Shown here: positions 1 through 64,000 of the stretch, piece by piece | Layout: the number at the start of each line of letters is the position of its first letter | How positions within the stretch are numbered: position 1 is the stretch's first letter | Assembly: GCA_964016885.1 (NCBI GenBank) | Contig: OZ024742.1 | Location: forward strand, 86,242,001 to 86,306,000 | Direction: 5' to 3' | From: Eledone cirrhosa | Taxonomy: Eukaryota | DNA length: 64,000 nucleotides | Translations under genes and position numbers: made by a program | Notes under the pieces: generated by a model | Database searches by the model: none | Told to the model about the DNA's origin: nothing | What the model saw: the letters and a program-made list of their open reading frames with translations, nothing else

Positions 1-225
1 GCTGTATACTTGGTGTGTAAACGGAAGAGCCGAACCCCACTGTCATTGCCTCCATCTCTCTCGTCCTCCCCATCACAATGTATTATGACCAAATGGACAC
101 CAGCGGCTAGCCAACTCAGCAATTATGGCGGTAAGCAGGGAGGGAGCCCTGAGTCCAAGTACACCAGAAGTCTCCACTGCTAGGGGCACGAACGCAAATC
201 TGTCGGAGAGCGACCGATGTTTGGC
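1..225 (-). mobile_element. Fragment of CRE/NeSL-type non-LTR retrotransposon (C-terminal restriction-like endonuclease region)
   Basis: GC-richer island; minus-strand translation from 225 gives AKHRSLSDRFAFVPLAVETSGVLGLRAPSLL, matching the K(Y/H)xxL...FxPxAVETxGxxG motif of CRE-type RLE C-termini. Runs off the window edge. Confidence 0.5.
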
Positions 226-2427
226 ATTAATATTCCAACACTTATGTTCAAGTAATAAAAATCCACCCTTTGGAAGGAAGTTGTGATTAGAAGAAAAATT
301 GTTAATCTAGATAAAAATACATGGTAAGTAAAATGAGATCAACAACTATAAAACATATATGTTCAATATTCATATGTTATCTGAATGTATAAGCTCCGAA
401 ACATAGACTGGATTTCGCTCAGATTATTTTTTTCAAAAGTTAATTTATATAAACAACGTCCAAGTGATGTTTATGAATTAGCGTCAATCCTCATACACTC
501 ATTTTGTTGGTTGAAGTAAGGCTATTTGTATTGACAGTTGCTACCTATAACTAAGATTTTCAACATAAACAACTCATTATACACTCATGAATATCATCGT
601 TTGCTTTGATTGTAGTTTATACAAATCATTTTCAATTTCCATTGGATGCACGCATATCAGGTCTCCATACATGCTATCAATATCTTTCACGTATTCTTCC
701 AACATCTCGTGACGTAAGAAATCAAGTATTTCCCAAGGATTTATAGATTCGCACGAAATGTTAATGTAATTGTTTACTTAAGACGTCGGTGTGTAAGTTT
801 AAACTAAATACGACATTTTCAGAGATATATTGCTAATGCCCTTATCCTAAATCAAGACAGCCCAAATGACATCATCGAGCAATTCTCCAAAACAAGCACA
901 ATGGTGTTAGATATTATATTTTAAAAAAGCTGGAAACTGATATTATAATTTAAAATGATTCATAAACTTCGTCCAATAAAATTAACCGACAGACAATCTA
1001 ATTGCTAAAACAAAACATTATATATATTGGAAAAATTGTTATAAAAAATGTAATGCTAAAGCCAAATATTTAAAAAGTGCCTGATGTACTTAGAAATTCT
1101 GAGAGAATGAAAACAATATAAGAACACCTAGTCACCAGCAGTGTGATAAACCGGATTATAAGCAGCATTGAAACGCTCAGCGCTCAATTCTTGCAAGAGG
1201 TTGATCATTTTCGTCGCATACATCACTATTACATATGCAACTAGAGTTTGCACATGATGAAACCCGCGATATATACTTATGAGTTCCATATGCATATAAA
1301 CAAAAAAACGTTCATTCATTTCACATTACAACATAATCAAGAAATTGCATTGATTTGAACTTTTTTTAATTCTAGAAACATGTTCTAAAACCAAAGGGAT
1401 AACAAAAGATGAAAATTCAACACCTTTGACCATTTGCACATGACGATGTAATGACTTCTATACGAACTGCCAATACTGGATAAACTTCCTCGTATTTCCC
1501 ATATGACGTCCCAGCATAATTAGGTCGCAAAATGTCAGAAGGAAGAAGCGGGATTTAGGAATGAGTTGAAAAATTGTCCCATTGATTCTTAGGTCAAACA
1601 GATATATAACATATTTTATAGAAAATATCGATACAAATAAAAATTAATTTTTATCACATTAAAAATAACTTAATAAATCAAAGCAGAATATCATATTTTT
1701 GGTAGTTATAAAGATTGACGCTTTTGAAGTAGTTTAAATGCAAAAAATATAGGCGAATGTAAAGTTAGGGAAATGTGGAAAGTAACTCTTCTCTACTCGG
1801 AGACGTAGAACTGCAACTAGTTCATTTGTTCTTCAAAATTACTTTTAAAAGGTACGTTGTTGGTTATACAAAGCATTTCTGACTAAGCAGCAATTCGTCC
1901 CAATATTTTGTTCTTATAGAATAGGTTTCAAATCTGAATAGTGTAAAAATAATCAGTTGGACGCATACACAAACAAAAGCAGGGATTAAAATTTCTTGTT
2001 CGATTAACTTTCCTAATCATGTAAAATATGAATGGATTAGCAGAAACCTGTGACCCTGTGAGCCATAACTTATTTAATATCTTATAATATTTCAACGATA
2101 ATTTCAGGATACGTTTAAGATTTTCTCTTATTTACCTTGTATATAATATTAGTTTTTGGAAGAAACCCCATTGGGTGTATTATAAATAAATGTACACTTC
2201 GTAAGGTGCCATTCACATATCTTACCGAATAGAATGCCTTCAACTATTTCATTAATGCCTGATATGCTATATTTACTGCCTATTAATTTAGACATTTTTG
2301 TGTTAGTTACATGAAAATTACATATATATGTAATCAATATTTGTACCCCAATTTGCATTTTCTATTTTTAAGAGAATCAGTATTCACTTTAAATGCACAC
2401 GAATCAACATTAAGTGTATTATGCTTC

Positions 2428-2551
2428 GGTGGATTGGCAGTATCAGTAGAGGGTCGGACGCCATGCTTTCCAGCATAGTTACGTCCCTTTACGATCTGAG
2501 TTCAAATCCCTGCACTGGGTAATTGCTGGCCTTGTGCCTAAAGTAGAAACA
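2428..2551 (+). mobile_element. tRNA-derived SINE, internally deleted (lacks the central Meta-like domain)
   Basis: Box A-like TGGCAGTATCAGTAGA, box B GAGTTCAAATCC, tail GGCCTTGTGCCTAAAGTAGAAACA; perfect 19-bp TSD ATTAAGTGTATTATGCTTC at 2409-2427 and 2552-2570. Confidence 0.9.
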
Positions 2552-4892
2552 ATTAAGTGTATTATGCTTCTAGATGTATTGTTATGACTAATTTTAAATA
2601 ACGTGTACGTAATCAATAGATTTCAATCAGTGGGTTTCCAGATTTAATGGGAAAATATATTATGACATGTTTGTTGGAATAATATTATATATATATTTCT
2701 GCTTCTAAAACACATTTTATTATTGTATGAAAACTTAAGAATATATTTTACCAGAGTTTAATTAATTATATACGGGCTAAATTGTCGGATATAATAAATA
2801 ACGATGAGCAATTGGCTCGATAAGCTTAATGTGTTATAATTTCCACTTGCTTTTTTTAGATAGATATAACGCATTGTCAAATATTCCTTTCACCTAATTA
2901 TGTGGAATAGATTTCGGAAAGTTTCAATCAATAACGTAGAAGGATTTAATACTTGAGTTACATTTATGTGTCTGCTGTTGATTTGATTTTAAACTAATCT
3001 AACATATATTTTCCCCTGCAGGAATGCTTTCAGACATAATGCTTCGAAATACAAATTTGCATACAATGTAGGACATATCTTTGCCCTCAAATCGAAACGA
3101 ATATTAGATGGGGAATGTTATTTGACGATATTGCTTTGGTTGAAATGTATATATAATACATTTTGTAACAAGGAAAATCGAAGATATATTATCATTTCAT
3201 AACCCCTGTTCAAATGCTGCCAAAGGCAACAAGAAAATTATTTTAGAAAACCAATAATGTGAACAATTAAGAGGCTAAAGTTTAGGAAAAGTCACCAAAT
3301 ACCAGAGAAAAATATGCTTCCTTTCAAAAAGTAATTTCAAAAATTCACGAGAAAGTGGGCTCTGAAAGCCATGCCCCAGGCATAATATTGATACATTTTT
3401 GCCAGATGTCTTTAATACAAGGAATAAAAGCTATGTGTGGTGATTATCACATGTTGATTGCAACAGCACAAGTCAATATTTAGACATAGTAATACATTAA
3501 GATCTTAATATTTATGTTTAATATATGTCAGCCATAATTAGTAGATACGACAAATATGTCGCCAGGAACAGAAGATTATAAGGATAAGGAAATTATATAA
3601 AGGTAGCACTTGAACAGTTATATTTTACTGGCATATATAAACACATATTCTAATATACAATGCATTTGATGTGTGAGGCAACTTTCTTTTTAAATTTGAA
3701 ATCTAAATTCGTCAGTATGAGAAATTATATTTACCTATTATCAAACATTATTACCAGAAACAATTATTACCACTTTCTAATCGCGAATAGTATATGACAG
3801 CAAATATATTTCTATTAAGATAACTATGAGAGTAAAGTCCTTTTAAGCAACTACAATAATACATCTTTGCAGACGAGTGCCATTCGAATCAGTATTTGTG
3901 GTTCTTTTAGACGTCATCCGTTTACCTGAAATGCCATTATTCTAAATCGGAACTAAATACATTTAGAAGAAATTATTGTCTTAGATTTATGAAAAGCATC
4001 TGAAATTTGGAAGAAAGAATTAGACGAGATGAATATTTTAGCAAAGAACACGTTGCGCTAGTGTGATAAACTCATTATTAAATATATTAGCCTCGCCTTA
4101 AATCTGGCATATTATATCATTCATAATATATATCATTGTTTTGTGCTTTGATTATATAGAGATACACTAATACTAATGGGAGACACTCATTCGGTATTGA
4201 ATATCATAACTTTGCAAGAGCTTTATGAATATTCTTTCCTATTGCAGACATGGACATGAATGCTGCTGCAATGTTGTCTGAATTTTAGTTTCTTTGTCAA
4301 ATTTACCTCATGCCACTTCATATATTTAAACTGCGAAGGACATGTAATTATCAGAACATTACACCTAGTATCATAAGGAAGCACATGTAATGTCAGTTGA
4401 ACGGTTACATGCACGAAGTAGTAATTTCGTACGTTACCATTATGAATTAAAGAAAAATACATCCCAAATTAGGAACGATATTTAGCCAAAACATTAAAAA
4501 GTACATTATTGTATTGTGGAAAAGCTTTATCGTTAGGGACAAAATCTACAGGTGAGCAATGAATATTTCTAAATATGATTCAAACCCTCACACACATCCT
4601 TTAGTTTCACAACATAAACCAGTGAGTAAAACCAAACAATTTTAGATATATTCCTAAAAGTATTTTACACCATACTTACAACAGACAATACGTCAATAAT
4701 TGGCCTTATGTTTATATTATCTCTTACAGGCAAACTATTGAAGATAGGATTTAATGAATTTGCATCGTTCAACAAACAACACAAATTCTTCAAAGTGACA
4801 ATACTGTGAATAAAATTGTGAAAAAAAATCGTATTTAAAATGGGGACTCCTTGACATATTGCTTGTCAGTACTTATTATTTAGTTGTACTAT

Positions 4893-5054
4893 TTGAACTC
4901 AGGCCGTAAAGGAACGTAGCATAGATACGTCCCTTTACGGCCTGAGTTGAAATCCAGCCGAGGTTAACTTTGCCTTTCATCCTTACGGGGTCGATAAAAT
5001 AAAGTACCAGTAATGTACTGGTTTATTGTTGGCCTTGTGCTAAAAGTAGAAACA
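4893..5054 (+). mobile_element. tRNA-derived Meta-domain SINE, 5'-truncated with fold-back 5' end
   Basis: Central GCCTTTCATCCTTACGGGGTCGATAAAATAAAGTACCAG and family tail; 18-bp TSD ATTATTTAGTTGTACTAT (4875-4892 / 5055-5072); 4893-4918 is the reverse complement of ~4926-4951. Confidence 0.9.
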
Positions 5055-5644
5055 ATTATTTAGTTGTACTATATACATAATTGGTAATTACACCAATGAT
5101 GTTCCATTGAAAGATCTTTGAACGAAACTTCAGCCATCAACAGGCAACGCCAACCATCGAATCATAGTTCCATATTGTCTGTTAAAATATGTTTGACATG
5201 TTTGTGCAATATAGAGTAGAGAGTTATGCAAATAATGGAAAACTGGTGCTGCGGTAAAATTCGAACAGGGTCAGACCATTAAAATAAATGCAAAAATGAT
5301 CTGCGAAACAAAAGCTGTAATTTGTATTATAATATATATTGGCTCCACAAAATATCACATTGATCTGAGCTGTAACCAATTGTGTAGACAATCAAAATAT
5401 ACCAAAAGCAGTACTTACAGTACGTGGATATTTAGATTTGCAGCATCAGTAACTTCTAATAATCCCTTTTCATGAATGCTCAGATGTTGTTGCACACAGT
5501 CTAGAAATGGTAAAGATTATTTTATATCGAATTATCTCCTACACGAAGAAAATATGATAGGGCCTGCTTGGTTTCACATTTAATAACAACTAATATAAAT
5601 ATTGTGTGCGTTTCATTAAAATTAAAATAACACAGCCTTATTAT

Positions 5645-5808
5645 TGCAGCATATAGGGTCGTCTATGTTCAGTGTCTAATCACGCCGAAGGAAATCTTGC
5701 CCTCATTTAAAAGAGGTAGTTAAATTAAACTACGCGTAACGGACTTCCTTCGATGTCATCGCTACACCACCGTCAAACTGCTGGCTTTGTGCGAAATATA
5801 GGAACATA
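5645..5808 (+). mobile_element. Old degenerate SINE remnant
   Basis: Weak matches to family motifs GCCGA...TTGCCCTCAT and CTGCTGGCTTTGTGCGAAATATAGGAAC. Confidence 0.3.
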
Positions 5809-6690
5809 TATTATATACTTTTGCAAAACATATGTTTTATAATCTCTATAGGCAATTGATCTGACAGATATTTATAAGATAATGTGATGTTAGGCAGATA
5901 ATAAGCTGCCGGGATTTTTATCTTCGTTCCTTGGTACGCAATTCATAATTGTTTATTTCATTTTGTACATTTACACACACTATATGTAATATATATTAAA
6001 AAATATGTAATATTCAAAATATACAAATCACAGGAAATGTTACTTATTCTTTCAATTATATCTAGTGTATTATGTATGTGACTGAATTCGAATTATATGG
6101 GAAGTAATATCTCATTTAGTTGATTCCATTTCGATGAATGTCCAGCTATACTAAATGATTACAAAATCAAATTGTCTGTGCTATTGTTTTACTAAATTAT
6201 TCATATGATGATAAATGTAGCTTAATATGGCTTAATACATGTTTTCGAAAAGAATGTCAAAATAATAACTCAAGTGAACAGGGTCTGAAACATTTTTTAG
6301 TAATCTTTGAAATAACGCTCATACAAAAACTGAAAACAGTAATGCATATAGAACGGGAAGTAGTCAAACCTAACGATTTAGTCAAATCCTGGGAAGTAGA
6401 ACGGGAAGTAGTCAAATCTTGTTATTATTATGCTATTATCATTGCATCGTATCTGCGTTGGAATTTCACTATTTCTTAAACCGATGTACAGGTCAATATG
6501 CGTATTACTGGACGTATGTGTATGTGTATGCATGTGTGGATATGTTTGTGGGTTTGCACGTGTGTGTTTCTGTGTGTATGATGTTTGCAAATGTGCTATG
6601 GTATGTGTGCTAATGTGAAACACGATGATATTCGATATTAAACTGTTCACAGGGCTGCAATCGACATATACCATTATTTCCATATATGTA

Positions 6691-6900
6691 GGGCGATGGA
6701 TTGGCAGTATCGGTAGAGAGTCGGACACCATAGTTTGCCGCATAGATTTACGGCTCATTATGGTGTGTTCAAATCCTACCGATGTTAACTTGGACTTCCA
6801 TCCTTACTGGGTCGATAAAAGAAAGCACCAGTAACGTACTGGGTCGATTTAATCGGCTTCTCCCCACTCCAATTACAGGCCTTGTGCCTATAGCAGAAAT
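6691..6900 (+). mobile_element. Full-length tRNA-derived Meta-domain SINE (longer subfamily)
   Basis: Box A/B head, CCATCCTTACTGGGTCGATAAAA domain, tail GGCCTTGTGCCTATAGCAGAAA; degenerate 17-bp TSD TTATTTCCATATATGTA / TTATTTCTATATGTGTA. Confidence 0.85.
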
Positions 6901-7125
6901 CTTTATTTCTATATGTGTAACAATAAAAAAGAAGAAAAAAACAGATGGTATTTTTTTTTGTTCTCAGGCGGATAGTAACAGGCTGAGTAGAAGATAACGT
7001 TACAATTAACGAAATAAAGCCAATGAGACTGGTGTATTATGAAGAGAGGCAGCTGTGAGGCAAGTCTTGATATGACACTTCATGCGAAATAGTCGTCTCA
7101 CAATTTTCATTATTTTGAATAACCA

Positions 7126-7216
7126 GGGTGCTAGATTGGCAGTATCGATAGAGAGTCTGTGGCACGATGCGTTGTAGCATAGATTTACCGCCTTTTACGG
7201 TATGAGTTCAAATCCA
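7126..7216 (+). mobile_element. SINE 5' tRNA head only, fused to a Tx1 3' fragment
   Basis: ATTGGCAGTATCGATAGAG...GAGTTCAAATCC, then an abrupt switch to Tx1 ORF2-end sequence. Confidence 0.8.
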
Positions 7217-7680
7217 GTTGCGAAAGTGTTTGTATGGTAACCCGGTTGAAGGACTGAAGACAGACACGTTTTCTCTTCGGCCAATCCCTTATCAACATTT
7301 TCAAATTTCACTTTGAAAGGAAGCTAAGGGAGGAGAGAGAAGTGTTGCCGTCCAGTGCATTTGCATATAGGTGGGTGAATGGGGCGAGAATGGCCTGTGT
7401 GAGTTGGCCCACTCTGATCATGTGCCTGCAGGCTGGTGAATTTGAGGAGGAGAGGGGTGCCCTTCCCGGGTGCCTTCGAATTGTCGGGTGGTTAAGGATT
7501 GGTGGCGTACCTGAATGTCCCTGAATACCATGCCCCCCTATTGGGGTATTTTTATTGATTTATTTTTCCTGTTTATTGTTATTGTTTTCCTATTTTTACT
7601 CGATTTTTACGTAAATCCCTACTGTCCCCGTCTATTACATTGTCTCCTATATGTCGGCCCTTGTGACCAATACATGAAAC
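7215..7680 (+). mobile_element. 5'-truncated L1/Tx1 3' end (related to copy F)
   Basis: Co-linear with 39500-39938 (FKFH...REVLP...RWVN..RMA, 3'UTR CCCCCCTATTGGG, GGCCCTTGTGA); ends in (ATT)n. Confidence 0.85.

Positions 7681-7712
<32 letters not shown>
7681..7712. repeat. (ATT)n linker, tail of Tx1 (+) and of R4/Dong (-)
   Basis: Pure TTA/ATT run between two tail-to-tail elements. Confidence 0.95.
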
Positions 7713-7713
<1 letters not shown>

Positions 7714-10700
7714 AGCTGCATTTATCATGCTTTATCACATTTATCTTGCTTTACGAGTTATCACCAAGTCACAACCAGTGACCTCAAGAGACAACAAGGT
7801 CCGCCATGTTCAAGAAAGAACATACATACTCACACATGCATCTTTAGGTGTTTAGACTTGTGATGTACTTATATTGACAGAATCTTCCTTAGTATATGGG
7901 CAGTTCCCATTAGTACTATCTTTTGTATTTCTCCTATACGCGGGTTTCCTGGGATTTGCGATAAGTAATCATTAGACCCATTAGGTATCATTCCTAGAGC
8001 GCCCACAACCACTGGTATTGTTTTAGTTCTCAATTTCCACATTTTTCCAATTTCTATCTCCAGGTCCTTATACTTGCTCAATTTTTCAAATGTTTTTATA
8101 GATACATTCTTGTCTATTGGAACAGACATATCAATTAGCAGGCATACCCTCTTTTTAAAGTCCTTCAATATTATATCAGGACTATTTGCATCTATTATTC
8201 GGTCTGTTTGGATGCTAAAGTTCGACAAGATTGAGATGTGATCTTTTTCAAGTATGGGAGGTGGTTGATGCTCCCACCAATTCTTTTGATGGGGCAGGTC
8301 AAAATGCTTACACATTATCCAATGTATGTATTGTGCTGCTCTGTCATGCCTGTTTAGGTATTCGGTTGGAGCTATAGGACTGCACATTGAAATTATATGG
8401 TCTATGGTCTCTGGTTGTTTTTTACATACACGGCATAATGGGTTGCATCCATTTTTTTTATTATGTTGGCTTGGTAATTTTTTGTTGGCAGACACTGATC
8501 TCGTGCTGATATAATCAGTCTTTCAGTCTCCGATTGCAGTCCAGAGGATGCCAACCACTGATGGGTTAAGTTTTTGTCAACATCAGGATTGTTAGCTCGT
8601 CTGGGTATTTTCCATACAGAGGCTTTTCTTGCCATTTCTTAGCCAGTTTCTGTAGCTGTTCTTTCTTTGCAGTTACTTTTACCTGCTTTGCTTTTTCTGT
8701 GTTTTCCATTTCAGCAATAAATGGGACTTCTGAAAATTGTAGTCCTTTACTGTATCTTTGTATTTTATAATGGAGTATGATCTTTTGATGCTTTCGTGTT
8801 TCAAAACGAGTTTGATCATCCAATCATGTGATTTCCTTAGATATGTAGATAATCCAATTGTTGCAGTTTTCAACGCAATATACTGGATTAACCCACGTCC
8901 TCCTTCTTTCCTAGGGAGATATGTTCTATCTGTATCTGCCTTAGGGTGATGCATTCTGTGCATGGTTAAGAATTTTCGAATTTTTGTATCGAGCCTACGG
9001 ATCTCTGTGCTTGACCAGTTGATGACATTGTAACTGTAGGTTACTACTGGTATGGCAAGCGTGTTTATGGCATCGATCCTATTCCTTGCATTGAATTCCG
9101 TTCTTAAGATTGCTCTTACTCTGCGGTAACATTCCTTCCTTATCCTTTCCCTCATTGTCGAGTGCTTTATTCCGTCTCCTTCACAAACACCTAGATATTT
9201 GTAAGTTTCCTCTTGATCAAGTTCTCTTATCACATTCCCCCGATCAAGATTAATGTCTGAACTTTTCAGCAGCTTTCCTCTGGTGAACGTTGCTTTCGCG
9301 CATTTATCTAGTCCAAACTCCATTTTAATGTCATCATTGAACTGCTCCACAGTGGATAATAGCCCTTGCAATTGTTCATCATTTTTTGCAAATAGTTTCA
9401 TGTCATCCATTTAGAACAAGTAATTAATGGTTTTGTGATAGACTTTATATCCATGTTTTGTTTCATTGAGCATTTTACTTAATGGTATTAGTGCGATGCA
9501 GAATAAAAGCGGTGATAAAGAGTCACCCTGAAAAATTCCACAATTAATATTAACTTCTCCAGCTTCCAGTGATTTTGTTTCACTATTCAAAAGTAGTGTC
9601 GTTCTCCATGTCTTCATACTGAATGACAAACACCTCCTGACAACGGGGGATATTTTGAAAATCTCTAAACATTTTTCAATCCAACTGTGTGGCAAACTAT
9701 CGAATGCTTTTTCATAATCTATCCAAGCAATTGATAGATTTTTGTGTCTATTATTTGTGTCTTCCAGTATCATTTTGTTAACCAAAAGCTGATCCTTACA
9801 GCCATATGAGCCTCGTTTACACCCTTTCTGCTCAATGGGAAATAGGTCATTTGTTATCAGGTGGTCATATGTATATTCAGTTAGGACTGATGTTAAAATT
9901 TTATACATTGTTGTCAAGCAAGTTATCGGTCTGTAATTTTTGGGATTGTTTGTCTCATCATTCTTCGGAAGCAGGAATGTAATGCCGTTAACTAGCCATG
10001 ATGGTATCTTTTCTGGCTCTTTAACTATTTCATTGTAAAGTTGGGCTAACAGCTCATGGGACTCTGTGAAGGTATTTATCCAAACATTTTGTATTTTGTC
10101 TTTTCCTGGGGATTTCCATGTGCTGGTTTTTCTTAGAGCCAAACGTAACTGTTCAACTGTTATATTTACCCATATTTGTTCCTCAAGGTGAGCTGTATCT
10201 TTCATTTGTCTGTCTATCCATGGGGCATGTATATTATGAACTTTTTCTTCGGGCCAGATCTTTTACCAGAATTCTTGCACTTCCTCCTTGGGTGGTATTG
10301 ATTTAGCAGTTATTGTTGACTTACCAATTTTTCTGTAGAAGTTTCTTTGGTTGTTTTTGAACATATTATTGTCCTTATAGAATCTAGATCGTTTTTCAAA
10401 GCGCCTTATACGAGCAGCTTTGGCCGACACTTTTTGCTTGATTATTTCTATCAGCATGTCTATGTCACTTGTTGATTTTATACTATACTTTCTTTTCAAT
10501 TTTCTAAGTTTAGTTTGTTTAACATGTTCACCTACTTTATAGTTTGTTAACATTTCTATGTCAGATCGGAGAAGGTTTATTTGGCGATTGATGTTCTCTT
10601 GCCAAGTAGATTTCTTGTGGGAATTCCTTTGTTTTTTCATCTTCACTCCACATAAGTGAGTGGTGACTTTAGCCGATGCATAATAGAGATGATTTAAATC

Positions 10701-11680
10701 AGTAATGTTTAGTTTGTTTGTGATGATAATGTTTTTGAGAATTATGTTAGTCTTGTGTATTATCTTTTGGTTCTATTTGGAGTTCTGGATCTTAGGACGG
10801 GTGTCTCGTTCCCCAATGTCAGATTCTTTCATTTTCATCCATTCGATCATAATTTCATCCTTCAAGTTGGCAAGTTCATTCTCATTCATTTCTTTATCAT
10901 TTACGATCTCATTGTTTTCATTTTGAGTTTCATCTTGAGCATGCACTCCCTCCACTTTTTCGATCCTTTCATTAATTTGTTCTGTTGTCAGTGATTCCGC
11001 CCCAACTCTGGGATTCGAAGAGTTACAATTTACCTTCGCTGACTTTGTGCTAATAGCTTGATCTGATCAATTTCTATATCAGTTAGTAACTTTTTTCTTA
11101 CAATATTTCTTCGTATATTGGCTAGTTTGTTACAGTCAATATAGCCTCTGTTTTCGGGATGTTTCTTTTTCCAGTTGATATATGTTTGTTCTGTATTCGA
11201 TGTATTTGATGGGTAGTACATGGCAGTGTAGAAAGCCTCAAGGACTTCTTTATTATCTTCCCTTGACCATTTTTCTCTCTTTTTCTTTGGATTTCTTGGT
11301 GGTGAGCATGGAGGGCCAACAGTAGGAGTATTCCGGTTATCGGAGGTCTCCAGCTCCGAAGTGATGGGAAGGTTTGAACCATTAGCTGATTTTTCGACCC
11401 CAGTCTGGTTCCTCTCTAAGGGACGCGGCCCTTTTTTACCCGGGTGACGGCCGATCCGGTATGAGATTTTATCATTAGACATTTACTTTATTTTGTCGCG
11501 TTTTATCCTTATCCGCCAAGGGGTAATCATTTCGTGTTACCACTTCTAGAACGAGTGTCAACCAAGACTAGAGGGGTCGTTCTCCCCTAGAGACATGGCT
11601 ATTCCCCGCCGACCGCCATCCCGGGATTTCTTGGTCACGGAGTTTTCTTTCTGTTGTTTTTTTTTTTAAATTGTTATTAT
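7713..11680 (-). mobile_element. R4/Dong-clade non-LTR retrotransposon family 1, near full length
   Basis: Single long RT+CCHC+RLE reading frame with ~200-nt 5'UTR, short 3'UTR and (TAA)n tail; 5' boundary approximate. Confidence 0.9.
7869..11482 (-). pseudogene. R4/Dong ORF (RT, CCHC, PD-(D/E)xK RLE) broken by stops and frameshifts
   Basis: Motifs YRPITCL, EQKGC, WIDYEKAFDSLPHSWI, GIFQGDSLSP, F*MDD, EGGRGL, CRVC..ETIDHIISMC, RHD, PDIILKD, EKLSKYKDL across consecutive ORF pieces. Confidence 0.9.
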
Positions 11681-11736
11681 CATGAGTGGTTCCTTAATGT
11701 GAGCATTGCGTGGCTTAAGAATGAAATTATTAATAA

Positions 11737-11778
11737 TTGTCTCCACTCCAGGCACAAGGTCAGCAATCACCCAGTGCA
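11737..11778 (-). mobile_element. SINE 3' tail fragment
   Basis: Reverse complement TGCACTGGGTGATTGCTGACCTTGTGCCTGGAGTGGAGACAA matches the SINE tail. Confidence 0.75.
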
Positions 11779-11789
11779 TTACAATAATA

Positions 11790-12792
11790 TAATATACTTT
11801 TTGTTGTAGTTGGCTGTTATTGTTGTTGGCTATGTCGGTGGTGGTGCCGGGGCTTTTTATATTGTTGGTGAGGAAGGGGTGAGCCAGCAGTCCCATAATT
11901 GTTGATGTAGACGTTTGGCCGGTGGCAAGGTCACCAAGTCAATCTATTTATATATTTTGCTAGCCTCTCTCTTGTCTAGTGATACCGCCACCTTCCCTTT
12001 TCTCTCTCAAGTTAACAGGGGAATAGTGTCGGTAGCATTGAATGAGTGTTGGCGGCGATGATGGATGCGGTGGGGTGGTGGCAGCGGTGGTGTTGTGGTT
12101 ACTGATATAGTATCTATGAGTTTGTGTTCGTATGTTTAATATATATTTTTATTATATTTTGTGTTGGCATATTCCCGTAAAATTTGAATTAAACATTTTT
12201 TAAAATTTGAGACAATAATAATAGTAATTATTATTATGATGCTGGTGAAATTGCCGTTATCTGGCTGTTATATTTAGTGTGATGGGATAGGTAGTGTATC
12301 AAGTTTCTGGTGTTGGTGAAATTGAAATTGCTGCTATTTGGCTGTTCTATATAGTGTAGACAGAGGGTGTTTTGTTCCATTTATAACCATTTTCTTTTTT
12401 TGAATACAAAATATATAATACAAAATTGAATATTTGAGCGATACAACAGTATAATATGGATCCGAAACTTTATGGGACCTCATTCGGTGCATTTATGCAA
12501 CATTTGTGCTAAGAATTGTTCTTTCACAATTGATTTAAATATGTTAAAAATCAAAAAACTTGCGGGGGCAATTTCGTGACGTTCTACCACCTCGTGCGTC
12601 TTCTTCCCTTCTGAATATTTGAGCGATACAACAGTATAATATGGATCCGAAACTTTATGGGACCTCATTCGGTGCCTTTATGCAACATTTTTGCTAAGAA
12701 TTGTTCTTTCACAATTGATTTAAATATGTTAAAAATCAAAAACTTACGGGAGCAATTTCGTGACGTTCTACCACCTCGTGCGTTTTCTTCCC
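11790..12792 (-). mobile_element. Probable 5' end (5'UTR plus low-complexity ORF1 start) of a Tx1-like element
   Basis: Minus strand has GCTCCCGTAAGTTT and CGCTCAAATATTCAA, resembling the 5'UTRs of copies C and F (GCTCTCGTAAGTTT, GCCCAAATATTTGAA), followed by CAA/CAC-rich sequence like the ORF1 N-termini. Confidence 0.5.

Positions 12793-12794
<2 letters not shown>
12427..12794. repeat. Tandem duplication, two ~185-bp units
   Basis: TGAATATTTGAGCGATACAAC... starts at 12427 and 12612. Confidence 0.95.

Positions 12795-12863
<69 letters not shown>
12793..12863. repeat. (ATT)n linker
   Basis: About 23 perfect units. Confidence 0.95.
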
Positions 12864-13810
12864 GTTTCAGTCTCAGTCATTGATATCAAGCCACTACCTG
12901 CAGCCTCAGATATTCAGGACGTATCGGATGGTTCTTGCTGTTACCAGCAAGCATGCCTTTTGAAGCGTTCCCAAAAGCGTGGCGGGGCCAATTTTCTTTA
13001 ACCATGCCTGGAAACTTGTTGAGACAATCGCGACCACGTTGACTTCATGGCAGTTCCAAATCCTTTTTACCTCCCACTTTAAGTCCTGGTATCGGTTAAT
13101 TTTCTCCCTCTCCTTCTCTTGCACTCTCGTGTCGAATGGGCAGACGACATCCACAATCAGGCACATGTTTTTTCTTTGTCCAAAACCACCAGGTCAGGTC
13201 TATTGTGTTCCAGTATCTTGTCCGTCTGTATCGTAAAATCCCACAGCACTTTCACCTGATCGCTGTCTATCACCGACTCTGGTTTATGCTCATACCACTT
13301 CCCAGAATGTGGTAAATTGTTTACTTTGCATAGGTGCCAGTGGATCACCCTGCCCATCACATCATGTCTCCAGCCTTTATAGTGAGTCTGGGCTAGATGT
13401 TTATTTGCCACCTTGAAGATCTCTAGGCTTTTGGTGATCCAAGAATGCAGGAGTATTGCTTTAAAAATATAACATCCCTCCACCCGAAACTGACAACCAT
13501 GTTCAATGACTGCTTGATGTCAGGTGAGGTACCGGAGTGGTTAACAAAATGTACAACAGTTCTGGTAATGAAAGACCGAATCAAGGGTAATGATGTTACC
13601 AACTACAGACCTATCACATGTCTGTCCGTAATGTGGAAACTGTTAAAATCTGAGGAAATCTACCATCACCTCCACACAAACAACTTGTTACCGGACGAAG
13701 TTTCTTATTGATAAGATTGTATTGAGGAATTGCAAGAGGAGACACACTGGTCTTGCCATAGGATGGATAGACTACAAAAAGGCATTTGACATGGTGCCTC
13801 ATTCTTGGAT
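12864..13810 (-). mobile_element. R4/Dong family 2, internally deleted, with 5' inversion (13448-13810 on +)
   Basis: Minus: RHDVMG...RPDLV...DVVCPFD...KINRYQDL; plus-strand part: NYRPITCL...DYKKAFDMVPHSWI; (ATT)n on both sides. Confidence 0.85.
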
Positions 13811-13840
13811 TATTATTATTATTATTATTGTTATTGTTAT

Positions 13841-15340
13841 TCCTTGAATCTCAGTCATTGATGTTGGTTAACTGGAAAGTCCGTTGGATTGAATATCAAG
13901 CCACTACCTGCAGCCTCAGATATTCAGGACGTATCGGAGGGTTCTTGCTGTTCCAAGCAAGCATGCCTTTTGAAGCGTTCCAAAAAGCGTGAAGGGGCCG
14001 ATTTTCTTTAACCATCCCTGGAAACATTTGAAGATAGTCCCCAGTGCGCCTATGACAATCGGGATCACTTTGACTTCATGGCAGTTCCAAATCCTTTTCA
14101 CCTCCCACTTTAGGTCCTGGTATCGGTTAATTTTCTCCCTCTCCTTCTCTTGCACTCTCGTGTCGAACGGGCAGGCCACACCCACAATCAGGCACGATCT
14201 TTTTTCTTTGTCCACAACCACCAGGTCAGGTCTATTGTGTTCCAGTTTTTTGTCCGTCTGTATCCTAAAATCCCACAGCACCTTCACCTGATTGTTCTCC
14301 ATCACCGCCTCTGGCCTATGCTCATACCATTTCTCAGAATGTGGTAAATTGTTTACTTTGCACAGGTGCCAGTGGATCACCCTGCCCATCACATCGTGTC
14401 TCCAGCCCTTATAGTGGGTCTGGGCTAGGTGTTTACACTCGGACACAATGTGAGCCACAGTCTCCTCTCTCTCTCTCCACAGATCCTGCACAGTGGGCTA
14501 GCCTCATCCTTGTAGATATGGTGCTTCAACCACTTCGTTTTGAGGGCCTGCTCCTGCGCAGCCATTAGCATTCCTTCTGTAGCCTTTTTGAGGTCTCCTC
14601 TTCTCAACCAGTTCCATGTCTGTGGATCTCTAAATTCAGTTTTCTCAAAGAAGGTACTATGAAGGGATTTTCCCTTAAGGCTGCTCTTCCTCCTTGATGT
14701 TATTTCCTCCTTGGACATCCCCTGGCCTACTGTCCCCTCCTTCAGTACAGTTCTGAGCATTGGCTCCTTACTATAGGTCACGTATTTGTATAGGTTGTTT
14801 TTCTCCATCTGAACACAGTCCTCTATGCTGATAAGACCTCTTCCACCCTCAGATGTCCTTAGGTAGAGTCTATCGACATCACTCCTCTTGTGGAACATGT
14901 TGTAGATAGTCAATAGCTTCCTAGTCTTCCTATCCATTTCTTTTTGTTCAGCAACATTCCATCTCAGAATTCCCGCACTGTACCTAATAATAGACACAGC
15001 TCGGGAATTTACTGCGCTTATGGCATTTCTGCTGTTCAGATGTGACTTCAATACGCTCCTTACTCTCCGAATGTATTCAGTTCTTAACAATTCCTTCATG
15101 TTTTTGTTCTTTATGCCATCAGCCTCCAGAACGCCCAAATACTTGTATCCTTCCTCAGAGTCAATTTCCTTTATCATCTCACCTGTTGGTATCTGGATCC
15201 CGTTACTTCTGCTCAACCTACCCCTCTTCATCACAATGACTCCACATTTACCAATACCAAACTGCATACATATATCACTGCTGAAAATACGGACAGTGTC
15301 AACAAGCACATCCAACTCCTTCTCACTTTTCCCGAAGAGC
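13841..15340 (-). mobile_element. R4/Dong family 2, 5'-truncated just after the catalytic DD motif
   Basis: KLFGKSEKELDV...YKYLG...EGGRGL...CRICG..EETVAHIVSEC..RHD..RPDL..D..KINRY; flanked by (ATT)n at 13811-13840 and 15341-15369. Confidence 0.9.
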
Positions 15341-15369
15341 TTATTATTATTATTATTATTATTATTATT

Positions 15370-18300
15370 GGCGACCTACGTAGTAAATCTTATCATCGTG
15401 AGCTCCGCAAAGCATTGTTGTTTTCGTTTGCTTAAAATTGCCATTTATAGAAAATGTATACTATTAACTGTATATAAGTGCACATACATTGTTTTCCGAA
15501 AAGGACACCCAAAATGATTGGGGCCTTGAGCCCAAAATTTAAACTTTTATAATTATCAAAAAAAAAACTTTTTTGGAAAAAATTTGGACGACTCACAGTC
15601 ACACGAATCTGACAGCCTTCCCCACAAACTAACACCTCACACCGACACCACCATTGTCAATATTACTATGTTTGCCAACACTAAAAATATAAGCAGTAGC
15701 AATATTTTAAATTTGTCTCAGGCAGATATTCATTTCCCGCCATTACCAATGACTGCAGGTGTTAAAGCCGCCACCACCACCACAACCGCGACAACAGAAA
15801 CAAAAGAAAAAAATTAATTAACTCGTGATATTGAAATGAATTCAACCAAAATGAACTCTTCCACACCGAACACCACTGACGCCACCGCCACCACAACTGA
15901 AACTAAAATTAATAATAACAAAAATAACGATAACAACAACAGCAACAATATAATTAAGAAAACCACCCTGAGTTTTGCCAGAGTAGTAAAAGAGTGCGAA
16001 GCATTTCAGGTAACTCAGGAGCAATTAGAAGAAGCCAAAAAAATGGTAAAGAAAGATGGGTACAGGGTCAGCCTCACCCCCCACCTAATAAAATGGAGCA
16101 TCGGCGCCTATGCACCGTGTCTTATCGAACAATTCATATAAAATCGCGCCGACTGGAACGGGCATCCGAGTCCCAAATCCAAAAAGCTTTGGGACATGTG
16201 TGGGCACAAAAAACCCACATCAGACGTGGGCAGAAATATGGAACCGTGGACGTGTTCTTTGAAACACCACAAGAGGCTAGAGAACACTCCATGGACCCAT
16301 TAAGAAGTGACGACTTCACACACGTCCCAAGTTATTGTGGTGAGAGACTCGTAAAGATCAGGGTCACCCACGTTCCACCGGCCATCGAAATTCCCTGGCT
16401 AATAGCTGCCGCCCTCGCCGGCATGGAAGTCAACACCAAAATAATCGAAATAGCGAAAGAAAGGCAGGAGAACTGGTCCGGATCTGGGATGGAGCTCCTG
16501 ATCCAAGCGCACCATAAAAGCATTGAGGAGATCCAAGAGGTAAAAAGGTTGAGGCCACCTCTCCTACCCACCCCAGTAACTCAACCATCAACACCACCAG
16601 CAGCAGAGATGGCAGCAACAACTGTAGCAGCAACAACAGAAGCAACTCTAACAGCCACAAACCCAGCAACAGTAACAAAACTAACACCACCACTACCCAA
16701 CGCGTCAGAACTAGCACCAGCGCCTACATAATCCACCACGCCACAACCAAAACCAACGCCTGTGGAGGATTTTCCACTCCCCGGCCTATCACAACTGGAG
16801 ACAGATTGTGACGACGAGGAGTGGGAAACGGTATCAGGAAAAATGAAAAAACAAAAGAAAAAAAGAAAAAAATTCTCTTCCTTCCCACTCCAAAAACAAA
16901 ATACAAAGGGAAACAAATAAATTATCAAACAAAAAAGTTAGGACAGATATGCCACCATCCACACCAGCATCACCAACCCCATCACCACGAACACCAACAC
17001 CATCACCGTCATTAACCCAAACACCACCATCACCAACACCACAAAAGTAACATAAAATCGAAACAGAAACAAACCCACAACAAACGCAAACAAAACAAAA
17101 CAACCAGAACGATACACACTACACAGCATTAAATTTGAACAACAACCTTGCCTTTCATCCTTACGGGGTCGATAATATAAAGTACCAGTAATACACTGGG
17201 AAATTGCTGGCCTTGTGCCAAAAGTAGAAACAATTAAATTTGAACAACAACCAATTATTACACTACATGCAACACAACACCAGAATCACAGAAAAAGACT
17301 ACACAACAATCCAAAAGTTCACACCACCTCCACACATACAAATCACTCGCATTACACAGAAAACGTACACGACACTAAAACAAAAATTCCCCAAAGACAT
17401 CGGAGACTTCCGACAAACACTGGAGGATTTATAAGGACATCCTTACAGAAGAGACCTCAAGCAGTGAAAAGGATGGACAAACCATCCTTCCTCTACGAGA
17501 AGTAAGGTAAGTGGTCTTTCTTATCTTTTCCACTCCATTTCAACATGACCTCACTCAGAATAGGCAGCATAAATGCGAGTGGCTTGGGTCGTCATGGAAG
17601 CAGGGCCACCTGCTCAACGACCTCAGGTCACTAAACATAGATGTAGTGGCCATCAGCGAGACCAGAATCTCCGAAGCACGGGCCTTCGCACCGATCTTCG
17701 GCGGCTACGATGTGTACGCATCTCCCATCGGTCCGGGATCGGGGGGAGGAGTTGCTGTGCTATTTCGAAGAGGTTTGGATCTCCCCAGACGGGCCATCTT
17801 CCTGGACCCAGAAGGTAAGTTGGTGGTGCTAGACGTGACCAGCGGAGACGGGCAAGCTTTCAGGCTAGTGGCCGTCTATGCCCCGACAGGAGCAGGGCGG
17901 CCCGATTTCTTCCGGCGTCTGGAGACCTTTCTTGGAACTTCCCACCCTTTAGTGTTAGTGGGCGACTGGAACGGGATCTTAGATGCACGCTGGGACTGTG
18001 TGGGATCAGCGGATAGGGGAGGAGGGTGAAAGAGCCTGACCAACCTGCTCAGGCGTGTTGAACTGTCTGACAGGTAACGATTGGATTTCCCGAATGTGCC
18101 AATGTGGACTTGGAGAAATCGCATAGGGTAATCCAGATCATATCTAGATAGAGTATTTTGTAGGGAAATAGATAAGTCTAGGATAGGCTGTCCACAATTC
18201 AAGATAGTCAACTACACGGACCACAAATTCGTGATCTGTGTCCTTGAGTTAGATATGCTTCATAAACGAGGACCCGGCTACTGGAAGCTAAACGCGTCCT

Positions 18301-20921
18301 TACCTAGTGGAAGGCCTACAGAGATCGGATTAGCGAACTAGTTAAGCGGGCGTTGACGGGGGCCATCGTCAACAACAAGTGGTGGTTTGCTCTGAAAAGA
18401 GCAATTAGAATAGAGTGGACCACGACGGGCGCATGCTACTCGATCCCGGGCAAATGTGTGAAGCTTTTCAGAGACACTTCGCTCAGTTTTTCGGGGGCAG
18501 CGGCGGGCCGGAACGAACTTTACGTACATATGCCAGACTTGTTCGGAGGCCTCTTGGCGGACGTCTACTGCAACTGGCAACAGAACCGGAGAATACCCAG
18601 CTCTGTGAGCCGAGGAGCTGTGCGCTGCTGCGAAAGGATCCGAACAAGGGGAATAACATAGATAATGTTAGGCCCATAACTCTGCTAAACACAGAGTTCA
18701 AGATTTTGGCCAAGGTGCTAGCAAAGAGGTTGGCGCTTGTCGTTGGTGGTCTGGTGGGAAAGGCGCAGACATGCGCCATTCCCGACAGATCCATCCACGA
18801 CAACCTCCACCTCATGCGATAAATCGTAGAGAGGGTAACTAGGGAACCTGGCACGGGTGGGTCCTTGATCAATTTAGATCAGTCGAAAGCTTTCGATAGG
18901 GTCGACCATCGTTACCTAGCGGCAGTCCTGAGGGCGGCTAGCTTTGGGCCCGTCTTCAGAGGCTGGATCGCTGCCATGCACAGCGACATCTGCTCTGTGG
19001 TGAGAGTGAACGGTCACCTTTCGGAACCGTTAAACATCATGCGCTGGGTCCGCCAAGGATGTCCCCACTCGTCCCTCTTGTACGTATTGACTCTCGAATC
19101 ATTACTGCACAAACTGGAGACGTTGAGGGGGTCCCGCGCGTACTAGGATGCGGAAGATCCGTGTCAGCATATGCGGCCGATATCACCATAGTGGTGTCGA
19201 ACGCCAAACACATCGAGGCGATCGGCACTACACTAAGAGAATAGGAAGCGGTGACAGGTGCAATGATCAACCAGGAAAAGTCAGTGGGCCTGCAGCTCGG
19301 CACCTGGAGAGGCAGGTCCATGCCGTCCAACAGCGTCGTCGGGCGCTTGACGGATGGACCGGTTAAATTGCTCGGGGTCTGGTTCGGTCCGGATCTCCAG
19401 ACAAAAACTGGGACGGGGTGACGAGCATGGTGGCTTCTCTCACCCAGAAATGGGCCGAGAGGAAGCTATCCCTGAAAGGTCGAGTGGAGGTGGCTAACGC
19501 GTATATCGTGTCCGTCATCTACTACCGCCTGACCGTCGTACCTTGTCCTAAGCCCCGCCTGACTGCGCTGGAGCGTTTACTCTTTCGTTTTTGTGGAAGG
19601 GACGCGCTCCGATGGTCAGGCCGTCCATCTGCTGTCAACACCCGTTACGTAGAGGGCTGGGGATGCCGTGGCTGATGATGCGCAGACACGCGCTCAGGGT
19701 AGGACATATCAACCTATTCCTCGACGGTGATCAGGTGGGGTCGCCGTTTGCTAGACGCGTCTCTCCCCAGCTCGTCTCCTTGATGGAGCTGCAGTCCTGG
19801 GTCAAGCGAAGACTGAGAGGGCGCGCTTGGAGACTGGAATGTCTTCAGGCGCTGACAGCCCTCGACCAATCGGGCAATGTGATCGGTGGAAACTCGACCT
19901 TGGCGTTCTATAGAGGATTAGTGGAGGGGAAGAGCGACGATTTACTTGGGGAAATTCTAGGCATCGACGAAAATCAATTAGCCAATCTCTTCGGAAGAAC
20001 TTTCGGACCGGGGCCTATGGACAACTTCCAGAAATCCCTGGATTGGCAGTGCTAACGAGGAGCTTTACATGTTCGGGATAAACTCTACAGGCATGGAGGT
20101 GCCGTCAGCCGGGCATGTCCGAGATGCGCGCAGGGCGACGAAACCATCCTGCACGCACTAGTCCAGTGTCCGAGCATTGCTGACTTGTGGGTTTGTGTCG
20201 AACACCTGCTGTCACGTGTAGGACGGATCCAGCTATTAGCTTAGTCCATCGTGAGGATTGCCCCGCCCTCTTCCTTTAGCCGGTAAGGGCAGGCAATTTT
20301 TATCTGTCTGGTGGCCATGGCGAAAGAGATAGTATGGTGGACACGTTTGAAAAGGCTGAAGACGAGCAATTACCTCTTCGATGATGCCCTGATTAACTTT
20401 TTCAAATTTTATTTAAACAGGAAAATCAGGGTAGACATGGAAGTGCTCTCTTCCCAGCATTTTATTGAAAGATGGGTGAGAGAGGCAAGAATGGCCCGAG
20501 TGAATGGGCCTACTCTGAGTATGTGTCTGTAAATTAAAGGTGGAAAGCTGGGAGAGGGCACTTGCCTCTCTACCCTGATTTTCCTTTTCAAATGAAATTT
20601 GAAAAAGTTAATCAGGGCATCACCGAAGAGGTAAGTGCTCGTCTTCAGCCCTTTCAGACGCATCCACCATACTCTCTATTTCGCCAAGGCCACCAGACAT
20701 ATAAAAGCTGCCTGCCCTTACACTGTGTCTTTTTAATGGGCTTTCCCCACGAATGCCCATCGGAAGTCTTCCCCTATTGGGAATTTTGTTCATTGTTCTA
20801 TTATTACATCCTCTGTTTCTTGTTTTTTACACGCAGAAATGCCCATTTGTACCGCCCTGTATTGTCCTGTACTGTCCTTAATGTCTACTTTATGTAACCC
20901 CTTGTGGTTAATAAAGAAAGC
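15370..20921 (+). mobile_element. L1/Tx1 copy A (family 1), both ends present, internally deleted and degenerate
   Basis: Starts GGCGACCTACGTAG right after (ATT)n; co-linear with copy B; deletions remove the ORF1 zinc knuckle and parts of ORF2; ends AATAAAGAAAGC+(ATT)n. Confidence 0.95.
17148..17232 (+). mobile_element. 5'-truncated SINE inserted in ORF1 of Tx1 copy A
   Basis: 20-bp TSD ATTAAATTTGAACAACAACC (17128-17147 / 17233-17252); empty site seen in copy B at ~23306. Confidence 0.95.
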
Positions 20922-20945
20922 ATTATTATTATTATTATTATTATT

Positions 20946-21336
20946 TGCATTTATCTTGCTTTATGTTCATACGAGTTATCACCAAATCACAACCAGTGAC
21001 CTCAAGAGACAACAAGGTCCGCCATGTTCAAGAAAGAACATACATACTCACAATGCATCTTTAGTGTTTAGACTTGTGATGTACTTATATTGACAGAATC
21101 TTCCTTAGTATATGGGCAGTTCCCATTAGTACTATCTTTTGTATTTCTCCTATACGCGGGTTTCCTGGGATTTGCGATAAGTAGTCGTTTGACCCCTTAG
21201 GTATCATTCCCAGAGCGCCTACAACCACTGGTATTGTTTTAGTTCTCAATTTCCACATTTTTCCAATTTCTATCTCCAGGTCCTTATACTTGCTCAATTT
21301 TTCAAATGTTTTTATAGATACATTCTTGTCTATTGG
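20946..21336 (-). mobile_element. R4/Dong family 1, short 3' fragment
   Basis: Near-identical to ~7735-8120 (SKYKDLEIEIGKMW...LRKILSI plus 3'UTR); lies between two (ATT)n tracts. Confidence 0.9.
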
Positions 21337-21354
21337 TTATTATTATTATTATTG

Positions 21355-21387
<33 letters not shown>

Positions 21388-21596
21388 GGCGACCTACGTA
21401 GGAAATCGTATTATCGTGAGCTCCGCAAAGGTTTGTTATTTCCGTTTGTTTAAAAATTACCATTTATGGAAAATTTTATTGTAAACTGTTTATAAGCACA
21501 CATACATTGTTTTCCGAAAAGGACACCCAAAAAGATTGGGGCCTTGTGCCCAAAATTTTAACTTTTATTATTATCCAAAAATTTCTTTGATAAAAA

Positions 21597-23588
21597 ATGG
21601 CTAATTCCCCTCTGCACGAAGCAGCTGAAAGCCTTCCTCACAAAATAACACCTCACACCGACACCACCATTGTAAATGTTACTACGTTTGCCAACACAAA
21701 AAAAAATATAAGCAGTAGCAATATTTTTAATTTGTCTCAGGCAGACATTCATTTCCCGCCATTACCAATGACTGCAGGTGTTAAACCCTCCACCACCACC
21801 ACCACCGCGACAACAGAAACAAAAGAAGAAAAAAATAAATTAACTCGTGACGTCGAAATGAAATCAAGCAAAATGGACTCTTCCCCACCAAAGACGAATG
21901 ACGTCACCACCACCACAACTGAAAATAAAATTAATATTAACGATAGCAACAACAACAACAATGACATTATAAAATCGACCCTCAGTTTCGCCATCGTAGC
22001 AAAACAATTCGAAGCGTTGACGGTAACTCAAGAAGATTTAGAAAATGCCAAACAAATGGTAAAGAAAGATGGGTACAGGGTCAGCCTCACCCCCCCCCCC
22101 CCCGTCCCCCACCCGCCCACCCTCCCCACCTAATAAAATGGAGCATCGGCGCCTGTGCACCGTGTCGTATAGAACAATAAATGTAAAATCGCGCCGAGTG
22201 GAACGGGCATCCGAATCCCAAATCCAAAAAGCTTTGGGACATGTGTGGGCAAGAAAAACCCACATCAGACGTGGGCAGAAGTATGGAACCGTGGATGTGT
22301 TTTTTGAAACACCAGAGGAGGCTAGAGAACACTCCATGGCCCCATTAAAAAGTGACGACCTCACACTCGTCCCAAGCTATTGTGGCCAGAGACTCGTAAA
22401 GATCAGGGTCACCCACGTTCCACCGGCCATCGAAATTCCCTGGCTAATAGCGGCTGTCCTCGCCGGCATGGAAGCCAACACGAAAATAATAGCAGTAGCA
22501 AAAGAAAAGCAGGAAAACTGGTCCGGATCTGGGATGGAGCTCCTGATCCAAGCGGACCAAAAAAGCATTGAGGAGATCCCAGAGGTAATAGACCTCACTG
22601 ACGGCAGCCACCTCACGGTAATTGTCGAGGGCAGAAGACCTAGGTGTGTCGTTTGTGGTGAAGGAACCCACCTAAGGGCTTTCTGCCCTCAGGCTAAAAG
22701 GTTGAGGCCACCTCTCCTACCCACCCCAGTGACACAACCATCAACACCACCAGTAGCAGAGATGGCAGCAACAACTGTAGCAGCAACAACAGAAGCAACT
22801 ATAACAGCAACAACCCCAGCAACAGTAGCAAAACCAACACCACTACCACCACCAGCAAAACCAACACCACCACCACCCAACGCTTCAGAACTAGCACCAG
22901 CGCCTACACCATCCACCACACCACAACCAAAACTAACGGCTGTGGAGGATTTTCCACTCCCCGGCCTATCACAACTGGAGACAGATTGTGACGACGAGGA
23001 GTGGGAAACGATATCCGGAAAAAAAAAAAAGAAACCAAAAAAGAAAAAAATTCTCTTCCTTCCCACTCCAAAAACAAAATACAGAGGGAAACAAATAAAC
23101 TAAGAAACAAAAAAGTTAGGACAGATATGCCACCATCCACACCAGCATCACCAACCCCATCAACCCAAACACCAACACCATCACCATCATTATCCCCAGC
23201 ACCACCATCACCTACACCACAAAAGTCACCAAAATGCGAAACAGAAACAAACCCACAATAAACGCAAACAAAACAAAACAACCAAAACGATACACACTAC
23301 ACAGCATTAAATTTGAACAACAAGCAATTATTACACTACATCCAACACAACACCAGCATCACAGAAAAAGACTACACAACAACCCCAAAATTCACACCAC
23401 CTCCACACATACAAATCACTCGCATCACACAGAAAACGTACATGACACTAAAACAAAAATTCCCCAAAGACATCGGAGACTTCCGACAAGCACTCTCCAG
23501 GAGGATTTATAAGGACATCCTTCCTGAGGAGGCCACAAGCAGTGAAAAGGATGGAAAAGCCGTCCTTCCCCTACGAGAAGTAAGGTAA
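21597..23588 (+). pseudogene. Tx1 ORF1 (gag-like, zinc knuckle CVVCGEGTHLRAFC, T/P/N-rich low-complexity arms), several frameshifts/stops
   Basis: Joined from ORFs 21597-22133, 22069-23103, 23001-23261, 23313-23588; the first break lies in a poly-C run. Confidence 0.8.
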
Positions 23589-23622
23589 GTGGTCTTTCCC
23601 ATCTTTTCCACTCCTTTTCAAC

Positions 23623-26600
23623 ATGACCTCACTCAGAATAGGCAGCATAAATGCGCGTGGCTTGGGGTCGTCATGGAAGCAGGGCCACCTGCTCAACGAC
23701 CTCAGGTCACTAAACATAGATGTAGTGGCCATCAGCGAGACCAGAATCTCTGAAGCACAGGCTTTCGCACCGATCTTCGGCGGCTACGATGTGTACGCAT
23801 CTCCCAGCCGTCCGGGATCGGTGGGAGGAGTTGCTGTGCTTTTTCGGAGAGGTTTGGATCTTGCCATACGGGCCATCTTCCTGGACCCAGAAGGTAAGTT
23901 GGTGGTGCTGGACGTGACCAGCGGAGACGGGCAAGCTTTCAGGTTAGTGGCCGTCTATGCCCCGACAGGAGCAGGGCGGCCTGATTTCTTCCGGCGTCTG
24001 GAGACCTTTCTTGGAACGTCCCGCTCTTTAGTGTTAGTGGGCGACTGGAACGGGATCTTAGATGCACGCTGGGATTGTGTGGGATTAGTGGATAGGGAAG
24101 GAGGGTGCAAGAGTCTCACCAACCTGCTCAGACGTTTTGAACTGTCTGACAGGTACCGAATGGATTTCCCGAATGTACCAATGTGGACTTGGACAAATCG
24201 CATAGGGTCATCCAGATCATATCTAGATAGAGTATTTTGTAGGGAAATAGATAGGTCTAGCATAGGCTGTCCACAATTCAAGATAGTCAGCTACACGGAC
24301 CACAAATTCGTGATCTGTGTGCTTGACTTAGATAGGCTTCATAGACGAGGACCCGGCTACTGGAAGTTAAACGCGTCCTTACCAGCGCGCAAGGCCTACA
24401 AAGACCGGATTAGCGAACTAGTTAAGCGGGCGTTGACGAGGGCCATCGTCAACAACAAGTGGTGGTTTGCTCTGAAAAGAGCAATTAGAATAGAGTCCAT
24501 TAGGTTTAGTAAGACTTTAGCAATAGAGAAAAATAGAGCAGAGGGAGAATTAGTTAGAAAATTAGATGAGGCGCTTAGCAAAGGCATCGCTACAGACGTA
24601 CTTGCGCGAAATTGGCCCTTGACCAATTCTTCAATGCAAAGCACGAAGGCGGCGTTGTCAGAGCTAGGGTGCGTGCTCTCAGACACGAGGGGACGAAAGC
24701 CGTTCAATGGGCCCGAGTGGCGGAGGCGCGTCGTGGCAACAAAGCCACGATCTGGTCTTTGGTGGACCACGACGGGCGCATGCTACTCGATCCCGGGCAA
24801 ATGTGTGAAGCTTTTCAGCGACACTTCGCTCAACTGTTCGGGGGCAGTGGCGAGCCGGATCGAGGGATGGACTTTAGTGTCTACCTCGACGGACTGCCGC
24901 GGCTTTCGGCCACTGAGGCGGAGTGTTGCGAAAAGCCGATAACAACCGCTGAAGTACGGGATGCAATGACTAGTTGCACAAGGGGTAAATCGCCTGGTTT
25001 GGATGGTCTCCCCTATGAACTTTACGTACAAATGCCAAACTTGTTCGGAGGCCTCTTGGCGGATGTCTACTGCAACTGGCAACAGAACGGGAGAATTCCC
25101 AGCTCTGTGAGCCGAGGAGCGGTGGCGCTGCTGAGAAAGGATCCGAACAAGGGGGATAACATAGATAATTTTAGGCCCATAACTCTGCTAAACACAGAGT
25201 TCAAGATTTTGGCCAAGGTGCTAGCAAAGAGGTTGGCGCTTGTCGTTGGTGGTCTGGTGGGAGAGGCACAGACATGCGCCATTCCCGACAGATCCATCCA
25301 CGACAACCACCACCCCATGCGATACATCGTAGAGAGGGTAGCTAGGGAACCTGGCACGGGTGGGTCTTTGATCAATTTAGATCAGTCTAAAGCCTTCGAT
25401 AGGGTCGACCATCGTTACCTAACGGCAGTCCTGAGGGCGGCTGGCTTTGGGCCCGTCTTCAGAGGCTGGATCGCTGCCATGCACAGCGACATCTGCTCTG
25501 TAGTGAGAGTGAACGGTCACCTTTCGGAACCGTTCAACATCATGCGCTCGGTCCGCCAAGGATGTCCCCTCTCGTCCCTATTGTACGTATTGACTCTCGA
25601 GCCATTACTGCACAAACTGGAGACGTTGAGGGGGGGTCCCGCGCGAACTAGGATGCGGAAGATCCGTGTCAGCATATGCCGACGATGTCACCATAGTGGT
25701 GTCGAACGCCAAACACATCGAGGCGATCGGCACTACACTAAGAGAATACGAAGCGGTGACAGGAGCAATGATCAACCAGGAAAAGTCAGTGGGCCTGCAG
25801 CTCGGCACCTGGAGAGGCAGGTCCATGCCGTCCAACAGCGTCGTCGGGCGCTGGACGGACGGACCGGTTAAATTGCTAGGGGTCTGTTTCGGTCCAGACC
25901 TCCAGACGGACAAAAACTGGGACGAGGTGACGAGCAGGGTGGCTTCTCTCACCCAGAAATGGGCCGAGTGGAAGCTATCCCTGAAAGGTCGAGCGGAGGT
26001 GGCGAATGCGTACATCGCATCCGTCATCTACTACCGCCTGACCGTCGTACCTTGTCCTAAGCCCCGCCTGACTGCGCTGGAGCGTTTGCTCTTTCGTTTC
26101 TTGTGGAAGGGACGCGCTCCGATGGTCAGGCGGTCCATCTGCTGTCAACACCCGCTACGTGGAGGGCTGGGCATGCCGTGGCTGATGATGCGCAGACACG
26201 CGCTCAGGCTACGACATCTCCACCTCTTCCTCGACGGTGATCAGGTGTGGTCGCCGTTTGCAAGACACGTTTTTCCCCAGCTCGTCTCCTTGACGGAGCT
26301 GCAGTCCTGGGTCAAGCGAAGACCAAGAGGGAGCGCTTGGAGACTGGAATGTCTTCAGGCGCTCACAGCCCTCGACCAATCGGGCAATGTGATCGGTGGA
26401 AACTCCACCTTGGCGTTCTATAGGGGATTAGTGGAGGGGAAGAGCGACGACGTACTTGGAGAAACTCTAGGCGTCGACGAAAATCAACTAGCCAATCTCT
26501 TCGGAAGGACTTTCGGGCCGGGGCCTATGGACAACTTCCAGAAATCCCTGGCCTGGCAGTGCTACCGAGGAGCTTTGCCAGTTCGGGATAAACTCTACAG

Positions 26601-27042
26601 GCATGGAGGTGCCGTCAGCCGGGCATGTCCGAGATGCGCGCAGGGCGACGAAACCGTCCTGCACGCACTTGTCCAGTGTCCGAGCATTGCTGACTTGTGG
26701 GTTTATGTCGAACACCTGCTGTCACGTGTAGGACCTATCCAGCTATCAGCTGAGTCCATCGTGAGGATTGCCCCGCCCCCTTCCTTTAGCCTGGAAGGGC
26801 AGGCAGTTTTTATCTGTCTGGTGGACATGGCGAAAGAGATAGTATGGTGGACACGTTTGAAAGGGCTGAAGACGAGCACTTACCTCTTCGGTGATGCCCT
26901 GATTAACTTTTTCAAATTTCATTTGAAAAGGAAAATCAGGGTAGAGAGGGAAGTGCTCTCTTCCCAGCATTTTGTTGAAAGATGGGTGAGAGAAGCAAGT
27001 ATGGCCCGAATGAATGGGCCTTCTCTGAGTATGTGTCTGTAA
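23623..27042 (+). pseudogene. Tx1 ORF2: AP endonuclease, reverse transcriptase, C-terminal zinc finger; two 1-bp frameshifts
   Basis: SINARG, ISETR, VYAP, GDWN, YLDRV, TDH (APE); KSPGLDG, FRPITLLN, LDQSKAFDRVDH, VRQGCPLS, AYADD (RT); CPRC..ETVLHALVQC. Frameshifts at ~24607 and in the G-run at ~25630. Confidence 0.92.
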
Positions 27043-27285
27043 ATTAAAGGTGGAAAACTGGGAGAGGGCACTTGCCCTGGTGGTCAGGGCCACTGTGGTC
27101 TTTTAATGGGCTTTCTCCACAAATGTCCCTTGGAAGTCTCCCCCCTATTGGGGAATTTTTCTTTTGTTATTTTATTTCAGCCTCTGTTTTTTTACACGCA
27201 GAAATGCCCATTTGTACCGTCCTGTATTGTCCTGTACTGTCCTTAATGTCTACTTTATGTGAACCCTTGTGGTTAATAAAGAAAA

Positions 27286-27286
<1 letters not shown>

Positions 27287-27339
<53 letters not shown>

Positions 27340-27396
27340 GCACTGGGTAATTGCTGGCCTTGTGCCAAACGTAGAAACAATTATTATTATTATTAT
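27287..27396. repeat. (ATT)n linker interrupted by a SINE 3' tail (27339-27380, +)
   Basis: (ATT)n-TGCACTGGGTAATTGCTGGCCTTGTGCCAAACGTAGAAACA-(ATT)n. Confidence 0.9.
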
Positions 27397-30300
27397 CAGT
27401 CTGTTCGGACGCTTATTTTTCGCTCCCAGTAATCGCTTTATTTGCCTGTTAAAATTAGTTGTTGTTAAATATTTCTTGTTGTGTAAGGGATATAAGCCCT
27501 TAGACTTTGCCCTATGAAGGGGAAAGTATAATATTTGGGCCTTTTCGCCCAAATATTTGAACATTTTACTTTTAAAAAAATTGTTTAAAAAAAAACACTT
27601 ACATTTAAAGAAAACGAAAAAAAAACGAAAAAAAAACGAAAAAAAAAAAAAAACATGGCTGAGCCACGACCCCAGCAATGTGTCTACTGTCGTCTGACAA
27701 CGGCGTAAAAGTTGAGAGGAGTGTTACAAACATTGTTACAAAAGTCACCACCACAAACAACGTGAACAAATACAACACTGAGAACACACATTTCGAAACA
27801 TTTACCACACCATCTACAACAATAACAGCGTAAACCAAAATACAGACAACAGAAAAAAATTACAACAAATACAACAATGATATTAACACCACTAACAAGA
27901 AAATAAACAACGACAACACCAACAGCAACAATACAAATTGCACCGAAAGCAACAACAACGGTGGCACCACTGTTATCAACAGTGATAATAGCAACAACAC
28001 CAACAACACCGTTTGTAGCAGTAGCAACAGCAACAACAGCAACAACAAAACCAATAATGGCAGCAATAATGGTGCCGCGGAAAAAGGGGCCACTTCTTTC
28101 GCAGGTGTGGCCCGAAATATAGAAACAATGCTAGTCACGGAGGAGGAGATGGCAATCGCTAGAGCCATGGTGTCGAGAAACGACAACAGAGTTTCCTTGA
28201 AACCTCCACCCGATTTATTCAAAGCCCAGCAACTGCGCACGGTGACTTACCGCACCGGAAGCAAAATATCGAATCGGGTGGAGAGAGCCACGGAGGCTCA
28301 GATCCAAAAAGCCTTGGATGCGTCTAGGCGCTCAAAACCCACAACACTCGAGGCAAAAAGTACGCCACAGTAGACGTACTTTTCTTTGGAAAACCTAAAG
28401 AGTGAGGAGATATTATTGGTGCCCTCCTACTGCGGGCAGAAAATTGTGAGGGTCAAAGTGACCCAGGTCCCACCCGACGTGCCCATACCTTGGCTGGCCT
28501 CCTCTGTACAGGCCGGAATAGAGGAGAAGAAAACCATACTGCAAATACATATAATGGCAAGAGAGAACTACTCAGGAATAGGCAAGCAAATGCTAATACA
28601 GACTGACCAGGAGTGCATCGAGGCCATCCCATACATCGTAGACCTCGAAGAAGGGCTCCAACTCCCTATACGCGTGGAAGGAAAGCGCCCAAAGTGCTAT
28701 CTCTGTGGGCAGGAGGGTCACCTCATGGCCTTCTGCCAGCAGAATAAATGCAGTTAAAAATATACGTGGTCACCTGCTCAACGACTGCAGGTCACTAAAT
28801 ATAGATGTAGTGGACATCAGCGAGACCAGAATCTCCGAAGCTCGAGCCTTGGCACTGATCTTCTGCGGCTACGATGTATACGCATCTCTCAGCCGTCCAG
28901 GAGATGTTGCCGTGATTTTTCGGAAATGCTTGGATATTGCCATACGGGCCATCTTCCTGGACCCAGAAGGTAAGTCGATGGTGCTGGACGTGATCGGCAG
29001 ACAAGGCAATGCTTTCAGGCTAGTAGCCGTCTACGCCTCAACAGGGGCAGGTCGGCCAGATGTCTTCAGACGTCTAGAGAACTTTCTTGGAATGTCCCAC
29101 TCTTTAGTGTTAGAGGGTGACTGGAACGGTATCTTAGATGCAGGCTGGGATTTTGTGGGCTAATAGACAGGGCATGAGGGTGTAAAAGCCTGTCTGGCAG
29201 GTATAGACTTGATTATCCAAATGGGCCCATGTGGATATGGGCAAACACCATCGGGTCATCCAGATCGTATTTATATAGGGTATTCTGTAGAAAACAGATA
29301 AGGCTAGTGTAGGTTATCCACAATTTAAAGTAGTCGACTACACGGACCACATATTTGTGATCTGTGAAGTTGACTTATATAGACTCCAATGGTAAGGGCC
29401 CGGCTACTGGAATCTGAAAGCGTCGTTCCCGGCGCGCAAAGCTTACAGAGACCGCATTAGCGAATTAGTTAAGCGTGCGTTGACGGGTGCGATCGTCAAC
29501 AACAGGTGGAGGTTTACCCTGGAAAGGGTTATTAGAGTAGAATAGATAAGGTTTAGCAAAGGAGTAGTGATAGAGGAAAATAGAGTAGAGGGAGACTTTG
29601 TTAGAAAGATAGAAGAGGCGTTTATGACGTGCTTGCACCGAAATTGGCACTCGACCAATTCTTCAACGCAAAACATGAAGACTGCGTTGTCATAGCTAGA
29701 ACGCCTGCTCTGAGACACGAAGGGACGAAAGCCGTTCAATGGGCCCGGGTAGTGTAGGCGAGACGTGTCAACAAGTCCACAATTCTGTCTGTGCCTGATC
29801 AAAGCGGGCGCATGTTGCTCGAACCCGAGCAGATGTGTGCCGCTTTTCAACAGGACTTTGCGGGCCGGATCGGAGTATGGACTTCGGTGCATACCTCGAC
29901 GGACTGCCGCGGTTCTCGACAACCGCAGCGCAGTGCTACAAAAAGCCGATAACAGCAGGTGAAACATGGGAAGGAGTAAATCGCCTGGTTTGGATGGTGT
30001 TCCCTACGAGCTTTATGCCAGACTTGTTCGGCGACCTCTTGGCAACAGAACGGGAGCATTCCCAGTTTTGTGAGTCGGGGAGCGGTGGCGCTACTGAGAA
30101 AAGACGCGAACAAGGGGACGTTATAGACAACTTCAGGCCCATAACTCTCCTAAATGCAGAGTTTAAGATTTTGGCCAAGGTGTTAGCAAATATATTGTTG
30201 CTTGTCGTTGGGGATCTGGTGGTAGAGGCGCAGACATGCGCCATCACCGACAGATCCATCCACGGCAAACTCCATCTCATGCGATACATCATAGAGAGGG

Positions 30301-32268
30301 TGGTTACGGAACCTGGCACGGGTGGGGCCCTGATGAACTTGGATCAATCTAAAGTATTTCATATGGTCGACCATCGGTACCTGGCTACAATCCTCGAGGC
30401 GGCCTGCTTCAGGCCCGTTCTTAGGGACTAGATCGTTGCGATGCACATCGACATTTGCTCGATTGTGAGGATCAATGGTCACCTGTCGCAGCCTTTCAGC
30501 ATCATGCGCTCGGTTCGCCAGGGTTGCCCCCTCTCGTCCCTCTTCTCTGTCCTAGCCCTCGACCCGTTACTGCACACATTGGAGAAGATGAGGGGGGTCC
30601 CACCCGAACTGGGATGCCGGGGATCCAATCAGCTTACGCCGACGACGTCACCGTGGTGGTGTCGAGTACAAACACGTCCAGATGCTCGGCACCACTGTCA
30701 AGGAATACGAAGCGGTGACAGGAGCAAAGATAAACCAGGAAAGGTTGGTGGGCTTGCAGCTCGGCACCTGGAGAGGCAAGTGCATGCCGTCCGACAGCGT
30801 CACGGGGCGCTGGACGTAAGGACCGGTTAAATTGCTCGGTGTCCGGTTCGGTCCGGACATCCAGATGGAGAATAACTGGAGCGTATTGCCGAGCAGAGTG
30901 GCCTCTCTCATCCAGAAATGGGCCGAGGGGAGGCTGTCTCTGAAAGGTCGGGCGGAGTTGGCGAATGCGTACATTGCGTCCGTCATCTGTTACCGCCTGA
31001 TCGTCGTACCTTTCCCCCGCCCAACTCTTTCAAAAATGGAACGCCTTCTATTCCGCTTACTGTGCAAGGGACGTGCTCCCATGGTCAGACGATCCATTTG
31101 CTCTCAACACCCATTGCGTGGAGGACTAGTCATGCCGTGGCTTATGATGCGCAAACATGCGCTGAGGCTGCGATATCCCTGGTGCTACCTTGGCGGTGAA
31201 CAGGTGTGGTCGCCGTTTGCCAGATGTGCTTTTCCCCAGTTCGTATCCTTTACGGAGCTGCAGTCCTGGATTTGGAAAAGACTGAGGGATAGCGGTTGGA
31301 AGCTGGAATGTCTCCAAGCAGTCACCACCCTCTACCAGCTGGGCACTAGTATCGGTGGAACATCAACCTCGGCGTTCTATATAGGACTAGTTGAAGAAAG
31401 AGCGACGACGTTCTCGGGGAGACCCTGGGCGTCAAACGCGATCAGCTGTTCGCTCTCTTCGATAAAACTTTCAGGCCGGCGCCTATGGACAACTTCCAGA
31501 AATCCCTGGCCTGCCAGTGCTACCGGGGAGCGTATCGGTTCAGGATATGCTCTATAGGCACGAAGGTGCCGTCTGCCGAGCCTGTTCGAGATGCGCGCAG
31601 GGCGACGAAACCAACCTGCACGCACTCGTTCAGTGTCCGAGGATTGCTGACTGTGGAACTATGTCGAACAGCTGGTGTCGCGTGTAGGACGGATCCGGTT
31701 ATCGACTGAGTCCATTGTGCAGATAATCTCGCTATCCTCCTTTAAAGATGTGTAACGGCGGGCAGTTTTCATCTGCCTGGTGGCCATGGCGAAAGAGATT
31801 GTGTTCTGGACAAGGTTGAAAGGGTTGAAGACAGACACTTTCCCTCTCCGGCCCATCCCTCATTAACCTTTTCAAGTTTCACTTGAAGAGAAAAATCACG
31901 GTGGAGAGGCAAGTGCTGTCTTCTAGTAAGTTTGTTGAAAGGTGGGTGAAAGTGGCGAGTCTGGTCTGAATGAACGCACCAGCTCTAAGTATACACCTGT
32001 AGACTGAGGAGTGGGAAAATTGAGAGAGGGCGCTTGCCCTGGTGGTCAGAGTGGCCGTGTTCTTTTGTGTGGTTTTCACTACAAGTGACTCTCGGAAGTT
32101 TCCCCCTTCTTGAGAAATTTCTGTTCGTTTGAATTTTTTTTGGATTTCTAGCCCGATTTTGTTATAACCTGTTTACACGACCAAAATCCACTTTGTATCG
32201 TCCTGTACTGCTCTGTGGCGTCTCTAATGTTTTCCTTCGTGTCAGCCCTTGTGGCCAATAAAGAAACC
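27397..32268 (+). mobile_element. L1/Tx1 copy C (family 2), degenerate
   Basis: Distinct 5'UTR and Asn-rich ORF1 with CYLCGQEGHLMAFC; deletion into ORF2; APE/RT remnants (FRPITLLN, VRQGCPLS, AYADD); ends GGCCAATAAAGAAACC+ATTATT. Confidence 0.9.
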
Positions 32269-32275
32269 ATTATTA

Positions 32276-32742
32276 GATAGTATGGTGGACGCGTCTGAAA
32301 GGGCTGAAGAAGAGCCCTTACCGCTTCGGTGATGCCCTGATTAACTTTTTCCAATTTCATTTGAAAAGGAAATCAGGGTAGAGTGGGAAGTGTTCTCTTC
32401 CCAGCATTTTGTTGAAAGATAGGTGAGAGAGGCAAAAATGACCCGAGTGACTGGACCTACTCTGAGTATGTGCCTGTAAATTGAAATGGAAACTGGGTGA
32501 GGACACTTGCCCTTGTGGTCAGAGTCACCTTGGCTTTTTTTAAAGGGTTTTCTCCATGATGGCCTTTGGAAGTCATCCCCCTATTGGGGAATTTTTCATT
32601 GTTCCTTTTTTGTTACATACTCAGTTTTTGGTTTTTTTACACGCAGAAAGGCCCATTTGTACCGTCCTGTATTGTCCTGTATTGTTCTGTACTTTCCTTA
32701 ATATCTTACTTTGTGTAAACCCCTGTGGTTAATAAAGAAAGC
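32276..32742 (+). mobile_element. L1/Tx1 copy D, 3' fragment (family 1)
   Basis: Homologous to ~26836-27286; ATT tracts on both sides. Confidence 0.9.
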
Positions 32743-32760
32743 ATTATTGTTATTATTATT

Positions 32761-35332
32761 AAAATTGCTAGGAGTCGGGTTCGGCCCGGACCTCCAGACG
32801 GACAAAAACTGGGACGAGGTGACGAGCAGGGAGGCTTCTCTCATCCAGAGATGGGCAGAGAGGAAGCTATCCCTGAAAGGTCGAGCGGATGTGGCGAATG
32901 CGTACATCGCATCCGTCATCTACTACCGCCTGACCGTCGTACCTTGTCCTAAGCCTCGCCTGACTGCACTGGAGCGTTCTCTCTTTCGCTTTTTGTGGAA
33001 GGGATCGCTCCGAACGTCAGGCTGTACATCTGCCGTCAACACCCGCTACGTGCGGGGCTGGGCATACCGTAGCTGATGACGCGCAGACACGCGCTCAGGC
33101 TACGGCATCTCGACCTCTTCATCGACGGTGATCAGGTGTGGTCGCTGTTTGCTAAATGCATCTTTCCCCAGCTCGTCTCCTTGACGAAGCTGCAGTCCTG
33201 GGTCAAGCGAAGACCGAGAGGGTGCGCTTGGAGACTGGAATGTCTTCAGACGCTCCCTGCCCTCGACAAGTCGGGCAATGTCATCGGTGAAAACACCACC
33301 TTGGCATTCTATAGAGAATTAGTGGAGGGGAAGCGCAACGACGTACTTGGGGAAAATCTAGGCGTTGACGCAAATCAACTAGCCAATCTCTTCGGAAGAA
33401 CGTTCGGGCAGGGACCCATGGACAATTTCCATAAATCCCTGGCCTGGCAGTGCTAACGAGGAGCTTTGCCAGTTCGGGATAAACTCTACAGGCATGGAGG
33501 TGCCGTCAGCCGGGCATGTCCGAGATGCGTGCAGGGCGACGAAACCGTCCTGAATGCACCCGTACAGTGTCCTGCATTGCTGACTTGTGGGTTTGTGTCG
33601 CACACCTGCTGTTGCGTGTAGGACGGATCTGGCTATCAGCTGAGTCCATCGTGAGGATTGCCCCGCCTTCTTCCTTTAGCCGGTAAGGGCAGGCAGCTTT
33701 TATCTGTCTGGTGGCCTTGGCGAAATAGAGAGTATGGTGGATGCGTCTGAAAGGGCTGAAGACGAGCACTTACCTCTTCGGTGATGCCCTGATTAACTTT
33801 TTCAAATTTCATTTGAAAAGGAAAATCAGGGTAGAGGGGCAAGTGTCCTCTCCCAGTTTTCCACTTTCAATTTACAGGCATATACTCAGGGTAGGCCCAT
33901 TCACTCGGGCCATTCTTGCCTCTCTCACCCCCCATCTTTCAACAAAATGCTGGGAAGCGAGCACTTCTCCCACTGGACGACTGCATGAAGGAGGGTTTCG
34001 TCACCCTGCGCGCATCTCGGCCATGCCCTGCTGACGACATTCCATGCCTGTAGAGTTTATCCCGAACTGGCAAAGCTCCTCGGTAGCACGGCCAGGCCAA
34101 CAACAATGAGAGTAACAACTACATCAACACCAGCGCAAAACAAAATGTGTCGCTTGCTAAAGCAGCCCCGCAAAACGAGACAGTCGAAGTTAGCCAGGTT
34201 GAATTGAATGAAGCCAAGCGAATGGTAAAAAAAGATGGCTACAGGGTCAGCCTCACCCCCACATCTAATAAAATGGAGCGTCGGCGCTTATGCACCCTGT
34301 CATATCGGTCGATAAACACAAAATGACCCCGAGTGGAACGGGCATCCGAGTCCCAGATACAAACACTTTGGGACTTGTGTGGGCGGAAAAAATCCACGTC
34401 AAATGTGGGCAGACATGTGGAACCGTGGACGTGTCTTTGGAACCCCACAAGGCCCCATTAAAAAGTGGCTCGTCCCAACCTATTGTGGTCAGAGGCTCGT
34501 GAGGTTCCGCCGGCCATTGAAATTCCCTGGCTAATGGCTGCCCTCATTGCCGATATCGAGGCCAACACTAAATTAATGGAGGTGATAAAAGTAAAGCAGG
34601 AGAACTGGTCAGTATCTAGGATGAAGCTCCTGATCCAAGCGGACCTAAAAAACATACAAGAAATTTCAGAAGTGATATACCTCAATGACGGCAGCCACGT
34701 CACCGTAATCATTGAGGGTAGAAGGTCTAGGTATGTCGTTTGTGTCGAAGGAACCCACCTAAATGCTTTCAGCCCTCAGGCTAAAAAAATGAGGCCACAT
34801 CTCCTACCCACCCCAGCGACTCAACCATCAAAACCAGGGGCAGAAATGGCAGCAAGAACTCTATCAGCAATAACAGAAACAACTATAGCAGCAACAACAG
34901 CAACAGCTTTAGGCACAACAGTTGCAAAACCAACATCACCATCACGCGCCAGAATTAGGACCAGCACCTCCACCATCCACCACGCCACAACAAAAACCAG
35001 CACCTGTGAAAAATCAGGGATAGATTTGAAAAGAAAATCAGGGTAGAGAGGGAAGTACTCTCTTCCGAGCATGTAAATTGAAGGTGGGAAACAGGGAGAA
35101 AGCACTTGCCCTGGTGGTCAGGGTCACCGTGCCCTTTTTAATGGGCTTTCTCCACGAATGTCCCTCGGAAGTCTATTGGGGAATTTGTTATTGTTTATTT
35201 TTGAGTTACATTCTCTGTTTTTGTTTTTACACACAGAAATGCCCATTTGTACCGTCCTGTATTGTCCTGTATTAAACTGTATTGTCCTTAATGTCTTACG
35301 TTGTGTAAACCTTGTGGGTTAATAAAGAAAGC
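32761..35332 (+). mobile_element. L1/Tx1 copy E, rearranged composite (ORF2 3' part, two inverted pieces, ORF1 piece, 3' end)
   Basis: 32761-33840 ORF2 3' half; ~33840-33968 and ~33971-34098 inverted; 34099-35008 ORF1-like; 35009-35332 3' end plus (ATT)n. Confidence 0.85.
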
Positions 35333-35349
35333 ATTATTATTATTATTAT

Positions 35350-38300
35350 GATTGAATCTGAACGGACGTCTTTTTTCTCGCTCTCGTAAGTTTATTTATT
35401 TACCTCTCAAAACTTATTGAATTTGTTTGTTGTTGTGTAAGGCATGCAAGCTTTTTTGGCCCAAATATTTGAACTTTTTTACATTTTAAAAAATTATCGA
35501 GAAAAAAACAACGACAACCAAAATACAGATAACAGAAAAAATGACAAATGCAACAACAATATCAACACAACTAACATGAAAACAAATAGCGACAACACCA
35601 ACAACAACAATACCAAATGCACCGAGAACAACGGCGGCACCAAAGACAACAATGATAACAGCGACAGTGAAAACAACAACACCAACAAGAATAAAGACAA
35701 CAACAACACCACCAATGACTAAGAAGAACACTTTCGCTGCGGCAGAAGCCAAAAAGAGGCCAAGCTTCAACATGGACCTCTCGAACAAAGATGAAAAGTT
35801 GGCCCATGCCTGGAAGCTCATCAAGCAAGAGCAAACCTGGGCCAACTTAACTGTCCCGGTAGAAGCTATTAAGGCAGTGTAGTGCAGAAAGGTGCATTAT
35901 AGATGCATTTCAGCACAAACCAAAAGGGCAGCTTTAATTCCAAAAGCAGATATCGAAGTCGCGCTGAGGTGCATGAGGGATGACACCGAATACATAGCGA
36001 GGGGCAGACAATACGGCACCATTTCGGTGCTGTTTAGTTCAGAAGCCCTCGTTATGAAACATGCTATGCCACCTTACAAAACCAGCAAGGTCATAATGTA
36101 CCCCTACCACATGGGAAAAAGAACAGCCCGTCTCCGCATTCCCAGAATCCCACCAGGACTTGACATATGGTGGCTTCTAGGATGTTCGATTGTGGTGGGG
36201 AGGGATACAGTCCCGATAGAAGTGACAAGAAATGCCAAATGGAATGGTCCGGGTTGACCTGGAGATACTTCCCAAGATCAGGCCGGAGAATGTGAAGACA
36301 ATCCCGGACCACATCCGCCTTCAGAATGGGACGGTCATTCATATTATGACCGAGGGAAAAAGGCCGCATTGTTTTGTTTGTGGAGAAAAAACTCATTTGG
36401 GAGCCTTCTGCCCTCAACTGCTTAAAGATGCAAAGGGTCGAAGGGCTCCACTGCTACCGACGCCGGGGTGAGGACCACAACCAACACCAGCACCGGCAAA
36501 ACCACCAGCAACAAAACCAATAGAAAGACCACCACCAACATGGACCACCCAGGGGGGAACGAGGAAAGTATCAAATTCCTCCTCCCCCCAAAAGTACACA
36601 CATCAATAAGAACATAAACACACACAAACACACTAACAGCCACAGACACCTTATCTCCCAGTAGTGAAGATGAGGGAAAATCAAAATCCCCCAAAATACA
36701 AAAAAGAAACACATAAAGAAAAAACAATCTCAACAAAGCACAAAAACATCCACAATAAAAAATGCCGACACCACCTACGCAAACATCTCCCCAACAACAT
36801 CAACATCAACACCACCATCACCTTCACCAGAATCCCCCAAACGCAAACAACCTAAACAGACACAAGAACAAATACACACACAAACATCTGAAACCACATA
36901 CACCGCACTAACAACAAACACAGACACAATCGAAACAACACCGTCATAACAATCACCACCACAACCACGCAAACAAATAAAATCACACCACAAAACATAC
37001 AAAATTCGTGCTCGTCAGGAGGGCCAACAAGGAACTGATGGCCATCGTAGCACGAAGTGAAGATATACAAAAAGTGGGGGAAATTTTAAAATCGAATACA
37101 TTTCGAGTACCGGAAGATTTGTTTTTTGTGCGAATAGGGTCATAGGGTCATCAAGATCGTATATAGACAGGATATTCATTAGGAAAATAGACAGAATTAG
37201 TGTAAGCTGTCCACGTTTTGAAACGGTCGCCTATTCAGATCACGAGTTTGTGATCTGTATGGTCGACCTAGATAAGACGCGTAGGTTAGGACCTGGTTAC
37301 TGGAAGCTAAACATGTCATTTCCGGCACTTAAGGCTTACAGGTACCAGGTCAACAACTTAGTTAAGAAAAGTTGACAGGGGGAGTCGTCAACAATAGATG
37401 GTGGGGGGCTCTCAAAAGAGAGATTAGAGTAATGTCGATAGAGTTTAGCAAAGAAGGAGTGTTAGAAAAAAATAGAAAGGAGTGGTAATTGGTAGATAAG
37501 TTAGACGAGGTTATTTGTAGTAGCATTGCAACTAACGTGCTAGCGAGAGAATGGCATTAGACGATTTCTTCAATGCGAAACATGAAAGTGCATTGTCAGA
37601 GCTATGACGCGTGCTCTGAGAAACGAGGGAACCAAAGCTGTTACAGAGGCTCGCGTGGCAGAGGCGCAGCGTGGTATTAAAACCAAGATTCGGTCTTTGA
37701 CGGACCGAGATGGACACGAGCTGAGCGATTCCAAGCGGATGTGTGAGGCCTTTCGCCAACATTTTGCTCGGTTGTTCGGGGGTTGTGGCGGGTCAGAGAC
37801 GGTGGCGGACTTCAGTCCCTAATTCGATGGTTTGCCACAACTCTCAACAGGCGAGGCTGGGTACTGCGAAAGGCCAATTACTTCAGCCGAGCTTCAGGAT
37901 GCCCTTGCCGGCTGCATGAGGCGCAAGTCACCCGGTTTGGATAGTCTGCCCTACGAACTTTACATAGCTATGCCAGATTTGTTCTCCAATCTCCTCAAAG
38001 AGCCTTACTGCAACTGGCAGCAGAACGGGAGTATTCCCAGTTCCGTTATCCGGGGCGTAGTGACGCTGAGAAGGAAAGACGAGTACAAGAGGGACACATT
38101 AGACCATTTCCGCCCCATAACTCTGCTCAACACAGAGTTTAATATTTTGGCCAGGGTGTTAGCGAAGAGGTTGGCGCTTGTCGTCGGGGATTTGGTTGGG
38201 GAGGCGCAAACTTGCGCAATCCCAACCAGGTCCATACAGGACCACCTCCACCTGGGTGTAAACCTGGCTTCGGTGTAAACCTGGCTTCGGTGGTACTGAT

Positions 38301-39938
38301 TAATTTAGATCAATCGAAAGCATTCGATAGGGTCGGCCCCGTCTTCAGAAGCTGGATCGCTGCAATGTACAGCAGCACCTGCTCGGGTATCAAAATCAAT
38401 GGCCACCTCTCAGACCCGTTTCAGGTCTCCCGATCGATCCGTCAAGAGTTCCCGCTCTCCTCCCTTCTGTAGATATTGACTCTCGAGCGAAACTTAACCC
38501 GGAAAAGTCGGTGGGCTTGCAACTCGGCACCTGGAGAGGCAAGTCCATGCCGTCCAACAGCGTCGTAAGGCGCTGGACGGACGGACCGGTAAAGTTGCTC
38601 AGGGTTTGGTTCGGGCCAGACCTCCAGGTGGATAAGAATTGGGACGAGGTGACGTGCATGTTAGCCAGTCTCACCCAGAAATGGACTGCGAGAAAGCTAT
38701 CACTGAAAGGTCGGGCGGAGCTGGTGAACCCGTACATCGCGTCCGTCATCTACTACCGTCTGACCGTTGTCCCCTGCCCCCGTTCGCGCCTCGCTATCTT
38801 GGAGCGGCTTTTCTTCAAATTATTGAGGAGGGTCAGTTTCCCTTGGTGAGGCGGTCCATCTGCTGCCAGCACCCTCTACGTGGAGGGCTGGGCATGCCGT
38901 GGCTAATGATGCGAAGGCACGCGTGGTGGCTTCGGCATCTCCAGATATTCTGCCTAAACGGTGACCAGGTATGGTCGCCGTTTGTCAGACGGGCCTTTCC
39001 GCAGCTCGGCTCTTTGACTGAGCTACTGTCCTGGGTCAAAAATAGACCGTGCCTGGATGACTGGCATGTGAAATGTTGCCTTCTACCATGCGGGCAATGC
39101 GGTCAGTGGAACTTCCACTTTCGAGTTCTATAGAGGATTACTGGTGGGCAAGTGCGACGTCGAACTCGGAGAGGGTCTGGGCGTCGACGAAGTCGAACTA
39201 ACCAGTCTTTTCCGTAGGACATTCGAGCCGAGAACAATGGATAATTTCCAAAAATCCCTCGCTTGGCAGTGCTACCGGGAGGCACTGCTCTCAGACGGAC
39301 CTGCCCGAGATGCGCGCAGAGCGACGAAATCATTCTGAACGCACTCGACCAGTGTCCGTGCATTACTGATTTGTGGAGTTATGTCAAACAGCTGTTGACC
39401 CGTGTAGAACGGATCCGTCTATTGGCCGAGTCCATAGTGAAGATCGACCCGCCGCCTTCTTTTGGCCAGGAGGGACAGGAGATGTTCCTCTGTCTGGTGG
39501 CAGTAGCGAAAGAGGTTGAAAGGACTGAAGACAAACACTTTTCTCCTCGGCCAATCCCTCATCACCTTTTTCAAGTTTCACTTGGAAAGGAAGGTGAGGG
39601 TGGAGAGAGAAGTGCTGCCCCCAAGTATATTTGCTGAAAGGTGGGTGAATGTGGCGAGAATGGCCCGTGTGAGTGGGCCTAATTTGGTCATGCGCCTGTA
39701 GGTGGCTACATTTGAGGAGAAGAGAGGTGCTCTTCCAGGGTGCTCTCAAAGCGTCGGGATGTTCAGGATTGGTGGGGTACCTGAGCGAACCCTGGTTGGT
39801 CATTCCCCCCTATTGGGGAATTTTTCTTGTATTCTTATTGTTACTTTGTTATTGTTATTCATATTGTTTACTCGACTTTTTTGTAAAACCCCACTATTGT
39901 TCCCTATATGTCGGCCCTTGTGAGCAATAAATGAAAGC
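35350..39938 (+). mobile_element. L1/Tx1 copy F (family 3), degenerate
   Basis: 5'UTR after (ATT)n; divergent ORF1 with CFVCGEKTHLGAFC; deleted APE N-terminus; RT remnants KSPGLDS, FRPITLLN, LDQSKAFDRV; ends CAATAAATGAAAGC+ATTATT. Confidence 0.9.
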
Positions 39939-39942
39939 ATTA

Positions 39943-40085
39943 TTTACGTCGTTAGCTCCATTCCCGCCGAGCATTGCTTTGCCTTTTTTCCTTGCGGGGT
40001 CGATCAATTTAGCAACAGTAACATACTGGGTCTGATTTAATTGACTTTCACATCCCCTTCAATTGCTGGCCTAAAGTAGAAACAA
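39943..40085 (+). mobile_element. SINE 3' half (box B onward), diverged
   Basis: TTCCCGCCGAG..CTTTGCCTTT..CCTTGCGGGGTCGAT...AATTGCTGGCCTAAAGTAGAAACAATTATT. Confidence 0.8.
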
Positions 40086-40239
40086 TTATTATATTTTTAT
40101 TAGTGTTATTTTTCTTGTTATCATTATATTCTGTAAGTGTTTATCTGTGATATGTTTGAAAGCATTTCAAATATTTGTTTTACAATCTATATCATGATAT
40201 TTAATTGTTATGTATACATTTACTCTCCAATATCACATG

Positions 40240-40373
<134 letters not shown>

Positions 40374-40786
40374 TTGTGTGAGTTTGTATTTGCTTGTGAG
40401 CGTGTGTATGTGTGTTACCATATATATTTTCAGTGCGTTCAGATATGTGGAACAATGAGATGAACCTGACCGTTGTAAGTCAATTTTTATGGAGATGAAA
40501 TTCTCTTGAACTAATTATATTTTAGATAAAACTAATTATCACTTACAGACGTTAGGTTATTCTGAGTTATATACTGTAACATAGTATTGTGTATTTTTTT
40601 ATTGATCACTGCTGATGTAATTATTTTTAGTATAGTGTAGTTTCATATATTTAGTTATGTGACATATGAGAATTGAAGCGTAATTATCTCTTCACCTCAA
40701 TGGCTTTTACGCATGAATTATTGCGAAATTCATATTTCATGTGTGAAAGATATACAAATGGGTTATTGGACATATATATATATATG

Positions 40787-43144
40787 ATCTTGTGGGGCTT
40801 TTTATTAACAATACTTTACATACGAAAATACCGGAGATGACCGGTGGTTTATATCGTGACGATATGCTATTACTTATTGAAAATAATAATAATTGTGAAA
40901 TAATAAGGAAAAGAAAAGAAATTATACAATTGTTTAATAGCGTTAATCTTAAAGTAGAAGTAGAGAATAACTATAAAATAGTTAATTTTTTAGATGTAAC
41001 TGTAAACCGTAATACTGGTCTTTATTATCCATTTCATAATATAAAGGAGAATTTAAACTATGTTAACTTTAATTCCAATCACCCCAGATCCGTTAAAAAC
41101 ACTATTGTAAATTCTGTGCAGCAACTTATTTCTAGAATTTCAGCGAATAAAAAAATAAAAATATATTTGAAGATAAGGCAAAATATTATAACGAAGCGTT
41201 AGGTAGAGCAGGCTATAGTAATGAAATTAAATACATTGACAAAAGGATGTGCCAATTAACCATAACTATAAATATAATTATAATAGAAAACCTTGCACTA
41301 ACTAGAAAATCAAAAGAAAAAATAGAACTAGAAATATATTATGGTTAGCTCCCCCTTTCTCATTAAGTATTAGAACTCCTATAGCTAAATTATTTTTTAA
41401 AGCTCTAGATCATTGCTTTCCTAAGACACACAGATATTACTCAATCTTTAATAGACATACTATTAAACTCTCATATTCCACCACTATGAATTTAGCGCAG
41501 AATATTAATAGAATTAATAATAGAAACTTAAAACCTAACCAGAATAGCATTAATACCCCTAGCAATATTCAATATAATGCTACGGCTCCCAATAATATAA
41601 ATTGAGATAAATGTAATTGTAGAAATAAATCTAACTGTCCTCTAAATAATAATTGTAATGTCAAAACAAATGAAAACTCCTTTAACTATGTCGGCTCTAC
41701 TTCCACATACTTCAAATCTCGTTTTAATAACCATAAATGTTCCTTTACGAATATTGGTAAAACATCTTCAACGTCTCTATCTAACTTATTATGGGACTTA
41801 AAATCCAAGAATATTACCTATTCTTTACTTTGGAATTTTTTTATATGACTGCTTGAAACTCCTTTAAGAAAAATTTTTCTTGAAAAACTTACGGAACGGT
41901 TTAGGAGAAAAACATTTTTGAAAGTGACTTTGAAAGATATAGAAAAACCATTATTTTCATAACTTCCAATATTTTTATATCTTCAAACTTTTTTAATATA
42001 TATATCCAAATGTTTATATATATGTGGAAAAACATATGATTTTTATATATAGGTTTTATATATATGTGGAATAACCTATGGTTAATGCTTTAAACATATT
42101 CTTAAGATAAATTTTTTTTAATTTTTTAACTTTATAACAAGTAAATTTATGACTTCGTATAAAATAACATATGGTTCATGTTTTAATTATATTCTTAAGA
42201 TAAAACAATTTTAACTTTATAACATTTAATCCTTGGATTCATCTGAGATCTTAAAAAAATACTCCTAACTTCATTTACACTTCCTTACTGTTTTTATAAT
42301 ATAATTAAGTGGTTATTCCTTTGTAAACTCTCGAGAATTGTTCATAAATTTAGAATTATTTGGATGTTTAAATGTTTACTTACAACTTTTAATAAAATAA
42401 ACTATATTACATTTTCTCTAATGTAAAGTACTATATATTTATTTAAATAATTTATAATCCTTAACATACACATTTAAATCAATATATTATTATGAATACA
42501 TCTTAATATAAATAATATAATTATTAATATTAAATTATTAAATTAAATTTTTTGTATTAAGGCAAATTTTAATCTTTAATTTTGATTTCTATTTTTTTAT
42601 TTTAATCTAATTTTTCAACCTATCATTATAAGTATTGTAATCCAAACGTAATGAACCCTGCATTATAAATATTATTCTTCCACGTTAATCTTATTTCTTC
42701 TTTCACTTAGATATACTTACGCTGTGTATATTTCTCCATTGAAACTTCTTTCTTCATTCACTTTATCTTCACTATCAATATGTATAATCGTTCTTTCTTT
42801 CCTCTTCTATATTTCTCCTTTCTTTTTTCTTTTTTCTCTCTCCCTTACATATCATCTTCTTCCAACAGTTTAATTTAAATAAACAGTTATCTTTTCAACC
42901 TTTCGGACATTCATTTGCATACTCACTCATAACTTTGGATTACCCTCAATAAATGTACTATCTCCACTATCCAGGAAGCTCCAACCGTTAAGGTTGCCTT
43001 TTTTCCGGGTATTTCAATATTTATTTATAAAATAAATCTGTATTTTATCTGATGAAAGCGGATCATAATTTGCCTTGGTTGCCCTTGAAATATGTATAAT
43101 AAAATAAATATGGTTTTATAAATATAGTTTCCATTTATTAATAT

Positions 43145-43148
<4 letters not shown>
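40787..43148 (+). mobile_element. Penelope-like element A, 5'-truncated, degenerate RT C-terminus plus GIY-YIG and long AT-rich 3' region/pLTR
   Basis: GGLYRDDML, VNFLDVTV, SNHP, CNCRNKSNCPL, YVGSTSTYFKSRFNNHKCSF; hammerhead near the 3' end; (TA)n on both sides. Assignment of 41850-42900 to the element is inferred. Confidence 0.8.
43041..43106 (+). ncRNA. Type I hammerhead ribozyme in Penelope A pLTR
   Basis: Stem I TATTTTAT/ATAAAATA (8 bp), CTGATGA, stem II AAGCGG..CCCTT, GAAA, quasi-palindromic stem III ATATGTAT, predicted cut AUA^ after 43098. Confidence 0.75.
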
Positions 43149-43202
<54 letters not shown>

Positions 43203-43206
<4 letters not shown>

Positions 43207-43722
43207 AAAGAATAGAGGTGTAACACACAAGTTATTATATATTGGTAAACGGAATAGAAAATGCTGACAAATTGTTCACAGTTGAAAAATGGTTTAATTA
43301 GGAATAAAAGAGTATTAGTGATTGTATGGGTTAGTATTCAGTTGTGGTTTTAAGTTTTTAAGTTTTTACCGGTTGCGCATTTCTAAATGCTTTTCAAAAA
43401 TAATTTTGAGATAGAGTGTCCGTGCTGTTTGCTCTGATCTGATTAGTTTTGGGAATTCTACCTGTTTTTATGTTTAAAAAATGGCTCCAGCTTTATTTTT
43501 GTGTTGCAAAAATGCTTGTGGTCAAAACAATTTTGATTGGTCGGTAGAGGTCATGTGAATGTAAAAAGTTGATTTTGCGCCAAGACTGTTTTTATGTTAA
43601 AATGTTAGAAAAGTGGCTCCAGCAAAAATTATTGGTCAAAACAATTTTGATTGGTCGGTAGAGGTCATGTGGATAAAAAATTCGTTTTGCGCCAAGATTG
43701 AGAAATGACTCTTTCACAACAA

Positions 43723-43762
<40 letters not shown>

Positions 43763-43834
43763 TAGTAGTAGTAGTAAGGTGTTCGAAGCTGCGACAATAG
43801 CCACCAGCGATGTGTGTCAAATGGCTATTAAGAT

Positions 43835-43888
<54 letters not shown>

Positions 43889-45611
43889 ACATACACACAG
43901 CAGAGTCATTCGAAGGTCAAAAGATATTTTTCAGCTTTTGTCTTATACGGAGAAGTGCGTGTGTGTGTGTATAAGTCTCTTTGTATGTTGATGTACGCGT
44001 GTGTATGTGTTTGTGTATATATGTGTGTGTGTGTGTGTGTGCGTGTGTGGGTGGACCAGTATTTTTTCCCCCTGGTAAAATGGTGTACATTATTCGATTT
44101 TTTCAGTAAAATCGGTTCTCTTAATAGAACATCAACAATCTTAACAATAAAAGGTGTGAAATGATATTCACTATATATATATATACACACACACACACAT
44201 ATATATTTTCACTACATATATATATATATATATACATATATACATACATATATATGCACATATTTTTTTTGTATTGCACCATAGAGCATGTGTGTTTACG
44301 TGTGTCATTGTGTTTATATGTGGGTAGAGATGTGTGCTGATGTAGGTATGTATGTTGACGTGTGTATGTTGTGGGTTCGTCTTAGGGAGAAGTGTTTAGA
44401 CGGGGTCCGTATTTGTTAATGAAGTAAGATTCCTTGCTGATGCGCTGGGTGTGGGTGGCATTATCTTTAAATTTGTAGAGGGGAAAGATTCTGAAGTTGG
44501 GATGATTTTGGGCGGCGCAGGTATCAATGTGTTCACTCAGTGGTATTTTCCTGTATTCCCGTATTTTAATTTGGGATCTATGGACAGTCATGCGTTGGCG
44601 GAGGCTGTTTTTGGTCTGGCCTATGTATTGTTCTCGACAACCTGAACAAGTTAATACATATATTAAATTTTCCGATGCACATGTGAAATTGTGTTTTACT
44701 ATAAAACGTTGTCCATCTTTGAAATAGAATTCCGAACCCTCTATTAGGTTGATGCAAATGCCACAGTTGGGTCTATCGCATTTTTTTACTGTGGGTTTCG
44801 TTGTTGTGGTTGGCAGTACTTTGGCATGTGTTAAGATGTTTTTCATTGACTTGGATTGTCTTTTGCTCTTTATGATATCGTGTGTTCGTAGAATTTGGTT
44901 CATTCTATGGTCCTTTTTCAATACAGGGATGTTCTGGAGGATGGTGTCAAAGGCCTCATTGTTGAGGGGGTTGTGTGTGGAGATGTATGGAAGAGCTTTT
45001 AGTTTTGGTTGATTTACTTTAGGGTGTCTAAGGTCCTGGGTACTGAGTTTTAGGGCACGTTGGATTCCATTGTCAATTAGTGATGCAGGGTAGTCCCTGC
45101 CTATGAGTGTGTCCTTTAGTTCTTGTAGCCGTAAGTAGCAGATGTTTTTATTGGAGACTATAGTACAGATTCTCTTGGCTAAGTTGTAGGGAATATTAAT
45201 TTTAACGTGTCTAGGGTGGCAAGAGTTGAAGGGGAGGTATTGCTTGGAGTCTGTGGGCTTGTAGTATATGTCTGTTTCTATTTTTTTGTTATGGATCTTA
45301 ATGAGGATGTCGAGGAAGGGGAGTTGTTGATGGCTGTATTCCATCGTGAAGTTAATATTTGTGTTGAGCCCATTTATAAGGGTGTGAAATTCTTTAAGTT
45401 TTTCGATGTTTTCGTGCCAAAGGATGAAGCAGTCATCTAGATATCGCTTCCAGTTCCTTTCAATGTGTAAGTGGAGGGTGTTTCCAAATTTGTTTAGGAC
45501 TTTAGTGTAGAGGGTGATTTCCAGGTATCCCATGACTAGGTTGGCATACGTAGGGGCATTTTTCAACTGTGAACAATTTGTAAGCATTTTCTATTCCGTT
45601 TACCAATATAT
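43203..45611 (-). mobile_element. Penelope-like element B (Neptune/Naiad-like), 5'-truncated with inverted pLTR piece at its 5' end
   Basis: ORF below; 45557-45611 is an inverted copy of ~43236-43290 lacking the terminal 33-nt tail; (TA)n flanks. Confidence 0.88.
44382..45560 (-). CDS. Penelope B RT C-terminal half, Cys-rich linker and GIY-YIG endonuclease (uninterrupted but 5'-truncated)
   Basis: APTYANL, WKRYLDDCF, LPFLDILI, IYYKPTD, CDRPNCGIC, NLIYVLTCSGCREQYIGQT..LRQR..H, ESYFI..Y.P.LN. Confidence 0.9.
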   Translation of the reverse strand, partial: NAPTYANLVMGYLEITLYTKVLNKFGNTLHLHIERNWKRYLDDCFILWHENIEKLKEFHTLINGLNTNINFTMEYSHQQLPFLDILIKIHNKKIETDIYYKPTDSKQYLPFNSCHPRHVKINIPYNLAKRICTIVSNKNICYLRLQELKDTLIGRDYPASLIDNGIQRALKLSTQDLRHPKVNQPKLKALPYISTHNPLNNEAFDTILQNIPVLKKDHRMNQILRTHDIIKSKRQSKSMKNILTHAKVLPTTTTKPTVKKCDRPNCGICINLIEGSEFYFKDGQRFIVKHNFTCASENLIYVLTCSGCREQYIGQTKNSLRQRMTVHRSQIKIREYRKIPLSEHIDTCAAQNHPNFRIFPLYKFKDNATHTQRISKESYFINKYGPRLNTSP

Positions 45612-45677
45612 ATATATATATATTTATGTATATATATGTATGTATATATATATATGTGTATGGATGGATATATGTCA

Positions 45678-46272
45678 GGTCAACAGTTGGTGCTACTGGT
45701 AACATCTATCCCTGTATAATCTGCTGTCCCATGGTCGGGTTATTGGCGACTAAACTGGCAACCCCACCAAGGTTTCTTGGCGAGGAGTGTGACTTTGGAA
45801 ATCCTGCAGGACTAAAAACAGAACCTGTCAATGGGCAAAGGTGCTCTTAAGTGTCAATGGCCATCCAAAATCACAGGGATAGATAACCCTTTAGCCTTAG
45901 CAAAGCAGAATTCTAGGAGAAGGAAAACTCTGATATAACACCTGCAACTTCCAATGATGTTCACTTGTTCTTCTTTTTGGTAAATCTCATCTTGGTTAAG
46001 AGAGTGGGACTGGCTTTGTGCAGTGCCTTTGCTCACTATAAAAGCTTCACAGCACAAGCATTGCTTTATATCTGGAGAGATCTCTGCACTTGTCATGACA
46101 TGGTACCATGGGCCCAGCACTATGTGTGCACAATTGTCACAACTGTAGTGTTTGTACCAGAGTTTTCAAGTCGCTGGTTGGACTAAAAAGTCACACTCGT
46201 TCAGCGCATCGGTGGGGGTTCTCCTACATGGATATAAAGTAGTGGCCGTACTCGAAAACGAGTTGGTAGCCA

Positions 46273-46274
<2 letters not shown>
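45678..46274 (+). mobile_element. Bipartite non-autonomous RTE-derived element, copy 1
   Basis: RTE-type 5'UTR motif TTCTAGGAGAAGGAAAACTCTGA joined to C2H2 remnant [19 protein letters not shown] and 3' hairpin CTCGAAAACGAG; three copies in the window. Confidence 0.8.
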
Positions 46275-46328
<54 letters not shown>

Positions 46329-46329
46329 A

Positions 46330-48048
46330 CTCCACCAAAACCTGTGAACAAAACCAAGTGATGTTAATCCCCAGCACACTATATCGGACATAATGTTTGG
46401 CGCCCCTGATGTCTTAGCGGCAATAAACGAAATTAAACCCAATGCAGCAGTAGGGTCCAACAGGTTCCCTGCGTGTGTCCTGAAGGTGTATCGACACTAA
46501 TTTGCATCTCCTCTTGCTAATCTGAGGAGGAACTCACTGGACCCTGGCTATATTCCTGAAACCTTTCTGACCCAGCCCAGTGTCCCATTTTTCACAAAGG
46601 GAAATAATTCCCATACAGTGAATATCCGTCCGATCTCACTCACCTCTCATATTATCAAGGTCTTTGAGAAGGTGGTGAGATCCTGCATAACCCACTTTCT
46701 TGAAATCAACGGCCTGCTGAACTCCAACCAACATGGGTTCCGTAATGAAAGGGACTGCCTAACGCAGCTCCTGCATCACTTTGACGATGTTTTAAGAGCC
46801 TTGGGAGAGGGCTCCAACACTGATGTCATCTACCTTTATTTCAGCAAGGCCTTCGATAGGGTTGATCATAAGATTCTACTGACAAAACTATCCAATGTTG
46901 GTGTTTCTGGAAGGTTACTACAGTGGATCAAATGTTTCCTGACAGGCAAAACGCAGCATGTTGTAGTCGAAGGTGTAAAATCAAGCCCTGCCAAAATCAG
47001 CAGTGGCGTCCCACGAGGCACTTTATTGGGTCCGCTTCTTGTCATCATCTACATTAATGACATTACTGATATCATCAAGCACAGCAACATCAGAATATTC
47101 GCAGATGATTCCAAGCTCCAAAGGTCATCAATGAGGTGGGTGACCGAACTTGCCTTCAGTAAGACCTACTGGCAGTTATCCAATGGGCAGAAATGAATAA
47201 TATGCTGTTGAATGAGGATACATTTGAATTAATCCACTTCGGAAAAAAGGATGCCCTGAAACTACCATACTCTCTTCCTTCGGGTTAAACTCTAGTGGCA
47301 TCCAATAACATCAGAAACCTGGGAGGAAATGTGGACAACAACATAAGCTGGGTCACTCATATAAACAGCAAAGTTGATATGGCCCGCAGAATGTGTTCCT
47401 GGATTCTCAGAACTTTCCAATCGAGAGTAATCCACACTGTTATCCTTCTCTTCTCCACTTTTGCCCGACCCCATCTTGAATACTGTTGTCCACTGTGGTC
47501 ACCCCACATGACACAATGTATCATGAAAGTTGAAGCACCCCAAATATCAATTACAAAAAAGATAGATGGTATGGCAGGCCTTGACAATTGGAGTCGATTA
47601 GAAATGCTCAAACTTTATTCTCTTCAACGTCGCCGTGAGCGCTACATTATCTGTTTAATGTGGAAAATACTCCATCAGTTTGCCCAAATGATGTTGGCAT
47701 CACCTTTAGTGTACACCCAACCCTTGGGCCCCGTGCTATCCGCACACGACAAAAATCTCACTCGCATCACATAACAACACAAGGGCACAATTATTTCACC
47801 TCAATTGGCCCTGCACACTTTAACATTACACCAAAACATATCAAAGCAGAGACAGATCCCATCAAGTTCAAGAAGTCTTTGGATAAATTCCTTCAAGAAA
47901 TCCCGGATAAGCCTCCTACACCCGGATATGCCTCCGTAAACAATAATTCTCTCCTCGAGTGAGCCAGCGTGCCCAAACACTGATTTGTAAGACTTCGCCA
48001 GGTGGTGTTATCAAGTCAGACATGGCCTGGGCCAATACTGGCTGAAAC

Positions 48049-48051
<3 letters not shown>
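46330..48051 (+). mobile_element. CR1-group LINE, 5'-truncated, degenerate RT
   Basis: RPISLTS, QHGFR, FSKAFDRVDH, SGVPRGTLLGPLL, FADDSKL, RPHLEYCCPLWSP, SLQRRRERY, FKKSLDKFL. Confidence 0.88.
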
Positions 48052-48076
<25 letters not shown>

Positions 48077-48083
<7 letters not shown>

Positions 48084-49194
48084 GACGTAAAATAAGAAAA
48101 TTTTAAAAATGAAAAATTAACTTACTTACTAAAATTTTCACTCCAACTAGTTAGTTTCTGTAATGGGATAAATATAGTTACGTAATGTAACTGTCGAGAA
48201 TTCATTACGTGATCGGGAGTCTATTCTCAGCTAAGTCTCCAGGCAATGCGCGGACACTAGGGACTCATATACAAATAATAATAATTCGGTGGATGGAACA
48301 ACTAGCGAGGACTGAATTCCAAAGCACTGAAAAAGTTCACTGCTTCTGGTCAAATGGCAGATTCTAAAGAATCAATCACGTGACACTGAGGCTAGTCGGA
48401 AGGAGTGGGGTAGTAAAATGACAAAGCCTACTACAACTACAATAAGTTAGTAGTGGATTTGGCAGGTTTGCTCAACAAATAAATAATTTGGAGATAAATA
48501 TAGAGTATTAGTATATTTACGAACATATGCGTACAGATGTACACTAATGCTAGCAAATACATACGTTATGTCATAGTACCTAGGTGGTTCAATGCAGGAG
48601 GATGCCGAATAATTATATGAAAGACGTAAAATGAGAAAATGTTAAAAATGAAAAATTAACTTACTTACTAAAATTTTCACTCCAACTAATTAGTTTCTGT
48701 TATGGGATAAAGATAGTTACGTATGTAACTGTCGAGAATTCATTACGTCATCAGGGAGTCTATTCTCAGCTAAGTCTCCAGGCAATGCGCGGACACTGGG
48801 GACTCATATAAAAATAATAATAATTCGGTGGATGGAACAGCTAGCGAGGACTGATTTCCAAAGCACAGAAAAAGTTCACTGCTTCTGGTCAAATAGCAGA
48901 TTCTAAAGAATCATTCACGTGACACTGAGGCTAGTCGGAAGGAGTGGGCTAGTAAAATGACAAAGCCTACTACCACTACAATAAGTTAGTAGTGGATTTG
49001 GCAGGTTTGCTCAACAAATAAATAATTTGGAGATAAATATAGAGAATTAGTATATTTACGAACATATGCGTACAGATCTTTCATATAATTGTTCTGCATC
49101 CTCCTGCATTGAACCACCTAGGTACTATGACATAACTTATGTATTTGCTCGCATTAGTGTACATCTGTACGCATATGTTCGTAAATATACTAAT

Positions 49195-49199
<5 letters not shown>
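48077..49199 (-). mobile_element. ORF-less hammerhead-bearing tandem element (539-bp unit x ~1.86, plus inverted 5' segment); retrozyme or Penelope pLTR multimer
   Basis: Units start at 48077 and 48616; 49077-49199 is the reverse complement of ~48501-48624; microsatellite flanks. Confidence 0.8.
48679..48759 (-). ncRNA. Type I hammerhead ribozyme, intact core (second copy at 48140-48220 has a damaged core)
   Basis: Minus strand: ACTCC-CTGATGA-CGTAATG...CATAACA-GAAA-CTAATTAG-TT^-GGAGT; stem III ACTAATTAGT is a perfect palindrome. Confidence 0.85.
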
Positions 49200-49249
<50 letters not shown>

Positions 49250-49284
49250 GTATTTATGTATGTATGTGTCTATATGCATGTATA

Positions 49285-49382
<98 letters not shown>

Positions 49383-49388
49383 TGTATG

Positions 49389-49447
<59 letters not shown>

Positions 49448-49456
49448 GTGTATATA

Positions 49457-49493
49457 TGATGGTATCCAATGATGTTGACCTGTTCTTCTTTTT

Positions 49494-49572
<79 letters not shown>

Positions 49573-49921
49573 GTATGTATGTGTGTGTGTGTATGTATGT
49601 ATGTATGTATGTATGTATGTATGTATGTATGTATGTATGTATGTTTGTATGATGGTATCCAATGATGTTGACTTGTTCTTAAATATAAAAGCTTCACGGC
49701 ACAGGCATTGCTTTATATCTGGAGATCTCTCTGCACTTGTCGTCACATGGTACCATGGGCCCATCACTATGTGTCAAACATTGCCACAAGTGTAGTGTTT
49801 GTACCAGAGTTTTCAAGTCGCTGGCTGGACTAAAAAGTCACACTCGTTCAGCCCATCGGTAGGTGTTCTCCTACATGGTAATAAAGTAGTGGCCGTACAC
49901 GAAAACGAATTGGCAGCCACC
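49457..49921 (+). mobile_element. Bipartite RTE-derived element, copy 2 (truncated, microsatellite-interrupted)
   Basis: Homologous to ~59791-60124. Confidence 0.8.
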
Positions 49922-49964
49922 ATGTATGTATATAGAAATAAATGTATACCTACAAGATATATAT

Positions 49965-50289
49965 ATTGTTTTGACCACAAGCATTTTTGCAACACAAAAA
50001 TAACGCTGGAGCCACTTTTTTAACATAAAAACAGGTAGAATTCCCAAAACTAATCAGATCAGAGCAAACAGCACGGACACTCTATCTCAAAATTATTTTT
50101 GAAAAGCATTTAGAAATGCGCAACCGGTAAAAACTTAAAAACTTAACACCACAACTGAATACTAACCCATACAATCACTAATACTCTTTTATTCCTAATT
50201 AAACCATTTTTCAACTGTGAACAATTTGTCAGCATTTTCTATTCCGTTTACCAATATATAATAACTTGTGTGTTACACCTCTATTCTTT

Positions 50290-50293
<4 letters not shown>
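49965..50293 (+). repeat. Solo 3' pLTR piece of the Penelope B family
   Basis: Near-identical reverse complement of 43203-43531 including the 33-nt tail; ends in (TA)n. Confidence 0.9.
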
Positions 50294-50349
<56 letters not shown>

Positions 50350-50353
<4 letters not shown>

Positions 50354-52515
50354 TAACAGATTAAAGTTTAAGCAAAGAATCGCTGCTTTCACCCTTAACG
50401 GGATCTTCTGAAACTAACAAAGTCAATCTGTAAACGCAGAACTGGATATTTCAAAAAACATTGCAACCGGAGGAAGACAGGAAGACGATACTTTGGTTCA
50501 TGGTGACGTTTGCTGGCAAAGAACGGGAAAAAACGAATAATACGTCATTAATAGGAGCGGTGAAAAACAATTACGTGCAAGGACAGAACCACGTTTATGG
50601 TATAAAAGAGGTCGTAGACTAATGTTCTCTAAGTGGTGCATAGAGACGTTCTCTGGCAATGAACGAAAAAACAAAGATAATAAGTCATATGTGGAGCGTG
50701 GAGAACAATAGCGTGCAAAGACAAAACCACGTAAATGGTATAGCATTCTAACTAGGAGACCGAATGAATCTCCGCTACAGAGTTAAGAACAAAGTAAATA
50801 AATACAATACAGAAGTAATAGGAACAAATAAATACATACACGCAAACAGATACGTACATACACAAGCATACGCAAAACCTTACCATAGGTATACAAAACC
50901 ACGCACATATAAATATGTGTATGTGTGTATGCTTGTGTACAAATAAATAAATAATTATATAAACGTATATAAGTAAATAAATACGTATATAACAAGCGCA
51001 CACACATACCTACAAATAAATACATGAAGGTTCGGAGACGTAAGTCAACTAAAACAAGAAGTGCACATATACACACACCCACCATACGTACGAACCTGCA
51101 TACTCACGCAGACGCAAAACTCCCATATACACATAACCAAGCCCTAAATACCAGAATATGTAAAAATGATACGCCAAAACAGTCAAATATACGTACGAGA
51201 AGGTATACATACCTTCACAAAACATACGGGTAATATATACTGACCTATGCAAATAAGTAAAGGAATAAACAAAACATATACTTAGCTCCCACATCAAGAC
51301 GTAAATATCCACGTATAGATCGTGCTATCCGTTAGGGTATAACGTAGGGCTGTAATACAGGAAAGTGTTGTGCAATTTATGTTTACAAGCCGAAATGGCC
51401 TCAGATTTTTTGTTTAAGATGTGGTCTGTGGCGTAGAGTATTTCCAGGGCCTCAGCGGCGCAGAGGTCACATGGTCTTTTATTTCCGTTATACGATCTAG
51501 CCCTAGCTAGGATCTCCCAGTGTAACTTATATTGGGTGTGGTTGTCTTTTAGACGCCAGATATAAGCTGAAAGTGACGTCATATTCCTTCTTAGAGGGTA
51601 ACGAAAGGAATGGGTATGCATGTAAAGACGCTGCTTGAAACTATTGGCGGTTAACCCTATGTAGGCCCTACGGGACGTGGGTGTTACCACCTTACATTTG
51701 TAGACAATGTTACTAGAGAGGCATTTCCCGGATAGGGGACAATCAGCCCGATTCCTACAATTACAGTTAGTACTAACTACAGGGTTGCACGTGTTCCTAC
51801 GGCATTATCTTTAAATTTGTAGAGGGGAAAGATTCTGAAGTTGGGATGATTTTCGTACTCTGTATATGCGACCTTATCGACAAATCCACTTCGAGCAAGA
51901 GCTTTATTGTAATAATTGGAATGGTCGTTGAAAATGCGCTCGTTGGTGGAAAGACGGGAAAGCCTCAACGAAACGTTTTTTACCAGGTTCTTGGTTATGC
52001 TGGCAGGATGGTTGGAATGCTTACTTATGTAATTAAGCGTATCATTCGGCTTTCTATACGGGTAATGCAACCCATTCAATAAATTGAGGGTAACGTCGAG
52101 GTAATTAACGACCGAGAGATTGGCCTCAACCTGTATAGAGAGGTTGAAGCCTTTAAAGAAGGCTGTGAGTTCTTTTCTGAATCTGTCGCAAGCACGAGGT
52201 CCGCACTTAGTCATGGTCAAAAGGCCTTCGTCACGGTACAAACCACCGCCCGCGTTGGGGAATTCGTCCTTGATAGAGAAAAGAAGGAAACGGCCAATAA
52301 GTTCAGTAACCTCCGCAGAGTCACTGGCGCCCATACTCACGTCGAATGGGGTACTATTGGATTTTTTAATCCAAATAGAATCGTCGAAATTAATCACCGA
52401 CTTTCGGGCATTAAGGATGACATCAACTTCGAAATCCTTAACCACTGTGAGTGATTTAGCGAAATTGATAGCTCTAAGGAGAAGTGGTAAAGTGATGGAG
52501 GAGTAGTAATCGAGC
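50350..52515 (-). mobile_element. Penelope-like element C, 5'-truncated
   Basis: YYSSIT, FDVSMGASDSAEV, GGLYRDEGL, VNYLDVTL, SNHP; CNCRNRADCP..CL..NIVYKC..YIGLTANSFKQR..H; 3' region with a ~140-bp tandem duplicate at ~50505-50745. Confidence 0.88.
50365..50415 (-). ncRNA. Degenerate type I hammerhead in Penelope C pLTR
   Basis: Minus: AGTTT-CAGAAGA(core U>A)-TCCC GTTAA GGGT-GAAA-GCA..TGC-TT^-AAACT. Confidence 0.55.
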
Positions 52516-52550
52516 CCTCTCTGGATTTTAATCTTCAATTTTATTATTAT

Positions 52551-52631
<81 letters not shown>

Positions 52632-52638
<7 letters not shown>

Positions 52639-53340
52639 GAGAGGTATAGAGATTGTTTTAGCGAGAAGCTAACAGCATTCTATAACATATATATACGACT
52701 ATAACGTCAAGATGGGAAAAGTAGTTAACGTAAGATTTAGGTAAAATAATTCAAACTCATCTTAAAAGAGAATCAGGATACAAATTCATCCACAGAATTT
52801 AGTGCAATCCAGGGAAAAATCAATAGACCTTTAACTCATGATAAAATAAAGTTTAAAACACTTATCCTTCAATTTGGAATAACATCAAATGCTCTGTATA
52901 GTCTTAAAAGACTATTTCATGAAAACTTTCAGTGGAGATGGTCACGGTTCGATTTTATTCATCAGCAGTGCTCAACAGAAAACCAGGGCTCTCAGTATTA
53001 TAATCTGAAAAAGGGAATTCTAAAACTGGCTAGTTCGCCATCATGTGTAGTTATGAAAAAGCACATGGGGAAAAACGGGGCTAGTGACGTCAGGATGTAA
53101 GTGAATGTTTATTTACAAGAAATAGCAGTCAAATACATTCTGAAAAAAACTCTACAAAAGGAGTTCAGCAAAAATAGCAATAATTATCACAGTTTTTATT
53201 AAAAAACCGGGATTAGTCACAGATAGTTTAAGCACTCTAGGAAAAGAATCCGAGTATAAATATAAATGAGAGGTATAGAGATTGTTTTAGCGAGAAGCTA
53301 ACAGCATTCTATAACATATATGCGACTATAACGTCAAGAT
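52632..53340 (-). mobile_element. Second ORF-less hammerhead element: 629-bp unit with ~80-bp terminal direct repeat
   Basis: 52632-52713 repeats at 53261-53340; (TA)n on both sides; no visible similarity to the 539-bp unit. Confidence 0.78.
52891..52971 (-). ncRNA. Type I hammerhead ribozyme
   Basis: Minus: GCACTG-CTGATGA-ATAAAA...TTTTCAT-GAAA-TAGTCTT TT AAGACTA-TA^-CAGAGC; one mismatch in stem I, one bulge in stem II. Confidence 0.8.
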
Positions 53341-53694
53341 ATATATATATATATACACATACACATTCAACACAGAGTAGAGAGATTGACAACAGGTCGG
53401 TGACTTTGGTCTCGATAGGGTAATGTAAATGTGGTGGTGGGGAGAGAGTCTAGACGCTATTGAGGTGTGGGGGGATGGGCAGCAGTGAGATGTGTATGTG
53501 AGATGTATGTATATGTGTGTATATACATCACTCTGTCAAACGACCAGATTTTAACCCCAACATCTACAACAACAACAGCGGCTCTAATGTTTAAAGCAAC
53601 AACAGCTTCAGAATGAATTGAAATTAACATTTACAACAGCGGCATCAAACGATAAAAACAAATCAAAATAACAAAACACACACACACACACACA

Positions 53695-53746
<52 letters not shown>

Positions 53747-53829
53747 ACACAACAACAACATCAAGTGCCACCACCACCCCTCACTTCCAGCGACCGGGCC
53801 TTAAGAAAACAACTTTAATAATAATATTT

Positions 53830-53975
53830 GTTCTGCTTTCGGCACGGGCCCAGCGACTGTTCTAGCGCATTACTGGTACTCTATTTTGTTGACTCCGTGG
53901 GGATGAAAGGCAAAGTTGACCTCGACGGGACTTGATCTCGGAGCATGGAGAGCCATAGCTCTGTGCTGTAAGGCA
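53830..53975 (-). mobile_element. Diverged 5'-truncated SINE
   Basis: Plus strand TACTGGTACT..GGATGAAAGGCAAAGTTGACCTCG is the reverse complement of the Meta-like domain; AAT tail at ~53817. Confidence 0.75.
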
Positions 53976-54068
53976 ATTATAATAATACTGAACTGTAACA
54001 CGAACGGCTTCAACTATACGAACTCTTGAAAGTCAACAGTTGACATAATCTTGTATCAATAATGACGG

Positions 54069-54101
<33 letters not shown>

Positions 54102-54142
54102 GACGGTAATATATATATATATATATATATATATAATGACTG

Positions 54143-54200
<58 letters not shown>

Positions 54201-54658
54201 AAGTGAGTAGCGTGTGTGTATTTGTTTGTATGTATGAGTTTTGGTGTGTGCGCGCGTATATATGTGTGTGTGTGCGCGTGTGTGTATGTCGTATGTATAA
54301 GTGTCACTAAGTGATTTTTTTTTTTTTTATGCGCGGGGACATAGAAATAATCGGGCTGGATACTCTATCGCGCAGTTAAACTACTGGGAGTGAACAACCC
54401 CTAGCTCTTGTCAGGGCATTCTTCTAGGAGAAGGCATTTCAGGAAACTGGGTTAACTCCGACAGAAAACCTGCGGCTCAGCAGTTACCGATGATGTTGAT
54501 CTTTTCTTCTTTTCGGGTTATAACTACTGTCGCTCAGAGAGTGGGATTGGCTCAGTGCACAGTCTTTCCTCAAATTAAAAATATTCGTCAGCACAGGCAT
54601 TGCACGATTGCATTAATTAATAATTATTAATAGTGTATTATTATTATTATTATTATTA

Positions 54659-55100
54659 GGCATACGTCAAGACGGGCGGTCTCAAAAGTGAAACAAATTT
54701 TTGACAGTTACGTAAGTGATTACTTTCACACACAATGTCATTATTTAAAAAGAAAACATACAATTGTGTACATGCATATATATATATACATATACAAATT
54801 CATACAAATGTGTATGTGTGCATAAATATATATATACATACATATATATATATATACAGACATATATATCCACACAAACACACATATATATACACACAAA
54901 CACATATATACACAAACATATATATACGTCTAAACCCATGCTTGCGTGGAAGTTAGACGTTAAACGATGATGATGACACAAACACATATATATATACAAA
55001 CACACATATATATATATAAATATACATACACACACACATATATATACACACATGTCAAAAATTAGTTTCACTTTTGAGACCGCCCGTCTTGACGTATGCC
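54659..55100. mobile_element. MITE / non-autonomous DNA transposon with 48-bp TIRs
   Basis: TIR GGCATACGTCAAGACGGGCGGTCTCAAAAGTGAAAC(A/T)AATTTTTGACA at 54659-54706 and 55053-55100 (1 mismatch); TTA (or TTATTATTA) on both sides. Confidence 0.88.
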
Positions 55101-55128
55101 TTATTATTATAATACACTATTATTCACA

Positions 55129-55307
55129 CGGTGAATTGGCAGTATCGGTAGAGGGTTGGATTATGCTTTCAGCATAGTTACGTCCCTTTACGATCTGAGT
55201 TCAATTCCCGCCGAGGTTAACTTTGCCTTTCATCCTTACAGGGTCGATAAAATAAAGTACCAGTAATGTACTGGTTATTTGCTGGCCTTGTGCCAAAAGT
55301 AGAAACA
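55129..55307 (+). mobile_element. Full-length tRNA-derived Meta-domain SINE
   Basis: Head, box B GAGTTCAATTCCCGCC, central domain, tail plus (ATT)n. Confidence 0.92.
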
Positions 55308-55319
55308 ATTATTATTATT

Positions 55320-55712
55320 GTTCTTTGAGTCTCAGTCATTGATGTTATTTAACTGGAAAGTTTGTTGAGATGAATGTCAAGCCACTCCCTGCAGCCTCAG
55401 ATATTCAGGACGTATCGGAGGGTTCTTGCTGTTCCCAGAAAGCATGCCTTTTGAAGTGTTCCAAAAAGCGGGGCGGGACCAATTTTCTTTAACCATCCTT
55501 GGAAACTCTTTGAGATAGTACCTAGTGCGCCTAAGACAGTTGGGACCACTTTAACCTCATGGCAGTTCCAAATCCTTTTTACCTCTCATTTTAAGTCCTG
55601 GTATCGGTTAATTTTCTCCCTCTCCTTATCTTGCACTCTCGTGTCGAATGGGCAGGCTACATCCTCAATCAGGCACTATCTTTTTCCCTTGTCCAAAACC
55701 ACCAGGTCAGAT
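55320..55712 (-). mobile_element. R4/Dong family 2 3' fragment inserted in the SINE (ATT)n tail
   Basis: Homologous to ~13841-14230; ATT-type tracts on both sides. Confidence 0.88.
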
Positions 55713-55765
55713 CTTATTATTATTGTTACTATTATTATTACTTTTTTTTTTTTTTTCAAAATTCA

Positions 55766-58700
55766 ATGATGTTCCAAAACAATAGAGGTTCTGGAACAAA
55801 AAAAGATAATTGGCAATAAGGGCAGGGGCCCCAGGTTATCACAGCCTAGGCCCGCTCGTCATCGTGCCACTGTAATAGAGCCAAACAAGGCATTTAGTCT
55901 TGGCTGCTGGAACGTACGGACGTTGCTTGACAGGGATTCCTTAGAGCGTCCTGAACGAAGGACTGCTCTTGTTGCAAAGGAGCTTCGACGTTACGATCTT
56001 GACATCGCGGCTTTATCTGAGACGAGGTTAGCTGGAGATGGTCATCTTACAAAATTTTGTGGAGAATATACATTCTTCTGGAAAGGAAGAGATGAAGGAA
56101 CCAGAAGAGAGGCTGGGTAGCATTTGCTGTTAAGACAGTTCTTGTGAATACATTAGAAGAATTCCCAGTAGGGATTAGTGAGCGTCTTATGTCCATGAGA
56201 ATTCCGCTGGACAAAGGAAGGTATGCGACCCTTGTGAGTGTGTATACTCCAACTATGAATTCTGTCGATGAAGAAAAAGTGTCCTTTTACCATGCCTTGA
56301 ATGGTGTTTTAAGAAATATCCCTCATGCAGAAAAAAAGTCATCGTGCTTGGTGACTTTAATGCTAGAGTGGGTAGGGATTTTAACACATGGAATGTAATC
56401 GGAAGGCTTGAGATGGGAAAGTGCAACAACAATGCATGCTCCTGCGGCAGATGTGTTAGGAGCTGGATCTGTGTGTTACCAACACTGTGTTCCAACAAAA
56501 GAACACATTCAAGACCACATGGATGCATCCTGTATCTAAGAAATGGCATTTTTGGACTACGTCCTAGTCAGGATGAGTGACAGACAGGATGTGCAGTGTG
56601 TTCGTGTTCTTCGTGGAGCTGAGTGGTGGACGGACCACCGCCTGGTACGCGCAAAAGTGAAACTAATCACTAAACGTATAATCCGGACTCTCGGTGTTTC
56701 CCTGCCCAGAAGATTGAATGCTGCTCGTCTTAAGGATAAAAATGTGAAGAGGACATTGCAAGAAGAGATGCAGGTTGCAGATCTTGGTGACCATTGGCCG
56801 ACCCTTAAAAAGTCGGTTTATGATGTAGGCAGTCGTGTTCTGGGATTGGTGCAGAGAAAACATCAGGACTGGTTTAATGAGAATGATGTACATATAGAAT
56901 ACTTGTTGGCTGATAGGAGTCGTGCTCTGTCACGCTACTTGACGGCAAACCCACAGGAGAAGAATACGTTGCATAAGGAACTCTAGGATGTGGAATCACG
57001 TGTTAGGCGGAGTCTTTCTCAGAGGAAGGATCAGTGGTGGAGTGAGAAGGCTGATGAGATACAAACTGCGTCAGATTCCAATAACACAAAGCTGTTGTAC
57101 ATTCTCTTGCGTGGTGTTAATGGATCGTCTTCTTCTCTGGTGACACCGCTTCGCAACAAGGATGGCAAAGAACTTCTTCGTGACTCACAAGGAATTCTAC
57201 GAAGGTGGCGAGAGCATTTGATGATCTTTTGAATCAGCTGTCTGTCGTCAATGAAGATTTCCTCAATCTTATTCCAGAAACTCCTGTGAAAGTAGCTCTC
57301 GCAGAACCTCCGACGCTTGTGGAGGTTGTAGTGGCTATCTCGAAGCTTAACAGTGGAAGGTATCCAGGTATGGATGGCATACATGCTGAGATCCTACAAT
57401 ATGGTGGTGAGAAACTCCTGCAACATCTGCACTCTTTGTTTGGAGTGGAGAGATGCAGTAATGGTGGTCTTGTACAAGGGAAAGTGTAACAGAAATGATT
57501 GTGGGAACTACAGAGGTATATCATTTCTTTCTGCCGTAGGGAAAGTTTTAGGTAGGGTGCTTCTGTACCGTCTGCTGACACACATTGCAGATTGTGTTCT
57601 TCTTGAAACTGAATCTGGTTTTCGTGCTGGACGTGGCACTACTGATATGATCTTCTCAGCTAGACAGCTCCAGGAGAAGTGCATGGAACAAAGTTTGGAT
57701 CTGTATCAGGTTTTTGTCGATCTGACAAAAGCTTTCGATTCTGTTACTGTTAACAGAAACGCATTATGGAAGATTCTCCAGAAACTTGGTTGACCTGATA
57801 AGTTCCTTGCTTTAGTTAGGTCTTTCCATGACGACATGAAGGCTTGGGTTACATGGAGGTAACATGTCGGAGCCTATCTCAGTAAAAAATGTTTGCCATA
57901 TACTTTGCCAAATGTTTGCCATATACTTTGCAGTGGTTTTCTGTATTGCATTCAGGAATTGCGAGCATGGTGTTTACATCCGATATCGAACCTCAGGCAG
58001 CATAGTTAACATCAGGCGCTTTGCTGCAAAGACAAAAGTATTTACATCTATCTAAAGAGAGCTCTTGTATGCAGATGATTGCGATCTTGTAGCGCACACA
58101 GAGAGTGATATGCAACACATTTTGAATGCATTTCCTGATGCTTGCACTGCCCTAGGATTGACTGTCAGTCTCAAGAAAACCGTCGGCATGTACCAACCTG
58201 CCATTGGTAAGCAGTACAGTGAACCAAATATCTATGCGTATGGACTTGGAGTGGTTAATCAGTTTGTCTACCTGGGAAGCACTGACAATCGATACGGCAA
58301 CCTTGATCGTGAAATCTCACTTAGGATTAGGAAAGCAAGTGATGCTTTCGGGAAGCTAGAAAGACGACTCTGGTTCGGCGAAACATATGCAAGACAAAGG
58401 TAAAGGTGTACAAGGCATGCGTGCTCTCTTCTCTTCTTTATGCCTGCGAGACCTGGGTCACATATCGACACCACCTTAAGCAATTGGAGCGTTTGCATCA
58501 GATGTGTCTCAGACGGATCCATGGCCTTCACTAGAGGGACCAGATCAGTGATGTCGAAATTTTGGAAAGTTCTATGCGCATAGAAGCTCTTGTGCTTCAG
58601 CACCGACTCCGTTGGAGTGGTCACCTTGTCAGGATGAATGATTCTAGAATACCAAAACAACTCTATTATGGAGAGTTAGTTAAAGGAAAACGACCGCCAC

Positions 58701-59219
58701 ATAAACCAACAGAGATGTATAAGGATTCCTTGAAAGCCTCTTTGAAAGACGCTAACATCTCTGCTGATACATGGGAAAATATTGCTGCTGATAGTAATAA
58801 ATGGAGAAAGAGTATATATGAGGGAAAAGTTGACATTGAGGCATCTCGAATCGCATACGAGAAAGTAAAGCGGGATGTGAGGAAGGGGATTGCTGTTTCA
58901 GACGGCGAGAGTCCTCCTATGGTGCTGACATGCAACGTCTGTGCGAGACTCTGCCTAAGCAAAGCTGGACTCGAAAGTCATCTTCGCAGTCATAAAGTAA
59001 GACCAGTGGTTGACTACCAGGCTGCTGTTGGAGATGCTATTCTTCCTGCTTGCCAATCATGTGGTAGAGAATGTAAATCAGCAGGACTCAAACGACATGC
59101 ACAAGTACATGAACTCCAACCCGGCTATTCCCAATGAATGTTTTGGTTGCCGACTCTGTGCAAGACATTTTAGATCATTGGCTGGGCTAAAAGGCCACAT
59201 TCGATTGCAGCGCTGTTAA
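55766..59219 (+). pseudogene. RTE ORF (APE, RT, three C-terminal C2H2-type fingers), many stops and frameshifts
   Basis: WNVRTL, LSETR, GDFNA, TDHRL, YRGISFLS, FVDLTKAFDSV, YADD, YLGS, RLRWSGH; CNVC..HLRSH, CQSC..HAQVH, CRLC..HIR. Confidence 0.9.
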
Positions 59220-59408
59220 TTGCTATCGTGTGGGTGTGTGAGTATAGATATGTTTATATGTGTGCGTGTGTGTGTATATATATATATGTATGTATATTAT
59301 TATTATTGTTGTAGTCGTTATTATTATTGTTGTTATTAGTATTATTATTGTAATTAATTTTTTTTTTCTCATGCAATGGCCATACTCGATAACGAGGGGG
59401 CAGCCTTC

Positions 59409-59439
<31 letters not shown>

Positions 59440-59518
59440 CGTATGTATGTATGTATGTATGTATGTATGTATGTATGTATGTATGTATGTATGTATATAT
59501 ATATATGTGTGTGTGCGT

Positions 59519-60124
59519 GGTCACCAGTTGGTGCTACTGGTAACATGTATCCCAGTACAACCTGTCTCATGGTCGGGTCGTTGGCGACTAAACTGGCAAC
59601 CCCCACCAAGGTTTCTTGGTGAGGAGGGTGACTTTGGACATCCTGCAGGACTAAAAACAAAACCTGTCAAAGGGCAAGGGAGCTCTTAAGAGTCAATAGC
59701 CATCCAAAATCACCGGGAGAGATGACCCCTTAGCCTTTGTCAAGGCAGAATTCTAGGAGAAGGAAAACTCTGATATAACACCTGCAACCCTGATGGTATC
59801 CAATGATGTTGACTTGTTCTTCTTTTTGGTAAATATCATCTTGGTTAAGAGAGTGGGACTGGCTTTGTGCAGTGCCTTTGCTCACTATAAAAGCTTCACG
59901 GTACAGGCATTGCTTTATATCTGGAGATCTCTCTGCACTTGTCATCACATGGTACCATGGGCCCTGCACTATGTGTCAATAATTGTCACAAGTGTAGCCT
60001 TTGTACCAGAGTTTTCAAGTCGCTGGCTGGACTAAAAAGTCGCATTCATTCAGCGCATCGGTAGGGGTTCTCCTACATGGATATAAAGTAGTGGCCGTAC
60101 TCGAAAACGAGTTGGCAGCCACCA
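59519..60124 (+). mobile_element. Bipartite RTE-derived element, copy 3 (full length)
   Basis: Co-linear with 45678-46274; ends GCAGCCACC+(TA)n. Confidence 0.85.
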
Positions 60125-60164
60125 TATATATATATGTGTGTGTGCGTGTGTGTGTATGTATATA

Positions 60165-60200
<36 letters not shown>

Positions 60201-60218
60201 TGTATGTATGTATGTATG

Positions 60219-60290
<72 letters not shown>

Positions 60291-60340
60291 TGTATATATA
60301 GTGTATTTTGCAATATACTGTATGCTTAATTAAAAGCATT

Positions 60341-60701
60341 TCGATGACCTTATGCTATTGTTTTAGAGTAGTGACAGTCTCACTTTAAAATTTCAGCAAA
60401 CTAGGGGAGATAAAGCTGACAGAGCTCTGTTTCGGACTTTTTTGTACTTATCAAAGCTATTACTCCACCTGTTTGCTGAAAATCATGAATGTTTGATTCT
60501 TATAGAATTCTAGTAATAATCAGAGCACCAATTCTAATTTTCAATTTCTGATTGACCGGCAACCGTTCTGTTTAATCAGTTCCTGTTTATTACTAGAATT
60601 CTATAAGAATGAAACATTCATGATTTTCAGCAAACAGGTTTGCTGAAATTTTAAAGTAAGTGAGACTGTCACTACTCTAAGAAATAGCGTAAGGTCTTCG
60701 A
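60341..60701. repeat. ~360-bp fold-back palindrome
   Basis: 60341-60401 pairs with 60638-60701; 60467-60519 pairs with 60587-60639. Confidence 0.85.
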
Positions 60702-61540
60702 TAATAAACACACGCACAGTTGCTTTATAAATTTTATAAATATAATTTTTAAAATGGTTACTGTTGGCTGGTTGGTTCCACAACCGGATGGTTGTTCACA
60801 TATTGTTAAAGTTCTTTTGTCACACATGTTGTGACCTCTTCAATGATTGGGGATTCTTTTATTTGTTCTGTCCTACGCCATCTTGTCTTCGTGTGTGTTG
60901 TGTGCCTAGTTTGGGCATGTGTTACATCCGGGTGTCTGTGTGTGTTTTTTATTTGTTTATTTATTTGTTTATTTACATCTTACTAGTTAGTTGTTTGTTC
61001 AATATGTGTGTGTTTTTCTTTTGTCCTTAATTATAAGTTGTGATGTTGCTATTCCATTCATGTTTTCTATTTAATTTTGGTTGGAGTTCATTTATGTTTA
61101 TTGCCTTTGTGATTTGTCTAAGCATTGCGTCTTTTCTGAGTGTAGATTATATTTTTATCTCTATGTTCTCTAATTGGCCCTTATGTTCTATTTTAGCATA
61201 TTGGTGGAGTATTGATGAGTCTTTTCTATCTTGGAATTATTGCCACTGTTCATTTAAACGTTCTCCTATGCTACGAGCTATCTCAACTATGTATATTATA
61301 TTCTTATTTTTACATTATGCTATATACTATGTATATAGCATAAGATGTACTGAGGGACAATGTAAACATGAACAAACATCCGGTTGTGGAACCAACCAGC
61401 CAACCGGAAATTTATAAAATTTATAAAAAATTGAAATGAAACAATTGGTGCGTGTGTTTCTTATTGGCAGCATGACCCTCCCAAAGTGTAACAATGTCGG
61501 TTTCAACACACGTTTTCAGATAAAGAATCATGCTAAACAA
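60702..61540 (-). mobile_element. Penelope-like element D remnant: degenerate GIY-YIG with inverted terminal segment
   Basis: Minus ~61300-61050 reads YIVEIARSIGERLNE..SSILHQY..EH..MLRQITKAININELQPKLNRKHEW; ~60706-60800 is inverted at ~61358-61458. Confidence 0.6.
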
Positions 61541-61567
61541 ATTCAGAAACGAAATATATATATATAT

Positions 61568-61628
<61 letters not shown>

Positions 61629-62686
61629 CTGTATGTATGTATATTTTATTCTCATTTATGTTTCCAAATAATCACACACACATTATAACGGTAACATACC
61701 ACCTTTATCATGGACATACAGATTGTTTTGTGTAAAATCATTGTCAGGAATATTAATTCTCATATCCGATTGATTTCTCATATCTGATTGTCTTCTAATC
61801 ATACACTTCGACTAGAGATAATGCAAGTTATAATTATTTTAGCAGCATACACACAGACCCTTCACATAAATATGTCAACATATTGAAACTGTATTTACAT
61901 GAAGCAACAAGAACATTATGAAACTTTCTGATATGCAATTTATGAAAATAACTTTTGGCTAAGAAAATTCTAGTAACTTTGAAAATGAATAACATTTGAG
62001 AAATTCTGGGTAATAAAAAGTAACAGTGAAAGGATGGAAGAGATATTTTATGTTAGTTCTTGCTGTATAATGGTCAAGAATATATGATATCTACACACTA
62101 TTGCACGCACAGGATACGCACACGCGCACACAACGACAATATACGATAGCACTGACACCCTCAAAAATAGACATATATATGCGGAAATTACATGTGTATA
62201 TAATGAATATCTAGCCATCGTTCCACACATATTTGATGCCTGAAATCTAAACTATAATAAAGTAAGAATAGCGGGATTGCGTACTATTTGTAACTTTTTA
62301 TCACCTTAGTAAAATAAGTTGGATTACTTTGAATAAATAATGAACGAATATTACATAATTTATCTACTAACTTTCCTGGCTGTTCATTAAATATATTTTA
62401 TTATTTATTTAAAGATTCAATTCTTTATAATTTTCAAATATAAACACTTCCGGCGGTGATCGTTTAAATAAATACTCATATATTTCCGTCACTAATTTGC
62501 TCCTAATGCAGTTTATATATAATAACGTCTTTTTAATTCATCATGGATTACATTACTGATTAAATAAGACAGTGTAACACAGTCTTGGTTCAATTTCTGT
62601 GTATATTGTCAATTACGATTTTATTTGATGTATCATATCTACATGCATATATACTTGCGTAGAATATCAATATACACACTACACAT

Positions 62687-62726
62687 ACTAGCAGAAAACC
62701 ACCCGAAAGGTGGTTTTTATGCTAGT
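62687..62726. other. Isolated 40-bp hairpin ending in CTAG|T
   Basis: ACTAGCAGAAAACCACC CGAAA GGTGGTTTTTATGCTAGT. Confidence 0.5.
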
Positions 62727-63360
62727 TCATATAAAACCGAAATACAGCGGTATTCTAAAAAAAAAAGGGAGGTAACAGAGAGAAATACATGACGAATATT
62801 CTCTACTCCTTGAACCGACATGTACTATATGTATAAATGCCACACATACATACAGGCACATACATAGAAGCACTCATACGTATACCTACACATGCAAACA
62901 AAATTCGATATAATAGCTTAATTTCAAAAAACGATTCCTCAATAAAATATCAGTCATGATTGTATGATATTTCTAACTATATATAATGAAAGTATTATGA
63001 TACCAGCTCTAGTACAATGAAAGCACTAGGTTAGACGTTTATGGAATTAAACAATGACTTAAAGCCATATTCGGAGTGATTTGAAATAATTCTTAATAGA
63101 AATATATATTAAATATGTTATTGAATTTGAGGCAAACATATCATTTACTGAACATGAGTCTTTCTACTACGATATATGAACTGAAGATTTTTGTGCGTCA
63201 TTTGTTGAACAAACCAAACCACTATTCAGCATGAATCAACAATGCTCATCCCGTTGTGGTGTATATGTCAAGTTATGTGTGCAACGTTTCCTTTTATTGT
63301 ATTCAGTATATTATTTCAGGGAATATGAATTGTTTCGAACATATCAACCGAACATATAAT

Positions 63361-63543
63361 TGTTTCTACTTTTGGCACAAGGCCAGCAATATCCCAGTGT
63401 ATTACTGGTACTTTATTTTATTGACCCCGTAAGGATGAAAGGGAAAGTTAACTTCGGCGGCATTTGAACTCAGTCCGTAAAGGGACGTAACTGTGCTGCA
63501 AAGCATGGCGCCCGACCCTCTACCGATACTGCCAATTCACGCC
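63361..63543 (-). mobile_element. Full-length tRNA-derived Meta-domain SINE
   Basis: Reverse complement matches 55129-55307; short TSD (C)ATATAAT on both sides. Confidence 0.92.
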
Positions 63544-63933
63544 ATATAATGAGTATACGTAATTGTACTTACATTCTCAGATTGATTGAGCAGAAATAGA
63601 ATTAATTTCACTCTATCCGTGACCATCTCGTATTTCTCTAAGCATTATTGGTTAGGGTTTGTACTATAATGCAGTTAAATGTGATTTGTGTGCGAGTTAT
63701 CTGTATTTTCTAACATCAGAAACGGCATTGATTCTTGTGTTGTCAAATTTGCAGAACATTTAATTAGTAAAGCTAGTGGAGGATCCGCATAATATTTGGC
63801 ATATTGAAACTATATGAATGTGATATTCCTGGGTTTCGTATGTAATAAATATTCTTAATTATGTGTTTAATATGTATTAAATTCTATTAATTATATTCGG
63901 GCATATCTGAAAAAAAAATCAAATATGTATATT

Positions 63934-64000
63934 TTACGATTGATTAATTCGCACATTACGATTGATTAATTCGCACATTACGATTGATTAATGCGCATAA
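63934..64000. repeat. 22-bp tandem repeat x3 (runs to the window edge)
   Basis: TTACGATTGATTAATTCGCACA at 63934, 63956, 63978. Confidence 0.9.

What the first reader, a model, noticed from the sequence alone, without database searches (positions are those of the whole stretch)
7215..40090. Self-extending ~33-kb retrotransposon chain on (ATT)n: Tx1 on one strand, R4/Dong on the other
Seen: from 12793 to 40090 almost every element boundary is an (ATT)n tract (12793, 13811, 15341, 20922, 21337, 27287, 27381, 32269, 32743, 35333, 39939; also 7681). All seven Tx1 copies with a 3' end read on + and end in (ATT)n. All four R4/Dong copies here, plus one at 55320, read on - and end in (TAA)n, the same repeat on the other strand. 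Elements mostly sit between one another, not inside ORFs. Known: Dong-type R4 elements target (TAA)n, and TRAS/SART share (TTAGG)n in opposite orientations. Inference: two clades with different endonucleases (APE vs RLE) share one target, and each insertion leaves a new target as its tail, so the array grows itself as an interstitial safe haven. The minus-strand piece at 11790-12792 is an exception.
Basis: partly seen in the sequence, partly recalled or inferred. Interest (0 to 1): 0.88.

Follow-up and report, generated by a model that had tools for sequence, protein, structure and literature searches.

The report
Jumping genes copy their landing site
Two unrelated kinds of jumping gene keep landing in the same ATT repeat, facing opposite ways, and copy part of it as they land, which likely explains the long mixed chains seen here and at many other places in this animal genome.

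Summary
Observation confirmed, and it holds genome-wide. The window has seven L1/Tx1-type 3' ends on the ATT strand and four R4/Dong-type copies on the TAA strand, of mixed ages. In the genome, 2,178 of 2,299 TxA starts follow TATTATT (background 0.045%). Fourteen of 17 R4 starts lie within 25 kb of a Tx end, all 14 on the opposite strand. Four other clusters have the same build. A third repeat with an internal ATT tract gives empty and filled sites. One tract of 5-9 units becomes n+1 tracts, and one Tx insertion duplicated a whole tract (49 bp). So the chain does extend its own target, but through target-site duplication more than through an element-made tail. 'Safe haven' is untested, and no long reads were available. 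Dong on TAA, Tx1 on other microsatellites, TRAS/SART polarity and Keno/Utopia sharing are all precedents. I did not find an ATT-targeting Tx1-type family in nine literature searches. The scan noted this twice before on other pieces of this genome. Verdict: new variant of a known kind.

The parts
7216..7680 (+). old L1/Tx1-type 3' fragment, left edge of chain
   Evidence: 78% to TxC 3' end; best match among fetched loci 80%
7681..7712 (+). (ATT)10 tract, Tx 3' end meets R4 3' end
7713..12792 (-). full-length R4/Dong-type element R4A (RT, CCHC, PD..D endonuclease; broken by stops); 5' leader about 11650-12792 with a private 185-bp tandem duplication
   Evidence: about 98% to other copies
12793..12863 (+). 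(ATT)23 tract
12864..13808 (-). R4B copy, 3' part 12864-13405, with an inverted RT piece about 13406-13808 on + (twin-priming-like 5' inversion, inferred)
13809..13836 (+). (ATT)7 tract
13837..15343 (-). young 5'-truncated R4B copy
   Evidence: 99% to other copies
15344..15369 (+). (ATT)9 tract
15370..20921 (+). near-full TxA copy T1, with nested SINE piece 17144-17232 (duplication of about 16-20 bp starting ATT) and fold-back 20544-20721
20922..20945 (+). (ATT)8 tract
20946..21336 (-). short young R4A 3' fragment
   Evidence: 98.7% to other copies
21337..21387 (+). (ATT)5-gg-(ATT)10 tract
21388..27286 (+). full-length young TxA copy T2 (ORF1 with CCHC knuckle; ORF2 APE-RT-zf-RVT, frameshifted)
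   Evidence: 99% to many copies
27287..27394 (+). (ATT)17, SINE 3' fragment 27340-27379, (ATT)5
27395..32268 (+). older Tx family copy TxB, followed by ATTATT
   Evidence: best match 87%
32275..32742 (+). 5'-truncated TxA-like copy, then imperfect ATT tract to 32761
32762..35332 (+). rearranged Tx block: sense piece to 33856, inverted pieces 33837-34099, ORF1 piece 34213-35008, 3' end to 35332, then (ATT)5
35348..39938 (+). older Tx family copy TxC, followed by ATTATT
39943..40090 (+). SINE fragment closing the chain
54636..55738 (.). second mini-chain inside host repeat H: (ATT)7, TIR element 54659-55100, SINE + 55129-55307, (ATT)4, R4B - 55320-55714, ATT tract, right half of H

Best explanation
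The chain is a pile of separate retrotransposon insertions of different ages into (ATT)n repeats, L1/Tx1-type elements on the ATT strand and R4/Dong-type elements on the TAA strand, and filled sites hold more repeat than empty ones, so the chain likely grows by copying its own target. Shown: target preference, polarity, clustering, target duplications starting at ATT, and one tract becoming n+1 tracts. Inferred: the Tx APE endonuclease nicks the TAA strand and the R4 restriction-like endonuclease nicks the ATT strand, each freed end primes reverse transcription on the element RNA, and this fixes the opposite orientations. Staggered second-strand cutting copies 7-49 bp of target, and slippage lengthens it. 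Because long ATT tracts in this genome mostly sit beside these elements, later insertions land there without any extra homing. The SINE probably borrows the Tx machinery.
For: 2,178 of 2,299 TxA starts directly follow TATTATT against 0.045% background. R4 starts: 589 of 1,141 follow TAA/GAA in exact phase; 18 of 20 sampled others have (TAA)5+ within about 20 bp. Of 99 neighbouring Tx 3' end pairs on C1, 39 lie within 20 kb (4.2 expected; local shuffles at most 18) and 34 of 39 share a strand. 14 of 17 R4 starts lie within 25 kb of a Tx end (7.2% of the span), 14 of 14 opposite. In evenly spaced samples Tx ends at tracts are sense 8 of 8 and R4 ends antisense 8 of 8. Host repeat H: of 28 copies read, 6 empty, 7 Tx sense, 12 R4 antisense, 2 SINE sense, 1 other. 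Eight single insertions with both H halves hold about 9-20 units (median about 14) against 5-9 in empties; L292 has a 49-bp duplication that includes 25 non-repeat bases and the whole tract. Empty/filled pair L152/L131: 11 units against about 3 + 24. Window copies match other copies at 79-99%, interleaved.
Against: Only 11 of 20 readable 5'-truncated Tx junctions are ATT-type (2 CTT, 1 opposite TAA, 6 none or unclear; read by eye), so specificity is looser than full-length copies suggest; full-length RNAs may carry ATT at their 5' end. Some Tx 3' ends have a single ATT (L123, L134). H hits were chosen with a query holding (ATT)7, so tract lengths are biased, and invaded tracts may have been longer beforehand. 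Two tandem TxE pairs are 98.5% and 99.7% identical, so tandem duplication cannot be excluded for them. No long reads; short-read data were uninformative. Nicking positions are inferred.
Confidence: 0.85

Rival explanations
1. Both clades target pre-existing ATT microsatellites but add no net target; arrays form only because tracts are limited and are split by each insertion.
For: Tx and SINE 3' repeats are often just the target copy. Recognised neighbours at the tails of young TxA copies (17 of 30 tract rows) are not far above the share of sampled tracts that touch Tx or R4 (11 of 24).
Against: Filled H sites exceed empties, up to about 80 units over 5 tracts in L310; L292 duplicates the whole tract; L131 exceeds L152.
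Confidence: 0.1
2. Arrays grow mainly by unequal recombination or tandem duplication between ATT tracts.
For: Near-identical tandem TxE pairs in L126 (99.7%) and L157 (98.5%), though unlinked copies are 99.2% alike too; some clusters are segmental duplicates (L059/L060, L131/L152).
Against: Neighbouring window copies differ (T1 vs T2 85-94%; R4 and Tx alternate), and truncation points differ between copies.
Confidence: 0.03
3. The chain is an assembly mis-join through ATT repeats.
For: Reads could not test it: one search gave only short repeat-derived pieces and no long reads were found.
Against: No N in the window. Mis-joins would not keep both halves of host repeat H in order around inserts (15 of 26 loci flagged, one more seen by eye), nor make unique-sequence duplications. 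The same build recurs in four other clusters.
Confidence: 0.02

Closest known systems
Dong (R4 clade; Bombyx Dong, DongAg, snail DongBg)
   Same: TAA-microsatellite target (PMC3812793, passages); RT plus CCHC plus PD..D endonuclease here; Dong-R4 families are active in Octopus vulgaris (PMC13282606, passages).
   Different: Here it shares the repeat with an APE clade. Dong has an HDV-like 5' ribozyme (PMC3774820, passages); none was found here. R4A and R4B carry a shared leader of about 1.1 kb instead.
Microsatellite-specific Tx1 families Kibi (TC)n, Koshi (TTC)n, crocodilian (TTCC)/(TTTC) families; Tx1-Mar with SINEU
   Same: APE-type L1-group element preferring a microsatellite; a SINE sharing Tx1 machinery (PMC4494074, passages).
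   Different: Target is (ATT)n, with some CTT junctions. No ATT/TAA-targeting Tx1 appeared in the passages read; that paper's figure and supplements could not be seen.
TRAS and SART in Bombyx telomeres
   Same: Two families inserting into one repeat in opposite orientation and forming arrays (PMC10088271, passages).
   Different: Both are R1-clade elements in telomeric repeats; here two endonuclease classes use interstitial tracts that the insertions themselves multiply.
Keno (Tx1, APE) and Utopia (RLE) in U2 snRNA genes
   Same: APE and restriction-like clades converged on one site (PMC4640811, passages).
   Different: Same 3' flank, hence same orientation; the target is a host gene and the two are not described as building mixed chains.

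Membership tests
L1 group (L1/Tx1) | ORF2 with N-terminal APE endonuclease, RT and C-terminal zinc motif | tested here: met
   Intact 1,139-aa ORF2 in L136: Exo_endo_phos, RVT_1, zf-RVT above cut-off; best solved relative LINE-1 ORF2p, E 1e-51, against R2 1e-20
L1 group (L1/Tx1) | Upstream ORF1 with CCHC knuckle | tested here: met
   CX2CX4HX4C in the 22063-23103 frame; no significant Pfam family
Tx1 clade | RT phylogeny with named Tx1 elements | not testable with these tools
   No labelled Tx1 reference came back
Tx1 clade | Target-sequence preference, no poly(A) tail at insertions | tested here: met
R4/Dong clade | Single ORF, RT then CCHC then PD..D restriction-like endonuclease, no APE | tested here: met
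   best solved relatives are R2 proteins
R4/Dong clade | (TAA)n at both ends on the element strand | tested here: met
R4/Dong clade | RT phylogeny with R4 and Dong | not testable with these tools
   120 listed relatives carry no clade label; the R4/Dong label rests on architecture, target and recall
R4/Dong clade | HDV-like ribozyme at the 5' end | tested here: inconclusive
   No Rfam hit; a strict home-made descriptor found none in R4A and did not cover the R4B leader
TRAS/SART telomeric arrays | R1-clade elements in telomeric repeats | tested here: not met
   Interstitial (C3 86.2 Mb of 378.9 Mb), ATT repeat, L1-group and RLE elements
SINE-LINE partner pair | Shared 3' tail and insertion geometry | tested here: met
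   Similar last 20-25 nt by eye; SINE duplications start at ATTAT in 17 of 20 readable cases, of 30 sampled; mobilisation itself not tested

The most novel reading that the evidence does not exclude
These chains are a self-made, telomerase-free habitat in which LINEs of different clades also trade 5' modules. R4A and R4B (39% protein identity) share a leader of about 1.1 kb laid out like a Tx1 5' UTR plus ORF1 start, and TxA and TxE share ORF2 but not ORF1. The R4 elements would then have captured a Tx1-type promoter across clades.
Probability: 0.3. Interest if true: 0.75.

Novelty: new variant of a known kind. Interest (0 to 1): 0.55.

Why it matters
It adds a likely new target, (ATT)n, for L1/Tx1-type elements and shows two endonuclease classes splitting one repeat by strand at thousands of sites. 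The empty and filled copies of host repeat H make target self-amplification measurable, a positive feedback that helps explain transposon clustering and long ATT microsatellites in large cephalopod-type genomes. Intact young copies exist (L136), so the strand choice of the two enzymes on one substrate can be assayed directly. Each ingredient has a precedent, which limits the surprise.

Tried and rejected
The 11790-12792 piece as a minus-strand Tx1: rejected. HDV-like ribozyme: not found. Tx origin of the R4 leader: pairwise scores z 4-6.5 for the best pairs, several pairs not above background; a profile of six Tx 5' UTRs did not find the leaders (absent at E up to 10; leave-one-out E 0.2-33), but it also scored true TxE at only E 1.2, so unresolved. 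Reads: seven runs listed, best share 0.21, none long-read; laying four on 27340-40200 gave only repeat-derived short pieces. Spanning by reads stays open. Clade labels from protein collections: none returned. A direct pattern for empty H sites matched only the window, because the right flank used was a nested TIR element. L122 and L134 first looked like an empty/filled pair but are both R4B 5' sequence.
Full report
Setting. The window is G000:C3:86,242,001-86,306,000 in a 3.0-Gb genome and has no N. The closest named relatives of the Tx reverse transcriptase are from Argonauta hians (60-73% identity) and a cuttlefish (46%), so the host is probably a cephalopod; that is inference.

The observation. 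ATT tracts lie at the stated places, though 32269 and 39939 have only two units. Self-comparison and Pfam show + strand elements with APE endonuclease, RT and zf-RVT, and - strand elements with RT, a CCHC knuckle and a PD..D motif. The full map gives seven Tx 3' ends and four R4-type copies in 7.2-40.1 kb, plus SINE pieces. The best match of each copy among fetched loci ranges from 79% to 99% and ages are interleaved (a sample, not the genome). The claimed exception at 11790-12792 is the R4A leader: 29 of 29 other top hits continue into the R4A ORF region. Non-ATT boundaries are the left edge, two inversions and the block 33837-35071.

What the elements are. A natural copy (L136) has an intact 1,139-aa ORF2 whose best solved relative is LINE-1 ORF2p. 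The R4A protein matches R2 proteins best. No labelled Tx1, R4 or Dong reference was returned. 'Tx1' and 'R4/Dong' therefore rest on architecture, target and recall; L1-group and RLE-type are shown.

Target preference. A 23-base TxA start pattern has 2,299 matches, and 2,178 directly follow TATTATT. Background is 543 in 1.2 million strand positions of 60 evenly spaced 10-kb samples. The shared R4 start has 1,141 matches, 589 of them in exact TAA/GAA phase. Of 20 sampled others, 18 have five or more TAA within about 20 bp, one has a GAA/TGA mix and one a short TAATAA. Against strict specificity, only 11 of 20 readable truncated Tx junctions are ATT-type; 2 are CTT, 1 is opposite TAA, 6 have none or are unclear (by eye). 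I left out L017 and L019 (internal rearrangements) and L125, L143, L144 (diverged 5' parts); L131/L152 count once. Full-length TxA starts had six or more perfect units in 46 of 46, though an older copy fetched later shows about three. Full-length RNA may therefore carry ATT at its 5' end; this is untested.

Polarity and clustering. Over all tracts of four or more units in loci L002-L220 (the window's own loci left out), Tx ends were sense 185 to 3, R4 ends antisense 214 to 1, SINE ends sense 41 to 1. These rows include the query ends and overlapping loci, and three exceptions come from one degenerate tail. In the unselected samples alone the counts are 8 of 8 and 8 of 8. The first 100 of 8,830 Tx 3' ends give 39 of 99 gaps under 20 kb against 4.2 expected, and 34 of 39 share a strand, against 28 of 47 for distant pairs. 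Fourteen of 17 R4 starts in that span lie within 25 kb of a Tx end, all on the opposite strand. Five of 61 clusters span over 20 kb, which would scale to roughly 400 genome-wide if that span is typical. Four clusters fetched in full are mixed, polarised chains; one also holds a 469-bp inverted Tx piece and another an old opposite Tx fragment outside the chain.

Does the chain make its own target? The SINE shows the geometry. In the unselected samples 28 of 30 SINE tails have two or fewer ATT; 20 of 30 have a duplication of 8-20 bp, 17 of them starting ATTAT right after the SINE end. Tx copies in imperfect targets show duplications of about 7 bp (L129), 16-19 bp (L150), 34 bp (L126) and 49 bp (L292). 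Some Tx 3' ends have a single ATT, so the tail is often target, not product. The best test is a third repeat, H, with an internal tract. Of 29 other top hits, 28 could be read: 6 empty (5-9 units), 7 Tx sense, 12 R4 antisense, 2 SINE sense, 1 other. In 26 filled or other loci followed for 10 kb, the right half of H reappeared in 15, and in one more by eye. Eight single insertions hold about 9-20 units in two tracts, median about 14. L310 holds four elements and about 80 units in five tracts. L292 duplicates 25 non-repeat bases and the whole tract. A duplicated locus gives 11 units empty and about 3 + 24 after an R4A insertion. Limits: the H query held seven ATT, invaded tracts may have been longer, and slippage acts afterwards. 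The window's copy at 55320 is itself part of such an H mini-chain.

Why clusters form. In 600 kb of samples, 11 of 24 tracts touch a Tx or R4 end, and 8 of 11 tracts of nine or more units do (by eye). Young TxA tails have a recognised neighbour in 17 of 30 rows. The target pool is thus dominated by element-flanking tracts, and proportional use is enough; no homing to arrays is needed. The strand of nicking is inferred from the orientation and from duplications starting at ATT, by analogy with target-primed reverse transcription (established knowledge).

Rivals. A mis-join is unlikely given the ordered H halves and unique-sequence duplications, but reads could not test it. Tandem duplication may explain two near-identical TxE pairs but not the alternating families. 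'Safe haven' is untested; most window copies are broken, and SINEs do insert inside elements.

Side lead. R4A and R4B share a leader at about 73% though their proteins are 39% identical. It aligns by eye with six Tx 5' UTRs; the best pair scores beat 360 genomic controls, but a profile search was not significant. Its upstream frame stops after 18-36 codons. Shared 5' ends between LINE families have precedents (PMC4758252, section 10 read).

Literature. Nine searches. I read passages only of PMC13282606, PMC4494074 (supplements not readable, and its figure of Tx1 targets is not held), PMC3812793, PMC3774820, PMC9115989, PMC4640811, PMC10088271 and PMC4758252. They give Dong on TAA, Kibi and Koshi on TC and TTC, TRAS/SART in opposite orientation, Keno and Utopia on one site, and active Dong-R4 and L1-Tx1 families in Octopus vulgaris. 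None of these passages describes an ATT-targeting Tx1 family or mixed polarised chains. Kojima and Fujiwara 2004 and Repbase were not seen and may hold one. Two earlier scan reports describe the same system elsewhere in this genome, and a note on this window names the SINE pairing; I had recorded my reading before seeing them and do not count them as support.

Verdict. Real and genome-wide; a new variant of known target-specific retrotransposon arrays; interest 0.55.

Noticed in passing
window 11650-12792; L225 2340-3437; L231: R4A and R4B share a 5' leader (73-74% over the first 365-640 nt) although their proteins are 39% identical; its layout resembles the Tx 5' UTRs and, in R4A, it ends in a SINE-tail remnant.
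   Followed up: partly
L157 767-6787, L126, L147 and others: Family TxE has the ORF2 and 3' end of TxA but a different 5' UTR and ORF1, joined at TxA nt 2154.
   Followed up: partly
window 54659-55100: Element with 48-bp terminal inverted repeats and TTA on both sides, inserted in the ATT tract of host repeat H; PIF/Harbinger-like by recall.
   Followed up: partly
window about 54250-55780; L261-L316: Dispersed composite repeat H (1,764 first-look candidates) with an internal ATT tract invaded in 21 of 28 copies read; its identity is unknown.
   Followed up: partly
window 17144-17232 and L135: SINE copies of different length sit at the same site inside TxA (nt 1919-1936), both with a duplication starting ATT; possibly a hot spot.
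   Followed up: partly
window 20440-20721 and 33683-33967: The same fold-back junction near the Tx 3' end occurs twice in opposite orientation (95% identical), at a short imperfect inverted match.
   Followed up: no
L100, L128, L134, L148, L157, L181: (CTT)n/(GAA)n tracts occur at some Tx and R4 junctions, often abutting ATT tracts; second target or repeat conversion.
   Followed up: partly
window 44385-45590 (-): ORF with a GIY-YIG domain, probably a Penelope-like element; an RT fragment lies at 46501-47193 (+).
   Followed up: no
L162 and L167: Other sequences that end in ATT tracts and match none of the library; possibly further ATT-linked families.
   Followed up: no
window 48075-48538 and 48614-49077: Direct repeat of 465 bp at 96% identity.
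   Followed up: no

Follow-up and report, generated by a model that had tools for sequence, protein, structure and literature searches.

A stem-loop tail shared by a tRNA-UCON3 SINE and Tx1-like LINEs of Eledone cirrhosa points to a candidate SINE-LINE partnership

The abundant SINE in a 64,000-nucleotide stretch of the Eledone cirrhosa genome (contig OZ024742.1, positions 86,242,001 to 86,306,000; hereafter the window) is most likely mobilised by a LINE of the Tx1 lineage, by way of a tail bearing a CUUGU stem-loop, and a Tx1 partnership is more probable still if it may include a variant in which the tail comes from a copy of the hairpin in the LINE 5' UTR. The partnership is supported by a covarying stem-loop that lies in the same register in both kinds of element and by their shared ATTA target and strand, and for this pairing the structure is better evidence than plain sequence. 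The preliminary description of this DNA had proposed such mobilisation, and the proposal is strengthened on these grounds while stopping short of proof, as the comparison took in only the LINE families of the window; the exact partner family may lie outside it.

Using the SINE copy at 55128 as query we found 17 matches within the window, representing 11 loci that include a 3' end, besides a head fragment, an inverted piece and a 13-nt match due to chance. A tRNA-like head is followed by a central body and about 45 nt of tail, and the element is about 180 nt long in its short form and about 210 nt in its long form, the latter being an older subfamily with an insert of about 29 nt before the tail. 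It is short, non-coding, dispersed and present in high copy number, with 5' truncations and target-site duplications, all features of tRNA-derived SINEs (SINE2), to which it probably belongs. Short copies in the window are 88-92% like the reference copy, and read depth over the SINE is very high in all four sequencing runs. By-eye reading of the 55128 copy places an A-box-like motif at about 55137-55148 and a B-box-like motif at about 55197-55207; ARAGORN reported no tRNA gene in the window (0 genes) and an Rfam scan of it no tRNA, only simple-repeat noise below gathering scores. SINE heads commonly escape tRNA detection. The copies are as follows.

55128-55307, plus strand: full-length SINE, short subfamily; UCON3 body at about 55208-55262, hairpin 55283-55295, spacer 55296-55307
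63361-63542, minus strand: full-length SINE with an 8-bp target duplication
27340-27379, plus strand: 5'-truncated SINE, tail only; hairpin 27355-27367, 12-nt spacer 27368-27379
27287-27339 and 27380-27396: (ATT)n runs bracketing the 27340 SINE tail
17147-17232, plus strand: 5'-truncated SINE inside Tx1 family 1; 18-bp duplication 17128-17145 / 17233-17250
4893-5054, plus strand: SINE with an inverted 5' piece (4893-4917); 18-bp duplication, read from the junction
2428-2551, plus strand: internally deleted SINE with a 19-bp duplication
6691-6901, plus strand: older SINE, long subfamily; stem variant AGGC/GCCT, duplication matching at 15 of 18 positions
39946-40084, plus strand: decayed long-subfamily SINE adjoining the Tx1 family 3 end; hairpin partly deleted
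11738-11779, minus strand: decayed SINE tail
53826-53964 (minus strand) and 5780-5806 (plus strand): other decayed SINE copies
7135-7215: SINE head fragment

The inverted 5' piece of the 4893 copy may be set beside twin priming, a known habit of L1. The long form has a second hairpin, of 7 bp, before a C-rich stretch (6841-6857, 40017-40037), which the short form does not have. In the raw-read run the insert of the long form supplies the most frequent of the listed loose ends (29,045 reads at 5021); its letters are also present in the other three runs, and the reads suggest that this form is common genome-wide. Joints between a SINE end and a SINE head rank with the best-supported joints of contigs from two organisms, and thus the SINE also forms head-to-tail runs, like the Tx1 array described below. 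An octopus SINE subfamily may combine this body with a longer tail that is closer to Tx1; the first 30 letters after the body, which the loose-end table covers, speak neither for nor against it.

The element had been labelled a tRNA+Meta SINE, a label that we replace, as the body is a UCON3 domain and the bivalve Meta SINE sequences are unlike it. It matches the published UCON3 alignment by eye (PMC7245038), and a motif taken from that alignment matches the SINE copies at 4976 and 55229, with no match in 100 shuffles; the UCON3 body directly follows the tRNA head, as in UCON3-domain SINEs. MetaSINEs are defined by a 66-bp Meta domain after the tRNA head (PMC4824008), and a Meta domain was rejected because the body is unlike BivaMeta-SINE1 and BivaMD-SINE1, these two sequences, rather than the Meta consensus of that paper itself, having served for the comparison; a 17-nt motif drawn from them had no match at three mismatches. 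A tRNA head followed by a UCON3 body of about 55 nt is likewise found in UCON3_CM, SINE2-5_PM, SINE2-15_ADi and SINE2-2_NW, and the hagfish SINE2-1 to -10_EBu also combine a tRNA head with a UCON3 body, but the UCON3-domain SINEs listed have RTE, CR1 or unknown tails, whereas the tail here is Tx1-like (PMC7245038). Such SINEs are known from Chordata, Nematoda, Cnidaria and Xenacoelomorpha; in the accessible part of that source, supplement file 1 holds no octopus entry and the main text does not mention Tx1 (PMC7245038), so that the UCON3 body would be extended here to a lineage off its published list. The body pattern had no match in viral and prokaryote genome contigs and two in metagenome contigs, which have the UCON3 core in common with the SINE but not the tail. 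Both of these contigs (L001 and L002) continue from the core into different sequence and apparently belong to other animals.

The LINEs in question occupy an (ATT)n hotspot from about 7200 to 40100, in which three plus-strand families lie head to tail with minus-strand R4-type elements between them. The plus-strand LINEs encode an APE endonuclease, a reverse transcriptase (RT) and zf-RVT (Pfam); the solved structure nearest to their ORF2 is human L1 ORF2p (E 1e-31, versus 1e-17 for R2), and their best informatively named match is 'transposon TX1 149 kDa protein', at 40% identity. The three families are 70-79% alike at the ORF2 end, and copies of family 1 are 89-94% alike. Judged by their APE and RT domains, pairwise identities and target preference, these are Tx1-like LINEs of the L1 group. 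Every Tx1 copy in the window is frameshifted or truncated, and the viral and genome contigs searched held no relatives of the Tx1 loci. Argonauta hians provides the best named relative of one RT of the window (59%), and the mixture of Dong-R4, L1-Tx1, CR1, RTE, Penelope and SINEs matches the list for Octopus vulgaris (PMC13282606). The Tx1 copies are as follows.

21388-27286, plus strand: Tx1 family 1, full length, frameshifted; ORF1 region and ORF2 (APE, RT, zf-RVT); 3' hairpin 27262-27274, 5' UTR hairpin 21539-21551
15370-20921, plus strand: Tx1 family 1, second copy, 94% identical over the ORF2 end; 3' hairpin 20897-20909, 5' UTR hairpin 15521-15533
27397-32268, plus strand: Tx1 family 2; 3' hairpin 32244-32256, 5' UTR hairpin core 27537-27550 within an 11-bp stem
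32276-35332, plus strand: truncated, rearranged Tx1 family 1 pieces, with 3' ends at 32742 and 35332
35350-39938, plus strand: Tx1 family 3; 3' hairpin 39913-39925 with two of its four pairs broken, 13-nt spacer
7220-7681, plus strand: Tx1 family 3 3' fragment; hairpin 7656-7668

Inverted pieces of family 1 also lie inside or after Tx1 copies, at 20544-20722 and 33837-34099.

The four ends quoted in the preliminary description are present as written: that of the SINE (27340-27396, 55128-55313) and those of Tx1 family 1 (27262-27292), family 2 (32244-32274) and family 3 (39913-39944). We compared four SINE copies with 16 LINE ends by 3'-anchored alignment after removal of the ATT tails, with 400 dinucleotide shuffles for each comparison. 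SINE and Tx1 ends are identical in register at 13-17 of 25 nt (52-68%), the best 3'-end match being family 2 with 17. Measured against shuffles, the proposed likeness is significant for families 2 and 3 (scores 15-27, p<=0.005 in 11 of 12 comparisons) and marginal for family 1 (scores 8-15, p<=0.05 in only 4 of 16). The ends of R4 elements (scores 0-7, p>=0.15 in 20 of 20) and of RTE elements (scores 0-6, p>=0.27 in 12 of 12) are at chance level, and the single CR1-like end scores 13-17 (p 0.005-0.022 in 4 of 4). In the window's full set of 3,253 ATT-preceded 30-mers, a single site inside R4 coding sequence equals the family 2 end (score 25), four sites outside SINE and Tx1, from two repeats, score at least 20, and no family 1 end falls within the top 40. 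Bivalve SINE-LINE pairs share 35-61 bp at 72-95%, and are thus both longer and closer than the roughly 25 nt at 52-68% seen here (PMC11481361). By sequence alone the tail likeness is suggestive, and the dozens of LINE families in a genome would weaken it.

The structural comparison is more telling. SINE and Tx1 ends both have a 4-bp stem and a CUUGU loop 12-13 nt before ATT, and they align nearly without gaps as 4 nt, CTTGT, 4 nt, a 12-nt spacer (13 in family 3) and ATT, while the stem itself changes: it is TGGC/GCCA in the short SINE, AGGC/GCCT in the long SINE copy at 6694 and AACC/GGTT in Tx1 family 1, all three fully paired, and AGCC/GGCC in family 2, where three of four pairs form. RNAalifold predicts the 4-bp stem unprompted from eight SINE and seven Tx1 ends. 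Pairing holds in 44 of 52 stem cells, 13 of them with two-sided changes, neither value being reached in any of 500 shuffles, although relatedness alone can beat such shuffles, the Tx1 families being mutually related and the independent stem types few. Two-sided changes occur at three of the four stem pairs, and controls with a slid register pair at 19-48%. A shared 3' stem-loop with compensatory changes, as looked for in partner pairs, is therefore present, though the stem is broken in both family 3 copies of the window (by one and two pairs) and the copy ending at 39938 does not fold the hairpin; at 7666, in family 3, 77-99.8% of the aligned depth in the four runs carries the pairing letter, from reads that may be those of other families. 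There are 138 CTTGT sites in the window, of which 11 have at least three of four pairs and an ATT 11-14 nt downstream (shuffle mean 2.8, maximum 7 in 200), and 10 of these 11 are SINE (6) or Tx1 (4) ends; the motif scans were defined after inspection of the data and the element ends were placed by hand. A further scan, in which all 14 sites were SINE or Tx1 (shuffle maximum 1), was tuned on examples and is descriptive only. The SINE tail hairpin is no more stable than its shuffles (z +0.33), and folding energy alone lends no support. A conserved lower stem was considered and rejected: it is found in Tx1 family 1 and, through chance letters, in one SINE copy, and the alignment does not predict it.

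Two further properties concern the Tx1 ends. Read depth over the last 40 nt (at 7666) is 6, 23, 540 and 13 times that at 7610, 55 nt upstream, in the four runs; relative to the ORF2 end (7290) it is 0.6-2.2-fold. These values are summed depth rather than copy number. Such a rise is what a terminal signal conserved among the Tx1 families would give, but so would truncated stubs or a further non-autonomous element. Tx1 ends keep an AATAAA in the spacer and the SINE has none, as would be expected if a Pol II poly(A) signal is required by the LINE but not by a SINE that Pol III transcribes.

Target and strand also agree. ATTA follows 9 of 11 SINE ends and all seven Tx1 ends, compared with none of ten R4, RTE and CR1 ends, all ends having been set by hand; the seven Tx1 ends are followed by ATTAT and all four full-length copies are preceded by (ATT)n, albeit within one hotspot. 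The five readable SINE duplications (19, 18, 18, 18 with three mismatches, and 8 bp) all start with ATTA, for which the background is 0.7-1.3% per position; Tx1 duplication lengths are unreadable because the copies lie in (ATT)n runs. SINE and Tx1 thus have the same 3' repeat and target signature, a second property looked for in partner pairs. The SINE pieces in the array do lie on the Tx1 strand as described, at 27340 and 39946, and so does that at 17147.

We propose that the SINE would be transcribed by Pol III and that a Tx1-lineage LINE with an (ATT)n target would supply the ORF2 protein that copies it in trans, the last 25 nt of the SINE mimicking the 3' recognition signal of that LINE. 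The putative signal consists of a 4-bp stem closed by C-G, the CUUGU loop, a 12-nt A-rich spacer with a GAAAC-like ending, and AUU; ORF2p would bind the loop, leaving the stem sequence free to vary. The APE endonuclease would nick opposite an ATTA site, the nicked strand would pair with the AUUA end of the RNA and prime reverse transcription, and a second nick 8-19 nt away would give rise to the target duplication. On its sequence features the SINE and Tx1 behave like a stringent SINE-LINE pair, of which they are a candidate example.

It is unlikely that the true partner belongs to another LINE clade (CR1/CR1-Zenon, L2, Nimb or similar), represented either by the CR1-like element at 46340-48050 or by a family outside the window, with the Tx1 likeness being convergent or a relic. 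In molluscs and hagfish the partner is usually CR1, L2, Nimb or RTE (PMC11481361, PMC7245038), our tests covered only 16 LINE ends from one window, and the CR1-like end, besides its significant scores, has the same TGGC/GCCA stem followed by GAAAC; that end, however, has a 4-nt CUGG loop and a 16-nt spacer and runs into (AT)n rather than ATTA. Five published bivalve tails (CR1, two Nimb, Zenon and L2) are unlike the SINE tail by eye (PMC11481361), and the chance-level R4 and RTE ends also speak against another clade. R4 was rejected as partner for these scores and for its opposite repeat orientation, and RTE for its scores and for ends without a following ATTA; a GAAAC common to the SINE and the R4 copy at 12864 was discounted, being absent from the two sister copies of that element.

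The Tx1 5' UTRs bear on where the tail came from. Both copies of family 1 have, some 150 nt into the element, the hairpin GGGC-CTTG(T/A)-GCCC followed by a 12-nt A/T spacer (15521-15545, 21539-21563). The family 2 hairpin, at 27530-27565, shares this core but is longer (z -3.1), and 12 nt separate it from an ATT; in family 3 only the right half is present (about 35455-35475). It is improbable that the SINE tail was taken from this 5' UTR hairpin, or that the 5' UTR arose by capture of an old 3' end, of SINE or Tx1, in a tandem array, with Tx1 still the mobiliser of the SINE. The family 1 5' UTR hairpin agrees with the SINE tail at 18 of 25 positions, versus 13-17 for the Tx1 3' ends, and shares with it the stem polarity and an exact 11-mer; bipartite LINE pieces in SINEs are known, from RTE and Vingi only (PMC5786205). 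The SINE spacer, with GAAAC and then ATT, is nevertheless closer to the Tx1 3' ends, and the complete 5' UTRs align only weakly with the SINE in local comparison (20 comparisons; family 1 at p about 0.02, no significance for the other two families). Either ORF2p binds both RNA ends, or the 5' UTR hairpin is a captured 3' end, or it is the source of the SINE tail, and each of these ties the SINE to Tx1. Only tentatively do we suggest that these Tx1 elements are stringent-type LINEs with a CUUGU-type hairpin and a 12-nt spacer at both RNA ends, exploited by the dominant octopod UCON3 SINE. If true, the double hairpin would suggest two-ended RNA recognition by ORF2p, or 5' UTRs derived from captured 3' ends in tandem arrays.

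A chance likeness of two short AT-rich ends, with a relaxed mobiliser reading only the AUU end, is very improbable: the match is short, its per-site empirical p of about 1-5 in 3,200 would be eroded by many LINE families, the motif is post hoc and the hairpin energetically weak, but a chance origin would require the loop, its closing pair, the compensated stems and the 12-nt spacing to coincide.

Returning to the Tx1 partnership, the preliminary description further held that the SINE seeds new (ATT)n targets, as at 55308, where an R4 had entered a SINE tail. The seeding claim is not borne out by the five copies with readable duplications, in all of which the ATT belongs to the duplicated target and no ATT run is added beyond it. 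The empty site for the 17147 SINE, at 23306-23323 in the sister Tx1 family 1 copy, already has ATTA, which therefore predates the SINE. Many SINE copies elsewhere are followed by (ATT)n (in one sequencing run, from loose ends at 5060), as fits targeting as well as seeding. The R4 insertion, on the other hand, is real:

55323-55713, minus strand: 5'-truncated R4/Dong-type LINE at the SINE 3' flank, with a perfect 14-bp duplication (55309-55322 / 55714-55727)

This duplication indicates that the R4-type element inserted after the SINE; the ATT-rich site itself may predate both. The element is 88% identical to the copy at 13842, whose C terminus reads like a restriction-like endonuclease with a PD motif, and full-length relatives have no APE domain; we take such elements to be of R4/Dong type. 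R4 copies use the same repeats from the opposite strand, their own strand ending in (AAT)n. Two R4/Dong-type families are present in the hotspot, always opposite to Tx1 (7713-11640, 12864-15340 and 20947-21336, all minus strand).

Shared 3' stem-loops between SINEs and LINEs are well established (PMC4176376, PMC3747384), and in zebrafish L2 the loop is read specifically while the stem is exchangeable (PMC4176376). UnaSINE/UnaL2, ZfL2-1 and ZfL2-2 likewise have a short 3' stem-loop before a tandem-repeat end, with a conserved loop and a variable stem (PMC4176376, PMC3747384). The partners in those pairs are L2, CR1 or RTE, whereas the candidate here is Tx1, of the L1 group, with only about 25 nt in common. 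A 2013 table of 58 SINE-LINE pairs, in its accessible part, includes no Tx1 partner and three L1 tails, from maize/sorghum and Chlamydomonas (PMC3747384). Of these, ZmSINE2/3 with LINE1-1_ZM and SINEX-3_CR with L1-1_CR likewise combine an L1-group 3' hairpin, compensatory changes and sharing by a SINE, but they come from plants and green algae, involve L1 rather than Tx1, and have poly(A) or (T) ends with no microsatellite target reported in that part of the source (PMC3747384).

The one SINE-Tx1 case in the literature searched, as far as the sources were accessible, is the crocodilian SINEU, for which mobilisation by the Tx1 clade (Tx1-Mar) was likewise inferred, from shared target preference (PMC4494074). 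SINEU has U1/U2 heads, poly(A) tails and a Mariner target, in contrast to the tRNA head, ATT end and shared 3' hairpin described here, and the accessible part of that report states that no LINE shares the SINEU-1 3' end (PMC4494074). Kibi and Koshi are likewise Tx1-type APE LINEs found in simple repeats; compared by description, their targets are (TC)n, (TTC)n, (TTCC)n and (TTTC)n rather than (ATT)n (PMC4494074). Among molluscs, bivalve SINEs use CR1, CR1-Zenon, L2 and Nimb (PMC11481361), and octopus SINEs have been labelled tRNA-Core and tRNA-Deu (PMC8967140); the accessible parts of PMC4758252, PMC5786205, PMC8967140 and PMC12988792 name no Tx1 partner. No cephalopod SINE-Tx1 pair was found in the literature searched, and one may already be described in Repbase or Dfam entries, the 1994 octopus SINE paper (OK/OR1/OR2) or octopus repeat libraries, which lay outside the search.

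In Octopus vulgaris, SINEs account for 11.6% of the genome, and of 900 SINE families with recent activity 893 are unclassified (PMC13282606); the accessible parts of the literature searched name no partner LINE for them. A Tx1 partner, if confirmed, would tie the octopus SINE expansion to one enzyme and explain both the landing at ATTA sites and the tandem runs. It would also mean that an L1-group LINE of an animal recognises its 3' end stringently, a case absent from the accessible part of the 2013 table of 58 pairs (PMC3747384), and would provide the first pair of an animal SINE and a Tx1 element joined through a structured tail common to both, naming the engine of that expansion.

Several other repeats were noted in the window. 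Two 185-bp tandem copies, 96% alike, lie beside (TTA)24 at 12427-12794; in minus-strand reading they are followed by low-complexity DNA and a SINE tail, and may represent another element's 5' end. An inverted repeat of about 70 bp, possibly MITE-like ends, surrounds simple repeats immediately 5' of the full-length SINE at 55128 (about 54630-54705 and 55045-55125). A 383-nt inverted repeat, 99% complementary with its arms 6.4 kb apart (43149-43531, 49965-50347), encloses Penelope-like (GIY-YIG, 44382-45590), RTE and CR1 pieces. An element of about 600 nt with an RTE-like 3' end, possibly a non-autonomous bipartite RTE, occurs three times in (AT)n (45666-46274, 49465-49922, 59520-60123); its 59520 copy has a 25-bp duplication.
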